Positions 1 through 64,000 of a stretch of DNA of 64,000 nucleotides are shown piece by piece (the stretch's first letter is position 1; each line of letters starts with the position of its first letter). Location: positions 10,168,001 through 10,232,000 of the forward strand of contig CM069174.1 of assembly GCA_035221665.1 (NCBI GenBank), written 5' to 3'. Under the pieces are notes generated by a model that was given only the letters and a program-made list of their open reading frames with translations, did not search any database and was not told where the DNA came from. Made by a program: the position numbers and the translations under genes. Origin of the DNA: Okamejei kenojei. Lineage: Eukaryota.

Positions 1-1362
1 AACCTCTCTCACCGAAACATTGACTGCACTTTAAAAAAAAATGAAACTGAGCAATTAGCACTGGCCAATACTACATTCTCAAACATAAAACGCTGTTTAG
101 AACCAGGCAGGCTCTTTTTGTGGAGCAAGAAACAGATTTGAGCTACTGGCAGAACCGCTTTTGGCTAATCTGTTGGGGTTGTGTCTCAACAAGCAGCAGA
201 TGCTCCTGGAATCTTGCCCAGATGCCAAGCCTTTTAAATGCGAACAGGAGACAGAGTCAAGGGTTGGGTTTTTTTCTCATTATTTAATTTTTTTTTTCAG
301 TTTCTGGTTGTCGTTTGCAATTACCATTTTTAGAATACATAATTACCATTACATACGCAGACATCTTAAACCTCACCTCTAGAATTCAGCTTTTTGGACC
401 ATGTTTGGCACAATGCGGTGGTCTGAAGTTTGAGTGCTCCAGATGATACCCAAACTGGGCTTGGTGAAGAGGTTATTAGTGAGTACGCACTACAGAATAG
501 CACTGTCAATGATACCTCCATCACGGTGCTGATGACTGACAGAAGACAGATTCCAGCGAATTACTGCCCATTGTACATCCTACGTCTGGGCAACGGGACA
601 CCCTGGGCAATGTTCCAGATTGTAGGGTAGATGCCATTGTTGTGATTGTACTGGAACAGCTTGGTTAGAGGCACAGCTAGTTCAAGAGTTCAGGCCCTCA
701 GTGCTGCAGATGCGAGGTTGCCTCAACCTATAACCTTTGCTGTATCCAGTGCTGATAGGATACGAATGTTGCTCTGACCGACCATCCACACACATGCATG
801 CAGCCTCGAGCAGGTATAACTGGATGCTCGACACAAATTGGGAGCAAGGAACCTTGCTGAGGCTGTGCATTCCCTTCCTATCTGTGGAACCCAGCTAGCT
901 CTTCGTAGATATCAGACAAACCTGGGACCTCCCTTTCCTGTAACTCTCAAGAGAACACTCAGTAGTTGCTCACTCAGCCATGGAGGGAAACGAGACAAAT
1001 CTTGTTGATGTTTTGCTCCAGATTAATACCATCTTAAATTTCCCTGATACATGAATAATCTTTAATGCTTGCCCACACTTCACCAAACTCTCTGATGCAA
1101 TGTGGCGGCCAAGTGTCAGGTTATTGACAGCAGTTATAGTGTCAGGTGCTGCAGTTGCAGGGAGAAGAACAGCAGATATTGTTAAAGAGAGTACAAGCCT
1201 CTCATTGTAAACAGTACAATTGCAATGGCCATTTTCAGAGCTTTAGAAAGAGTTTGTACATTACATCCTATTTAACAAATTCACCTTTGGGCAAGGAATT
1301 TACTTAGAGTATACACTGGCCACTGAGTCAATTCTGGCCATCTTCCATTTGTCCCAATTTCA

Positions 1363-1824
<462 letters not shown>

Positions 1825-1825
1825 T

Positions 1826-2127
1826 TAGACTTTAGAGATACAGCGTGGAAACGGGCCCTTCGGCCCACTGAGTCCACGCCGACCAGAAATCTGCCCACAC
1901 TTTAGCACTATCCTACACACTAAGAACTATTTACAATTTACAGAAACCAATTAACTTACATGTACATCTTTGGAGTGTGCGAGGCGACTGGAGCACCAGG
2001 AAAAAACCCACGCAGTCTCAGGGAGAACATGCAAACTCTGTACATACAGCACCCATAGTCAGGAACGAACCTGGGTCTCTGGCGCTGTGAGGCAGCAACT
2101 CTACCGCTGCACCACAGTGCTGCCCCA
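1826..2127 (-). mobile_element. tRNA-derived HE1-like V-SINE
   Basis: tRNA-like head, V-domain-like core and a CR1-derived 3' tail. Homologous to 5472-5970 and 17668-17932. Confidence 0.75.
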
Positions 2128-2859
2128 TTTCAGGTTGACACCCTTCAGTCTGAAGAAGGGTCCCGACCCAAAACATCACCTATCCATGTTCTCCAGAGAT
2201 GCTGCCCGATCCGCTAAATTACTCCAACACTTTATGTCTTTTTCGGGGAGAATATATATTAGGAGGATAAGGTGAACCTGGCTGTGAAACATTTGGCCTA
2301 ATCCAGTGTCTGGACACGTTCAGTAAACAGCAACCACTCGATCGAGGCTGCAGAAAGCAGCTGCTGGCTGTGGTCCTCTGCCAGTTAGGCACAAGGCCTG
2401 CTGCCCTGACACTGAGCTCCAGTTTGTAAAGATTTACAGACCCGACTCAAAATGACAAGCAGCTTAAAATATGGAGCGGCATTGTTCTGTTTTGTTTCAA
2501 TAAGTTCTCATGATGTATGCACAGCACGTACTCTGAAAGGGTTGAATTTGCAAATTCATAGTCCTGGACCTCAGTCAATAAATATCAAAAGATAGCGCAG
2601 TCCTGAAAACTTGCTTTCTTTGGAAAATGACGGCATCTGAATTGCTGATGAGCACACTTAGCAGGTGAGACCACCTTCCTACCACCACCACAAGCTCAAA
2701 ATACTGTCTATATCCTAATATTGAGCACTGGGGAGACCCATGAAGCCCATCAGGAGATTTTGTGTAGGAAGGAACTGCAGCTGCTGGTTTAAACCGAAGA
2801 TAACACAAAAAGCTGGAGTAACTCAGCGGGAGAAGCAGCATCTCTAGTGAAAATTAATA

Positions 2860-2893
2860 GGTGACGTTTCGGGTCGAGACCCTTCTTCAGACT
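2860..2893 (-). ncRNA. Minimal hammerhead ribozyme motif (intact core) in a Penelope-derived tail
   Basis: The - strand reads AGU CUGAAGA A GGGU-CUCG-ACCC GAAA CGUC ACC. Confidence 0.6.
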
Positions 2894-3279
2894 GAGAGTC
2901 AAGGGAAAGGGAAACAAGCAGATTTTGTTCTGTCCACAACAGCTACTCAGTCTCTCAGCATCAGCGCTCAATCCCTTCTCTGTCTAGAACTGTATGGAGC
3001 TGCCTGTTGGACCCATTGAACAATCGTTTTCATCCATTACTCTACCCCCATTTGTATAATGTCTAATCTCACATGTCGCAATGTAATTTCTAACTTCATG
3101 TGGCTAACAAATCCAATGATAAAGTTTAAATCTGCCGCTCACAGTAGCTTGTGGGCAGCGGTGAACAAATACAGATCAGGTACTTGCCGTGTGGGTTTTT
3201 GGGCAGACCCCAGATTTGCCGCATAGAGGTTAGCAACTGGCAAAAACAGCCCCCCGATGGGACCGGTGCTTCAACTCAC

Positions 3280-3392
3280 CAGTAGCTCGTCCATGCTCGT
3301 ATTGCATTTCTCCAGGTTGATTCTCTTTATCGCCACCCGCTCATTTTTGGGTTTGCAGAGAGCCGCCTGTACCACGGCAGTAGCCCCGCAGC
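3280..3392 (-). CDS. STK39: STK39-like kinase coding exon 2 ([38 protein letters not shown])
   Basis: Acceptor ...ctcactacAG at 3393-3394 and donor GTGAGT at 3274-3279. 113 bp, phase 1 to 0. Contains the Gly-rich loop and the VAIK lysine. AALCKP is SPAK-like rather than OSR1-like (AAYCAP). Not present in the ORF track. Confidence 0.93.
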
Positions 3393-5471
3393 CTGTAGTG
3401 AGAGAAGAAAAACCCGCAAATAGCAATCACAAGTGGCAAAGCACAGAACTAAGCAGCAAACCACTCTCACCTTTACAACGGAGCAGTAGCAAAACTCCCT
3501 CCGCGCCAACTCCGGACACTTTTCCAGCTCAAGTGTTCAGTCTGAGCCAGTCATTTAGTGTTGGAGCTGACCCATGCTCGTAGTCTCACCACAGAAATGG
3601 GCTACCAGACAGGTTTCTAAGTATTTAAAGTTCCGACCTTGCAGCGGTTGCAAGGTAATCCATTTATAGCAACGTACATCACACAAAGCAGAGACATCAT
3701 TCTCACTCCCTCTCACAGACAATATTTTTTTGGAACAGTTAATATGCAGCATGGTCCAGGTTCAACTATTCCGATATACTTACATCCTCACGCCATTTTC
3801 CTAACAGGGAGAGTGGGAGAATGGAGAAACAACCAGTTTATGGTGCTCCCTGATGCAGCTTATAACCTCCCTTATAATGGTTATTACTGATTAAGTGGCT
3901 ATGACCGTCTTCAGACCACAAATTTAAACAGAGCATGGACAAATCGGTACAGATGCCATCTCCGCACCCTTGGAGTGCCTGTGGTACAAACACATCTAGC
4001 GCAACACTGGTGCTCATTCACCAACAGGTGACACCTCGCCGAATCACACTAACGGCTTTTACACCAACTCTCATCCTGGACTGTTCTCACCACGTCCATC
4101 TCTAAAGATCCACATTCCTCAATGCCCACTCTTCCACCCACCCAGCTGGCATCCTTTGTCTTCATGCTCATTGACACCATCGACACTTTCTCCGCGTGGC
4201 TGCCCCATCCTCAGGGGTCTGAACCATCCAGGGGTCATTACCACCCATTTTGCACATATCCACATTATGCCTTTCCCACAGCAGCATTCCTTCCTTGGCC
4301 AACATCACCACCATCCCATGAATGTGGCAAGGACAGAGTCATACAAAGCACGGAAACAGGCCTTTCAGCCCAATTCATCCATGCCGACCAAGATGCCCCA
4401 TGCAAGCATTCTCCTACGCCTCGCCCGCATCCCTGAGATCCATGGGACAGTCCCTACATATATTGCTCTAACATTGTGCTCCAACGCAAGTTTAATGTTC
4501 ACTGTCCATGTTCATCAACACAGACTTTTGTCAAAAACAACTAATGCAGCAGATACTTTTTCTTAAAGAAACCGTATTCTCAGTAAATGCCCATTCTGTG
4601 GTCACATCTTCGAAATGCTTTATCTTTGGAAAATAAATATTGAGTTTGTAGCTGGTTAGTAGCATGTTCGACAAGTGAATTGACAAGATGCAAATGATGT
4701 AACTGACACTAACTGGACAGAAGGCTAGTGCTTGGTGGTCATGCATCATGGAATCAGAATGAACTGTTGGTTAGTTTTGAAATGGAGAGTAAGTAAATAT
4801 TGAGGCTCCTTTACAAAGTGTGAAGTGTTTTGTTACACATCGCTGCAGGCGCTTCTTCCATAGTTAACTCCCCATCAGCACTGGTGCCTCTGAGCTCCCC
4901 TGTCATGGAAGAGGAAGGGGAAGTCAATAAGGAGAACCTTCACCCAACAGCAAAAGCACAGCCAAGAGAGTGCATCACACCTTTGAGGATCCTCCACAGG
5001 GCCACCTCAGGAAACAGCCAAGTCAATGGTCTGTCCATCTGAAACAGATAAAGGGACACTTTAACCACAATGCAGATGGCCCACAACTGCCTTTTCCAAT
5101 GCCTTGAGCACACAAGTTGCAGATGGTGGCACAAGGACTTGGAGCAAAGGCAATATCCCATCATGTGTGCTGTGCCTTGCGTCACACAGAGCAAGCAAGG
5201 ATGTCTCACCACATTCATTTGCTCGTCAATTTGCTCAGCCTCGGTAACAGCCAGCCAACGATCCTCTCTCTACACAGTGCTCCAATGAGTTGTCTGAAGC
5301 CCAGTCTGGTGGCAACTATGAATGCCAGTGGGCTTCACAAGTCGTTTGCAATGATGCAACTTGGTTAAACTCTTCAGACAATTCATCATCTTCCCAACCC
5401 CATTTTATATGTAGTGTCAATAACAATGGATTTACTTCCATCAGTACATGAGAAATATTATTCCTTTACCT

Positions 5472-5970
5472 GGGTGGTGCAGCAGTAGAGTTGCTGCCTC
5501 ACAGCACCAGACACCCAGGATCAATCCTGACCACGGGTGCTGTCTGTACGAAGTCTGTATGTTCTCCCCGTGACCTACATGGGTTTTCTACAGGCGTTTC
5601 GGTTTCCTCCCACAATCTAAATACGTACAGGTTTGAAGTTACATAGACATAGAAACATAGAAACATAGAAATTAGGTGCAGGAGTAGGCCATTCAGCCCT
5701 TCGAGCCTGCACCGCCATTCAATATGATCATGGCTGATCATCCAACTCAGTATCCCGTACCTGCCTTCTCTCCATACCCTCTGATCCCCTTAGCCACAAG
5801 GGCCACATCCAACTCACTCTTAAATATAGCAAAGTTAAATAAGTTAATTGGCTTGGTAAAATTGCAAATTGTCCCTAGTATGTGTGTGGGATAGTGTTAG
5901 TGAATGAGGATCGCTTGTCGGCGCAGACTCAGTGGGCTGAAGGGCCTGTGTCCACGCTGAATCTCTAAAC
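5472..5970 (+). mobile_element. HE1-like V-SINE interrupted by an antisense CR1 3' fragment (about 5640-5830)
   Basis: SINE head and core (GGTTTCCTCCCACA), then an (ACATAGAA)n-tailed CR1 piece, then the SINE resumes. Confidence 0.75.
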
Positions 5971-8900
5971 CTTTGTAAACTTTAACGATTTAACGTAGCA
6001 TTACTTTTCTCACTTCTGAGTCCACAGGCTCTGTTTCCCTTCAGTCCAGCATGCCCGTTGTCACTCTCAAAAGCAATTGAAGCATGGTGCGAAGTGGCCC
6101 AGTAGTCAGCCCCCTGCAGCAGCAGGCACTCCCTCATTGATCCAAAGGCAGGTTCTGAACCTGCCTTTGCGTCAGCCATGACCTTGGTTCTTCTGACCAT
6201 GGTTCAGTGATGTCCCTTTCTCACTCTGCTGGCAATCAGCATCCACCTGCAGGCTCTGAAGTCTCACCTGAAGTCTCCTAATTGCTGTAAGTACCATTGC
6301 AAAGTGACAACCAGTCAGGTGGACAACAGTTCCTGCTGATGCTGTTGGTTCTCCACCTGTCTTTAGAAAGGGAAGGAAGGATACGGAATCCCTCCATTTA
6401 CCTCAAAGGAAGGGAGTTTTGCAAGTCATCTTGGCGCTCCAAGGCAGACCGTCACATTTCAGCAGTTCCTTGTTGTTCCTACATTAGTGCCGGAATAATC
6501 CGTTGACCCAGATATGGCACTCACTGCATGTCAATATGGACCAGTCATCAGTATAACCAACGTGATTTCCCCACCAGCCACACTCAGGATCCCTGCAGTC
6601 AAGTGGGTTCTAGTTGCTGATTTGTACGTACCCCCGAGTTTCACTCTAAAGATAGTTGAGCATTCAGGGTCCAACATCCAGGCTGTTACGTTCCCCCTCA
6701 TCCACTCTCCCTAAATCCTAAAATGTTTCTGCTCTCCATCCCAGTGCCGACAGTCTTCCACCCACAATGTTGACTATGTTTCTCTTCCCACAGATGCCGC
6801 CTGACCTGCTGCACGTTTCCCTAATTTTCTGTTTTTATGTTAGATTGCCAGCATCTGCTGATTTTCTTTTGATTTTCACAGTCTGGATTTGGAGACCATC
6901 ATCAGAGAGTACTTGGTTTTGGATTACAATATTCAAACCTTTAGTCACAGACTCCTTTAGTCATGTAGTTCATGGAAAACAAAGCTCAGCATGTTGTGCG
7001 CACGCACACACACTCACATACTGGCTGCCTCTCCAGACAGGTTTTATTTTACCTTGTTCTAGTTACTTCAAACCCCTTAATCATTTGTTCACTTCCCTCT
7101 GGACTCCCGATTCATGGGTTGTCACCTTCTCCCCAAGCAACGATAAACCATTCTACATTTCCTTGAGCAGTGTCTGCTTTGATCTGTCGTTTTCATGCCT
7201 TGCTCTTTCATATCTCTAGACTCCCTCTCCCCTGACTCTCGGTCTGAAGAAGGGTCTCGACCTGAAATGACACCCATTCCTTCTCTCCAGTGATGCTGCC
7301 TGTCCCGCTGAATTACTCCAGCATTTTGTGTCTATCTTCGATGTAAACCAGCATCTGCAGTTCCTTCCTACACAGAACAGCATTTGCTGTCTTTGTGAAA
7401 AACAATAAGGTTGTGAAGAGTATCGTGTCCAGAGTACTGAATTCTCCAGCATGACTCAGCACCTTGAGCAAGGAACAGAAGTGTTTAAATGCCTCATTCT
7501 TAATGTTGTATAAACATTGTTGTAATAAAGGTAATAGACCCCAGGCAGACTCTTATAATTGAGTTTCCTCCTGGTAAGGGCCAGGCCACAGATTATGTTA
7601 TCTGTTTTGTTTAGTCACTGTTCGTGATGGCCCAGTGCTCAGCTGTGAATAAAGATGCTTCCAATCATTTTCACTTCACGTGGTCCTTTTTAAAATCTTG
7701 GCAGCAGACAAGGAGCTGCATATTTACAATCAGCCACTGCTCAGAGTTACTATGCCGCTCGTCACCACTCTACATAATAAAGGGCTCTCAGAATCCTTTT
7801 CCTTGCTAAACAGATTTGAAGACTGGAACTGTTCTGAGAAAAGGTCATCGGAATGAACCATTAACTGTTTTCTCTCTCCACAGATGCTGTCTTAAAAAGC
7901 ATTTCCAGGAGTTTGTTTTCATGTTATTTTGATACAGGAACCGTCAAATCTCCACAAATGCTGCCTGACCTGCCACATCCTTCCAGCATTTTCCTTTCTC
8001 TATTCCATTCACCACCAATATTCCCTGCAATGTATTATTCACACATTCCATCATTCACCTACATCAGGGGAAATTTAACTCTATCCATTTTTTTATTTTG
8101 CTACACAGTGCATGCTAGTCTCTCAGAATTAGCGGGCAGGTCTCCACCTAATATATTGATTGAGCTGTTTGGCAGATCTCAAGGATCGAGGCTGAGAAAA
8201 AGTAGGGTCTTGACCCGAAACGTCACCTATTCCTTTTCTCCAAAGATGCTGCCTGACCCCCTGTGTTACTCAAGCTTTTTGTCCCTATCTTCGGTCTGCT
8301 TCATGGTTGTGTCGCCACAGCCCACACCAACCTCCTTTCTGCGCAAAACAGCAGTAAAACTGTGCATCTTTTGCAAAATATTCTCTAAAAATACAAGAAC
8401 GTTTGTAAAAAATCAACTGCTAGTAGAAAGAAATAATGGAAAGATAATTGCTGATTGCTTTTGACTCTATTGTTAACTAGACACGCACTACCCCCTGCTC
8501 TAAATAGTTCCCAGATATGAAGTTAGAAAAGGAGTCTGCCAATGTGGCAATTCATAGGATGTGTGCAAAAAGTGCTTCAAATGTACAGTGGTAACCTGGC
8601 ACCTGCAAAAAAATTAAAAGGTTTTAACAGACTTGGGTTTTAGATGGTGACCAACCCATTATGCGTATCAATACATTAAAAAAAAAAATCCTGTTTCCAC
8701 TGCACCCAATTACATTTTGATAGACATCTACCTTCCATTCTGTGGGATGAGGCTGTTGCAAACCTGGTGCTGCTATGGTTCAAGTGTCAGAAGCATTTGG
8801 GCACATGGGGATTATTGCTGCCCAGTGAATTGTAAGCTGTAGTGAGCTTGGAGTCTTGATCTTCCAACACAGGTACTTAGATAAGAAAGGCATAGAGAAA

Positions 8901-9715
8901 TACAGGCCTAATATAAGCAAATACGATTAGTGAAGATAGGCCATAGGTGTTACATATACACAGGAGACGGGTGTTGAAATATCAAGACGTTAAACTTAGT
9001 ACAGTTCACTATTCACTAGGCAGTACTTGTGACATTTGATGTCTCAGTAAGTGTCTCAGTGACAGAATAAAAGCCTGTAATTTTACAATGGACATGTTTG
9101 AGTTTAGTACATGAAGGCTTATTGCTCTTGCTTTCCTGTTGAGACTTTTTAAAAATCTACTTCTCTTACCCGTATTTGTCAGCTGTTTCTTTTTTATAGT
9201 ACTTTGCTGTAAGACATATAGAGAAAACAAAATACAGAAGTAATGAAAGTGTTTCTCAATTTTATTTCTCTACATTGTTACTTGAGGGCATGCAAGGTTT
9301 TCTGCCAGAGGATAGACACAAAATGCTGGAGTAACTCAGTGGGACAGTTGCATTTCTGGATAGAAGGAATGGGTGACGACAGGAGCATTTGAGCCTGTTC
9401 AGCCATTCATTTGGATGATGGCTGACCTGTTATCTCACTCCATACAGCTGCCCTCTTCACCATATCCCTTAGTAGTTTTGATTAACAAAAATCTCTGTCT
9501 GTCTCAGATTTAAAATCATCAATTGACTTGGCATCAGCTGCTATTTGTAGCAGGTAGTTACAGATTTCTACATGTCTGTCAAACGATTTCAAACCACACC
9601 CCCCCAAACTCTGGCCGCTCGTCCCTGACCTTTGGGAAGGGTGTCAAATGATCCCCGTTCACTCTTTTTTGTGTGCTTATTTCCTCGTAATTTAACCCTC
9701 CTAGTCAGGTGTCAA

Positions 9716-10160
9716 CTTCTCTACATCGGTGAGACCAAGCGCAGGCTGGGCGATCGTTTCACTGAACATCTCCACTCAGTCCGTATGAACCAACCATGAT
9801 CACCTGGTTGCTCAGCACTTCAACTCCCCCTCCCATTCCCAATCTGACCTTTCTGCCCTGGGCCTCCTCCATTGTCAGAGTGAGGCCCAGCGCTAATTGG
9901 AGGAGCAGCACCTCATATTTTGCTTGGGTAGTTTACACCCCAGCGGTATGAACATTGACTTCAGATAGCCCTTGCTTTCTCTCTCCATCCCCTTCCCCTT
10001 CCCAGTTCTCCCACTAGTCTTACTGTCTCCGACTACATTCTATCTTTGTCCTGCCCCCTCCCCTGACATCAGTCTGAAGGGTCTCAACCCGAAACGTTGG
10101 CCATTCCTTTTCTCCAGAGATGCTGCCTCACCTGCTGAGTTACTCCAACATTTTGTCTAC
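9716..10160 (+). mobile_element. Penelope-like element 3' fragment (GIY-YIG endonuclease plus tail)
   Basis: Translates as YIGETKRRLGDRFTEHLHSV...VAQHFNS...LEEQHLIFCLGSLHPSGMN and ends in the hammerhead-bearing tail. Confidence 0.85.
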
Positions 10161-13159
10161 CATCACTCTAACCATATATAACCATATAACAATTACAGCA
10201 CGGAAACAGGCCCTCTCGGCCCTTCCAGTCCGTGCCGACCATTTGTTTTCCCCTAGTCCCATCTACCTGCACTCAGACCATACCCCTCCATTCCCTTCAC
10301 GTCCATATACCTATCCACTTTAGTCTTAAATGTTAAAATCGATCCTGCCTCCACCACTTCTGCTGGAAGCTCATTCCACACAGCCACCACCCTCTAGTCA
10401 GTTTACCCTTCCTAATGAGTGGTGTCCACAACTGTTCATAGTATTCCACTGGGAATATAATGAGGGCTATGTATAAATATTGAAAAGAGACCACTGTAGT
10501 GGCCTATGTTGCAATAACTACCTTCCTTCCACATAAAACAGTTCTGATATGTTTCTCAATCTTGACTGGGTGCTATTATACTTGTAAATCCATTTCCTGG
10601 GTACTTATTTAATGTACTAATTCAATTTACAGACACTTTTTTTCTCAAGCTGCTTTTCCTTCCTGTGCGTTTTTATGTGTTTTCCTCTCATATGTTCCTT
10701 TGCAGATTTATTTGGTTCCCCTTTTGGCCGTACTACTGGCAAATGCTTCAAACTCCCTCTCGTTCCCTCCCCGGCACCAGCCCTCGGGCTCTTTTCAGCA
10801 GACTACATTAAAGTGGGGAAAAGAACGATTTAAAAATAGTCAAATATGGACATTTTTTAAAAAGGACGGCAACTGGATACCAGAATGTTGAGACCAATGA
10901 AAGATCGCATTGCAAAATCACAATGGATGACGTGCTGCAACAGGGGTCAGACAATTCCATCTTTGCAAACAAAGCTGTGGCGTGGGGAAGAGGGAAGGTG
11001 TAATCCAATCCGCTAATGTTTTCAGTCCAAATCTGCTTTTACCCAAAGAGGAAACATTCTCCATTCAAACTTTGAAAGTTAATAACATCAGATAAAATCA
11101 GTCCTTTCTAGTGCATTTTTGGGAAATCACTACCATCACTCTTTTCTTCATCGCTTACAACAGAATTTAGATTACTAATGAATTATTCATAAATTTTGTT
11201 TTACCTGCCAAAATTAAGTGGTGATTGATGGCACCCATGGAGCAGTCATGTTGATGTATAACACAGGAGAAACAGTGATACAGCTAGCATTGAAACCTTC
11301 AAATCTCCACAATGATTGGCTGTGCAACACAGTTATATAGCATGAAACAGAGAGCTCGTGGGCAAGTTCTCAAGAATCATCTGGCACTTGTTCAAATCGA
11401 CCAGGGGATCCTCTTTTAGATTAACCATTTTCACTTGTAGTTTCTGATCAGCATTTTTATGGACTGCAGTGCACACACCTGCATACAGATACCCATGAAT
11501 AGATTGATAGGCTCTCTGACATCCATTCTGAGCACCCGCACACAAATTACAACGCAGAAAAGAGGCTATTTAATCAACCAGTGCACACCACTGTTTACGG
11601 TATTTACTAATAGTAATCATAAATTCCACCAAATTCCTACACTATCAACCACTCTAACGATCAGTGATACTATCATAAATCATATTACAATCCAGAACTG
11701 AATGGCTGTCTTCTTGACGTAAGATTCCCACACCTGATTGCTATCTCAACAACACTTGCTGTTAAGTGTAGTTGAGTGGGTATTAATTTGAAGAATCTGT
11801 TGACACTGGCAAGGCACATGTACCATGTCTGCGGTGCCGATAGGCTGCAAGCTCCTGTGAAACTGTGCCTTTGCCCTGAAACAAGGAACGAAAGTGGGCT
11901 CAAAACTGGAAGATTTTAAAAAAACATACAAAATTTCACTTTGCGGGTTACTGATCAATATTGTGCAGAGCGCTGCAAAAGGTACAGTACCAAAACACTC
12001 CACACACGGCCATGTTGAGCCTAATCACTTTCTTACTAATTGGGGATAGAGGAGATTTATGATGACATACAATGCAAATTAATTAAAAGAAAGTATTTTC
12101 TATCCTTATTTTTAAATGCATTGATTTTTTCAAATATAAATTTATGGCTCATAAATTGCAGATTATGGTGAGACCAACAATGCTTTGTGTTCTGTCAGCA
12201 CCCCCTCGCCCACCCACACCAACTTGCAAAATAAGAATGTAATCCATTTTATGTTCTTCCTGAAAGAGACTCGGACTCAGCACTTTGGCAATTCCACTTA
12301 CGCACCAGTGGCTAGCAGAGGCTGTGGGCAAAGGTCCTTCTTTGCATGTTTGAACTGATAGTAATCATCAAAAGAATTAAAAAGGGAGACTGTGACATTT
12401 TCTTTACAAAAAGGGGCTTTAGAAAGAGGAACTTTCTGTCACAAACTATTGTTGAAATGAAGTACATTTTTTTCCTCATATAAAGGGAATTGCTTGATAA
12501 AGAATATTAATGGAAATCAGGAGTGAGCAGGAGAGTGGGATCAGGCTAAATGGGGAAACAGAGAACTGTTTTAAATCGGACAAATTGCTGCTGTCAAGAC
12601 TCTAGATTACTTTGCTGTCCTTCTCCATAGCATAATGATGGCATAAAAAGACACAAAGTGCTGGAGTAACTCAGCAGGTCAGCCAGCATTTCTGGAGAGC
12701 ATGGATAGGTGACGTTTTGGGTCAGGACTCTTTCTCAGACCCGAGATGCTGCCTGACCGGCTGAGTTACTCCAGCATTTTGTGTCTTTTTGTTTTGCAAT
12801 TCCTTGCATCTAAATAATTATGCCAACTGGATTGCTGGATTGGCATCTGCATTTCAGTATATTTCTATGGGGGAATAACATTCTTTTGTAAAAACAATAC
12901 AGCGCAGAAGTAAGTCATGAACAAAGAGCAGAAGGAGCACACAACCTGCCAAACTTTGTCCATCATTTATGAATCTAGTATCAATCGCTAGATACAACAC
13001 AACACAATAATCCATGTACAAGAGGAAAAGAGTAAATGGTGTAGTTTCCAAATATTATTTTGCTCCAACATGCATAAAGTAAATGTATAGCTGTTGTAAG
13101 TGGGTGCAGTCCCTTCCCAAGTGCTTCGGTGTTGACATGTTCAACACAGATTTAGAAAC

Positions 13160-13397
13160 ATAGAGACAAAATGCTAGAGTGATTCTGCGGGTCAGGCAGC
13201 ATCTCCGGAGAAAATTGATTGGTGACATTTCGGGTTGGGAACCTTCTTCAGGTCTGAAGAAGGGTCCAGACCCAAAATGTCACCTATTAATTTTGGTCTG
13301 AAGATGGGTCCGGACCAGAAACGTCACCTATCCATTTTCTCCAGAGATGCTGCCTGATCCGCTGAGTTACTCCAGTCCTTTTGCGTAAACCAGCATC
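13160..13397. repeat. Fold-back element made of two inverted Penelope tails with three hammerhead-like motifs
   Basis: One - strand copy at 13221-13251 and two + strand copies at 13251-13284 and 13295-13328. The outer arms are mutually complementary. Confidence 0.75.
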
Positions 13398-15501
13398 AAG
13401 ACTTTGTTGTTATTACAGATTTGGAAGATCCTGGCATTAGCCTGTGTTGAGCTCACTGATCGCATTTGTAATGATGGTAATGGCCAACCTTACAATTAAC
13501 GCTCACGTCTCTAAGATAAGGAAAACCAGGATTCCATTCCCAGTCCAGGATCAGATCTGGCTGAAAAGCTCATTTAGTGTCTGACTCATAGGAAAGTACT
13601 GGACTTGGCTGTGATACCCTCCAGTGTACAATAGCTATCTGTACCTGCATTCCCAATCAACCAATGGTGAAAGACAGTTTTAAACATTAATCTCACCCAT
13701 GTAAACTGGAAGTACCAGGACCAATACCTGTCCCGTACCAGGTAAACTGATCTCAGCCTGAGCAGCAAATGGGCACGCAAATTGGTATCAGCATCCACGG
13801 ACTAGTGAGAGTGCAACCCACACTCCATTCCCACCTCTGGCTGATAGTCAAAGCCTCTTGCATATTGGAGGAGGAGAAATGTGGGTTTGGCTAAAACTTG
13901 GTTGTAATTTTCCCTCTCCACAGCCTTCTTAAACTTCACAACTGACATTATAGTAAAGAATACCTCAGTGCAAAGAAACCCACCCTCAGCCTGGGTCAGA
14001 ATCTTTCAGAGACAAGTAGTGAAAGGAACTGAAAATTGAATGTATTGATTTTGATCTGAGGCCCAATATGAGGCTTTATCCAGCTTTGTGCAAAATCATG
14101 CTGACACGCTACAGGGTGAAGTCACTGGTAGTGGCTAGTCTCTGGCAGACTTAATTGGCTTCTGAAGAGGTCTGGAGAAACCTGCTCCGAAACCCGTCAG
14201 CTGTGTGAAACATTTCACACAGAAGATAGATCCATTAAACTGTCCAAGCTTCCATAATCTACTATTTTTACTCAACAGTTTTATTTTAGAGACAGGTTTA
14301 CAATTGTGCCACGATAGACATATTCACCTGTCCAATTATGCCACCGACCAAACCACTGCATTTTCTTACAGTTTTAACAGTACAGGTGAGGTGGCACTAC
14401 ACCTGATTTTTTTTTTGTACAGCTCTCTCGAACACGCCAAGAGATTCATTCTGCTGGGATCCAGTAGCGCTATCATATCTGATATATAAAACAAGTCTGA
14501 AGAACAATATCAGGTCAGTGTTCAGTAATGAGGAGGGTCCTAACCAGACGCAATACTGTTACTATCCAAAGTGAAACTGTATAGTGAACGCAGGTCCATT
14601 GTCACTTTGCAACTATTCCACCTGAGGACACCCAATATAATACAAAACAGCTTTTGAAACTGTGATTCTTTAGTCTGCAGAGCTGGTAATGAAATAAACC
14701 TTACCTCCGAATTAAGATGTTGTTAATCATAAACATTGGATGCCAACAATTACATAGAAAATGACAAATGCAATAAAACAAGGTCTGAACACTAAGAAAG
14801 TGTGTTGGTACCAAGTTAAGTTAACTCTTTTATGAGGGAAAAAGAGACAAGGGGTTAGATTTTACAAACAAGGACCTCAGATGCTAGTTTATGCAAAAGG
14901 ACACAAAGTCCTGGAGGAGCTCAGCAGGCCAGGCAGCATCTCTGTGCCCCAAGGGGTTAGATTATTTGTTCTTCCATGGTGGCAATTTAAATCCCCGTCA
15001 CATTTTGTATCATGCATTCCTGATCTCAAATTAAAGAATCAACAATCTTATAGTACGGAATGAGGCCATTCAGTCCATCAAATCTGTGCTGGCTCGCTAT
15101 TGGAGTTGTCCATTTCCATCCACTTGTTCTTGCCTCATTTACTTTTTTTATATTTTTGTTCATAAACTTTCAATTGCTTTTCAAACTTCTCTGCGACAGT
15201 AGCTACATGTGGCAAACTGTTCCACGTCCTGACAACTCGCTGTGTGCAAAGAAATTATCGCCTGAAGAAGAAAGTTCGACAACTCTGAGGCCGCGGCCCC
15301 TTCTTCACCGATTCACCAACGAGTACAAACAATCTCTCCCTTTTCACTTTCCCAGAAGCTTTTAACGTCGTTCTGCCTCATGCAAATTTGCCGTAAGACC
15401 ACCTGACCCCACCCCCCTAACCCTGATGACTTACTTTGTGATTTATATAAATACTTACGTTTCGTATGGTGGCGGGCATCAGCTGCTATTTCACTATGTG
15501 C

Positions 15502-15513
15502 ATATATATATAC

Positions 15514-15555
<42 letters not shown>
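15502..15555. repeat. (TA)n microsatellite
   Basis: Direct reading of the sequence. Confidence 0.95.
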
Positions 15556-15562
<7 letters not shown>

Positions 15563-16112
15563 CCTTCAAGTATAAAAGATTATTGCAGGGCATCCCGTTT
15601 GACATGATGTAGCAGCGTCGCGGCTTTGCAAATATGTCAAGAGGGGGCTGGCAGACAGATTGTCATCAGAACCACTTTCAATATGTTTAACTTTCATTCA
15701 TTACTGCAGAACCCGGATCAACCAGTCCGAGAGGAAAATGAAAACAGCAGGGCGAAACATACTCTGTTGCATATTCCCGACCCCGAAACATGCATTTATA
15801 AATCAGAACATTTGCAGCATGTAAATCAGAAAGAAAGCCGATTTGTTTTTTGTTGTTGTTTTGACATGTCATGAAAAACTACGCCCGTTTTTTTCAAAAA
15901 TAAAATAAGACGCAGTCCGTCTGCACCCAGTTAATAGTGCAGGCTGGGCACATGCAAAGATTGAAATCGCTCAGAATTAATAATGCCGCACATACTAGAC
16001 TGAAATTGAACTACAAAAACAATCAAGGGAAGGATTATTCCCTATGCCATTGCGATCGTTACATTTATTTAGATCCGTCACCTTTACTTAAAATGATTAG
16101 GAAGAGACTGAC

Positions 16113-16185
16113 CGATGATTTCCTGAAGCTCATAGGCATCTCTTGAATTTGGCCACTGGGACCCGGCGAGCAGCTCTTCCGCCAT
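16113..16185 (-). CDS. STK39: STK39/SPAK-like Ste20 kinase, coding exon 1 (MAEELLAGSQWPNSRDAYELQEII-G)
   Basis: ATG at 16185 in agcatcATGG context. 73 bp (24 codons + 1 nt) followed by GTCAGT donor. WPxxRDAYELQExIG matches the SPAK kinase-domain start. Orthology versus a paralog is unresolved. Confidence 0.85.
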
Positions 16186-16260
16186 GATGCTGTGAGTCAC
16201 AATGCGGCGAGAGGCAGCTGTGGACAGAGCGCTCAGCAACTTTATATATACACAGACACA
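16186..16260 (-). promoter_or_regulatory. Putative TATA-containing core promoter/short 5' UTR of the kinase gene
   Basis: TATATATAAAG on the - strand at 16240-16250, about 55 nt upstream of the ATG. AP-1-like TGACTCA at 16193-16199. CpG-richer sequence and a GC box lie further upstream (about 16400-16900). Confidence 0.45.
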
Positions 16261-16628
16261 CACGCATACACACAGCTCACAATATGAGAACAGGGACCGT
16301 TTAGCTAACTGCTCGTCACTATTTTCACACATACATAACGAGTCTTTCATTGTCACTCAGTCGTCTAATCGACAAGTTTGCCATTGCTATATTTCTCTAA
16401 AACTAACAATGGTTCGTGCAACGCCCGCCTGTGAGGTGGCACAGGACGCTGGGTCCCGTTGGTGCGAATGTCCACATCGCGATAAGAGGTGTCCCTGAAA
16501 GCACAACAAATGTCATTCGGCCTCATTTTCCCCCCGCAGTCACCCTCACCCTCTCCCTCTCTTTCCACCCGGTAAGGGAGGAAACCCAGGCCGGACTCGC
16601 GGTTCCCTGGGCTCCGCCCCTCCTGGCG

Positions 16629-16629
<1 letters not shown>

Positions 16630-16660
<31 letters not shown>

Positions 16661-16672
16661 TGTGTGTGTGCG
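16630..16672. repeat. (TA)n followed by (TG)n microsatellite upstream of the kinase gene
   Basis: Direct reading of the sequence. Confidence 0.95.
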
Positions 16673-17667
16673 TGTAAGTGAGACGTGAGTGAGTGCCCGC
16701 CGTGTTGAAGCGAGATAAGAATAATGGGGGAACATTATCACTCCCTTGTTTTATTTCCTGGTCTTTGCAGCAAAGCATCAGCGGCAGAGGGAAGCGTTTT
16801 GTTGTTGTCCGGCGTCCCTTGGTTTCTAGGGTGACGGAAGGGGATATTGAAACGTCAAACATCTACCTCTAGCCCCGGGCAGGCAGTTGCTCCCGGGAAG
16901 GCAGGTGGTTGGCATTTCCAAACGGAAATCGTTCTGTCGGTCAGGGCCACCCGTCCTGCCCCTGGGATCACGATCATTCCCCTCCTCCCCGTTTCCCCAA
17001 CCAATCTAACGGACCAAGCACATTGGCAGGAACTCAGCACCACTCTGAATATTCAAAGCCATCGGTGCGGGGCCTGGAACAGGTGCAAGTGTCCCCTGTC
17101 CAAACTTACACCTACATAGAGACCAGACGCGAAACTCACCCATTAGTGTTTAAAAAAAATCACAAGTACAAGATAGCCTTGCAAAAGGGTCCCGACCCGA
17201 AACGTCACCTAGCCATGTTCTCTTGACTCGCTGAGTTACTCAAGTTCTTTATGTCCTTTTGGGTAAGCCAGCATCTGCAGTTCCTTGTTTCTACATCTAG
17301 CTAGTCTTGCATTTCTGTAGAAGCAGCAGATATCTATTTAAGAAAGGCTTCAAGGAAAAGTCTTGGAATTACAGACCTGTAAGCCTCACAACTATGGTGG
17401 ATATGTGACTGGAAAGGCTTCTGAGAGACAAGGTCTACATGCATTTGAAAGGTGAGGGCAGAAAAGGGATAGTCAGCATGGCTTTGTGCCAGGTTCATTT
17501 TCATTTAGATTTCGAAGTATTTGCAGTGATTTGATTTCCATTGAAATAATATAGGTCCTCCCCAGGTTACAAACTCCTGACTAACGTACAACGTGTACAA
17601 ATGAGCGAGTGTTTAAGAGACCGGTGGAATGGATTTGCCAATCACTGCGGAACTGCAGGCTTCTTTA

Positions 17668-17932
17668 CTTTAGACTTTAGAGATAGAGCCGACCAGTGAT
17701 CATCCCGTACACTACACAACAGGGACAATTTTTTACAATTACAGAAGCCAATTAACCAACAAACCTGTACGTCTTTGGATTGTGGGAGAAAACCGGAGCA
17801 CCCTGAGAAAACCCATACAGTCACAGGGAGAACGTGCAAACTCCACATAGACAGCACCCGTAATCAGGATCGCACCTGGGCCACTGACGCTATAAGGCAG
17901 CAACTATACCGCCACTGTGACACTGTGCTGCC
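17668..17932 (-). mobile_element. HE1-like V-SINE
   Basis: Homologous to 1826-2127. Confidence 0.75.
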
Positions 17933-17989
17933 ATGTGGTAACTGCCATGTGGTAACTGTCACCTAGCCATGTTCTTGCTGGGGTGGACG

Positions 17990-18600
17990 TATACAGAAGG
18001 GTGATAGAGAGCTGAGGAGCATGGTATCAGGACAACAACCTCCCTCTTAATGTCATCAAAATAAAGGACTGGTCATTGACTTCAGGACAAGGAGTGGACT
18101 ACACACCCCAGTCTTTATCAATGGGTCTAAAGTGGAGGTGCATATGAGTTTCAAGTTCCTAAATGTAAATTTCACCAACAATGTGACCTGGTCCAACCAT
18201 ATTGATAACACCTAAGAAAGCACACCAACATCTCTACTTCCTCAGAAGATTAAATACATTTGGCATGTCTCCAATGACTCATCAGTTTCTACAGATGCAC
18301 CATAGAAAGCATTCTATCAGGATACATCACAGCTTTGTATGGCAAATGCTCTGCCCAAAACAACATGAAATTGCAGAGTTGTGAATGACAGTCTATCGTA
18401 CAAAGCAGCCTCCCCCCTCCATTGGCTCCATCTTTGTTTCACACTGCCTCGGGAAAGCAGCCTACATCATGGACCGCTCACAGCCCAGTCATTCTCTTCT
18501 CCCCTCTCCAGTCATGTAGAAGACACAAAAGGTTGAGAGCATGTACCACCAGATTCAAGAACAGCTTCTTTCCCACCATTATCAGATTCTTGAACTGACC
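17990..18600 (+). mobile_element. Degenerate non-LTR retrotransposon, Rex1/Babar-like 3' RT region (relatives on - at about 45330-45570 and 48530-48780)
   Basis: KKAHQHLYFLRRL...FGM and RFKNSFFP-type motifs. Confidence 0.5.
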
Positions 18601-20265
18601 TCTCAAGGGCCTGAGCTATATGGAGAGGTTGAGCAGTATAGGTTCCTTGGAGCGCAGGAGGATGAGGAATAATTGTATAGAGATGTACAAAATCATGAGA
18701 GGAATAGATTGGGTAAATGCAGAGTCTTTTGCCCAGAGTAGGGGAATCAAGAACAACAGAACATAGGTTTAAGGTGAGGGGAGAAAGATTTAACAGGAAG
18801 CTGAGGGGTAACTTCTTTACACACTGATGGAGAAATATCAATTTATATGTATGATTTTTTTCCTCGCACTTGTAATGAGTGAAATTAAATTTTAGATCAA
18901 GTTGAACCTTTGTTTCAAAGGGTTATTATGTGGTCAAAGACCCATCAATTGAATTAATATCAGGTGTGAACATGAATTTGAGCTTAAATTACTTAGTAAT
19001 AAACTCCTTTGTTGGTTGATTAACTTACAGTCACTTAACCAAAATTGATAAAAAGTAAATCAATTTTATTATTTTATGTTAGCCGTTCTTTTGTCTCCTT
19101 CAGCACTGCATACTGCAAGTAGTTATCACACTGAAGCACTGTGGATCGTTCTTATGGGTTTACATTAACAACTTTTTTATCAAATTGTGGTTGTATAAAA
19201 CTAGGACATTACAGGATGTATCACAAACAACAGGGCAGGATATGCACATCCTTGAACAAATGCAGTACAATACAAACTGGGTTATGGAACCATTGTATGT
19301 CTTTGCTGTTTGGCAAAACAGAAATGTTTTGTTCTTTTAACTTAATCCATTGACCAATTTTTGATTCATAATTTTCACTCTGGAAGCATACAAAGAGAAA
19401 TATGTGAAAATGTTTTTTACCTGCACTACAGTTTATTGTAAATTATAAATACAAAATGGAGCCATGCTGAGCTGTTTAAAAACAGTGCTACAGAAAGTGG
19501 CTAATGCACCATATCATTGCCAGAACACAAATACCAATATCCGTGTTGGCATTTTGGATTAAGTTATAATTGATACATTTTGAACTTGTCAAATTAGCAG
19601 ATTAACAAGATGGTTTGGCAGTGAATGTCAGGTACTGTATTCTCAGTTCAGATAACATAGTCAGGTATGAAGCTCCCTCCATTTTGCTTTATTGTATTCT
19701 GACACGACTTTATTGTATTTTGACATAGGTTTAAGGTGATGGGGGAAAGATTTAATAGGAACCTGAGGGGTAACCTTTTCACACATAGAGTGGTGGGTGT
19801 ATAGAACGAGCTGCTCCGGAGATGGTAGTTGGGGCAGGTACTATCGCAACGTTTAAGAAATGTTTAGACAGGAACATGGATAGGACAGGTTTAGAGGGAT
19901 TTGTGCCAAACGCAGGCAGGTGGGACTAGTACAGATAGAACATGTTGGTCGGTGTGGGCAAGTTGGTTTGGAGGACTTGAGTTGTAAGGAGAGATTGGAT
20001 AGGCTGGGTCTGCTTACCCTGGTATGAAAGAAGCTGAAAGATGATACTATAGAGGTATCTAAAATTCTGGGAAACCAGAGTTTATTTTACATGGCCGAAA
20101 TATCTGAAACTAGAGACCATAGGTATAAAGTGGAAGGTAGGAAATTTAAAAGGAATCTGATGCGTAGGTTTTTCACACAGATTAGTTGGTATCTGGAATG
20201 AGCTGCCAAAGGAAGTGATGGAGGCAGGAACAGTACCATCCTTTAAGAGGCATCTGAATAGGTAC

Positions 20266-20803
20266 TTAGAAACATAGAAAATAGGTGCAGGAGTAGGTCC
20301 TTCGGCCCTTCGACCCTGCACCGCCATTCAATATGATCATGGCTGATCATCCAACTCAGTATCCTGTACCTGCCTTCTCTCCATACCCCCTGATCCCTTT
20401 AGCCACAAGGGCCACATCTAACTTCCTCTTAAATATAGCCAATGAACTAGCCTCAACTACATTCTGTGGCAGAGAATTCCACAGATTCACCACTCTCTGT
20501 GTGAAAAATGATTTTCTCATCTCGGTCCTAAAAGACTTCCCCCTTATCCTTAAACTGTGACCCCTTGTTCTGGACTTCCCCAACATCGGGAACAATCTTC
20601 CTGCATCTAGCCTGTCCAACCCCTTAAGAATTTTGTAAGTCTCTATAAGATCCCCCCTCAATCTTCTAAACTCCAGCGAGTACAAGCTGAGTCTATCCAG
20701 TCTTTCTTCATATGGAAGTCATGCCATCCCAGGAATCAGTCTGGTGAACCTTCTCTGTACTCCCTCTATGGCAAGAACGTCTTTCCTCAGATTAGGAGAC
20801 CAA
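20266..20803 (-). mobile_element. Young CR1 LINE 3' fragment nested in older CR1 fragments (about 19725-20930)
   Basis: YSLEFRRLRGDLIETYKILKG...TRGHSLRI...FFTQRVVNLWNSLP, with a (TTCTATGT)-type tail. Related copies at 23005-23265, 32160-32525 and 46090-47110. Confidence 0.9.
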
Positions 20804-23354
20804 ATGAATGAGCAAGGACTGATATGGAATTAATACAGGCAATTGGTATTAATATAGATGAATATAGTGGTCAACATAGACACGGTGGGTTGAAGGGCCA
20901 GGTTTCTATGCTGTACAAACTCTATAACTCTATATAGTCATCCTTTAAATGTCAACTATAGTTTACTTACTGGACAAAAGCTCAGAGTCTGGGCCTATCT
21001 GAAGAAGGGTCCTGACCCGAAACATCGTCAATTCATTCCCCCCACAGATGATACCTGACCCACTGAGTGCCTTCAACACTTTATTTTTTGCTCAAACGTT
21101 CAGAGACAGAGGCCCTGATATCAAGGCAGCATTTGACCAAGCGTGCGGCATCAAGGAGCTCCAGTGAGGTTGAAGTCAATGGAAACCAGCAAGTCAAAAC
21201 TCTCCACCAGATGGGGTAGTACCTCTCCTTTTCTAAAGATGGTTGTACTTCTTTGAGGCAATTATCTAAGACCCAGGACATTGTAGCAGGCACACCTCAG
21301 GGCAGGGCTCTGTGGTCAACTGTCTTCAGCTGCTTCCTCAATGACCTTCTCTCATTCATAAGGTCAAACGAGTGGGTGTTCACGAGTAAGTGGGTGCTTG
21401 GTGGTCAGCATGGACTCAGTAGGTCGAAGGGTCCGTTTCCACACTGTATCTCTCCATGACTCAAATATTGTGCAATCTTCAGTTCTATATGCAGTTCCTC
21501 TGAAAACGAATCAGTCCATCACCACTTTAGATAATGTTCAAAACATTTATTTTGCAAAAATGTACATTCTCCCTGTCATATTGGTGACTTCGCAAAGTGT
21601 TGTTCAGCGACCTTCTGAAGTATTTAATCTCTGCTCCTAATATAGGATTTTATACTGGTTAATGACAGGTAATACATTTTGAGATATCAAGTACTGAAAT
21701 GGAAATATACAGTAAATGCCAGGGATCTCAGGAGTGTTGATGTACAGAGAGGCCTGAGGTGCAAGTTCATAGCTCTTTGAAAATGGTAACGCAAGTGGAT
21801 GGAGTGAATGGTGACACAGTGAATGTGGCAGGCTTGCCTTCGTAGGCTGAGGCATTAAGTATAAGAGTTGGGATGTCATGCAGCTGTATGAAACATTGGT
21901 CAGACTGCACAGAGTATAATGTACAGTTCTAGTTGCCACACTACAGAAAAGATGTGGTAGCAATAGAAAGTGCAGAAGAGATTCGTCAGAATGTTGTCTG
22001 GAATGGAAGGCTTTACTTACAAGGAGAGGCTGGATACCCCTCTGTTTCACTAGAAGCTGTCAGTCAAACATGTTTATTATGTTTAATCGGATGCCTGGAA
22101 ACCATGGTGAAAAATCTCACTCCACCTAAATGCCAGAATCGTTATATTCATCATGATCTAGGTGCTGTACCTTCCTAATGAATAAGGGAATGTTTGCTAG
22201 AATGTTATATTTGGCAAGAAAACTCTGTATGCTGTAAGATGGGGGAGTGCCTGTGGGGTTGGGGTGTGGGGGAGGAGCAGTAGGAGAGCAGAGGAAACTG
22301 ACACATAAAATAAATTGGCTCTAATTATGCAAAACAAGGAAGTTAGATGCTAATAAATCTCCATGGCATTATATTTTCTACATTCAAACTGTAAATCAGC
22401 TCTTTTAATTGCTCAGTAAGTTTAGCCAGTGAATAAAAGCAACCAGAGTGGTAGAACATAACGGGGTGATCATTGCCCATCAGCAATCCACAGCATGGGA
22501 GAAGGATTTTGGCCTGCATATAATTCAACTCCTCTACTGGCAGAAGACAGTATCATTCACTGCGGACACAATTGTGATCCAACAGCTCCCTGAATATGAC
22601 TGTCAAGATTCATACATGATGAATTGGTGTTTGAGTGTGGTACAATGGACTGTACCACAAAAGTGTAGTATTGGGCGCTACCTCTGAGAGGGAAGAAAAA
22701 TATTAATATCTGTTCTGTATCATACATCATGCCAATTTCTCAAATTGTATTGTAACGATTATGGAAATTGAGCTGTTTATTTCAGGGCAGGGCTTATTAC
22801 ATCTTGGGTTTCTACCAATACTGCTAAATTGTTTAAGATGCATGCTGGTTATACAAGGCAGTGCTGAAAGCTTTCTCTCTCTTAATATATCCTGCAACAA
22901 ATGGTTGCTATTCCTTTGATAATATTTTTGAATATTATGTGAGATATTGCAAGTATTACAGATAAAGGGGATAGTTTTCAAGTCAATCTTGGGTTTGATT
23001 TGGATTTAAACTGAGATGAGGGAAATCTTTTTCACCCAGAGAGTTGTGAATCTGTGGAATTCTCTGCCACAGAAGGCAGTGGAAGCCAATTCTCTGGATG
23101 TTTTCAAGAGAGTTAGATTTAGCTCTTAGGGCTAAGGGAATCAAGGGATATGGGGAACAAACCAGAACGGGGTACTGATTTTGGATGATCAGCTATGACC
23201 ACATTGAATGGCGGTGCTGGCTCAAAGGGCCGAATGGCCTACTCCTGCACCTATTTTCTATGTTTCTAAACCATAAACTACAGTTTGCTGAATGGGAGAG
23301 AGGAGTCCTTAGGCAAACAATATGCTGTCAACAACTCATTTGTTGGCATATCAT

Positions 23355-23535
23355 GTCAGCTCACATTGTAGTCCTCTTGCCTCTGAGTCAGAAGGTTGTA
23401 CATTCAAGTTCAGGGCTAGAGAATCGAGCAAAAAAAACATGACCAACATTTCAGTACCATACTGAGGGAGTGTGCACCTTTGAAGCTACTGTGGCTCAGA
23501 TGCTAAACCAAGGCTTGTCAGTCTGTTAGATCGAA
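23355..23535 (+). mobile_element. Old DeuSINE/SacSINE-like fragment
   Basis: CTTGCCTCTGAGTCAGAAGGTTGT head and ACTGAGGGAGTG core, matched from memory of the family only. Confidence 0.4.
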
Positions 23536-24989
23536 TGGGACTATTATGTTTTAATTCACTTTTTGGAACATGGGCATCATTGGTAGGGCCAGCATTTTAT
23601 GTTCACATCTAATTGCCCTGGAGAAGGTGGTGGTGAGCTATCTTCTTGAACCGATGCAGCCATTCTGGTGAAGATGCACTCATAATGAAGAGAGTTGGAC
23701 CCAGTGATGATCAAAGAACAGCAATATATTTCCAGGTCAGGACAATGTGCCGCTTGGAAAGAAACCTGCAGGTGGCAGTGTTGTCTTGTGCTTGCCACCC
23801 CTGTCCTTGGTGGGAGAGGTGAATGGTTTGCGTCTTGCAACCACAGAGTGCCAGTGGTGGAGGGAATAAATGTTGAGGGTGGCGGATGGGGTGCCAATCA
23901 AGCAGGCTGCATGATATTAAGCTTCTTGAGTATGTTGGAGCTGCATTCATCCAGACAAGTAGAGGATATTCCATTACGCTTCTGACTTGTGCCTTACTGA
24001 AGATAGAAAGGCTACGGGATGTCAAGACGTGAGTCACCTGCCGCAGAATACCCAGTGTGTGACCTGCTCTTGGAGTCACAGCATTTATGTGGCTGGTCCA
24101 GAGGCAGCAACTATTGAAGGCAAGTGCAATCAGGCTCCATTATACGGGGAGGTATTTGAGATGCTTCAAAGAGGTGCAATGCCATTTATAAGGCATGTTT
24201 ACTTCACTACTTAAAATGACGATTGGCTAAAAGACCTCAATGTTACATAGGAGCAACATATGATAGCATTAAAATTCGCAAAAAGTGTTATAGTTTCAGA
24301 CTTAAAGCCAACTCTCCACATAAACTAATATGAAGTATTTAATGCCTCATCTTTTTCTGAAGCTTCCATCCCAGTGAATTGAACCTGCTGTTATCATTCT
24401 ATGATGATTATTATGTTCTTATAGTTTTCTACCTCCAACAAACACAACTATTAATATTTGTGCAAAATATGACTACAGCCATTGGAACATTTTCCCTTTA
24501 ATGCCGATTGACTTCAGTTTTACCAGAGCTCCTTGATGCCACACTGGGTCAAATTCTTCCTCGATATCAAAGGCAATTGATGTCAATTTTACCTCAACTG
24601 TAGAATTTAGCTCTTTGTTCCATGTTTAGGCCAAGGCTTTGATGAGGTCAGGATCAGACTGGTCCTCGGTGAGTGAGTTATTGATGAGTAAGTGGGAGCA
24701 CTGTCAATGACACCTTCCATCACTTTGTTGATGATTGAGAGCAGGCAGATTGGATGGTGTTGGTTATATTCCTATAGTTTTGTACCTCCAATGTCAAATG
24801 TCCATTACATTAACACTTTTCTGATATCATGATATGTTCTATAACAAAATAACTAATGAATAGATGAGCCAAAGAGTGAATACAGATGCGAAGTATTAAT
24901 TGGATTTCTTGTCTCTGTTCTCTTGTTCCAAACACAGATTGCCCTTTAGACCCCCAATGGACTTCACTCTACCACAGTTCCCTTGTTGT

Positions 24990-25463
24990 CAAGCTGGAAA
25001 GGGTGTAGAGAAGATTCGCAAGGATGTTGTCAGTATTCGAGGGCCTGAGCTATAGGGAGAGGATGAGTAGGCTATGACTTTATTCATTGGAGCGCAGGAG
25101 AATGAGGGGTGATCTTACAGAGGTGTACAAAATCATGAGAGAAATAGATAAGGTCAATGCACAGCGTATTTTATCCAGAGTAGAGGAATTGGTTTGTGTT
25201 TAACGTGAGGGGGGAAGATTTAATGTGAGGGGCAACTATTTTTATACAAAGGGTGGTATGTGAATGAAATGAGCTGCCGGAGGTGGTAGTTGAGGCAGGT
25301 ACTATCCTAATGTTTTAAAGGTATTAACACAGATACATGGATAGGATAGGTTTAGAGGGATATGGACCAAACACAGGCAGGTGGGACTAGTGTAGATGGG
25401 GCATGTTAGTAGGTGTGGATAAGTTGGACCGAAGGGCCTGTTTCCGCACTGTATGACTCTATG
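24990..25463 (+). mobile_element. CR1/HER1-type LINE 3' fragment (second subfamily; relatives at about 18600-18820, 19725-19970, 31660-31860, 54380-54650, 56595-56850)
   Basis: LERRRMRGDLTEVYKIMR and the shared GAAGGGCCTGTTTCC tail. Confidence 0.8.
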
Positions 25464-25869
25464 ATTTGATCAGGCTTCCCCCATTTTCACTTTTCTGTGC
25501 CTGCAATACACTTCCTTCTTTAGTTTTATTTAACCCTCAATATCCCTTGACATCCAGGGTTGCTAAGACTGGCTGTCTTGTTACTTTTTACTTTTTTGGG
25601 ACGACAGTGGCCCTGAACTCTCACTATTTCACATTTGAACAACTCTTACTTGTTGAATGCATATTTGTCTGCAGTAGCTGCTCCCAGTCTATTTTATTTC
25701 GGAGTCACGTGCGTGACTTCGTGAAGACTCCGCCAGCATGCATGCGCGACATATCGTCACTCGCATTTGCTGTCGACAGGCTGGGGGGGGAGTGCGCTCT
25801 CTCCACAGCTCCTTCAGAAAGACCGTTAAGGTAAGTACACTAACCTTAAGCTGGTTGCAGGTACACGCC

Positions 25870-26859
25870 ATGGAAGGACAAGGTAAAGGGAAGGGAAGCT
25901 TCCCAAGAGCCGCGGGACGCCGACAGGCCAGCGGCCACTTTCCCCGGAGCTGCGAGAACCGCCGGCAGCATCCGGACGGCCGGGGGGAAAAGGTGCGTAA
26001 GTTGGGCGCATCTGTGACACCAGCGCCCAACTTATCTCCAGAATGGACGTCCGCACTGGAGCAGGATATCCCAGATCCTGACTTCATTCCCCCATCTCCC
26101 AGGAAGCGGGGGAGCAAGGTACGTGGGGACGTGCCTCGCACATCAACGGCGGCATCACCCCGTGTTGTCCAGGATCCACGGGGGCCGAGCCGGGTACCGA
26201 CTGTGCTACAGTCGTATGAGCCTGCAGGAGCAGTTGCCCACGACGACCTACCACCGGACCCTAGTCTACACCTGATGAGGGTGTGGTCTGCTGGTGGAAG
26301 CCCCGGAGAAATTGCAGAGCCTGGGGAGGTCGGCTTGTCCGCCGCGAGTAACGGGGACGGTCGCATTGCCCGGTTGGAGCTCTTGGTGGAGCAACTGGTC
26401 CAACGGGATATGGACCGGGATGAACAGCAGTCTCAGACCTCCACAAGTCACACCAGGAGACCGCCTAGCATATCGTCTTCTCCAGCCAGCCATACCAGAA
26501 GCTGCCGGGATACTGACTTCGATGTCAAACCAGGGATGCAGGACATCCGCCTACAGCGCATCCTCAAACTCCTATCGACGGGCATTACAGCATTTGCCAG
26601 GTCCCTCGATGGGCACTTCTGCAATGCGCAGTTCGAAATTAACTGCCTTCGTAAGAGCTCCATCCGGCCGACACTCAACCCGAAATTTGCAGGGTTGTGC
26701 CGTACCTCCACCACTCCGCCATCTCATCAGCTGTTTGGGGATGATCTCGGGGAAAGAGTCAAAGACATGGACGAGGAGGCCAAGACCGTTGACCTTATGA
26801 AACCACCACCGGCTAAAGTTTACCCATACCAACGACAACAGCCGTATCTTACCTGGTAA
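25870..26859 (+). pseudogene. DIRS ORF1 (gag-like)
   Basis: Open frame of about 330 codons. The C-terminal ...NCLRKSSIRPTLNPKFAGLC...QLFGDDLGERVKDM motif is typical of DIRS gag-like proteins. Confidence 0.7.
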
Positions 26860-27027
26860 CCACGCCAGCCGGATAGACCACCAAGGACCTTTCCACCTCC
26901 ACTTCCTCAACAAACGCGGCCTTTTTTAGGACAAGGCCTGCAGAGGCCCGCATGGAAGATGTGGCCACAGCCACGACCAGCTACACCACATCCCCCCACA
27001 ACGCCATCCACCAAGAACCGCCCTTGA

Positions 27028-28320
27028 CCATGGAGGTAAGGGGGTCTGGTTCATCTCAGGGCCTAGCAATTGTAACCTCACAAGTAGGAGGACGGCTGCA
27101 GGCATTTCGTGGTGCTTGGGATGCAATAACCACAGACACACTTATTCTACTTTTGTACAATATCCCCATTTCAAAATGGAAACCTTTGAAACAGCTAAGC
27201 GGCTGCTTTACCCGGGGTACTTTATGGCTTGCATCGATTTAAAAGATGCGTACTATACAGTTCCCGTCATAGAATCTCACAGGAAGTTCCTAAAATTTGT
27301 CTGGAAAGGACAGTTATGGCAATACAAAGCCTTACCCACTGGATTAACCACAGCCCAGACTATTTACCAAATTAGTAAAACCAATATTGGCACTCCTCCG
27401 ATAACAGCATATCGTCATGGCATATTTGGACGATATCCTTATCGTGGGACAGACCCTCCAATTGGCAACGCTGGCAGTTCCAGGGACCAAATCTTTATTC
27501 GGGACGTTAGGATTTGTGACCCATCCAGCCAAATCTAAACTAAACCCCTCTCAAGTTATGGATTACCTGGGTTTCACCATTGACACAAACCTCATGATCC
27601 GTTGTGGTGGCAGATGGGACCCACACGAGTCTACCCTCCTCCAGACCCAAGGGATAAACTATCTGGAGATGTTAGGGGCTTTCCATGGACTGCGGGCTTA
27701 CTGCACTACCTCACAGCATTTACATGTCTGTCTACAAATAGATAACACGACGGTGGTGGCTTATATAAATCATATGGGTGGTATCAGGTCATTATCTTGT
27801 GACGAATTGGCAAACACAATCTGGCACTGGTGCATTGAGAAAAATATTTGGATAACAGCGACCTATCTACCAGGGAAGCTCAATACAGTGGCGGACACCA
27901 GGTCACGAGTGTTCAATGATAACATCGAGTGGATGTTGAACCCCCAAATTTTTGCTGAAATTATAGCTAACATTGGCACACCAGATATCGACTTTTTTGC
28001 GTCCAGGTTGAACCATCAGATACCAACGTCTTGGGAACCAGACTCTGGGGCAGTAGCTATGGATGCTTTTTCTCTCCATTGGGGCGAAATGGTTTTGCTA
28101 CGCATTTCCCCCATTCTGCCTCATCAGTCGGGTATTGCAGAAAATTCAACTGGATTCTGCTACAGGCATTTTGATCATACCCGACTGACCTACCCGGTGG
28201 TCCTCCAAATCTTGAAAAGTCCGTGGGTTCAAATTGATAAAACCCCAAATTGATTACCAACCCCATTACAGGGGAAAGCCACCCGTGCTATGGTCACCTA
28301 CACCTGTTGGCTTGCAGGTT
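27028..28320 (+). pseudogene. DIRS pol: RT (IDLKDAYY, YLDD), RNase H (INYLEMLG, IDNTTVVAYINHMGG, ADTRSR) and adenine-methyltransferase-like domain (DIDFFASRLN...YAFPPF)
   Basis: Motifs are seen across ORFs 27116-27538 and 27417-28253 and in a shifted frame at about 28090-28190. The region has frameshifts, an in-frame TGA and internal deletions. Confidence 0.88.
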
Positions 28321-28324
28321 TTAA

Positions 28325-29256
28325 AGACGCCGCTTGTCAAGGCCGGCATCTCAGCGTCGTGTTGAGCATCAACCAGGAGGCAGTACCTCACCCAGGTCAG
28401 GAAGTGGGAGGCCTTCTTCTCCCGTACCAACACGACCTACAGCTCGGCCACGATCCCTGATGTCCTGGAATTCCTAGCGGGCCTTCATTACGATGAGGGC
28501 CTCAGCTACAGTGCCATCAACAGCGCCAGGAGTGCACTGTCCTCATACCTGGACATAGGTGTAGGCTCAAACCACCCGGTGTCCAAATTCATGAGGGGTG
28601 TGTTCAACACCAACCCTCCACGACCCAGATACAACATCATCTGGGACGTAGGGATAGTACTGACCCTACTGAGGAGCTGGTTCCCTATGACAGGGTTACC
28701 ACTCGATAAGCTCACCCTCAAAGTGGTGATGCTGATGGCACTGACTACAGCTCAACGAGTCCAGGCCTTACAGAAGCTGTGGCTGGATAGCATGGTCTCC
28801 ACCCCTGCTAAGGTCACTTTCTTTGTAGAGGACCTGCTGAAGCAGCACAGACCTGGGTCTCTTGGGCTGCAGTTGGAATTTCGGGCATACCCCACTGATG
28901 CCACCCTCTGCATAGCCACCCATCTCTGCCACAACATCAGAACAACACGAACCATCCGGAAGATGGAGCAGGGGCTCCTCATCAGCCACAACCAACCACA
29001 TCACCGGGTGACTGTGCAGAATATCGCAAGGTGGCTCAGGGCGGTGTTGGGTGCAGCAGGAGTAGCTACTAACATTTTTAAATCTCACTCTACCAGGGCT
29101 GCATCCACATCAGCGGTGAGGGCCATGGAGGTGCCCATGAACCACATCCTCGCCAACGCGGGCTGGGCCAGTGAAGCAACATTCCAGCAGTTCTACAACA
29201 AGCTGCTGGTCGCCCCCGCAACGTTCGCGGAAGCCGTGCTGGCAGCCGCTCCGTGA
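28325..29256 (+). pseudogene. DIRS tyrosine recombinase
   Basis: AQR, FKSHSTRAASTS (HxxR), AGW and FQQFY catalytic motifs. The N-terminal YSAINSARSALS region lies upstream of the ORF-track start. Confidence 0.9.
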
Positions 29257-29760
29257 ATGATTTGTCCCCGAATTAGGGGTCTTTTGCTTTGTTATTATTT
29301 ATGTTAATAACTGTGCATTATTTTTCAGCCTGTTCAGTCTGGAATGCATTAACTACCTTCCTCCATCAGTATTGCGGCAGTGTGATAGCATGGACGTTGT
29401 CCAGGGCGTGAAATCACAGAGCTTTGAAATCTTCACGAAGTCACTCACGTGACTCCGAAATAAAATAGTAAGATTAAACGAGAACTTACCAAGTTCGAAG
29501 GTTGATCTTTATTTTATGAGGAGTTGTGGTGAGGGATTTCGTGCCCTCCGCTCCCAACCCTCTATCATAAGGTCAACTGGTATGTTCTACGTCATTAATC
29601 TTACTATCTCCAGTCATGGGACGTTCTGTGATTCCACACCGCTGCTTTGAAGGATGTCGCGCATGCGTGCTGGCGGGGTCTTCACGAAATCCCTGACCGC
29701 AACTCCTCATAAAATAAAGATCAACCTTCGAACTTGGTAAGTTCTCGTTTAATCTTACTA

Positions 29761-31170
29761 TGTTTGTCCGGTCCTGCCTTATGAAATCAAAATCAACCTC
29801 CACCCATCAAATGTTTAATTTCTGGCCTAACCTTATCCATTTTCATAACTACCTTAAGACTTGCAAATTTATGGTGACTATTTCGACTGTACTCTCCCAC
29901 TGATACTCAGACTACTTGCCCGGTTACATTCCCTAAGATTAGGTCCAGTACTGCCCCTTCTGCAGTTGGACTATCTATGTACCGGCTCAAAAATCTATTC
30001 TGGAGGCATTTTTAAATGTCGCCCCTTCAATACCTTTTAAAGTGTTACCAGTTAATGTTCAAGAAATAAAATAACTATGCTACTATAACGCTATTATTCT
30101 TACACAATCTCTGTGATTTGCCTACATATAAACGTTTTCATCCTGTTGAACGTTAAGGGGACAGCAAAGTGATCATTCCCTTTTTGTTTCTAAGTTCCAA
30201 CCATATGGTCTCATTTGAAGAGCCTTCTAGGATATCCTACCTCATTACTGCAGTAATGGACTCCTTAATTAATATTGTAATGCCATCTCCTCTTTTACAT
30301 CCCCACACTATCACTCCTGATGTTTCTATAGCCTGAAATGGTGAGTTACCAGTCCTGCCCTTCTTTCAACCATGTCCCTGTCATTGTAACAATATCATAT
30401 TCCCATGTGCTAATCGATGCTTTCAGTTCATCTGTGTTACTAATCAGACTCCTTGTATTAAAATAGATGCAATTTAACCTTGCATTCCTCCTCAGGCTAA
30501 TGCAAGGCTAAATTGTATTAGCCTTCTACAATTCTGGACTGACTTGTTTTTCTTTCACAATTCCCTCCTTCCCAACGGCACATCCACACTCTGTTCCGTT
30601 CCCCAGCCAAATTAATTAAAACCCTTCCCAAAAGCACTAGCAAACCTTCCTGCAAATATGTGGGACTTGTTCTAGTTCAGGTGCGATCCGTCCAATTTGT
30701 AAGGTCCTGTTTTTTAATCTATTGTCTTAAGTAAAAATACAGGACCTCATCCCTCTTTTTATCTAAGCCTTTAGTACCAATGTGAACCACTCTCCCCTTT
30801 ACAATAACCTGCAGCCATTTTGTGACATCTGTGATCCTGGTACCAAGGAGATAACGCACCATCCTGGACCCATGCCAGCGGTAACAGAAGCGCATGTCTT
30901 TTCCCCTCATGATTGAGTCTCTCACTACTAGTGCCCTTGAACTCTTGCTCCACTCCCCTCATGCAGATGATCCACACACGGTGCCTTCACCTTGGCTCTA
31001 GCTGCTCTCCCCAGAGGCACACTCACCATTTTCTAACATTAAAAAATGGTTTGGGAGTGAGATGCACTCTGAGGTATCTCTGGCTCCCTGCCTTTCTTCC
31101 CTGGCGATCACCCATTCCTTCTTTCATGGCCTTTCCCTAAGCCGCAGGGTGACAACCTCTAAAACCATGC
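29761..31170 (-). mobile_element. Old CR1 LINE (ORF1 SGNH-esterase remnant and endonuclease region), continuing left of the DIRS at about 25470-25688
   Basis: The 30719-30925 peptide (RDSIMRGKDMRFC...SRMV...VVHIGT...KKRDEVL) resembles the CR1 ORF1 esterase. The DIRS flanks read contiguously across CTA. Confidence 0.7.
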
Positions 31171-33024
31171 TGTTAACTCGGTTTCATGGAAACACTGTAA
31201 AACTGAAGACAATGGCATCAAAGGGAAAACAATCAAATAACTAGAGTCATACCTTGATAAAAGACGATGGCTGTGCTCATTGACCTCCAGAGATCTCTGG
31301 AAGAGTTCCTCGGGGCAGTGTCTTGGGACCAACCATCTTCAGTGAAGGAGCTGGAATTGGTGACTACAAAATAGAGTTTGTGGTTAGAACTAAAGACAAT
31401 CCTGTTGTGTTTCTCAAAAGTTAATTGGAGGAAATGTCAACTCATTTAGGACAAGATGGCAGATAGCACCTTTACCATGGGGCTTCCTATAAGCACCTGA
31501 GGCTTCCTATAAGCATCATTATATGGGAACAAATGTAGAGCAGTTTGTACAGGGTGATGCGTGACAGGAACATGGTTCTTTAGCACACTGGCAGCGAGAC
31601 AGAGTGACAGGAAGAGAGATTAGACTGAATATTTCCCGTTCTATCTTATCTGGCAGCTTTTCCACAGAGGTTGGTGGGTGTATGGAATGAGCTGCCAGAG
31701 AAGGTAGTTGAGGCAGAAACTATAACAACATTTAAAAGGTATTAGGACATGGATAGGAAAGGTTTAGAGGGATATGGGCCAAACGTGGGCAGGTGGGACT
31801 CGTGTATTTGGGTACCTTGAGCAGGCTGGGCCAAAGGGCCTATTTCCGTGCCTTTTGACTCTACGAATATCACAAATCAATAGTATATTTGTCCTAAATT
31901 GTCATTCTATCATGAACTGTGTCAAAGATTGCACCTGTGCTGACATGGTTGAGAAGGGATAGTTTATCACAATTACAGACTGTAACTTGTGACGCTGAGG
32001 GGACTTTTTAAGTACTATGATGGGGTGGATGCCTAATTAGAGAGATTCAAACACAGAGCTGCTAAAGGGAAGTTTATGGATTCGGGAATTGACAATACAT
32101 TTAAGGGTTTTGGGAAGAATATGGCGGTTGGAGATACTACTTTAAATGAATTGATAGACAACAGACAATAGGTGCAGGAATAGGCCATTTGGTCCTTCAA
32201 GCCAGCACTGCCATTCAATGTGATCATGGCTGATCATCCCAAATCAGTACCCCGTTCGTGCCTTCTCCCCATATCCCTGACTCCGCTATTTTTAAGAGCC
32301 CTATCTAGCTCTCTCTTGAAAGCATCCAGAGAACCTGCCTCCACCGCCCTCTGAGGTAGAGAATTCCACAGACTCACCACTTTCTGTGAGAAAAAGTGTT
32401 TCCTCGTCTCCGTTCTAAATGGCTTACCGCTTATTCTTAAACTGTGTGTGACACCTGGTTCTGGACTCCCCCAACATCGGGAACATGTTTCCTGCCTCTC
32501 GTGTGTCCAAGCCCTTAACAATCTCCAGTTGTCTCTGGTGTGTTTGAAAGCTTTTGTCACCAGTGTGGAAGACCCCAATGTTCATGCTGTAATAAATATC
32601 AGGAATTGAAATATCAGGAACAGAAATGAAAGCTCCATGACATTGGTAATTGGGTATAAGTTAATTTTGTGGTTAAATCTACATTTATTAAGCCCCAGCA
32701 CAAAATAAGACTGAAATGCTCCCTGTACAAATCTGAATGATCTGCCAGAGGAAGTTGTGAAAGTATATAAAATTACCACTTTCAATATACATTTAGACAG
32801 ATATACAGGTAGGAAAGGTTTAAGAGTACATGGGCCATATGGGACAAGCCCAGAATGCCAACATGGTCGGCATGGACAAATTCAACCGAAAGGCCTGTTT
32901 CCATGCTATACAGCTCAATTACTCTGTGCTGGAAACGCTAGGCAGGACAGGCAGCATCAGTGGACAAAGAAACAATTCATGCTTCAAGCCAATGATGCTT
33001 CATCAAAATTGCAATGCCATGAGG

Positions 33025-34052
33025 TAGGTATGTTACAATACTTACCTTGAGCGGCACTGCAGTTCTGCCACTCCCCGTGTGCGCGACTTTGGCGCCTTTC
33101 AGAGGGGGGCGGGTTTAAAGTGCTGTTTTTCTCCAGACAGGGCAAATCGATCCATCTCAGGGGATTTCGTCGCTAAAGAGAAATCGCTCCGACATTTGTT
33201 TTATGAAGGTATTTTTAAACTACGCTAGATCATTTATTAGCTACAGTAATTTAAAAATCATCTTCTAAAGCCGTGAGCGCCAACAACGGGAAGGATTTCA
33301 CGTAGGGGAGAAAAGAAGGTACACAGTTTATTTTCACATAAAAACGTGGTTCTTAGGAAGCATTTAATCACATTTTCATGTTGTGAAATGGGGACAAAAA
33401 ATATATACGAACCGGTAGTATTTTTCCTGCCGACTGTGGGTTAAATTCACCGCAAACTGCAACGTTCCAATCCACCAAAACCCACTCGCAAGTTGATTGG
33501 CCATTAATTTACAGGAATTAAACACTAAATTCCTTCCATTTGGCTTACAAATGAATGAAAATGAGATTTTAAAAATCATGTTATATTGTGAATTATTGTG
33601 TGAATGTTATTTGGACACTTAAGCAATTTAAAAATGTTTATCTTTTCTTAAGAAATGGATAGATGTTTAGATCTAGTAATTGAATTTTGTAATTAGCTAC
33701 AATTAGGTAACTAACTAATTATATGCTTTAATTTCAGGTCATCCAAGTAAGATTGTTTCATATTTGTTTCAGAATGCTTCAATCTATAATAACTGAAAAT
33801 TTCATTGAGTTCTCTTAATTTTTAAGAAAGTTATGGGCTTTTGACTGTCCTAGATCACAGCTTTTGAGTTAAGAATGTAAAGGCAATAGGGAACAAGATG
33901 CTAATTTCCGAGTATGAAAATGGCCATAACTTTTTTAATACTGAAGATATGAAAGTGAATTAGGTGTCAAATTAAACTTCTTTTTATGCTTTATCTGATG
34001 GGATAAATTGCAGACTTGATTTTTAAAATCTCAAAATTTTGTAACATTACTA
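33025..34052. mobile_element. Non-autonomous hAT-like DNA transposon (about 1.03 kb)
   Basis: Imperfect TIRs TAGGTATGTTACAA / TTGTAACATTACTA. CATGAGG is duplicated immediately outside both ends (33018-33024 and 34053-34059). No transposase ORF. Confidence 0.7.
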
Positions 34053-34339
34053 CATGAGGGTGTTGCAAACCAGAAACAGATCGAAAGTGTGACCCCTGTT
34101 TCCCACAGATGCTTCTGGATCTGTCGAGTATTCCAGACTTTTGTGTTTTTACCTCAGATAGCCAGCGTCTGCAGCCTTTTGCTTTGGGGGGGGGGGGGGT
34201 TGGTCGGTTACTGGGATGCTTGTATTTGAGCGAAGTCCTGAGAGGGTCAGTGTCCCGTGGGAACGTTGCTTGACAGATCGGCTCGATAATTCATACCTAA
34301 TATGTGGCAGGAGTCTCATTAAATCCTTCCTGCGATGCA

Positions 34340-35100
34340 TGTTGCAGCGGGTGGCGGATTGCAGCGCCACAGGGCATCTTTTCGTGTGAGATGACGTTCA
34401 CTGCGAAGGGCCGGGCCCCTTCACGGTGACGTCAGCCTGTGGTTATTAGACGGCTCGGCGCCGCCCCGCCTGGGAGAGACGGAGCGCCGGAAAGAAGTGG
34501 GCTCCGAACTCCAGCACCTTCACGCAAACATGGCCGGCTTCTCAGCCTGGTTCTGGAACGAGCGGTTCTGGCTCCCTCACAACGTCACCTGGGCCGACCT
34601 GAAGAATACCGACGGCGCCGAATACCCTCAGGCCAGCGACTTGCACTTCGCTTTCCCGCTGGCGATCGGCATCTTCTTCGTCCGCTTGGCGTTCGAGAGG
34701 TGAGGGGGTTGTGATGCTGCTTGTGGGGTGTGGGTAAAGGAGGAGGAAGGGATTGGGCTGAGTTGGCCGGACTGGGGGGGGGGGGGGGTGCGGGAGAGAT
34801 CGTGGTTGACAGCCACGGCGCCGAAATCAGTCGGTGCTCGCAGCCGCACGCTGCCGGATAGGCTCGAAGTGTCGCCTCCTTCCAGACCGGGAAGGGGGGG
34901 GGGGGGGGGGGGGTAAGCGGCAACGCGGGGGGGGGGGGGGGGGGGGGAGAGAGAGAAGACGCAGTACCGGGGGCGTTGATTGGTCTGCTGGTCGTCTCCG
35001 TTGTCAGCTGCACGTGGCACCCGCGCTTTCCATTGACGCTCGAGCGCTGTCGCTCACGGCTGCCATCTGTCAGCCAGCAATGGGCGGGTCTGAGGTGCAA
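34340..35100 (+). promoter_or_regulatory. CpG-island promoter of the ceramide synthase gene
   Basis: High CpG density. Full CRE TGACGTCA at 34427-34434, half-CRE at 34392-34397, GC box near 34460-34470, E-box CACGTG at 35011-35016, G-runs in early intron 1. Confidence 0.7.
34530..34699 (+). CDS. CERS5: Ceramide synthase (CERS5/CERS6 group) coding exon 1 ([27 protein letters not shown]...RLAFER)
   Basis: ATG at 34530 in aaacATGG context. [18 protein letters not shown] signature with an N-glycosylation sequon. 170 bp, GTGAG donor at 34700. The CERS5 versus CERS6 call is tentative. Confidence 0.85.
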
Positions 35101-37124
35101 GTCTGGTCAGCAAGTGATAACATTATCCACTCTCTTAAGAGCTTGGTGAATTTTGGTAAAGGTAAATATATAATCCAGAAGTTAACGGTTGTGTTTGCAT
35201 TTATTTCCGGGAGTTGTACGAATAATTGTCAAAAAGTGTGGTTGCCGTGCATGCCACCTCCATCAATGGCATCCTGAGCGTTGTCTTTAATTGTCATGTG
35301 CACCCGGACGGGGACCATGAAATTCTTTCTTGCTGCTGCTTTACCATCATGTTGAACTCAACAACACAGCCGTTGAATATAGTTTTAGTTTAGGTTTTGG
35401 TCAGCGGAAAGACAATACATGATTATAATCAAGCCATTCACAGTGTACGGATACAGGGTAAGGGAATAACGTTTAGTGCAAGGTAAAGCGTTGGTCCGAG
35501 GGTCACCAATGAGGTAGATAGTAGTTCAGCACTGCTCTCTAGTTGTGGTAGGATGGTTCTGTTGCCTGATAACAGCTGGGAAGAAACTGTCCCTGAATCT
35601 GGGGGTGTGTGTCTTCACACATACAATAAGTTATCAGTTATTCTAGGTAAACCAGACCATGATGGTGTAAGCCTGAGTAGTATTCCAAAAGGATACGGTG
35701 TTGGAGTAACTCGGTGGGCCAGGCAGTATCTGTAATGCAACCTTGTGGTGTCCTACTAATTTTATGTTGTGTTGATCCTTTTGGGACAAAAGTCTGGATG
35801 GATTTCATTCTTGGAGACACTGCATCCAGTCTGGTCTACCAATATTTGTGTAGGTTTTTAAAGGTCTGCAGTGCTGTCAAGGGTAATATGTCACTCTGAC
35901 CAAAGTTGAGAAATTGCTGGAATTGTATTGACCTGTAGAACATTGTACTTTTTACTGAGAACTCTTACACTGAAGGTGTGAGAAATGGTGTTGCTGTTGC
36001 TTCTTGGTTTGCAATGAAGATGATGTGAAAAATTCAGATTCTTCCAAAGATGGGGCAGGTATGGGCTGATGGGGAGGGGAGGTGGTTAGTCTATATGGTG
36101 GTGTGCTTAACCAGGGTGTCTCTGTTCACCTGAAACATAGGCCTTGGTTCTCCATACCATCCCAAATGCTCCTTATCCACTTTGCCTTGGGCCCAAGAGT
36201 CCCAGGAGTCAGTGGAGTGACAGGAATTTGAGCTCTCCACTTGTTTCCAAGTGTGAAGTCAGACTGCATTCCTATTCAGTTATCAAATGCAGTCATAGAA
36301 ACATAAAACAGTCTCCAAAAGGTCTTAATTTTTGAAGTGCTCTCGGGTAGATTGATGAGAAAGAATGGTATGTACAGATTTCTGAAAAACAGTAACTGTA
36401 GGTGCTGAAAATCAGAGCTACAAGCAGAAAATACTGAAAACACTCTGGAAACAGGCATCAAAGGAGAGAGAAAATGAGTGTTTCAGGGCAATGGCCTTAT
36501 ATCAGAACTATTCTGATTAAAGGTTGTTGACCTAAAACGATAGCCCTGTTGCTCTTGGCACACAGGCTGCTAAGCCTACAGATATGTTTTCACTGTACAT
36601 CGGTATGTGTGACAATAATATGCCAATACCGTGTATTCTCAGCATTTTCTGATTTGATGTACTGGAGTTTTCATCATAATCATAATTGCAACATACGAAG
36701 AATTTGGTTTGCCGTACAGTCATACCAAAAAAGCAACAAGACACACAACTACATAAAAATTTGACAAAAACATCAACCACAGCAGCTCCTCCACATTCCC
36801 CACTCTGATGGAAGGTAATAAAGTCTTATCTCCTTTCCTCCCGCGGTTGAGGGAGTCGAGCTATCCGCAGCCGGTGTTCGAACTCCCACGTCGGGGCGGT
36901 CTATGCTCCCGCATCGGGACGGGAAGGATATGGATTAGTGCAAAAAGGCCAGCATGGATGAGGTAGACGGAAGGACCCATTTCTGTGCAGCACCAATCTA
37001 ACTCTCTGTAACGAAGTAATGAATTGCAACAAAGAATTAATGTGCTGTAGAATAATGGCTGATGATTCTCTGATAAGCAGGTTTCTATTTTCGGCTGGAT
37101 TTTATGAGCTGGAAGAAGGGCTGG

Positions 37125-37610
37125 AGGTTGCCAAACATTTTCATTCCGCTTCCCATTCCCACACTGACCTTTCTGTCCTAGGCCTTCTCCATTGTCAGAA
37201 TGAGGCCAAATGCAAATTGGAGGGACAGCATCTCATATTTCCCTTGGGCAGTTTACACCCCAGTGGTATGACTATTGATTTATCTAACTTCAAGTAACCC
37301 CTGCATTCCCTCTCTTTCCATCCCTCCCCCACCAACGTCTTACCAGCTTCAAAGACTTGTTGAGTCTCATTGTCTGTACTGATTCTCACCTTTGATATGC
37401 AAACAGCTAACAATGCCCTGTTTCCTTTATCATAGTTACTTTTTTGCATATCTTTCATTCATTTGTTCTATATCTCTCAACATCACTGTCTATATCTCTC
37501 ATTTCCCTTTCCCCTGACTCTCAGTCTGAAGAAGGGTCTCTGCCCAAAACGTCATCTATTCCTTTTCCCCAGAGATGCTGTCTGACCTGCTGAGTTACTC
37601 CATCTTTTTG
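37125..37610 (+). mobile_element. Penelope-like element 3' fragment
   Basis: VAKHFHS...LEGQHLIFPLGSLHPSGMTID plus the shared tail. Confidence 0.8.
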
Positions 37611-40600
37611 TGAGTCTTTGCCTGGCTTGACTTGTTGGGAAATTATAAACGGCACAGGAAAATAAAGAATTAGGAGAAAATATTAGAACATGGATGAAAC
37701 ACTCGCTTGTGTTTGATGATCCATGAACTGCAATCACATGTTGTAAACAAGAAACGAGCAATGATAAAAGTGCAATATTGTCATGTAAAAGGCAAAGGTA
37801 ACAGTCCAACAGCTTTGTAATTACAGCACTAAGTGCTTTATAATATATAAGGGAAAGTAAAGAATCTGATTTATTCCACTAAATTTCCTGAGCTGTTATC
37901 AGCAGTACAGAGGAGCTGGCTTATCACTTTCCTATTTTGCAGAATTGTAAATACAGGTCATTGATTCTCAAACACTGCATTGTTGAACGAATAAATATTT
38001 AATCATTTTATAGATATTAAATGCCTTGCCTAAACTTGGGTATACCTCAATTACAGTGCATGGGAGCAGGCCTTGTTGATCAACATCCCTGTTGTAGGAT
38101 GTGGGTGTTGTATCATGGGGACTTTTTTTTGCTCACCTTTTCTGCCCTGTGCTTGTGTTAAGACTATGCTGAGGGTATTATTGTAATAGTGGTTGGAGTT
38201 ACTAAACTAAACTAATATTTAGAGGTGTGGGCTATTATTTCTGAAAGACACAAATATGTATAGCATGTCAGTTCAAAGATTGAAATTCAAATAATTGGGA
38301 TTTTTTGGGGAAATAAAAAAACTGTCACTTGCAACCACTGGAAGTAAAGGAAGTAAACTGAGTTTATATGTGACTCCAGGCCCACTGTTTAATGGAAGAA
38401 ATGAGGAGAGAGCTGGAAGAGACTATTACCATGTCCATGGGTCCAAAGGAAGGTTAGTTGACTTGAGGGGCCAGGGAATATATCCTAGATATTTGGACCC
38501 TGTAGCGAACACAGGAGTTCTTTGCATAGATGTTTATAAAGCATGGCTTGTATGTGTTTGGATGACCTGATTGGCTGTGAAGTGCAAGAGACATTTCTGG
38601 TTTCTAGAAGCAATATGCGATTGTCCAGAAAATCTACCAACCTGGCACCACTGAAGTCCCATGGGTGCCAGATTAACGAGTCTTGCTATATTTAGCTTCT
38701 ATTGTTTGCATTGAAGGTGAGGACAACTTGTATTAAAATTGGATGCAATGCATTGGTAGAGCAGAGTCATGTAGGGTTTGTAGGTTTGAAAAGGAACTTT
38801 CCTCTGGTGCCTTTCGTGACACTGCTGTCTCCGTACTTTCCAAGCAGTGATGAAGTACTTTGGTAGTGTACTCACTGTAGTGTAGGAAATTTTCACTTTG
38901 CAAGCTCCCATGGATAAGAATGTGATTCTGAGAAGGTATCACATCTGCCTTTAAGTGATGGTTGATTTGAAGAATAAATGTTGGCCCCAGGGTATTAAAG
39001 GTGGGTTAGACATTGACACAAAGATTTTAATTGATGTATGTTTTGAGGTGTAAACAAGTGTCGGCCACATAGAACTCTGTTGTGTATTTGTACCAAAACT
39101 AACATGGTAACGTTAAATTATTTGTATAATTAATGAGCTGGAAAAGCATTAGTACTTTACTTGGTGTTTTGTCCCACATTTCCTCTACAAGTTTGTCATT
39201 ATTTTGAATACTCCCTTCCTTAAAACAGTTTATCTTGTGAAGGACGGGGTGAGCTTTGGTTGCCGCAGGTTCTTATGTATGCACCTGGGCCTTTGCATTG
39301 CAGCTCCACGGTCACTGTTAATATTCTCTGGTGTGAACTGCTGCTGGCTTGCAGCGGATCCTAAGCCTTGGATACTCTGGTACTGTTGATGTTGGAAGAG
39401 GTGCAGAGCGGTCTAAAACTAAGCAATACCATTGTCTTCATTTTCCCAGTGATGGTGGGTCACTACTTGTTGCGGAGGTGGTGGGGAAACAGCTTGTTGC
39501 TTGGAGTTAGAACTGAGAAACAATCAAGTGCTATAAACATTGGAAAAATATGCAGAGACCGCAAGAAAATAGGAGGATTGGGGCATTCAATATGATAATT
39601 GACCACACGGTCAGAGAAAAATGTACAAACTCTGTACCCGGGTCTCTGGTGCTGTGAGGTACAACTCTTCCACTGCTCCACTGAGATGAGAATTTCTGCC
39701 TTCATCACCTTTTCAGGCAGCACGTTATTGATCCCCCTCCACTGTCTGAGTGGGAGGAAAGAAAACATCCTTATCTCTAGCGACTACATTCCATGTACAC
39801 CCCCCTGATTTCTCACCCCACTGCTAAGGGAAATATGTCTTTCGTACTTAATCTGTCATGGTTTCTTGTAATTTAATACAGCACAATTAAGTCTCCTCTT
39901 GGTTTCCTCCGTAAACTATGCTTGTTTTCTATGGAACAATCACTCCTTGTAACTATGTTTGAGTCTTGGCAATATTTTTACATCCTCTCCCGTGTGGTAA
40001 TATCTTCTCCCTAATGTGATGACTGAAATGTGCATAGTTCTCAAGCTATTGCCAAACTAGTGTTGTTTACAGTTCTAGCATAACCAGCCTGCTTTTGTGT
40101 TCTATGCATTGGCTGATGAAAGGAAAGCAAGTACTGTCCTATGTTCTCTGACCACACCATCTTTGCAGTCTAAAGCTTTCCTCTTCACTATATTCCTCTT
40201 CACTATTAACTGCATTGGTTAGGCAGATTTAAATTCTTGGATTGTTTTCTCTGGCAGATCGGACGTTGAGGGGTGACTTGATAGACATTTATAATACTGT
40301 AAAGAGAGGCATAGAAAGGAAAGATGGTCAGAACCTTTTTCGAGGATTCAAATACTAGTGCATAGCTTTAAAGGGGGCAAATTTAAAGGAATTGGAGGTC
40401 TGTTTGGGTATGTTTTTAAATTGACCCAACCTTAAGCAGTCTGAGCCAGAAGACTTATAATTGTTACCATACCTCATTAGACCATCACCAAGTCTAACAA
40501 CCTCTATGTTGCTGGTCTGTCTGAGGATGGAGTACCAAGTATTTATGAACAGAGGCCACATGGGCAATACCTAAATAAATCATCCTGGTCCAGATACAAA

Positions 40601-43600
40601 CCCAATACAGCAGAGTGGGATCCCAGCACTTGTAATCACACCCCATCCGTTGTGGACTGTGTGTCAGGTTCTGCTTCCTCCTTGGATAAACATCTGATTC
40701 CTTTCACTGGGTCTCCTGTGAATGTTCTGTGCCTTTTGCCAATTAATCAGCAGAATTTAAGCTGGTTCACTGTTTTAACCAGGGCCAAAAAAATAATTGG
40801 CAGTTATGCTAAATAAAGCAATGCATAAGGTTCTGTCTCGACCAGTCCCGGGTCCTCTTTCTGACCACTGGAAAAGGTGAAACGTCCAGATTTCCAGTTA
40901 TGTGTCATTTGAGTACCTGCACACACTGCTGTTGAGGGCTTGTCTCCTCTAAGTATGGACAAGTGAAGTTTGTTCAGCTCTGCCGATTCATAACTTTGTT
41001 CTTAAGTTATTTCTGTGGCTTTTGCTTTACATAGTCGTCTGTGAAAATATTTACACTCTGTACTTTAAAATGTGGGAACCATGTAATGGGGGAAAAAACG
41101 CTTCCTCCTCTTAAAGCATCATGCGACTTTCATCAAAATAAAATACAACTAAAACCTCCCTCTGAGCCAGAAAAGATGGGAGCTTGACCATTTTTTTTGC
41201 CTTGAGTACTTTCAACTGATGTCTCCCATTGTATTGTGTGTGTTGTAAGCAAAATAGGTAATTATATTGTAGGAGTACTTTATTGGAGATGATGTTGAAT
41301 AAAACTGTCCTGAGCCAACATTGCTGCATTGTGCTGACATTGGTGATTGGGGTCACCAGAAGTCTCAAGAAAAATGGCATCCAGGTTTTTTCTTGGAGTT
41401 TGGTGGAAAGCAAATATACAGAGAATCACCATTTTGATACGAGAGCTTGTTTTGTGAGGGTATCTCGTTAACGTTGGGATAATTAATATATCGCATTTAT
41501 CTGCAGTCCCCCCAGCTCGGCTAATTTAGCCAAGGAGGGACACCAGGCTGCAAATTGGGATGGGGGATATTTGTGGATTAAAGCTTAATTTAGTGCTTGT
41601 TAGATTTATTTTTTTAAATCTGCTTTTCTATAGGAGTGTGACTTGAATATCTTTTTAGAAGTTGCTGTTTCTGAAGGTGGGTTCTAGCATGTGTTGTGAA
41701 GTAAATATCAGCTTTTATAATGTCTGGTCTGTTCTTTGCTGAGAAATTGCCCTGAGGGCTTCATGGTAGCAAGGCATTATAATGGCCAATGTGTTATGGA
41801 GTTGGATATTTGAGTGCAGGAGTTCGTAATCGGGCTACTGTCCCCCTTTCCTCCTCCTTTTACAGTTTCTAGATGATTATGATTTTTTTTTTGTCATGAA
41901 ATGGCTCTTAAAAATGAGAAATCAGTTGTTTTTGGTAGTAGGATGGAAACTGGCTCTAAAATGCATTTGGCATGCCAAATGTTTCGAATGTTAAATTATA
42001 CTAATCAAAGGGAAAATGGGCCTTTATTTTATTTCCAAAATTGTATTGAAGCATGTGAATTGTGCAGTGAATTTGCAGGCTGACCATACAACCCTTGGAC
42101 TTTGTTCATCCCTGCCAAGACTGGATTTAAACCAGCCTGCTTGTACTTAAACTGAAGTTAATTAAATTTCTGGTTGGTGTGAAATTGTTGCATACCAGCG
42201 AGGTCCTTCGTACTTTTTCTTGAAGTCTTTTTTTTCCAACTTCACAAAGTTTGCAGTGCAGGAGGCCATTTAGCTTGTCGAATCTGTGTAGATGCAATGC
42301 AGATAATCCTGCTCTTTCGCCTTTCCCATAACTACAAATTCCTTCCTTTTGAACCTATACAATTGAGTCTACTACCACCCCTGGCTGTGCTCTCCAGATC
42401 TTCTCCATGTACTCATTTTATTTTTTAGAAGTTTTTCCGTGCATTGCCTTTTCTCTGTTCCTTTGCTAATTGCCAACATGAATTTTGTTTCCCTGTTTCA
42501 CAGGGTCTGAATGTGAAAGAGAATCAAGTCAATTCTGAGCTGTTCTGTTTAACACAAAACTAAGTCCAAGGCCCAACTAAACAGGAACTCCCAGTGATAG
42601 AAAATGAGTTTGACTCTGTCACTGCGCTAATGGGGAGGAGCAGCTCCTGGGCAAGGCTGCTGGTTTTCTGTTTGTGAATAGCAGATGTAATAGTGGAATG
42701 CAATTTTCTGGCTGAAGAAACGTGGGTTGGAATGAGTAATTGCTGAATGTTGGGAGAGATTTGGAAGACTCTCTGCTGGAAAAAACATTTACAAAGACTT
42801 CAACGTTAAAACCTAGTTGTTGGGCTCCACTTTGGAGCAAGCCTAACTCCAAGTATAATGGTGGTACTTATCAAAACGTAATTCTGTTAAGTGCTAAATT
42901 TACTCCATGCGATTAAATTCCTACTTTGATTCATTCTTTGATTTCAGTAATTCAGCAAGTAAGGGTGTGTGTAGTGATCAGACTAAACGTTTAAGAGGGA
43001 AATAGTCGGTGTTTGCCTTGAGACAAAATACTTTTTATGATTTGCTCTTTTAGGGGAGGGGGGATATCCAGGAGTTTATTTTCCAAAACAAATCATTTGG
43101 TGCAAATGTGATAGGAGTCGAGTAATCGCTTCCTTTAAAAGTTTTTGTTTTTTCCCTCCATTCCTCTCTTCATACTTGAGTGCTACCCAGTTTTGTTAAA
43201 AGTGGGTTGGTGGTATTCTTTCCCCCTTAAACTTCTGAGCTGACAACCTAGGTCTTAATGTCTGCCAAGCCTGGAGAGAGCAATCACACCATGCCTGCCC
43301 TCCACGTAATGTTCTGAAATCCAACTTCTATTTCTCAGGAATTGAATCTTAATAATCTTGCTAAGGGTTTCCTTCATGTTGGGATTCTTGCAATTTGGAT
43401 GCAGCCACTTGATTCCTGACTTGAGAAGAAGACTTGCATTTTTATTGAACCATTCACAACCTCCAGACATCCCAAATGCAGGATGGTCATTTCATAAATC
43501 CAAATGTGGAATGCAGCAGAGACTCTGATACAGAGAGGCTCAGAGTGATTGAAATGAACCAAGATCCATTTAAACAGAAGCTAGGTAAAGATATGATTTG

Positions 43601-44189
43601 AAAAAAAGAATAGATGTAGGAAGAATTCATGTGAAACTTTGAGTGAATGCTACAATTGACCAGTTGAGCCAAATGGCCTGCTTCTGTGCTGCCAATTACT
43701 TGCTCAATTATTCTGGCGTGCAACCATTGCGATTAGACCAGACTCGCTCTCTTGTGGGCACATGTGCAATATAGGTTTGCCTTTTATTTTGCTGTTACCA
43801 ATGGTAAGTGCCCACTCTGCATTTTTAAAGCTTGGACTTTGTAGTCTTTGTGTAAAGCAGCTTCTGTCTGGTGTTGGAAACCTCTTTCAAATGCAACTCT
43901 GTTTAAAAGAAAACTGCAGAGCAATGCCATGCAGTCAAGGTTTCTAAGGCTGCTGAAAAAGCTCTAAAAGCTCTGTAGCTGCGTCAACCACTACTCCTAA
44001 CCAATTTGCACAGACCTAACTTCTTGTCAGTTACTGAAACAAGACCAGATGCAATTGTTCCATTGGTAAACTTTTATCCATTGCATGGTTCCAGTGGCAT
44101 CCAGTATCAAGATGACTGTATCTTTGAGGCTTTAATGTGTAACACATATGACTGCACTAAACTAGTCTGTATATTTTTTATTTAATCAG

Positions 44190-44295
44190 GTTTATTGCCA
44201 AACCATGTGCCGTGAGTCTTCGAATTCAAGCAAATGGACCACGCAGAGCACAGCCCAATGCTATTCTAGAGAAAGTCTTTACATCAATTACAAAG
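44190..44295 (+). CDS. CERS5: Ceramide synthase coding exon 2 ([35 protein letters not shown])
   Basis: tttaatcAG acceptor and GTGAG donor. 106 bp, phase 2 to 0, in frame with exon 1. Start of the Hox-like domain. Confidence 0.9.
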
Positions 44296-46089
44296 GTGAG
44301 CGTTGTTGTCGCAAGACTTCTTCAGATTATTTTCCTACTGTTTTGATGCTTTTTTTTTCTTGCCCTGCTCACATCTGATGCTGAGCAGGTAGAACGGGGA
44401 TTAATTCCTAGGTATCTGCCAATTGACCTTTTTGACCTGGCTTCCAATAGCTCAGGGCTGCGGTGTGATGTCCTTTTCTGCTTCTTGTAATTGTCGTCAG
44501 CGTTTCTATAAACATGACTAATAGATGGCCATGCAGTGATCAAACCAGACTGTATCAGGCCTGTCTAGATTTGACTGTTCGAGGTTGAAGTAAATGGTCA
44601 TTCCATTTGTTTCTTAATGACTAAATATTGTGTTTTTGTTTTCTGCTTTATTTTCTCTATTTTTGAGATGTGGATGACACTGCAAGATCAGTATTTATTG
44701 TCCCTCCAAATTAGCAGATAGATAGCAAATACAAGTGATGCTAGGATTCTGATACCAGAGGCCAGACTCCCTGGGGCTATGAGTTGCATCTGGCCCATAG
44801 GTGGCAGATTAGACATTCCCAGTGCCACTCAGTTAAATTGAGAATGTGAACTTGATCCAGTGACCTCTTCTCCTTCGTACTTGCCGTTCATGCCCTCTTC
44901 TCTTGCCATTGGATACAGATGCAAAATACTAAAATACCCCTCCAAATCAACCCTTGTACAAGTGCTTCCTTGAGGGGTATTATAGCTGGAGTGAAAGTAA
45001 CATTATTGTACTGAGCTAATACTGAGGTCCAGTAAGAACGAGAGCCAATTATGTAGTTTCATTTAACCAATGATGGGTTTGGGGCTCTTGTATTCATTCA
45101 ATTCAATGGACTTTATTTGTCCATTAGGAACTTAATTTGTGCAGAACATCAGTGCGTGTACAATTCACGTACCCAGCAACACAACACAATATACCACACA
45201 CATCATATACCAGCAGTCCAACATTGGTCAACTTGCAAAACACAATACGTGAAGAATAGGCAATAAAACCATTAAGGGAATGTTAAAAATGTATATATGA
45301 ATAAATAAATAGATCAACTATTCATGAGTCTAGTGGATGTAGGCACGAAACTCTACGTGGCTCTCTTAGTCCTGAATGTGGGTGACCTGTATCTCTGGCC
45401 TGAGGGTAGAAGAATGTATTGGCTGTGCAGTGAGTGAGTGGTGTCTGAAGCTATTTGTGTTCCTTTTAGTTTAGTCCTTCTATTGTAAATACTGATCAGT
45501 GGTTCCTGCTCCAGTCCGATTATTTTACTGCTCAGTGATATGATTTTGTTTAGTGGGTTGCGATGGATGTTGGATAGTATTCCATTTTTAAGTGCAAGTT
45601 AACTGCTAGGGTATTGTTCGATTCACTCTTATCCCATTAAGGACACTGGACTATGTCTAAGGTACTGATGTGCTAAGATGCTGAGAACTATTTAAAAAAA
45701 AAGCTAACCTTATCAATTCTCTGCAAACCCCTAGATGGAGTTGACATAAGGAATAGAGGTGTGGTCGGCTGAAGGGAATGTGGCCACCTGTGTGGCAAGG
45801 GGTTGGGGTTAAAAATTATCTGGATTGAGAAACTTGATACTTACAGGGCAGATCTCTAGATGGAGGAGTGGGGGTTCATGGTTGAAGCCAGGGAGGCTGT
45901 AAATGGCCTTGAATTGATCTCAATGGCAAATCAGGCTTGGCACAGGAAGCTGCAAACTTGCTCTTGTAAATGGTTTAACGTGTAGCTAAAGGTGTAAGTT
46001 GAAGTGTTCAAGGGCTACGAAACTTCAACATTCAAACATTGCGGCAGTGCAAATAGTGTAGTAAAACAATCTCTACTTCAAGTCAAATC

Positions 46090-47110
46090 TCTAAGTTTGC
46101 GGATGACACAAAGCTGGATGGCAGTGTGAGCTGCGAGGAGGATGCTATGAGGCTGCAGGGTGACCTGGATAGGTTGGGTGAGTGGGCAGAAGCATGGCAG
46201 ATGCAACATAATGTGGATAAATGTAAATGTACGTTGGTGGCAAGAAGACAAAGGCAGATTATTATCTGAATATTATCTGAAGGTCCTACTTCAGTTGTAC
46301 AGGGCCCTGATGAGACCGCACCTGGTGTATTGTGTGCAATTTTGTTTCCCTAATTTGGTGGGACTGACATATGATGAAAGAATGGGTCGACTGGGCTTGT
46401 ATTGCTGGAATTTAGAAGGATGAGAGGGGATCTTATAGAAACATATACAATTCTTGAAGGATTGGACAGGGTGGATGCAGGAAAAATGTTCCCGATGTTG
46501 GGGGAGTCCAGAACCAGGGGTTACAGTTTAAGAATAAGGGGTAGGCCATTTAGGACTGAGATGAGTAAAAACCTTTTCACCCAGTTGTGAATCTGCGGAA
46601 TTCTCTGCCACAGAAGGCAGTCGAGGCCAATTCACTGGATGTTTTCTAGAGTGAGTTAAGGGCCTGTCCTACTGTACCAGGTAATTCAAGACTTCTCCCG
46701 AGTTTCCCCTGATTCGAACTCGGAGAATTACGGTAATAGCCGTTCGTAGGTACTCGGCGCTCTCGTGGACATTTTTCACAGTGCTGAAAAAACTTCACGA
46801 GTTACCGCGCTTCCCGAGTACCTGCCGTTAGCATTACGAGACATCCACGAGCTCCGACGTAGCCGCTATGTACATTCTACGTACTTACCACGAGTTTGAT
46901 TATTTTAAAACTCGGGAGAGCTCTTGAATTACCTCGTACAGTGGGACAGGCCCTTTAGATTTAGCTCTTGGGGCTAAAGGAATCAAGGGATATGGCGGAA
47001 AAAGCAGGAACAGGGTACTGATTTTGGATGATCATCCATGATCGTATTGAATGGCGATGCTGGCTCAAAGGCCTGAAAGGCCTACTTCGCCTATTTTCTA
47101 TGTTTCTATG
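46090..47110 (+). mobile_element. CR1 LINE 3' portion with internal deletions, hosting the Harbinger MITE
   Basis: SKFADDTKL RT motif at about 46090, RRMRGDLIETY, and a 3' tail. Confidence 0.88.
46659..46954. mobile_element. PIF/Harbinger-type MITE (296 bp) inserted in a CR1 copy
   Basis: About 47-bp TIRs (AGGGCCTGTCCYACTGTAC...) and a TTA target duplication (46656-58 and 46955-57). Removing it restores the CR1 sequence seen at about 23105-23130. Confidence 0.88.
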
Positions 47111-49147
47111 ATAGCCTATACTGCTTTAACAGTTAAACTAGTGTCTGTGCTTTTTGTACATTTATGGATTGTGCTAAAGGTTCCAGGACCTTTTGAGGAG
47201 ATGTGGCTGCAGATGCTTTAAATGGTAAATTGTGAATGTATGAAGAGATGGAGTTTCCATGCTATTATGCAAAGACCAATAAAATCTTATCTTTATTCTA
47301 CATAAACAGTCACATCACAGACTAAGATGCACTGCTTTATTTTTTTCCATGTTATGCAATCATACTTCATTTTAAATTGTTTGCTGTAAATCTTCCCCAT
47401 TTCTTAATAAATTATAGAACTGTCAGAGTGAGTCGTGTAGCTTTTGGTGAATTATTTTTCTCTGGAACGTCAGAAATTTAGGGAAGACTTGATAGAAGTA
47501 TATACAATTATGAGAGGCATGGTAGGGTAGACATTCAGAAACGTTTTCCCTGGGTGAAATTCAGACTGGAGGGCATAGCATTAAAGTGAGAGGGGTAAAG
47601 TTTAAAGGAGTTGTGCAGGGCAAGGATTTACGCAGAGGATGCTGGGTGCCTGGTACGTGCTGCCAGGGGTGATGCTGGAGGCAGATACAAAGGTGGCAAT
47701 TAGGAGGCTTTTTTGATAGACACATAGACATGCAGGGAATGGAGGGATATGGATCACATGCAGGCGACAGAGATTGGTTTAACTTGGCATCATGTTCGGT
47801 GTGGACATTGTGGGATGAAGGGCCTGTTCCTTTGCTGTACTGTGTTGAACCTGTTGATGTAATCTATTTGTGTTGAATCTGTTGATGTAATGCTGACCTT
47901 TCGGATCAGGTTATTGTAAATGTTTTTGTTTGTTTGGGAAGATGGAACATTTAGTACAGCTGTTAAATTGAAATCTACTGTTGCTGATTTCCAAATTGTT
48001 TGTGGCTTGTAATTTGCTCTCATGAGGTGTGAATGTCTTGCCAGTATAAATTCTGACCCTAAACCTAACTGATGTGGTTTTCAATTTAGTGCTTTGCAAT
48101 TTATTTTAGCAAGTACTTGCAATCTGAAGGGGCTCACTTGAGCCATTATGTCAGTCCAAAACATTGCGTTGCTGTGATCTCTCTCCCCAGCCCTGGATCA
48201 ATTTAAGCTTCATTGTTTCTTTTCCCCCTGTTCTTTTCCCCCTGAACAGTAGGAACATAAGGCCCTTCAAAGGTGTAACTGAACAAACCAACACCAAGCC
48301 AGAGAAAATGGTATCAGAGGGAGCGGCCACATGCTTGGTTTAAGAGCAAGGTGAATTCAAAGAACTGTTCAAAGCAGAGCCAACAACAGTGGAGTCATGG
48401 AGTCAAACAGCACAGAAACGGGCCAGTCGGCCCAACTTGCCCATGCCTGACCAAGATGCCTGCGGGATTGTGCAAAACAACAGAACAGAACAGAACCAGT
48501 ATTTACATTTTTTTTTAAAAAGACAACAGTAATTACGCCCCGGTGAGATCAGAGTTTACAGTGCTGATGACCTGCGGGAAGAAACTCCGTCTCATCCTCT
48601 CTGTTTTCGCAGCGTGACAGTGGAGGTGCTTGCCTGACTGTAGCAGTTGGAACAGTCCATTGCTGGGGTGGTAGGGGTTCTTCATGATCTTGCTGGCTCT
48701 GGACCTGGTGTATAGATCCTGCGGGGGGGGGGGGGGGGGGGGGGTGTAGCCGAACACACTACTCTGCAGAGCCTTTCCTCTCTCTCCCGCAGCAAAATCA
48801 TCCTCTTATTTCCTGACCCTTGAGGATGGCTGGGAGGTGCACTCATCTATGTACACACAGTTCCTTCATGGGCATTTGCACTTTCATATTGCAATGTTAC
48901 TGAATATTACTTTCTATTGGCCTCAGGTTTTTGCATAGATTTCTGTTGAAATTGTTTCCAAAGGCATGCTCGAAGCTTGTGGTTTAACAAGGTGTACTTG
49001 TTTGTGTAGGACCATGTCAGCCCCTCTCCACCCCACTCGCTTCCAAGGCAAACTGTTTCATATATTGTTCAGCCAGCAGCTGCTGCAGGTCATTTTGGAA
49101 ATGCTTTAATGCATCACTAATTTTTTTTTTTTTTGGTTTCTTCTCAG

Positions 49148-49278
49148 TCTCCCGATGAGAAAAGGCTCGAGGGTCTGTCCAAGCAGCTCGACTGGGATAT
49201 CCGCAAAATTCAGCGCTGGTTTCGGCATCGGAGAAACGAAGATAAACCCAGCACGCTCACAAAATTCTGTGAGAGCAT
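49148..49278 (+). CDS. CERS5: Ceramide synthase coding exon 3, Hox-like domain ([44 protein letters not shown])
   Basis: Long polypyrimidine tract plus AG at 49146-49147, GT donor at 49279. 131 bp, phase 0 to 2. Confidence 0.92.
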
Positions 49279-49503
49279 GTACGGCTTTTATTCCACTGTT
49301 ATTGGATCTATGATTGTGCCTGTTTAAATTTACTTGAGCCCTACTGCTCAGAGTTCCTTGTTCATCATAAATGTTTGCTGAGATTTTGTATTATCAGCAA
49401 TTTTTTTTTTTTTTTTAATGAGATTGCAGAGGCTTTGAGTGAACACCTCCTTGTTCCACTTGCCACTCTCCCTTTTTTATAAAAAGAGATTGCTAGTTAT
49501 TGT

Positions 49504-50370
49504 AGGTAGACAAAAATGCTGGAGAAACTCAGCGGGTGAGACAGCATCTATGGAGCGAAGGAAATAGGCAACGTTTCGGGTCGAGACCCTTCTTCAGACT
49601 GATGTGAGGATGGGGGGGGGGGGCAGGAGGAAGAGGTGGAGCCAGAGGGCTGAGGGAGAGCTGAGAAGGGGAGGTGAAAGTAGGGACTACCTGAAATTCA
49701 AGAAGTCAATGTTCATACCGCTGGGGTGCAAACTTCCCAAGCGAAATATGAGGTGCTGCTCCTCCAATTTACGTTAGTCCTCACTCTGGCCATTGAGGAG
49801 GCCCAGGACAGAAAGGTCGGATTCGGAATGGGTGAACCTCTGCCGCACCTGGAAAGACTGCTTGGGTCCTTGAATGGAGTCAAGGGGGGAGGTAAAGCGA
49901 CAAGTGTAGCATTTCCTGCGGTTGCTGGGGAAAGTGCCCGGACAAGGGGTGGTTCGGGTGGGAATGGAAGAATTGAGCAGGGAGTTATGAAGGGTGCGGT
50001 CTCTGTGGAAAGCGGACAGGGGAGGAGATGGGAAGATGTGGCAAGTGGTGGGATCGCGTTGGAGGTGGCGAAAATGGCAGAGGATTATTTGTTGTATGTG
50101 ACGACTGGTAGGGTGGAAGGTGAGGACAAGGGGGACTCTGCCCTTGTTATGAGTGGGGGGGATGGGGAGTGAGAGCAGAGTCACTGGGTATAGAGGAGAC
50201 CCTGGTGAGAGCCTCATCGATAATAGAAGAGGGGAACCCCCTTTCCCTGAAGAATGAGGACACCTCCGATGCCCTGGTGTGGAACACCTCATCCTGGGTG
50301 CAGATGCGGCGTAGACGGAGGAATAGGGGATGGAGTCCTTACAGGAAGCAAGGTGGGAAGAAGTGTAGTA
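49504..50370 (-). mobile_element. Penelope-like element fragment (RT C-terminus/linker and tail with intact hammerhead motif)
   Basis: SSHLASCKDSIPYS, RVPLVLTFHP, RKCYTC linker. The GIY-YIG core is deleted at about 49830. The tail matches other copies. Confidence 0.85.
49568..49600 (-). ncRNA. Minimal hammerhead ribozyme motif (intact core)
   Basis: The - strand reads AGU CUGAAGA A GGGU-CUCG-ACCC GAAA CGUU GC. Confidence 0.55.
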
Positions 50371-53300
50371 TAAATCGGTAGTACTGATTTGGCATTTTCC
50401 ATAATAGTTTATCAAAACGTAGACTGCTGTGATTTATTTTCCCACTTTGCCAACCGCCCTTCTGAAGAATTTTAAGTATAATGTTAAATATAATAATGGG
50501 ATTTTTCTTGCTTCCATAATTTTAGAATGAATTTAATGGTTAGTGTTTGTTTGATGTGTGAATATACTTTTTATTGTGTATTTTGTCTTCATGTAATACT
50601 CTCCCACTAACTCAACACAAGAGTGAGATTCCTGCTAATAGGAATAGAATTTGCCCTTAACTGTGTCCACTAGTTTATGGTGACTGAATAAGCGAACACC
50701 GATCATTCTTCCATGGGATTCTACATTTTCTGCTGAGATTTCCGGGTCATGATTCCAGGTTCCAACCCAAATGCAGCAAGGGCCACACTGACCGGGACCA
50801 AATACAAAACTGCCCCCCGGTCACTGTAGTACTTGGTAGTGAGCTTGCCTTGTGTTTCATTGGTGCAAACGCACCACCAAGCCTTTTTTTAAAGCCATTC
50901 AGTTTGTACTGCTAAGGATAGAAAATCACCATGGCGGCATTGGCAACTGGTGGCAATGGCGGCGCAGCAATAACTAGCCTAGAGCAGCGGCGGCAGAGCA
51001 CAAGTGGCAAGGGGCATGTCGCAATGGCAGCAGCAGCAGTGCATGAGCAGCAATAGTCACATTTGGCTTCTACTGTCGACATATTTTTGTTTTGGTTGCA
51101 AATAAGAAATTCCTGCAAGACTTAACCCATTGATGTCAGCTTGTACATTCTTTATTTGTGTCGTGTTGAAACCATGTCCATACTTCACAGCAAGAGTAGC
51201 GCTGACCTACCACTAAAACATTTTATCCATGCTGACCCATATTAGTGAGCTTTCGCCCCAGGTATTTTGAAAACCTTTTGTAGCTTTGCTAAAGAAACCA
51301 CCCAGGAGGAGATACTTCAGCCCATTGTACCTTTACTCGCACTTTAAGGGAAAACTCTTTCAAAGACCTGGCACAAGGGTCTCATCCATCATTGCATCAA
51401 TCGGTCCCATTCCACTGCTCTTTCCCTCCATTTCTTTCCACCTTCTCGTACTTATCCAATTTTAAATTGTTATTACTGAATCTGCTTCCACTGTGTTCGT
51501 CAGTCAATGTTTTCCAAGTAATAACTATCCCTGCCCACTCCAACTACCTATATTAAGCATGTAATATCGGTTTTTGTTATTCCTCCGAAAACAAATCACA
51601 TAACATTTCTTCATTGCATTCTTGTCTCTACTTGGCCATTTTACCAATCCATGCCCTCTGAAGAACACCCAATGATAGTATAGCCTGTGCGGTCTTTAAA
51701 ACCAGTACATCTGTGTCTCCTTGATCAGTGTAATAAATGAGGAACTATTTCGTGATGGGGCCCACCTCCTCTGATTTATACTGTAAATGGCTGTCTTCTG
51801 GAAACCCAGTTGCCACTTGTGACGGGACGGCAAGTCGGGTGTAATCCGTGTCCTCCTGTTGCTCAAGCAAGAACACTGACATAGCCTTGTGGGCAGGAAC
51901 GGGAAAGTTGCGAATGTCGCAAAATCTCCGTTCTGCATTTCATGGCTGGTTGCAAAACTGCAAAATGAGGAAGGAGAATAGCAGAATCTTTTTGGAACGT
52001 CTTGGACGGCCATGAATCTTGTAGAGCCACAAACCAAACGATCATCCTTCCATAACGAGCAGCTTGATCCGTCTGCATGGTGACTCTTGAATTCTGGCCA
52101 GAAACCCATCTTAGAGTCATACAGCTTGGAAACCAGCCCTCCGGCTAGGCCCATTTGCCCCATATCCCTCTAAACTTTTCCCATCAATGTCCGGATCTAC
52201 ATTGGTGCTATTTGATTTAATAAGTGGCCAAATGATATCCAGTATATCAGCAGGAATCTTGGAGTTCCGTGGAACAAAAGTGGAAATGAACTTACTCAGT
52301 CACCGTATGCCAATGGCTCTAATTGTAAATGGGTGGTCTTCTGTTCCCCTCTCCCATCGCTACCCACAAGATTCCAGAAGATAACGGAATTAGACTTCTT
52401 CAGTCATGTTCTTTAGGAGCCTTTCTATGATGGCCACTTGGGCAAAGTACTAGCACTTGCTGGGCTCTGCTTCAGAGGTGAAGGCAACTTTCTTGGGGTG
52501 GCGACAACCTTCGGGCCAGTTTTTGGCCCAGTGTCACCTGTGGTCTTCTAAGACATTCCAAATAGATTGTGTAGCACATGCCATCAGCGTTCCTCGTTTA
52601 ATGGTGGAACAGGTCGAGTCCGTGTATTGATACTGTGCCTATAGAGTCTTCTCATGAGGTTGAACATCTAACTCGGGGCATGCATTTATTTATTAAACAT
52701 GTTGTTGATCACTGGGAGCAAGATTTCAAATCTTCACTTGCTGCACTTCCCAATAAAGCTGAAAAATGAATTTGTTCCTTTCTGTAGGCCCTTGAAACAT
52801 TACACTAATTCCTTTGGTGGTCTGGTGGAGGTCTAGCTCATCTGAGTGACTTCCAAATAGTTGCGAGTGAACCCTATTCACTTCTGGATGGCAGATATTA
52901 TTTCCCATACGTTATAATTGAGCGTGGTCTTAAATATGATGAGGAGAGGTGGGGCTGGGGTAGGAAAGCTGACTCCCTAATCACTGCAGAAGGGTTTTGA
53001 CCCGAAACGTTGCCTATTTCCTTCGCTCCATAGGTGGTGCTGCACTCGCTGAGTTTCTCCAGCATTTTTGTGTACCTTCCCTAATCACACCCTAGCTTTC
53101 ATATGCTGATCCTTGATAAAAAAATGTAGTGCCTTTCCAAATCGTGAAGCTGTTTGTTTTGAGATTCCCTGAAGGCTTAATGCTGGGTAGCTGCCCAGTT
53201 TCCCAGCCCTTGGCCGATGCAATTCCACAACCCCTCCTCTGGCAAGGAAACAAATGGCTCGGATAGTATAGTTTCCTGCTGTTGTTTTCTCTCCACCTTA

Positions 53301-55311
53301 CACAAGCTCCCTTGTTCCTCTCAAGATGTCATCTTTCTCTCTCCATTTTTCTCCCTGCAGAGACTGTCTCTAGGAATTAACAGGTGCTGAGCTCTGTCTT
53401 ATCTGACAATCTGCCAGCATGCTTTGCCCCCTAGATGTTTTCATTTCTTCAGTATTTCTTCAGTATTTGCTTGCTTTAGAAATAAATTGCTCCAGAAAAC
53501 TCATGTTTTAATATAGCTTTGCTGATTATGTGAACAAGTTGCTGTAGTGCTGAAACCACTTTATAACGCCTACCCTTGCCTGAATAATTAGAAAACTCCG
53601 CAAACAAATACATTGTAGGTCAGGTCGTGTTGGAGTCACAGGAGGACAACTGGTTAATGTCTGCTCTGCCTTCAGTTTCCTGTAGAGGGATGTTAATGAA
53701 TTTATCTTTATTTTGGATGTTTCCAGACAGCTAGTCATGTAAACTGCCTTCCTTGCCTCACCTATGTGGATATAAGCTGTCAAGGAATTCTCACTACACC
53801 TTTTCCTATATAATTTGGACTTCAGGTTTTCTTATATAATTTTCAGCTTTTCCTATACCATTTGGACATTTGCAACCACCACTATCCCGCTCTTGCAACC
53901 TCTCCCCTACAGAAACTGATCATCTACTAATGGAGTCGATGAGTTAGACAAAATCCTGTTCTGCTTTTTACCTGAAGGTGTTGATATGACCGAAACGGTG
54001 CCAGTGTTGTATTGTGTTCATACTTCATTCACAAGGCTGTGCAGACACTGTATGTATTTTTTTTTAGATTGCCTTCATGCTAAGCTTCCAGTCGTAAACA
54101 TAAATGTTAGAATGCAGGAAGCTTCCCCCTCATAAGAGCAGGGATGGTTAGAGTGGCAGAGGTGCGGGCAATAGATCAGCAAGGAAGTCTTACTGGGAAT
54201 CTGTTGTAACTAACGCATTGACTGACTGCGTATGACATCATATGCTCAACAGAAGTTTTCTTTTTAAGTTTTTATGTTTAAATTGACTTCAGGTTTTCCA
54301 ATTTTGAAATTTTACTTGATCAAATTTAAACACTAAAGCGTTTAGGTGTCACCCTGGGAAAACCCTGGGTTGAAATTGGAAGGGCAGTTGTCCAGGGCAG
54401 ATTTCAAGGGTATGATCAAGTTATTTGGGCAACTTTTTCACTTGGAGGGTGGTGGGTATGTGGAACAAGCTGCCAGAGGAGAAAGGTTGAAGCAGGTGCT
54501 ATAACAGCATTAATATTAAAAAATAAAAAAAAAACACACCTGGACTAGTAAATGGATGGAAAAGATTTGGAGGGATAGGGGCCAAAAGGAACAAGATGAG
54601 AAGGGGCATCTTGGTCAGCATGGATGAGTTGGGCCAAAGAGCCAGTGTCTGGAGGCCGTATACCTCTAATGAGGTTTGGTTGGTTCTGCTGGGTTACATT
54701 GTGCATTGAGTGGAATCAATGTAACAATGAACATTGCAGATTACAGGTACAGAGAAATGTAGGAACCCTGACAAAGAACTAATTGTGGCATTTAGTGCTG
54801 GTGAGTGGCTCCTTTATTATTTCCTTGGCCAGTGCCATCATCAGTTTGTTGTGTGACTCCAGTTGAAAGATATCTATAATTGCTAACTTCTTGTGAAAGC
54901 CCTGGGGGTTTATGTTGAAAATTCTGCATCCGGACTCTTGCACTGTAGAAGAATAAACACTACTTTTTTGTTCATGGTTTCTTGGTGTTTGAAAAGTAGC
55001 TGGAGAAACCGTGGAAGCTTGGGGGCAATTACCCTGTGCCCACTGAATCATGGAGCGCAGTAGTTCCACTTGAGAGGCTGGGGACTGGCTGTGCCTGGGA
55101 TGGTTGTTAACAGCCTTTTTAGGGACAGCAATAGATTGCTCAGGCTGTGGCAGGGCAGGGAAGGATAGACTTAAAAAAAAACAAAAAAACTCCCGATTGT
55201 TTTTCATTGGAATCCAGGTTGGTGGACTGAGCTTCTTGGATATGCGGATCACGCTTTCCTTTTTCCTCCATGCCATCCCATTTTCTGATTTCAAGTGTTT
55301 TGTATTTGCAG

Positions 55312-55369
55312 GTGGAGACTTGCATTTTATTTCTATATATTCTTCTATGGAGTGAGATTTCTATGGAAG
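55312..55369 (+). CDS. CERS5: Ceramide synthase coding exon 4 (WRLAFYFYIFFYGVRFLWK), start of the TLC domain
   Basis: tttgcAG acceptor and GTAAGT donor at 55370. 58 bp, completes the split Met codon AT|G from exon 3. Confidence 0.9.
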
Positions 55370-57795
55370 GTAAGTGTTTGTCTGTACGTGAGTGTATGTG
55401 CAAAACCTCCGTCAAAAAGTAGTGTGGTTACTAATTCTTCCTTTGGGTGAGATGGTTGAAGGTCTACCGAAAGACTGATGTAGAATTATCAGATGTGCAG
55501 AGTAGACAGCACTCTGAAATAAGTGCCATTAACGGAACTCTATTACTTCATTGTAAACCCAATTGAGGTGAAGATATACTTCACTTTGCATTGTTCTGCG
55601 TTTACAGTGCAGAAATAAGGTTGGGGGTTGGGAGGGTGGTTGGGTTTCCTGTGCATTCAAGTTTTGTTTTAATGAAAAATCAGTTGCATTTATCTACCAA
55701 CTTTCATTGCCTCGGGATGCCCCAAAATGCTTTACAAGTGCTGAGCAGGTAGTCTCAACACCCAGTTTAAGCGCAGCAAGCTCCTACAAACAGCGCAGCA
55801 AATGTATGGCAAATATTATAAACAGGTGGAGAATATAATCAGGAGAACTTGTACATCTATCAACTGGTGCCACAATATTTTACTTTAACCTAGCAGAGTG
55901 TACGCGTCCCTGGCTTGACATCTGCAGTGTTTACCTAGGTTTCTTCTACTCTTGTCCCTGGAGTGGTGCCTAAATTTATGCCCTGTGTGATCTGAGTAGA
56001 GGGCACCACCATGGGATTGACTTGCCTTGTTTGATAAGTGTCCTCTGAATGGCCGCATAGAGTAAATGAGGTGTATAGAGTGATGCTATTGTGCTGCAAT
56101 TACAAGGATCTATTCCTGCTGGCCTCTTTAAACATTTGTGGTGACTCACGGCTCGCCTCATTCTTCCCAAAGTATTTACTTTATGCAACCAGTGAGGTGT
56201 GCCTTTACAGCAAGATATTTATTAGCGGTGATTTTATTGTGTAGCTGCAATTACTTTACGCTTGCATAGTCCCACGAGCACAATGATCAGTGGTCGGCTG
56301 TGGCGTCTTTCCAAAGAATCGTGGGTGACTTATTTACCTTTACAGAAGATAATGGCCTCAATTGTACCCTGTTTGCCTCTCGGCTCATCTTGTTGTACTT
56401 ATTCCCCTTTTCTCTGTTACAGGTGCTATTCTGTTAGTTTTGGGTTGAATTCAAAAAGACTCCCAATACTATGAATAGACTCAGAATTTTTTTGATGTTA
56501 AAGTACACCAAGGATTTATTACAGAACCTGCTCCACTCCATCAGTTAAAGAACCAAAACTTTAAAGTGCCTTGGTTCTCCCTCATCACATAATTATAGGT
56601 TTAAGGTGAAGGGGAAAAGATTTCATAGGGATCTGAGGGGTAACTTTTTCACACAAACGGGGGTGGGTGTATGGAACGAGCTGCCAGAGGAGGTAGTTGA
56701 GGCTGGGTTTAAGAAGCAATTACATGGGCACATGGATAGGACGGGTTTGGAGGGATATGGACCAAACGCTGGTTGGACTAGTGCAACTGAGATAGGTTGG
56801 CCGGTGTGGACAAGTTGGGCCGAAAGGCCTGTTTCCACACTGCATGGCTCCATCCTAATCGGAGTCTGAAGAAGGGCCACAACCCGAAACATCACCTATC
56901 CATGTTCTCCAGGGATGCTGCCTGACCCACTGAGTTACGCCGGCACTTTGTGCTTTTTTGTAAACCAGCATCTGCAGTTTCTTTGTGTCCTCAATCCACT
57001 GTGCTGCATTTAAGCCCACTTGATGTACTCCACCACTCTTTGGTGGTGGTGCTGCTTCATTCATCTCCCCATCCCACGCTCCAGGATGCAGGGCTTGAAT
57101 TTTCGGTTTCTCCTGAGCAATTGAACTTCTGTGAATACAGTTAATTACTGAAAACGTTACTTTCACGGGCAGCTGTTTCAAATGGGCTTCCTGCTGAGTC
57201 ATGTGCATCTTCCTCTATGCCAACTGACTGGCACATGGGAGGTCGAATGAAAAATTCTTCCTGTTCCTCCACCCAAAAACCATTAACCAAAATTCTCTCT
57301 CAGAATATGAGTCCCAGTGCTATCTGGCTGCTCTTATTTTGCATAAATCAAGGGACTCCATACCAAACGTGAAACTGTTGGTGCTGTTATATTCAGGGGT
57401 TTTGGCTGGTGGAAGGAACCAGTACATCATTCCAGAGGTTGCTCTCAAAGTAATCTCGCAGCTTTGCATTGTTTGTGACAGTGGGGCAGCATCTTCATCA
57501 ATGATAGTGAAAGGTGGTCCTGTTAAAGTTCCTGTTCAAGATGCACTGCTCCACTGTCTGCTGTCATCTTACTCCCGGGCTTGGTATTAAATTGCACTAA
57601 GGGGTGTGAAGTTCCTGCACTCTCAGCAGAGGTACTAACCAAGCACAACACAGAGATCAGATCAGTTCAAGGCTAAGTATAATTTTATGATACGATAGAA
57701 CTTTATTTATCCCAGGAGGGAAATTGATCTACCAACAGTCAAAACAGAAAATACAGGAAACAAAATTAAAGTGACGAGTGGAAAGGATTGGGGAT

Positions 57796-57870
57796 GGGGG
57801 GGGGGGGGGGGGGTGGGGGGGGGGGGGGGGAAGAGAGAAGAGAGAGGGGGGAGAGAGAGAGAGAGAGAGG
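57796..57870. repeat. Poly-G/(GA)n tract
   Basis: Direct reading of the sequence. Confidence 0.9.
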
Positions 57871-57974
57871 TCAGTCCAACCCACGACAGAAGGGGAGGAA
57901 TGGTACAGTTTGATAACCAGAGGCTGATAAGTGCTAATTACTTTTAACTTTAGCTAAAGTTAATTACTTTAGCA

Positions 57975-58330
57975 CTTTAACTCCCCCTCCCATTCCTAAT
58001 CTGACCTTTCTGTCCTGGGCCTCCCCATTGTCAGAGTGAGGCCCAGCGCAAATTGGAGGAGCAGCATCTCGTATTTTGCTTGGGTAGCTTACACCCCAGC
58101 GGAATGAACATTGACGTCTCCAACTTCAAATAGCCCTTGCTTTCCCTCTCTCTCCATCTCCTCCCCCTTCCCAGTTCTCCCACCAGTCTTACTGTCTCCA
58201 ATTAAATTCTATCTGTCCCGCCCACTCCCCTGACATCAGTCTGAAGAAGGGTCTCAATTCGAAACATCACCCATTCCTTCTCTCCAGAGATGCTGCCTGT
58301 CCCACTGAGTTACTCCAGCATTTTGTGTCT
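57975..58330 (+). mobile_element. Penelope-like element 3' fragment
   Basis: Close match to 9818-10160. Confidence 0.8.
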
Positions 58331-58343
58331 AAGTGCTGATTAT

Positions 58344-58827
58344 TGTTGATCTAAAACTTTATCTACCAACCAGTGCAGAAACTCAAAGCTCCAAGGTTTA
58401 AATTCTGGGAATGTTTAGGAGTTGTTACAACTATACTCCTTGTCTTTCTCCTTACTATTGTTAGAAATATTTTTCCCAACAAACGACAGTCACAGAAATT
58501 TACATCCAACTGAATGTTTAATACATGAGAAAGGATCGCACATGAGTACAGGCGTCTGAGTGAGTCTCTCTGTCGAAGCATTGCCCAAACTCATTCTTTT
58601 ATACAATGGAGTAAACAAGGATGTATCGACCACAACTTAATCTCATCACGCAGGTATCAGACACAACTTAATCTCATCACACAGGACCACAACTTAATCT
58701 CGTCACACAGAGTACAAAGTACAAAACCATAGACAGCACATAATGTCATCCTGAGATAGACTTGCCCATACATGATTCTTAAAGGTACAGTCCCCGATAA
58801 TAACTATAGGAATGAATTTTTATATCA
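58344..58827 (-). repeat. ERV 3' LTR (about 484 bp)
   Basis: Polypurine tract AGGGGGAAAA (58828-58837) directly precedes TGATAT. TATAAAA at 58597-58603, ATTAAA at 58517-58522, candidate ...ATCAACA end. The distal end cannot be confirmed without the 5' LTR. Confidence 0.7.
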
Positions 58828-58950
58828 TTTTCCCCCTGTTTATACAATTATCCAACAATTTAGTAACAAGTTCCAAAAAATTCCCCCGTCCCGAACGCCT
58901 CCCCGGTTCCGTCACAACATTGCACTTTCTTTTGACTTTATCCAATCTGT

Positions 58951-60800
58951 TCAGGCCATGAAGGTATCCCTTAGGTCAATGTCCACTTCTTCTTCCTCAA
59001 TCCCCTTCTGAGGAACCAACCCGTACATCATCTGCATTTTCTTTGTAAGGGCTGTTTCTATTAGTCTCTGAGACAACCCTCGAACACAGGGGATTATACA
59101 GCATCCCAATCCGGCTAACATTCCTGTAATCACTATGAAGGATGTTAGTGCAGAAGTGACAATATTTTTCCATTTCCCAAACCAGTTTTCAAGGAACCCT
59201 GTCCATGAAGTATCTACCCCGGAGTTCTCGGCCAGCTCCTCCGCCAGTGATGATAACCCCGCCAAGGCCCTGGAGACTGAGCCGTCCGGGGCAGTATTAT
59301 TCGGGATGAAGGTGCAGCATGATGAGCCAAACATGACGCACATGCCTCCTCTGTCCGCTAATAACATGTCTAAGGCCATCCGATTTTGCCAGGCCATTAA
59401 GCTAGTTCAATCCATTTGTTCAGCCAAGCCTTTTATGGCGTCTCTTGTATAGTTAATGAACCGCTGCTGGTTGTAATACAGATAGTTGATCCCGTCTACA
59501 TTCTTATTAATGGTTGACCACCAGAAAAAGACTGACTCGAATCCGGCGGCTATCTGATTTCGCGCCTTAAACTCATCTGGGACCCCCCCTAGGGACCCCG
59601 ATTTCATCAATGTAGATGTGTGCGTCGAATGATCCCTTAATTAATTCCCGCTTTATTCTTTTTCCTGATTCCATCCTTCCCAGGTCCTCTCTTCCTTTGT
59701 CCCTTCTTAGGGTTACTAGGGTGAAGGGCATTATCAGCTGGGTCATTGTGCACGTCCCCTTCCAATTCTGGGGTAGCTTTGTTCTTAATATTCTACCTCC
59801 ACAGTACCACCATACATCTGCCCTCCCAACTTTCTGTTGTGTCAGAAGGTTGACGTCTAATCCCAGCAGGGGGCTTGGGCCCGTAGTTGGTTTGACTCCG
59901 GAAACCTTTACCGTAGCTATACAGTTCCCGATGTTGCCCTTTCCTTCCTCACTCCACCTAGAGAAGCAATTAAATCCTCCTCCTGTCGGAATGGTGAATG
60001 GTGGTGGGACCATGTCTTTCAGCACTGCCGGGAACAGGTAATGTAGGTCTGAGCAGTTTTTATTTTTTGGTGCTTCCTTCCCCGTGAACAGGGATAGCAT
60101 GCATGTGAGCCCTCCTGGCGAGTTACTAAAATTCAGGGGAAATGGGGTGGGGATGAGTTGTGGTTTGGCCGATGCACAGGCATAGCAATCACTTCGTCCC
60201 AATGTTTTTGCCTTGTACAGGTATTTTCGTCCGCGTATCCCATTTCTACCTCCAAGGACTTTCTTAGGTCTTTTATTGGAATTATTTTTATAATCCTCTC
60301 TTCAGGTCCTATTGGATTTGGGGTGGGCATGACTCCTCCCTTACTCCCTTTCTCGACCTCTACTCTGAATTTGCAACATGGGTCCTGCATCCTTACATCT
60401 ACACAAAGAAAGTAGTTGGTTGGGCTTCTTTATTGTCACGATGGTTTTCCAGTCGTTTCGATGGAGGGGTGAGGAGGCCACCACCAGGGACCATCTGCTG
60501 TGTAAGTCTGTTCCGTCTGACATTCCCCACCCTTGGTAGCCCCTACTGAGAGAGTGCTGGAAAACCTGACCCCATGTGCTGCACGGGGCTCTGCACACGT
60601 ATGTTCCATCAGTGCCATAGGCTCTTTCGGCACACCACATCCCAGGATACTCTTTACATGGGTGAATGTGGAAGGTGCCTGTTTTATCTTCCTTAAGTTT
60701 TATAACATCCCATCCGTTTGCAACCATACAAAGACTAGTCATCCAAATCCATTTTATGATTTTTTTTTTTTCTTTTTTTTGTTTTGTTTTTTGGTTATGA
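58951..60800 (-). pseudogene. ERV env (SU-TM), split by frameshifts
   Basis: CYAC (CxxC), KRIKR furin-like site, IGVPRG/VPDEFKARNQIAAGFES, immunosuppressive domain WQNRMALDMLL, CX6CC (CVMFGSSCC) and a TM helix. Confidence 0.93.
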
Positions 60801-60847
60801 CAAGTTACTCGGGGTTTTAGTCGTTACTGGGCCCTGGTAGGCCGTCA

Positions 60848-62600
60848 CTAGTTCCCTTGTTCCTTTTCGTTCTCAGAGTTTACCTTCATTCGTTTACAAT
60901 GTGTTATGTGTACCCACGTTGGTCTCTCCGCGATCCTTACGGCCGTTGGTGTGGTGAGCAGAACTTGGTAAGGTCCGTCCCACTGAGGGCTCGACCACCT
61001 TTTTCTTTTAATGACGATAAACACCCAGTCGCCTGGTTTCACAATCTCCTCGAACCTTTGGTTTTCCTGTCCCAGGCTGGTCAGGTTCCTTAAGACATGA
61101 GATTTGGTTATTAATAACTTTCGCATATAGTCAGCCAGTGTCTCCTCTTCCTGTACTGTTTCGGTTAGTTTCTGGAAGATGGGATATTGGAAGAGTTTCC
61201 CATATAATATTTCATATGGGGAGATTCCCCTTGCGCTCGGTATCATTCTTATATTTAATAATACGAGTGGTAGGCAGTCTATCCAGGAGAATCCTGTTTC
61301 TGCCATGGCCTTTCGCAATTGGCTTTTGATAGTCCCGTTTGTTCTTTCCACCAACCCCGCTGATTGGGGATGGTACGAACAGTGGTGTTTTACCTGTATC
61401 TTTAGGGCACTACTTAGTTTGGCTATTTCTTTGCATAGCTTGTGAAGCCGTAGTTTTTTAATATTTTGTCCACTATCTGTGTCATTCCTCCTGTTGAGAC
61501 ATGGGTTACCCCATGGCTCATTAAACATGCATATTTAAATAGTGATCTTGGTAAGATTAGTTTTCCCTCATCATTCCTCCATAGTCCGTCTTCCCCTCTT
61601 TGTCCTTTTTCCCATTTGCCTTTTTCGGTAGGGGGAGCAACTTTTTGCATACATCGTAGCACTTCATTCTTGTAATTCTAGCCCAAAGGCCTCCTTTGCC
61701 TCCAGTTCTCGCCCTCCTGCTTCTTTCGCCGCCTGGTCTGCCCGGTGGTTTCCCTTGGTTACTTGGTCGGTCCTTTTAGTATGGGCAGCGCATTTGCAGA
61801 TTGCTACCGCTGCGGGTAGCAACACTGCCTCCAACAGTTCCAGGAACGAGTCTTTATGTAAAATGGGCTTTCCTGCAGAGGTGACCATGCCACGGTTACG
61901 CCATTGTGCTGCGAAAACGTGGACAGTGGAGAAGGCATATGCACTATCAGTGTAAATGTTTACACGCTTCCCCTTCGCCACTTTACACGCTTCAATGAGG
62001 GCCACTAACTCAGCGGCTTGCGCTGAGAAATGCTTAGGTAGTGCTACGGCCTTGATGATCCTTGTGTCACCAACGACTGCATATCCCGCCATATTTTCTC
62101 CAATCTCATTCTTTTTGCATGACCCATCAATATAAAGAGTTAGGTCTTGATTCTTCAGCGCCATGTCTTTCAGGTCAGGACGTGGCATGACCAGTTTGTC
62201 CGTTTCTTCCAAACAGCTGTGTGGTTCTCCGTCCGCTTCGGTTGGCAGTAGGGTGGCCGGATTCAGCATAGTACATCGCTCGATTGTCAGGTTAGGTTGT
62301 GAAAGCAGTACCGCCATGCAGGAAAGGTGTCTTGCCGGTGAAAGATATGAGATCTTTTGTTGTAACAGCAGTACGGCGACCGCATGTGGGACCCGCTGTG
62401 TTAAGGTCCAGTACAACACTATGGTGGCGGAAGCTTGTACCGCAAGGGACGCAGCAATAACTGCTTGCAGGCAAGTCGGCAGTGCTCGCGCCACCTGATC
62501 CAGTTTCTTAGAATAGTATGCCACGGGCTTCATCTTTCCCCCGTGTTCTTGTAGCAAGACCGATGTCGTATATCCGTTCTTCATTATCATTAGGTTCCCA
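60848..62600 (-). pseudogene. ERV pol remnant: RT connection, RNase H and partial integrase
   Basis: [48 protein letters not shown]. Integrase motifs SHGVTH, YHPQSAGLVERTNGTIK and WDGPYQVLLTTPTAV. Confidence 0.93.
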
Positions 62601-62609
62601 TTCGAAATG

Positions 62610-63488
62610 CAATCCTGCCGCGTTATGGGGGTTCCAATCCCCTTCAATCAAACACCAATCAAAACCGAACATACTTCGCAAGGCTTGTTCATATTCAACA
62701 CTGTTTAACCGATAACTCACGACCAGGTTTCCAAAATCCCGTTGCCACCTTGTGAAACTCTTTTGGGGTGTGTTATCCCTTCTACTGCCTTCTTAACATC
62801 CTTGAGTGTCCACGCCTGATATACATATACCGGCTGGGCTGCTCCATTCTGGATTAGGCATGGCTATCATTGGCAAGATATTCCGCTCCCCTTCGCCCAC
62901 TTGGTTAAAGGTCGGGCGAGGCGGGCTCATTAGGGCCCCCATTCCTCGGTTTATTTGTTCCATAAATGGTTTAAAATGAGTTCCTGACCTGGTGATGCTT
63001 GGATTTTGTAAACCTGGTATGGGTCCGTGATCTCGGGCCGTCGCGGTCCCAGCTTCGCTCCTTTCTCCCGGTGGCAAGGCCACTACACCTTCCTGAAAAT
63101 AGGGAGGGGGGTGGGCACTCGCCGTCCTGGGGTTCGCCGGCAAAGGCGTCAACGTATTTTTAGGCGGCGATCGATAGAAGACCTTGGTGTCTCCTTTCCA
63201 TAGGTACGCCGTCGTCTGTTCTTCTTTTTGCTTTTTCTCCTCCTGCCCGTCCTTCCGTGCTTTGGCTACGCCGAGCCAAATTTGTGCCTGTTGGTAGCCT
63301 AACTTATTTTTGTTTATACGTTTCTTAACGGCATCATTTAATATTGCGGACATTAGTTTAGAACAATCGTCTACCAATAATTTACCACTAAACCCATAGT
63401 CCCTTTTCCACCTCATTAGGTGTTTACAATTTTGTTTGCTATCTATAAACATGCATTTTTCATAATTTTTTGAGTTTGTCGAACCCAT
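62610..63488 (-). pseudogene. ERV gag (matrix to start of capsid), frameshifted and truncated
   Basis: MGSTNS myristoylation signal and PPPY late domain. PMIAMPNP is followed by frameshifted VYQAWTLKDVKKAVEGI, then an abrupt jump into pol. Confidence 0.85.
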
Positions 63489-64000
63489 ACTCCCCTCTCG
63501 TTTACACTGTCAGTACTTACAATTTTCTTTTTCCTTCTTCAAGTCACACTTGACAAGGGTTTATGAAGTCCCAGACTTCCGTGGCCGTGCCACACGAGTA
63601 GTTGCACTTACTCGGACAATTATTCGCAACAGTTGTCTCTTACCCTTCGTTTTCGTTTTTCCTTTCCTGTACAGTTTCGCGAGAGTACAAAGTGGTTTGT
63701 CAAAATCAAACAGTTTACCTTTTCAGTTTGTCGAGCCCATTCTGATTCCCTCCTCGAGACTTACGACGATACTTTTTTCCTGTCAAGTCCAACTTGACTC
63801 TGAAGTCCCAGACTTCTTTGGCGACCCAATTGCCGGAGTAGTCCAACTACTCTCTTCAGTTGTCCCGGCAATTCTGTATGTCGTCTCTGGTCTCCGAGGA
63901 AGGTAACTAAATACAACTCAGCAAAGTCAAAATTACTTAACCCGGGTCCGTTTCCTACGGAACATTCAGTTTTATCTCGGTCGTGTCGATTGGACCCCGT

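Follow-up and report, generated by a model that had tools for sequence, protein, structure and literature searches.

We consider it probable that the hammerhead module recurring through the 64-kb window (the whole stretch of DNA analysed here) is the minimal type I hammerhead of a Neptune-type Penelope-like element (PLE) in a cartilaginous fish, and that its carriers are dead-on-arrival copies of the 3′ end (pLTR) of that element. Since 2014, the terminal repeats of PLEs have been known to carry hammerheads, which are scattered as thousands of truncated copies through the genomes of fish, coelacanth, frog, and reptiles; therefore, a hammerhead in a PLE is expected biology. What is new here is a dense cartilaginous-fish family with a helix I that is too short for the published descriptor, so that descriptor-based surveys would undercount it. 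A less ordinary feature is that the 5′ ends of the copies are piled up at the front edge of the ribozyme, and none lies at the cleavage site. The function of PLE hammerheads has been called unclear (PMC8557442), and the pile-up is a usable lead on it that can be followed cheaply genome-wide.

Copies of the module in the window

A preliminary description of this DNA placed about 16 copies of the module in the window. All 16 positions carry the module or a decayed form of it, and we found a 17th, inverted copy as well as a second, older sister family. A profile built from 15 copies recovered those 15 at E 4e-19 or better and the 16th (13254+) at 6e-10, together with four tail-only copies and weaker pieces of the older family; the reversed window gave no match below E 1.4. 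A covariance model from 15 copies produced 18 matches at 33-62 bits, with the next at 12 bits or less, and a core-plus-stem-II descriptor matched 6 places, compared with a mean of 0.075 (maximum 2) in 200 dinucleotide-resampled windows. The hammerhead family makes up 6% of the window, at a density of about one copy per 4 kb. A search of a phage collection gave no match.

Some details of the preliminary description changed. Its minus-strand positions do hold the motif, but the numbers were the low ends of the motifs, and C3 lies at 2890, 12738, 13251, and 49597. The adjoining tail, first put at about 60 nt, is indeed common to the copies but extends ~65 nt past the cleavage site, or ~100 nt in copies with a 3′ extension. 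All five loops named there (CTCG, CCCG, CTTG, TTTG, and CCTG) are present, along with six others. The statement that the family is very large genome-wide is an extrapolation from one window.

The copies are listed below and are named by their first core base, C3, and strand (e.g. 49597-, 2890-, and 10071+).

1768-1823, minus strand: tail and 3′ extension of the inverted partner of 2150+, separated from the head by ~300 bp of other repeats
2126-2148, minus strand: decayed head of the inverted copy, head-to-head with 2150+; absent from the preliminary list
2149-2245, plus strand: short copy (motif 2150-2177, G12>A) starting at the motif edge, short 3′ end
2760-2916, minus strand: core complete, with a GUC site and a 2-bp helix I (motif 2863-2890); long 3′ end; flanked by a 12-bp repeat (1 mismatch); lies in kinase intron 2 in sense orientation
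7205-7374, plus strand: copy that keeps ~40 nt of the UTR before the motif (7244-7271), which is decayed and has lost U16.1; long 3′ end
7830-7892, plus strand: older sister family, heavily decayed head
8204-8295, plus strand: short copy, start within box 1 (~+7)
9310-9378, minus strand: tail-only copy, start ~4 nt before the cleavage site
9703-10161, plus strand: copy joined to a GIY-YIG C-terminal remnant that has a frameshift and a stop (9704-9962); motif 10074-10098 lacks 3 nt of box 1
12645-12741, minus strand: short copy, motif 12711-12738, box 1 damaged, G12>A
12743-12812, plus strand: tail-only inverted partner of 12738-
13160-13251, minus strand: short copy, motif 13224-13251, head-to-head with 13254+
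13252-13397, plus strand: two 44-bp tandem units and then tail, motifs 13254-13281 (G12>A) and 13298-13325 (C11.1>A); the only same-strand tandem of the motif in the window
14868-14944, minus strand: tail-only copy, long 3′ end, 14-bp exact flanking repeat
17185-17295, plus strand: short copy, start within box 1 (~+6), 12-nt tail deletion, long 3′ end
20998-21097, plus strand: short copy, motif 20999-21026, palindrome broken (AUC site)
36405-36576, both strands: older-family head-to-head inverted pair, C3 at 36505- and 36513+, stem II closed by A-U, not G-C
37122-37612, plus strand: copy with GIY-YIG C-terminal remnant (to 37294), longer UTR, motif 37526-37553, G12>A
49504-50375, minus strand: longest copy; the remnant at 49690-50375 holds RT-thumb, linker, and a GIY-YIG with an internal deletion; motif 49570-49597, complete core, GUU site
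52984-53077, plus strand: short copy starting exactly at C3, A6>C, 10-11-bp exact target-site duplication (TSD); same subfamily as 49597-
56863-56988, plus strand: short copy, motif 56866-56893, long 3′ end
57972-58331, plus strand: copy with GIY-YIG C-terminal remnant (57973-58130), motif 58241-58268

Structure of the hammerhead

The consensus of PLE minimal hammerheads, as given in the text and Fig. S3 of PMC4209133, consists of CUGANGA, an extra base, the G10.1-C11.1 pair, GAAA, palindromic positions 15.2-16.2, and an NUH site. The window motif corresponds to this consensus, and it follows the endonuclease ORF in all four coding-linked copies. The earlier identification of the module as a PLE minimal hammerhead is thus upheld, and we predict from the sequence that it is the minimal type I hammerhead of this Penelope-like family. 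The CUGANGA box, with one extra base in the consensus, is intact in 11 of 17 copies. Helix II has 4 bp closed by G10.1-C11.1, each pair having the consensus form in 14 of the 16 young copies, and it is the only consensus helix returned by RNAalifold; in PMC4209133, helix II of this hammerhead type spans 3-7 bp with the same closing pair. GAAA is kept in 13/17 copies and the palindrome in 9/17, with losses that are mostly CpG transitions, and only 2/17 copies have a complete core.

Helix I has 2 bp in the CAGU-type copies and in the coding-linked subfamily, and 3-4 bp in four GGU-type copies. Because the published descriptor (PMC4209133, Fig. S7) demands at least 3 bp, a single copy passes it (13298+, off register); six pass when 2 bp are allowed. 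A 2-bp helix I is given for Drosophila and Culex in the same source, and hammerheads with GUU sites are also present there. An Rfam covariance-model search returned no hammerhead family among its 11 matches at E up to 10. The pairing probability of helix I was at most 0.03 in 24/24 folds, and the core box was paired with the downstream pyrimidine tract at a probability of at least 0.5 in 16/24. Stable folding was not observed for six sequences of monomers, tail, and tandem (z-scores -0.5 to +0.9, none below -0.53), and no two-sided change was found in a tail hairpin.

Decay and constraint

Most of the changed CpG dinucleotides in the module (26/31) became TG, CA, or TA. No stem II pair is changed on both sides among the 16 young copies, and the overall covariation score was reached by 63 of 500 shuffles. 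Therefore, the loop variation beside a kept stem, which the preliminary description had pointed out, was rejected as proof of structure, being largely CpG decay, and covariation, a check proposed there for stem II, does not rise above the shuffles. In the older family, the closing pair has changed from G-C to A-U with pairing kept in 3/3 copies, and N7 and the loop have also changed.

Variants shared at the subfamily level occupy 0/17 non-CpG core and stem II sites versus 23/51 tail sites (p = 3e-4). Because these changes avoid the core, constraint acted in the source elements. Private (singleton) mutations have equal rates in the core (9/259, 3.5%) and in the tail (28/763, 3.7%; p = 1.0), and selection on the inserted copies was accordingly rejected. 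Excess conservation of the core, whose absence the preliminary description had named as a refutation, therefore holds between subfamilies and not in private mutations. The inserted copies are fossils, mostly dead, that decayed neutrally after insertion.

The host element

As first described, four copies are joined to Penelope coding remnants in tblastn searches (10071+, 37526+, 49597-, and 58241+). In all four, ~100-230 nt separate the motif from the upstream stop region of the GIY-YIG in a Penelope-like ORF, and the order of the element is ORF end, pyrimidine-rich UTR, hammerhead, and tail. The remnants match RT + GIY-YIG proteins at 43-48% identity, with tblastn E values as low as 4e-42; these proteins come from sharks and a ray that are named, and Pfam RVT_1 and/or GIY-YIG was assigned to all four of these named relatives. 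Their identity rests on the relatives because the Penelope frames of the window give no solid Pfam match: three have no family and one has a weak GIY-YIG match (E 0.038). In the 49597- copy, the RT-thumb precedes the endonuclease.

A CX2-6CxxC linker is present in 98 of 105 relatives, the linker is also seen in the named ones, and it is degenerate in the 49597- copy, in which the first cysteine is substituted. A CX2-5CxxC linker between RT and endonuclease characterizes the Neptune clade (PMC8557442). The element is therefore putatively of the Neptune type, a clade assignment made from the linker and not from an RT tree, because the window holds neither a full-length or ORF-flanking tandem element nor an RT core. 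No full-length ORF flanked by pLTRs is present within the window. Nematis elements also have the linker and are excluded only because vertebrates are reported to hold Neptune and Poseidon (bioRxiv 2026.07.22.740005).

Ends of the copies

With 5′ offsets assigned by eye, 11 of 17 copies, or 8 of 14 insertion events, start at -4 to +7 of the first hammerhead base (P = 4e-7 for events, and 6e-5 with the truncation rate doubled). This pile-up suggests that a fixed RNA boundary lies, or a short non-autonomous subfamily begins, at the motif edge. None of 21 copies starts at the cleavage site, the nearest start being ~4 nt before it, and the templates were therefore uncleaved. All copies are truncated. 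A pyrimidine tract and CAG (CGG in one copy) lie one base before C3 in the six copies that keep upstream sequence. A downstream-promoter-element match at +28 to +32 from the A at -3 (4/5 versus the consensus) would be expected by chance at a rough estimate of 1 in 6 and was therefore not counted.

The 3′ ends fall into two classes ~35 nt apart (~+93 or ~+128 from C3), with the full 3′ extension in 6/20 copies and two more apparently partial. Head-to-head inverted pairs occur at three young loci and one old locus. In the 2148/2150 pair the extension is clearly confined to one arm, and the two remaining young pairs show this in part. TSD-like repeats flank 5/16 loci, compared with 1.3% of random pairs, and 11/16 loci have no clear TSD. 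Truncation at the 5′ end, an inverted adjacent copy, and a 30-40-bp tail at one end are hallmarks of PLEs (PMC8557442), as are the TSDs and the two classes of 3′ ends seen here.

Comparison with known elements

The PLE minimal hammerheads of Cervera & De la Pena 2014 (PMC4209133) share with the window the core consensus, an NUH site with C or U at position 17, the location after the endonuclease ORF, mostly solitary truncated copies, and some close opposite-strand pairs. Of the layouts given there, the nearest belongs to the Neptune motif of Acropora digitifera, in which helix I has 3 bp, helix II 4 bp, and the loop 4 nt. The window differs in its density of about one copy per 4 kb and, in the coding-linked subfamily, in a 2-bp helix I, below the descriptor minimum of 3. 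No chondrichthyan is among the rows of Fig. S3 and Table S1 that were considered, and the available part of that work contains no description of 5′ ends piled up at the edge of the motif.

Neptune-clade PLEs (Craig et al. 2021, PMC8557442) have in common a C-terminal GIY-YIG after RT, the cysteine linker, and 5′ truncation; an inverted adjacent copy, a 30-40-bp tail on one end only, and a partial tandem also occur in both. In contrast, the window has no full-length copy or RT core, and its placement is from the linker only. Poseidon of Anolis carolinensis (PAc; Frangieh et al. 2024, PMC11167929) likewise has two 3′ end classes downstream of the hammerhead and copies made from uncleaved RNA. 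It belongs to another clade, Poseidon, which lacks the linker, and its ORF starts inside stem II. Unlike in PAc, the tail in the window has no common reading frame across subfamilies, and it gave no match better than E 0.15 to the first 200 residues of 36 long relatives among the matches listed. Penelope of Drosophila virilis (PMC2377424; PMC4209133) also has a 2-bp helix I, and its intron ends 5′ of helix I, the site that is preceded here by the pyrimidine tract and CAG. It differs in that its helix II is longer and its helix III has a small insert.

Proposed mechanism and alternatives

In the Anolis Poseidon element, RT was reported to initiate internally at two sites, the hammerhead to be assisted by protein, and insertion to proceed from RNA that had not been processed (PMC11167929). 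By analogy with this element, which is of a different PLE clade, GIY-YIG would nick the target, and RT would start internally at either of the two tail sites (~+93 or ~+128) and copy uncleaved RNA toward the 5′ end. The hammerhead's front edge would be where most cDNAs end; the likeliest reason is that the template RNA, whose start lies in the pLTR, has its 5′ end or a splice junction at this point. A minority would continue into the UTR and ORF of the upstream unit, and priming from both target strands could give head-to-head pairs. In the source element, cleavage by the hammerhead is probably slow, limited to dimers formed via the ACGU palindrome, and assisted by the protein of the element; the dispersed monomers would not cleave.

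It is possible, if not what we expect, that the short-copy subclade (2150, 12738, 13251, 13254, 13298, 17179, 20999, and 56866) is partly a true non-autonomous SINE-like or fold-back family of ~100-135 nt. Such a family would start at the hammerhead and have master copies of its own, and the Neptune protein would mobilize it in trans. Upstream element sequence is retained in 0/6 events of this subclade versus 6/8 of the other (p about 0.01), inverted pairs are 3/6 of its events, and three of its copies have GGU before C3, giving a helix I of 3-4 bp. However, the split has a local support of 0.87 on 84 columns, in a tree from an alignment preceding two row corrections. The same starting point is seen in the older pair and in two short copies of the other clade, namely 8197+ and 52984+ (the latter being the sister of the long copy 49597-), and the motif-edge boundary is therefore independent of the short subclade.

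The pile-up may also reflect a stall or template switch of RT on a long tandem transcript and not an RNA end, a reading that we likewise judge possible but somewhat improbable. The obstacle would be a folded or protein-bound hammerhead, or the TCAG-N-CTGA palindrome before C3; two young junctions (TCAG, 1-2 nt, CTGA) are self-complementary. Three tail-only copies start at ~+44-46, the foot of the weak tail hairpin, so that structure-linked stops may exist. Against this, the predicted structures are weak in all six sequences folded, a solo copy with its own TSD (52984+) ends at the same point without a fold-back, and the junction of the older pair differs (7 nt).

A more elaborate proposal, which we regard as rather doubtful, is that the position 1-3 nt before the hammerhead is the start or splice site of a transcript, made either from the element or from a non-autonomous subfamily of 100-135 nt. 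RT priming at 5′-proximal sites would then mass-produce hammerhead-plus-tail mini-elements and fold-back pairs from uncleaved RNA. The ribozyme would clip a ~30-nt leader off the 5′ end; gated by protein, it would act as a switch taking RNA out of the mobile or translated pool, and would not be a tandem-to-monomer processor. If this is true, the role of PLE hammerheads can be tested from insertion ends alone, perhaps on 10^5-10^6 genomic copies as extrapolated from one window.

It appears unlikely that the motif, although hammerhead-derived, no longer cuts even in the source elements and owes its retention to a role as a promoter element or in binding the element's protein. The short helix I of the coding-linked subfamily, the pairing of the core box with the pyrimidine tract, and the lack of copies beginning at the cleavage site would fit such a loss. 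In Anolis, core mutants leave insertion unaffected and no reads end at the site (PMC11167929), and 8/9 Xenopus dimers did not cleave (bioRxiv 2026.07.22.740005). However, it is the positions of the catalytic consensus that are constrained, pairing is kept in the older family despite its altered N7, loop, and closing pair, and the published examples with a 2-bp helix I and with GUU sites noted above also argue against such a loss.

Non-LTR retrozymes (PMC7229834; bioRxiv 10.64898/2026.07.22.740005) are likewise non-coding, hammerhead-bearing, and pLTR-related; they reportedly arose from PLE pLTRs, and the single chondrichthyan that was sampled contained them (bioRxiv 2026.07.22.740005). A retrozyme family spreading via circular RNA is nonetheless highly improbable here. 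Retrozymes consist of tandem units of 150-450 bp whose hammerheads are complete and mostly canonical, and they have circular RNAs, whereas the window has dispersed monomers and inverted pairs with minimal, mostly broken cores that are not canonical type I, copies that neither begin nor end at the cleavage site, and no such units, the motif being held by 1/29 tandem-repeat rows (2 x 44 bp), a two-motif tandem in which both cores are defective. Of the retrozyme-like non-autonomous class suggested earlier, the retrozyme part was accordingly rejected, and a short non-autonomous subfamily is possible in view of the distribution of upstream sequence (0/6 versus 6/8 events). Among the intronic copies of the family, 7/14 are sense to the host gene.

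Extent of the hammerhead-bearing family

All 16 module copies listed in the preliminary description, each a hammerhead motif with its tail, are present in the window. A search profile built from 15 of them recovered its sources together with four tail-only copies (9378-, 12740+, 14944-, and 35733-; handles give position and strand) and pieces of an older, decayed sister family, and the reversed window, used as a control, gave no match below E 1.4. A 17th motif-bearing copy, the inverted head 2148-, was weak in this search (E 0.8) and was confirmed by blastn (E 0.002) and by its junction. A covariance model gave 18 matches at 33–62 bits, 15 of them by construction, and the next scored 12 bits. 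A descriptor of the core and helix II found six sites in the window versus 0.075 expected. The young family occupies 3,838 bp (6.0% of the window), and extrapolation from the density of this single window would give 10^5–10^6 copies in a multi-gigabase genome. The older pieces have a CUGAU-type box, an AGGU/ACCU helix II, a 5-nt loop, and a U-rich 5′ arm of helix I; their tail and 3′ extension are the same as those of the young family.

Pieces of the older sister family
6758-6880, +
7830-7992, +
32926-32990, -
34093-34170, +
36405-36576

Hammerhead motif and its conservation

The motif consensus (CUGAAGA, an extra A, a 4-bp helix II, a 4-nt loop, GAAA, CG, U, and C or U at position 17) is identical to the minimal hammerhead consensus of Penelope-like elements (PLEs) in the text and Fig. 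S3 of PMC4209133, the available parts of which place CUGAAGA boxes, U17 sites, and 2–3-bp helices I among PLE hammerheads. Helix I has 2 bp with CAGU before the core, and 3–4 bp in four GGU-type copies. When the descriptor published in the supplement of PMC4209133, which requires at least 3 bp in helix I, was re-implemented, one copy passed (shuffle mean, 0.005), and six passed with 2 bp (mean, 0.025). An Rfam search of the window with E values up to 10 gave no match to a hammerhead family. On the features tested, the module belongs to the PLE minimal hammerheads, at the short end of their helix I range, and its catalysis is putative.

The preliminary interpretation is partly supported. By the definitions in the available text of PMC7229834 and bioRxiv 10.64898/2026.07.22.740005, the family is not a retrozyme, a non-autonomous class with hammerhead-bearing tandem units. 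The sole same-strand tandem in the window consists of 2 × 44 bp at 13251-13338, with both cores damaged. The preliminary description noted a mostly kept stem with a varying loop, but two-sided pair changes in helix II number zero among the young copies. Addition of three old heads gave one G-C to A-U change, and the covariation score was equalled by 63 of 500 shuffles. In 24 predicted folds (12 copies at two lengths), the probability of helix I never exceeded 0.03, and the core box was paired with the downstream pyrimidine tract at a probability of at least 0.5 in 16. Six folded sequences were no more stable than shuffles.

Box 1 (CUGANGA) is intact in 11 of the 17 copies, GAAA in 13, the palindrome in nine, and everything in two, 2890- (GUC site) and 49597- (GUU site). 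Among 31 altered CpG dinucleotides, 26 have become TG, CA, or TA, including all four losses of G12. Non-CpG differences were split in 16 hand-registered young copies, excluding 2148- and the old copies. Singletons occupy 9/259 cells in the core and helix II versus 28/763 in the tail (p = 1.0), and shared-variant sites number 0/17 versus 23/51, respectively (p = 3e-4). Because singleton rates are equal and shared variants are absent from the core, the inserted copies are in neutral decay, and the source-element lineages retained the core while the tail and UTR drifted. The copies were found partly via the motif, which might bias them toward core identity, but any such bias is unlikely to be large, given that singletons are equally frequent in core and tail.

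The Penelope-like element

Four Penelope-like coding remnants were detected by tblastn, each ending approximately 100–230 nt upstream of a same-strand module.

Penelope-like coding remnants
9704-9962
37106-37294
49690-50409
57973-58130

Of 999 candidate proteins, four match the frame upstream of 49597- (43–48% identity), and each of them belongs to a named chondrichthyan. These relatives have a CX4CxxC linker, with the DKG motif in the protein P0004, YIDD in three of four, and a GIY-YIG domain in three of four. Beyond the four regions, a search with all 154 relatives added one single-query match (23036-23116). An internal deletion at 49815-49816 (-) in 49597-, the longest copy, has removed approximately 55 codons including the GIY-YIG catalytic motifs. 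According to the available text of PMC8557442, such a linker points to Neptune or Nematis, since Penelope/Poseidon lack it; the vertebrate PLEs reported in the available part of bioRxiv 2026.07.22.740005 are Neptune and Poseidon. Because the linker and the vertebrate distribution leave Neptune in common, we call the element Neptune-type, an assignment made from these two characters.

Insertion anatomy and 5′ ends

The 3′ ends fall into two classes, near +93 and approximately 35 nt beyond, and the extension is full in 6 of 20 copies and apparently partial in two more. Head-to-head pairs occur in the young family (2148/2150, 12738/12740, and 13251/13254) and in the older one (36505/36513), and the three young pairs carry the extension, full or partial, on one arm only. 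Flanking direct repeats scoring at least 9 are present at 5 of 16 loci, some offset from the copy ends, versus 1.3% of 1500 random pairs; none were found at the other 11. The 3′ end classes, inverted pairs, and flanking repeats match PLE hallmarks described in the available text of PMC8557442, and the two 3′ end classes match the two internal RT start sites of Anolis Poseidon, as given in the available part of PMC11167929.

The 5′ junction of 58241+ (57926-57972) is complex: after the target duplication comes a short target-like piece in inverted orientation. At 2148/2150, approximately 300 bp of other repeats (1824-2125) lie within the inverted arm, with relatives at 5474-5969 and 17732-17932; they postdate the Penelope insertion and look SINE-like.

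With offsets assigned by eye, 11 of the 17 motif-bearing copies start within -4 to +7 of C3, the first core base, and the remaining six start at about -26, -39, -269, -371, -404, and -778. When paired arms are merged into single events, 8 of 14 start there. At a truncation rate of 0.003–0.005 per nt, derived from flanking stretches, the pile-up has P = 1e-8 to 4e-7 (6e-5 with a doubled rate). Among 21 copies, no start coincides with the cleavage site, so the templates were uncleaved. The boundary is found again in both subclades and in the older-family pair, and short events make up 6/6 of one subclade and 2/8 of its counterpart (p about 0.01), a split with a tree support of 0.87. No description of this chondrichthyan family or of its clustered 5′ starts was found in the literature searched; bioRxiv 10.64898/2026.07.22.740005 covered a single chondrichthyan, and a catalogue entry for the family may already exist. 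The 5′ ends provide a testable lead.

Copies retaining upstream sequence have a 62–85% pyrimidine stretch and then TCAG (TCGG once) one base 5′ of C3. By the consensus patterns of these signals, this arrangement could be read as an initiator or a splice acceptor. TCAG also forms one half of a small palindrome, which could promote template switching. The terminal repeat of D. virilis Penelope is described as containing an internal promoter and an intron (available text of PMC2377424), the intron ending at helix I (PMC4209133, in part). The tail-only copies 12743+, 14944-, and 35733- all start at approximately +44 to +46. A weak hairpin in the tail has its 5′ base there, and this may be a second stop point.

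In the proposed mechanism, the GIY-YIG endonuclease would nick the target, RT would prime internally at two tail sites, and cDNA copying would proceed to an RNA boundary at the front edge of the ribozyme, with occasional read-on into an upstream unit. Hammerhead cleavage in the source element may be slow and dimer- and protein-dependent by analogy, because the parts available of PMC4209133 report an inactive monomer and weak multimers, and those of PMC11167929 report cleavage only with protein and insertion without need of cleavage.

Host genes and other elements

The window is cartilaginous-fish genomic DNA; the nearest named proteins to exon 1 of ceramide synthase 6 (CerS6) are from Scyliorhinus (88%) and Callorhinchus (86%).

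Host gene exons
34530-34700, +, CerS6
44188-44295, +, CerS6
49130-49282, +, CerS6
55298-55375, +, CerS6
near 16185, -, OSR1/SPAK-type kinase
near 3387, -, OSR1/SPAK-type kinase
near 1530, -, OSR1/SPAK-type kinase

From these exon positions, 14 of the 16 listed copies are intronic (the last two only if CerS6 extends beyond exon 4), seven sense and seven antisense. The kinase (1450-16185, -) and CerS6 (34530-55375, +) are divergently oriented; STK39 adjoins CERS6 in other vertebrates.

A DIRS-type retrotransposon (25689-29771) has interrupted gag-like, RT/RNase H, and tyrosine recombinase frames (Pfam) and inverted terminal repeats (25689-25752 and 29430-29468, with more complementary stretches up to 29771). 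The repeats are 92–97% complementary, so the element is fairly young. An endogenous retrovirus remnant (58951-63509, -) lies beyond exon 4 of CerS6, in antisense orientation to this gene. It is broken into several stop-to-stop frames, which include gag-like, RNase H, integrase C-terminal, and env sequence (Pfam RNase_H, MLVIN_C, and TLV_coat). Many 3′ fragments come from a further abundant repeat whose translated frames are LINE-like.

Fragments of the LINE-like repeat
5649-5833
19725-19966
20258-20720
23004-23269
25037-25462
31657-32522
46362-47110
56595-56853

The module copy 56866+ lies directly 3′ of the last of these fragments.
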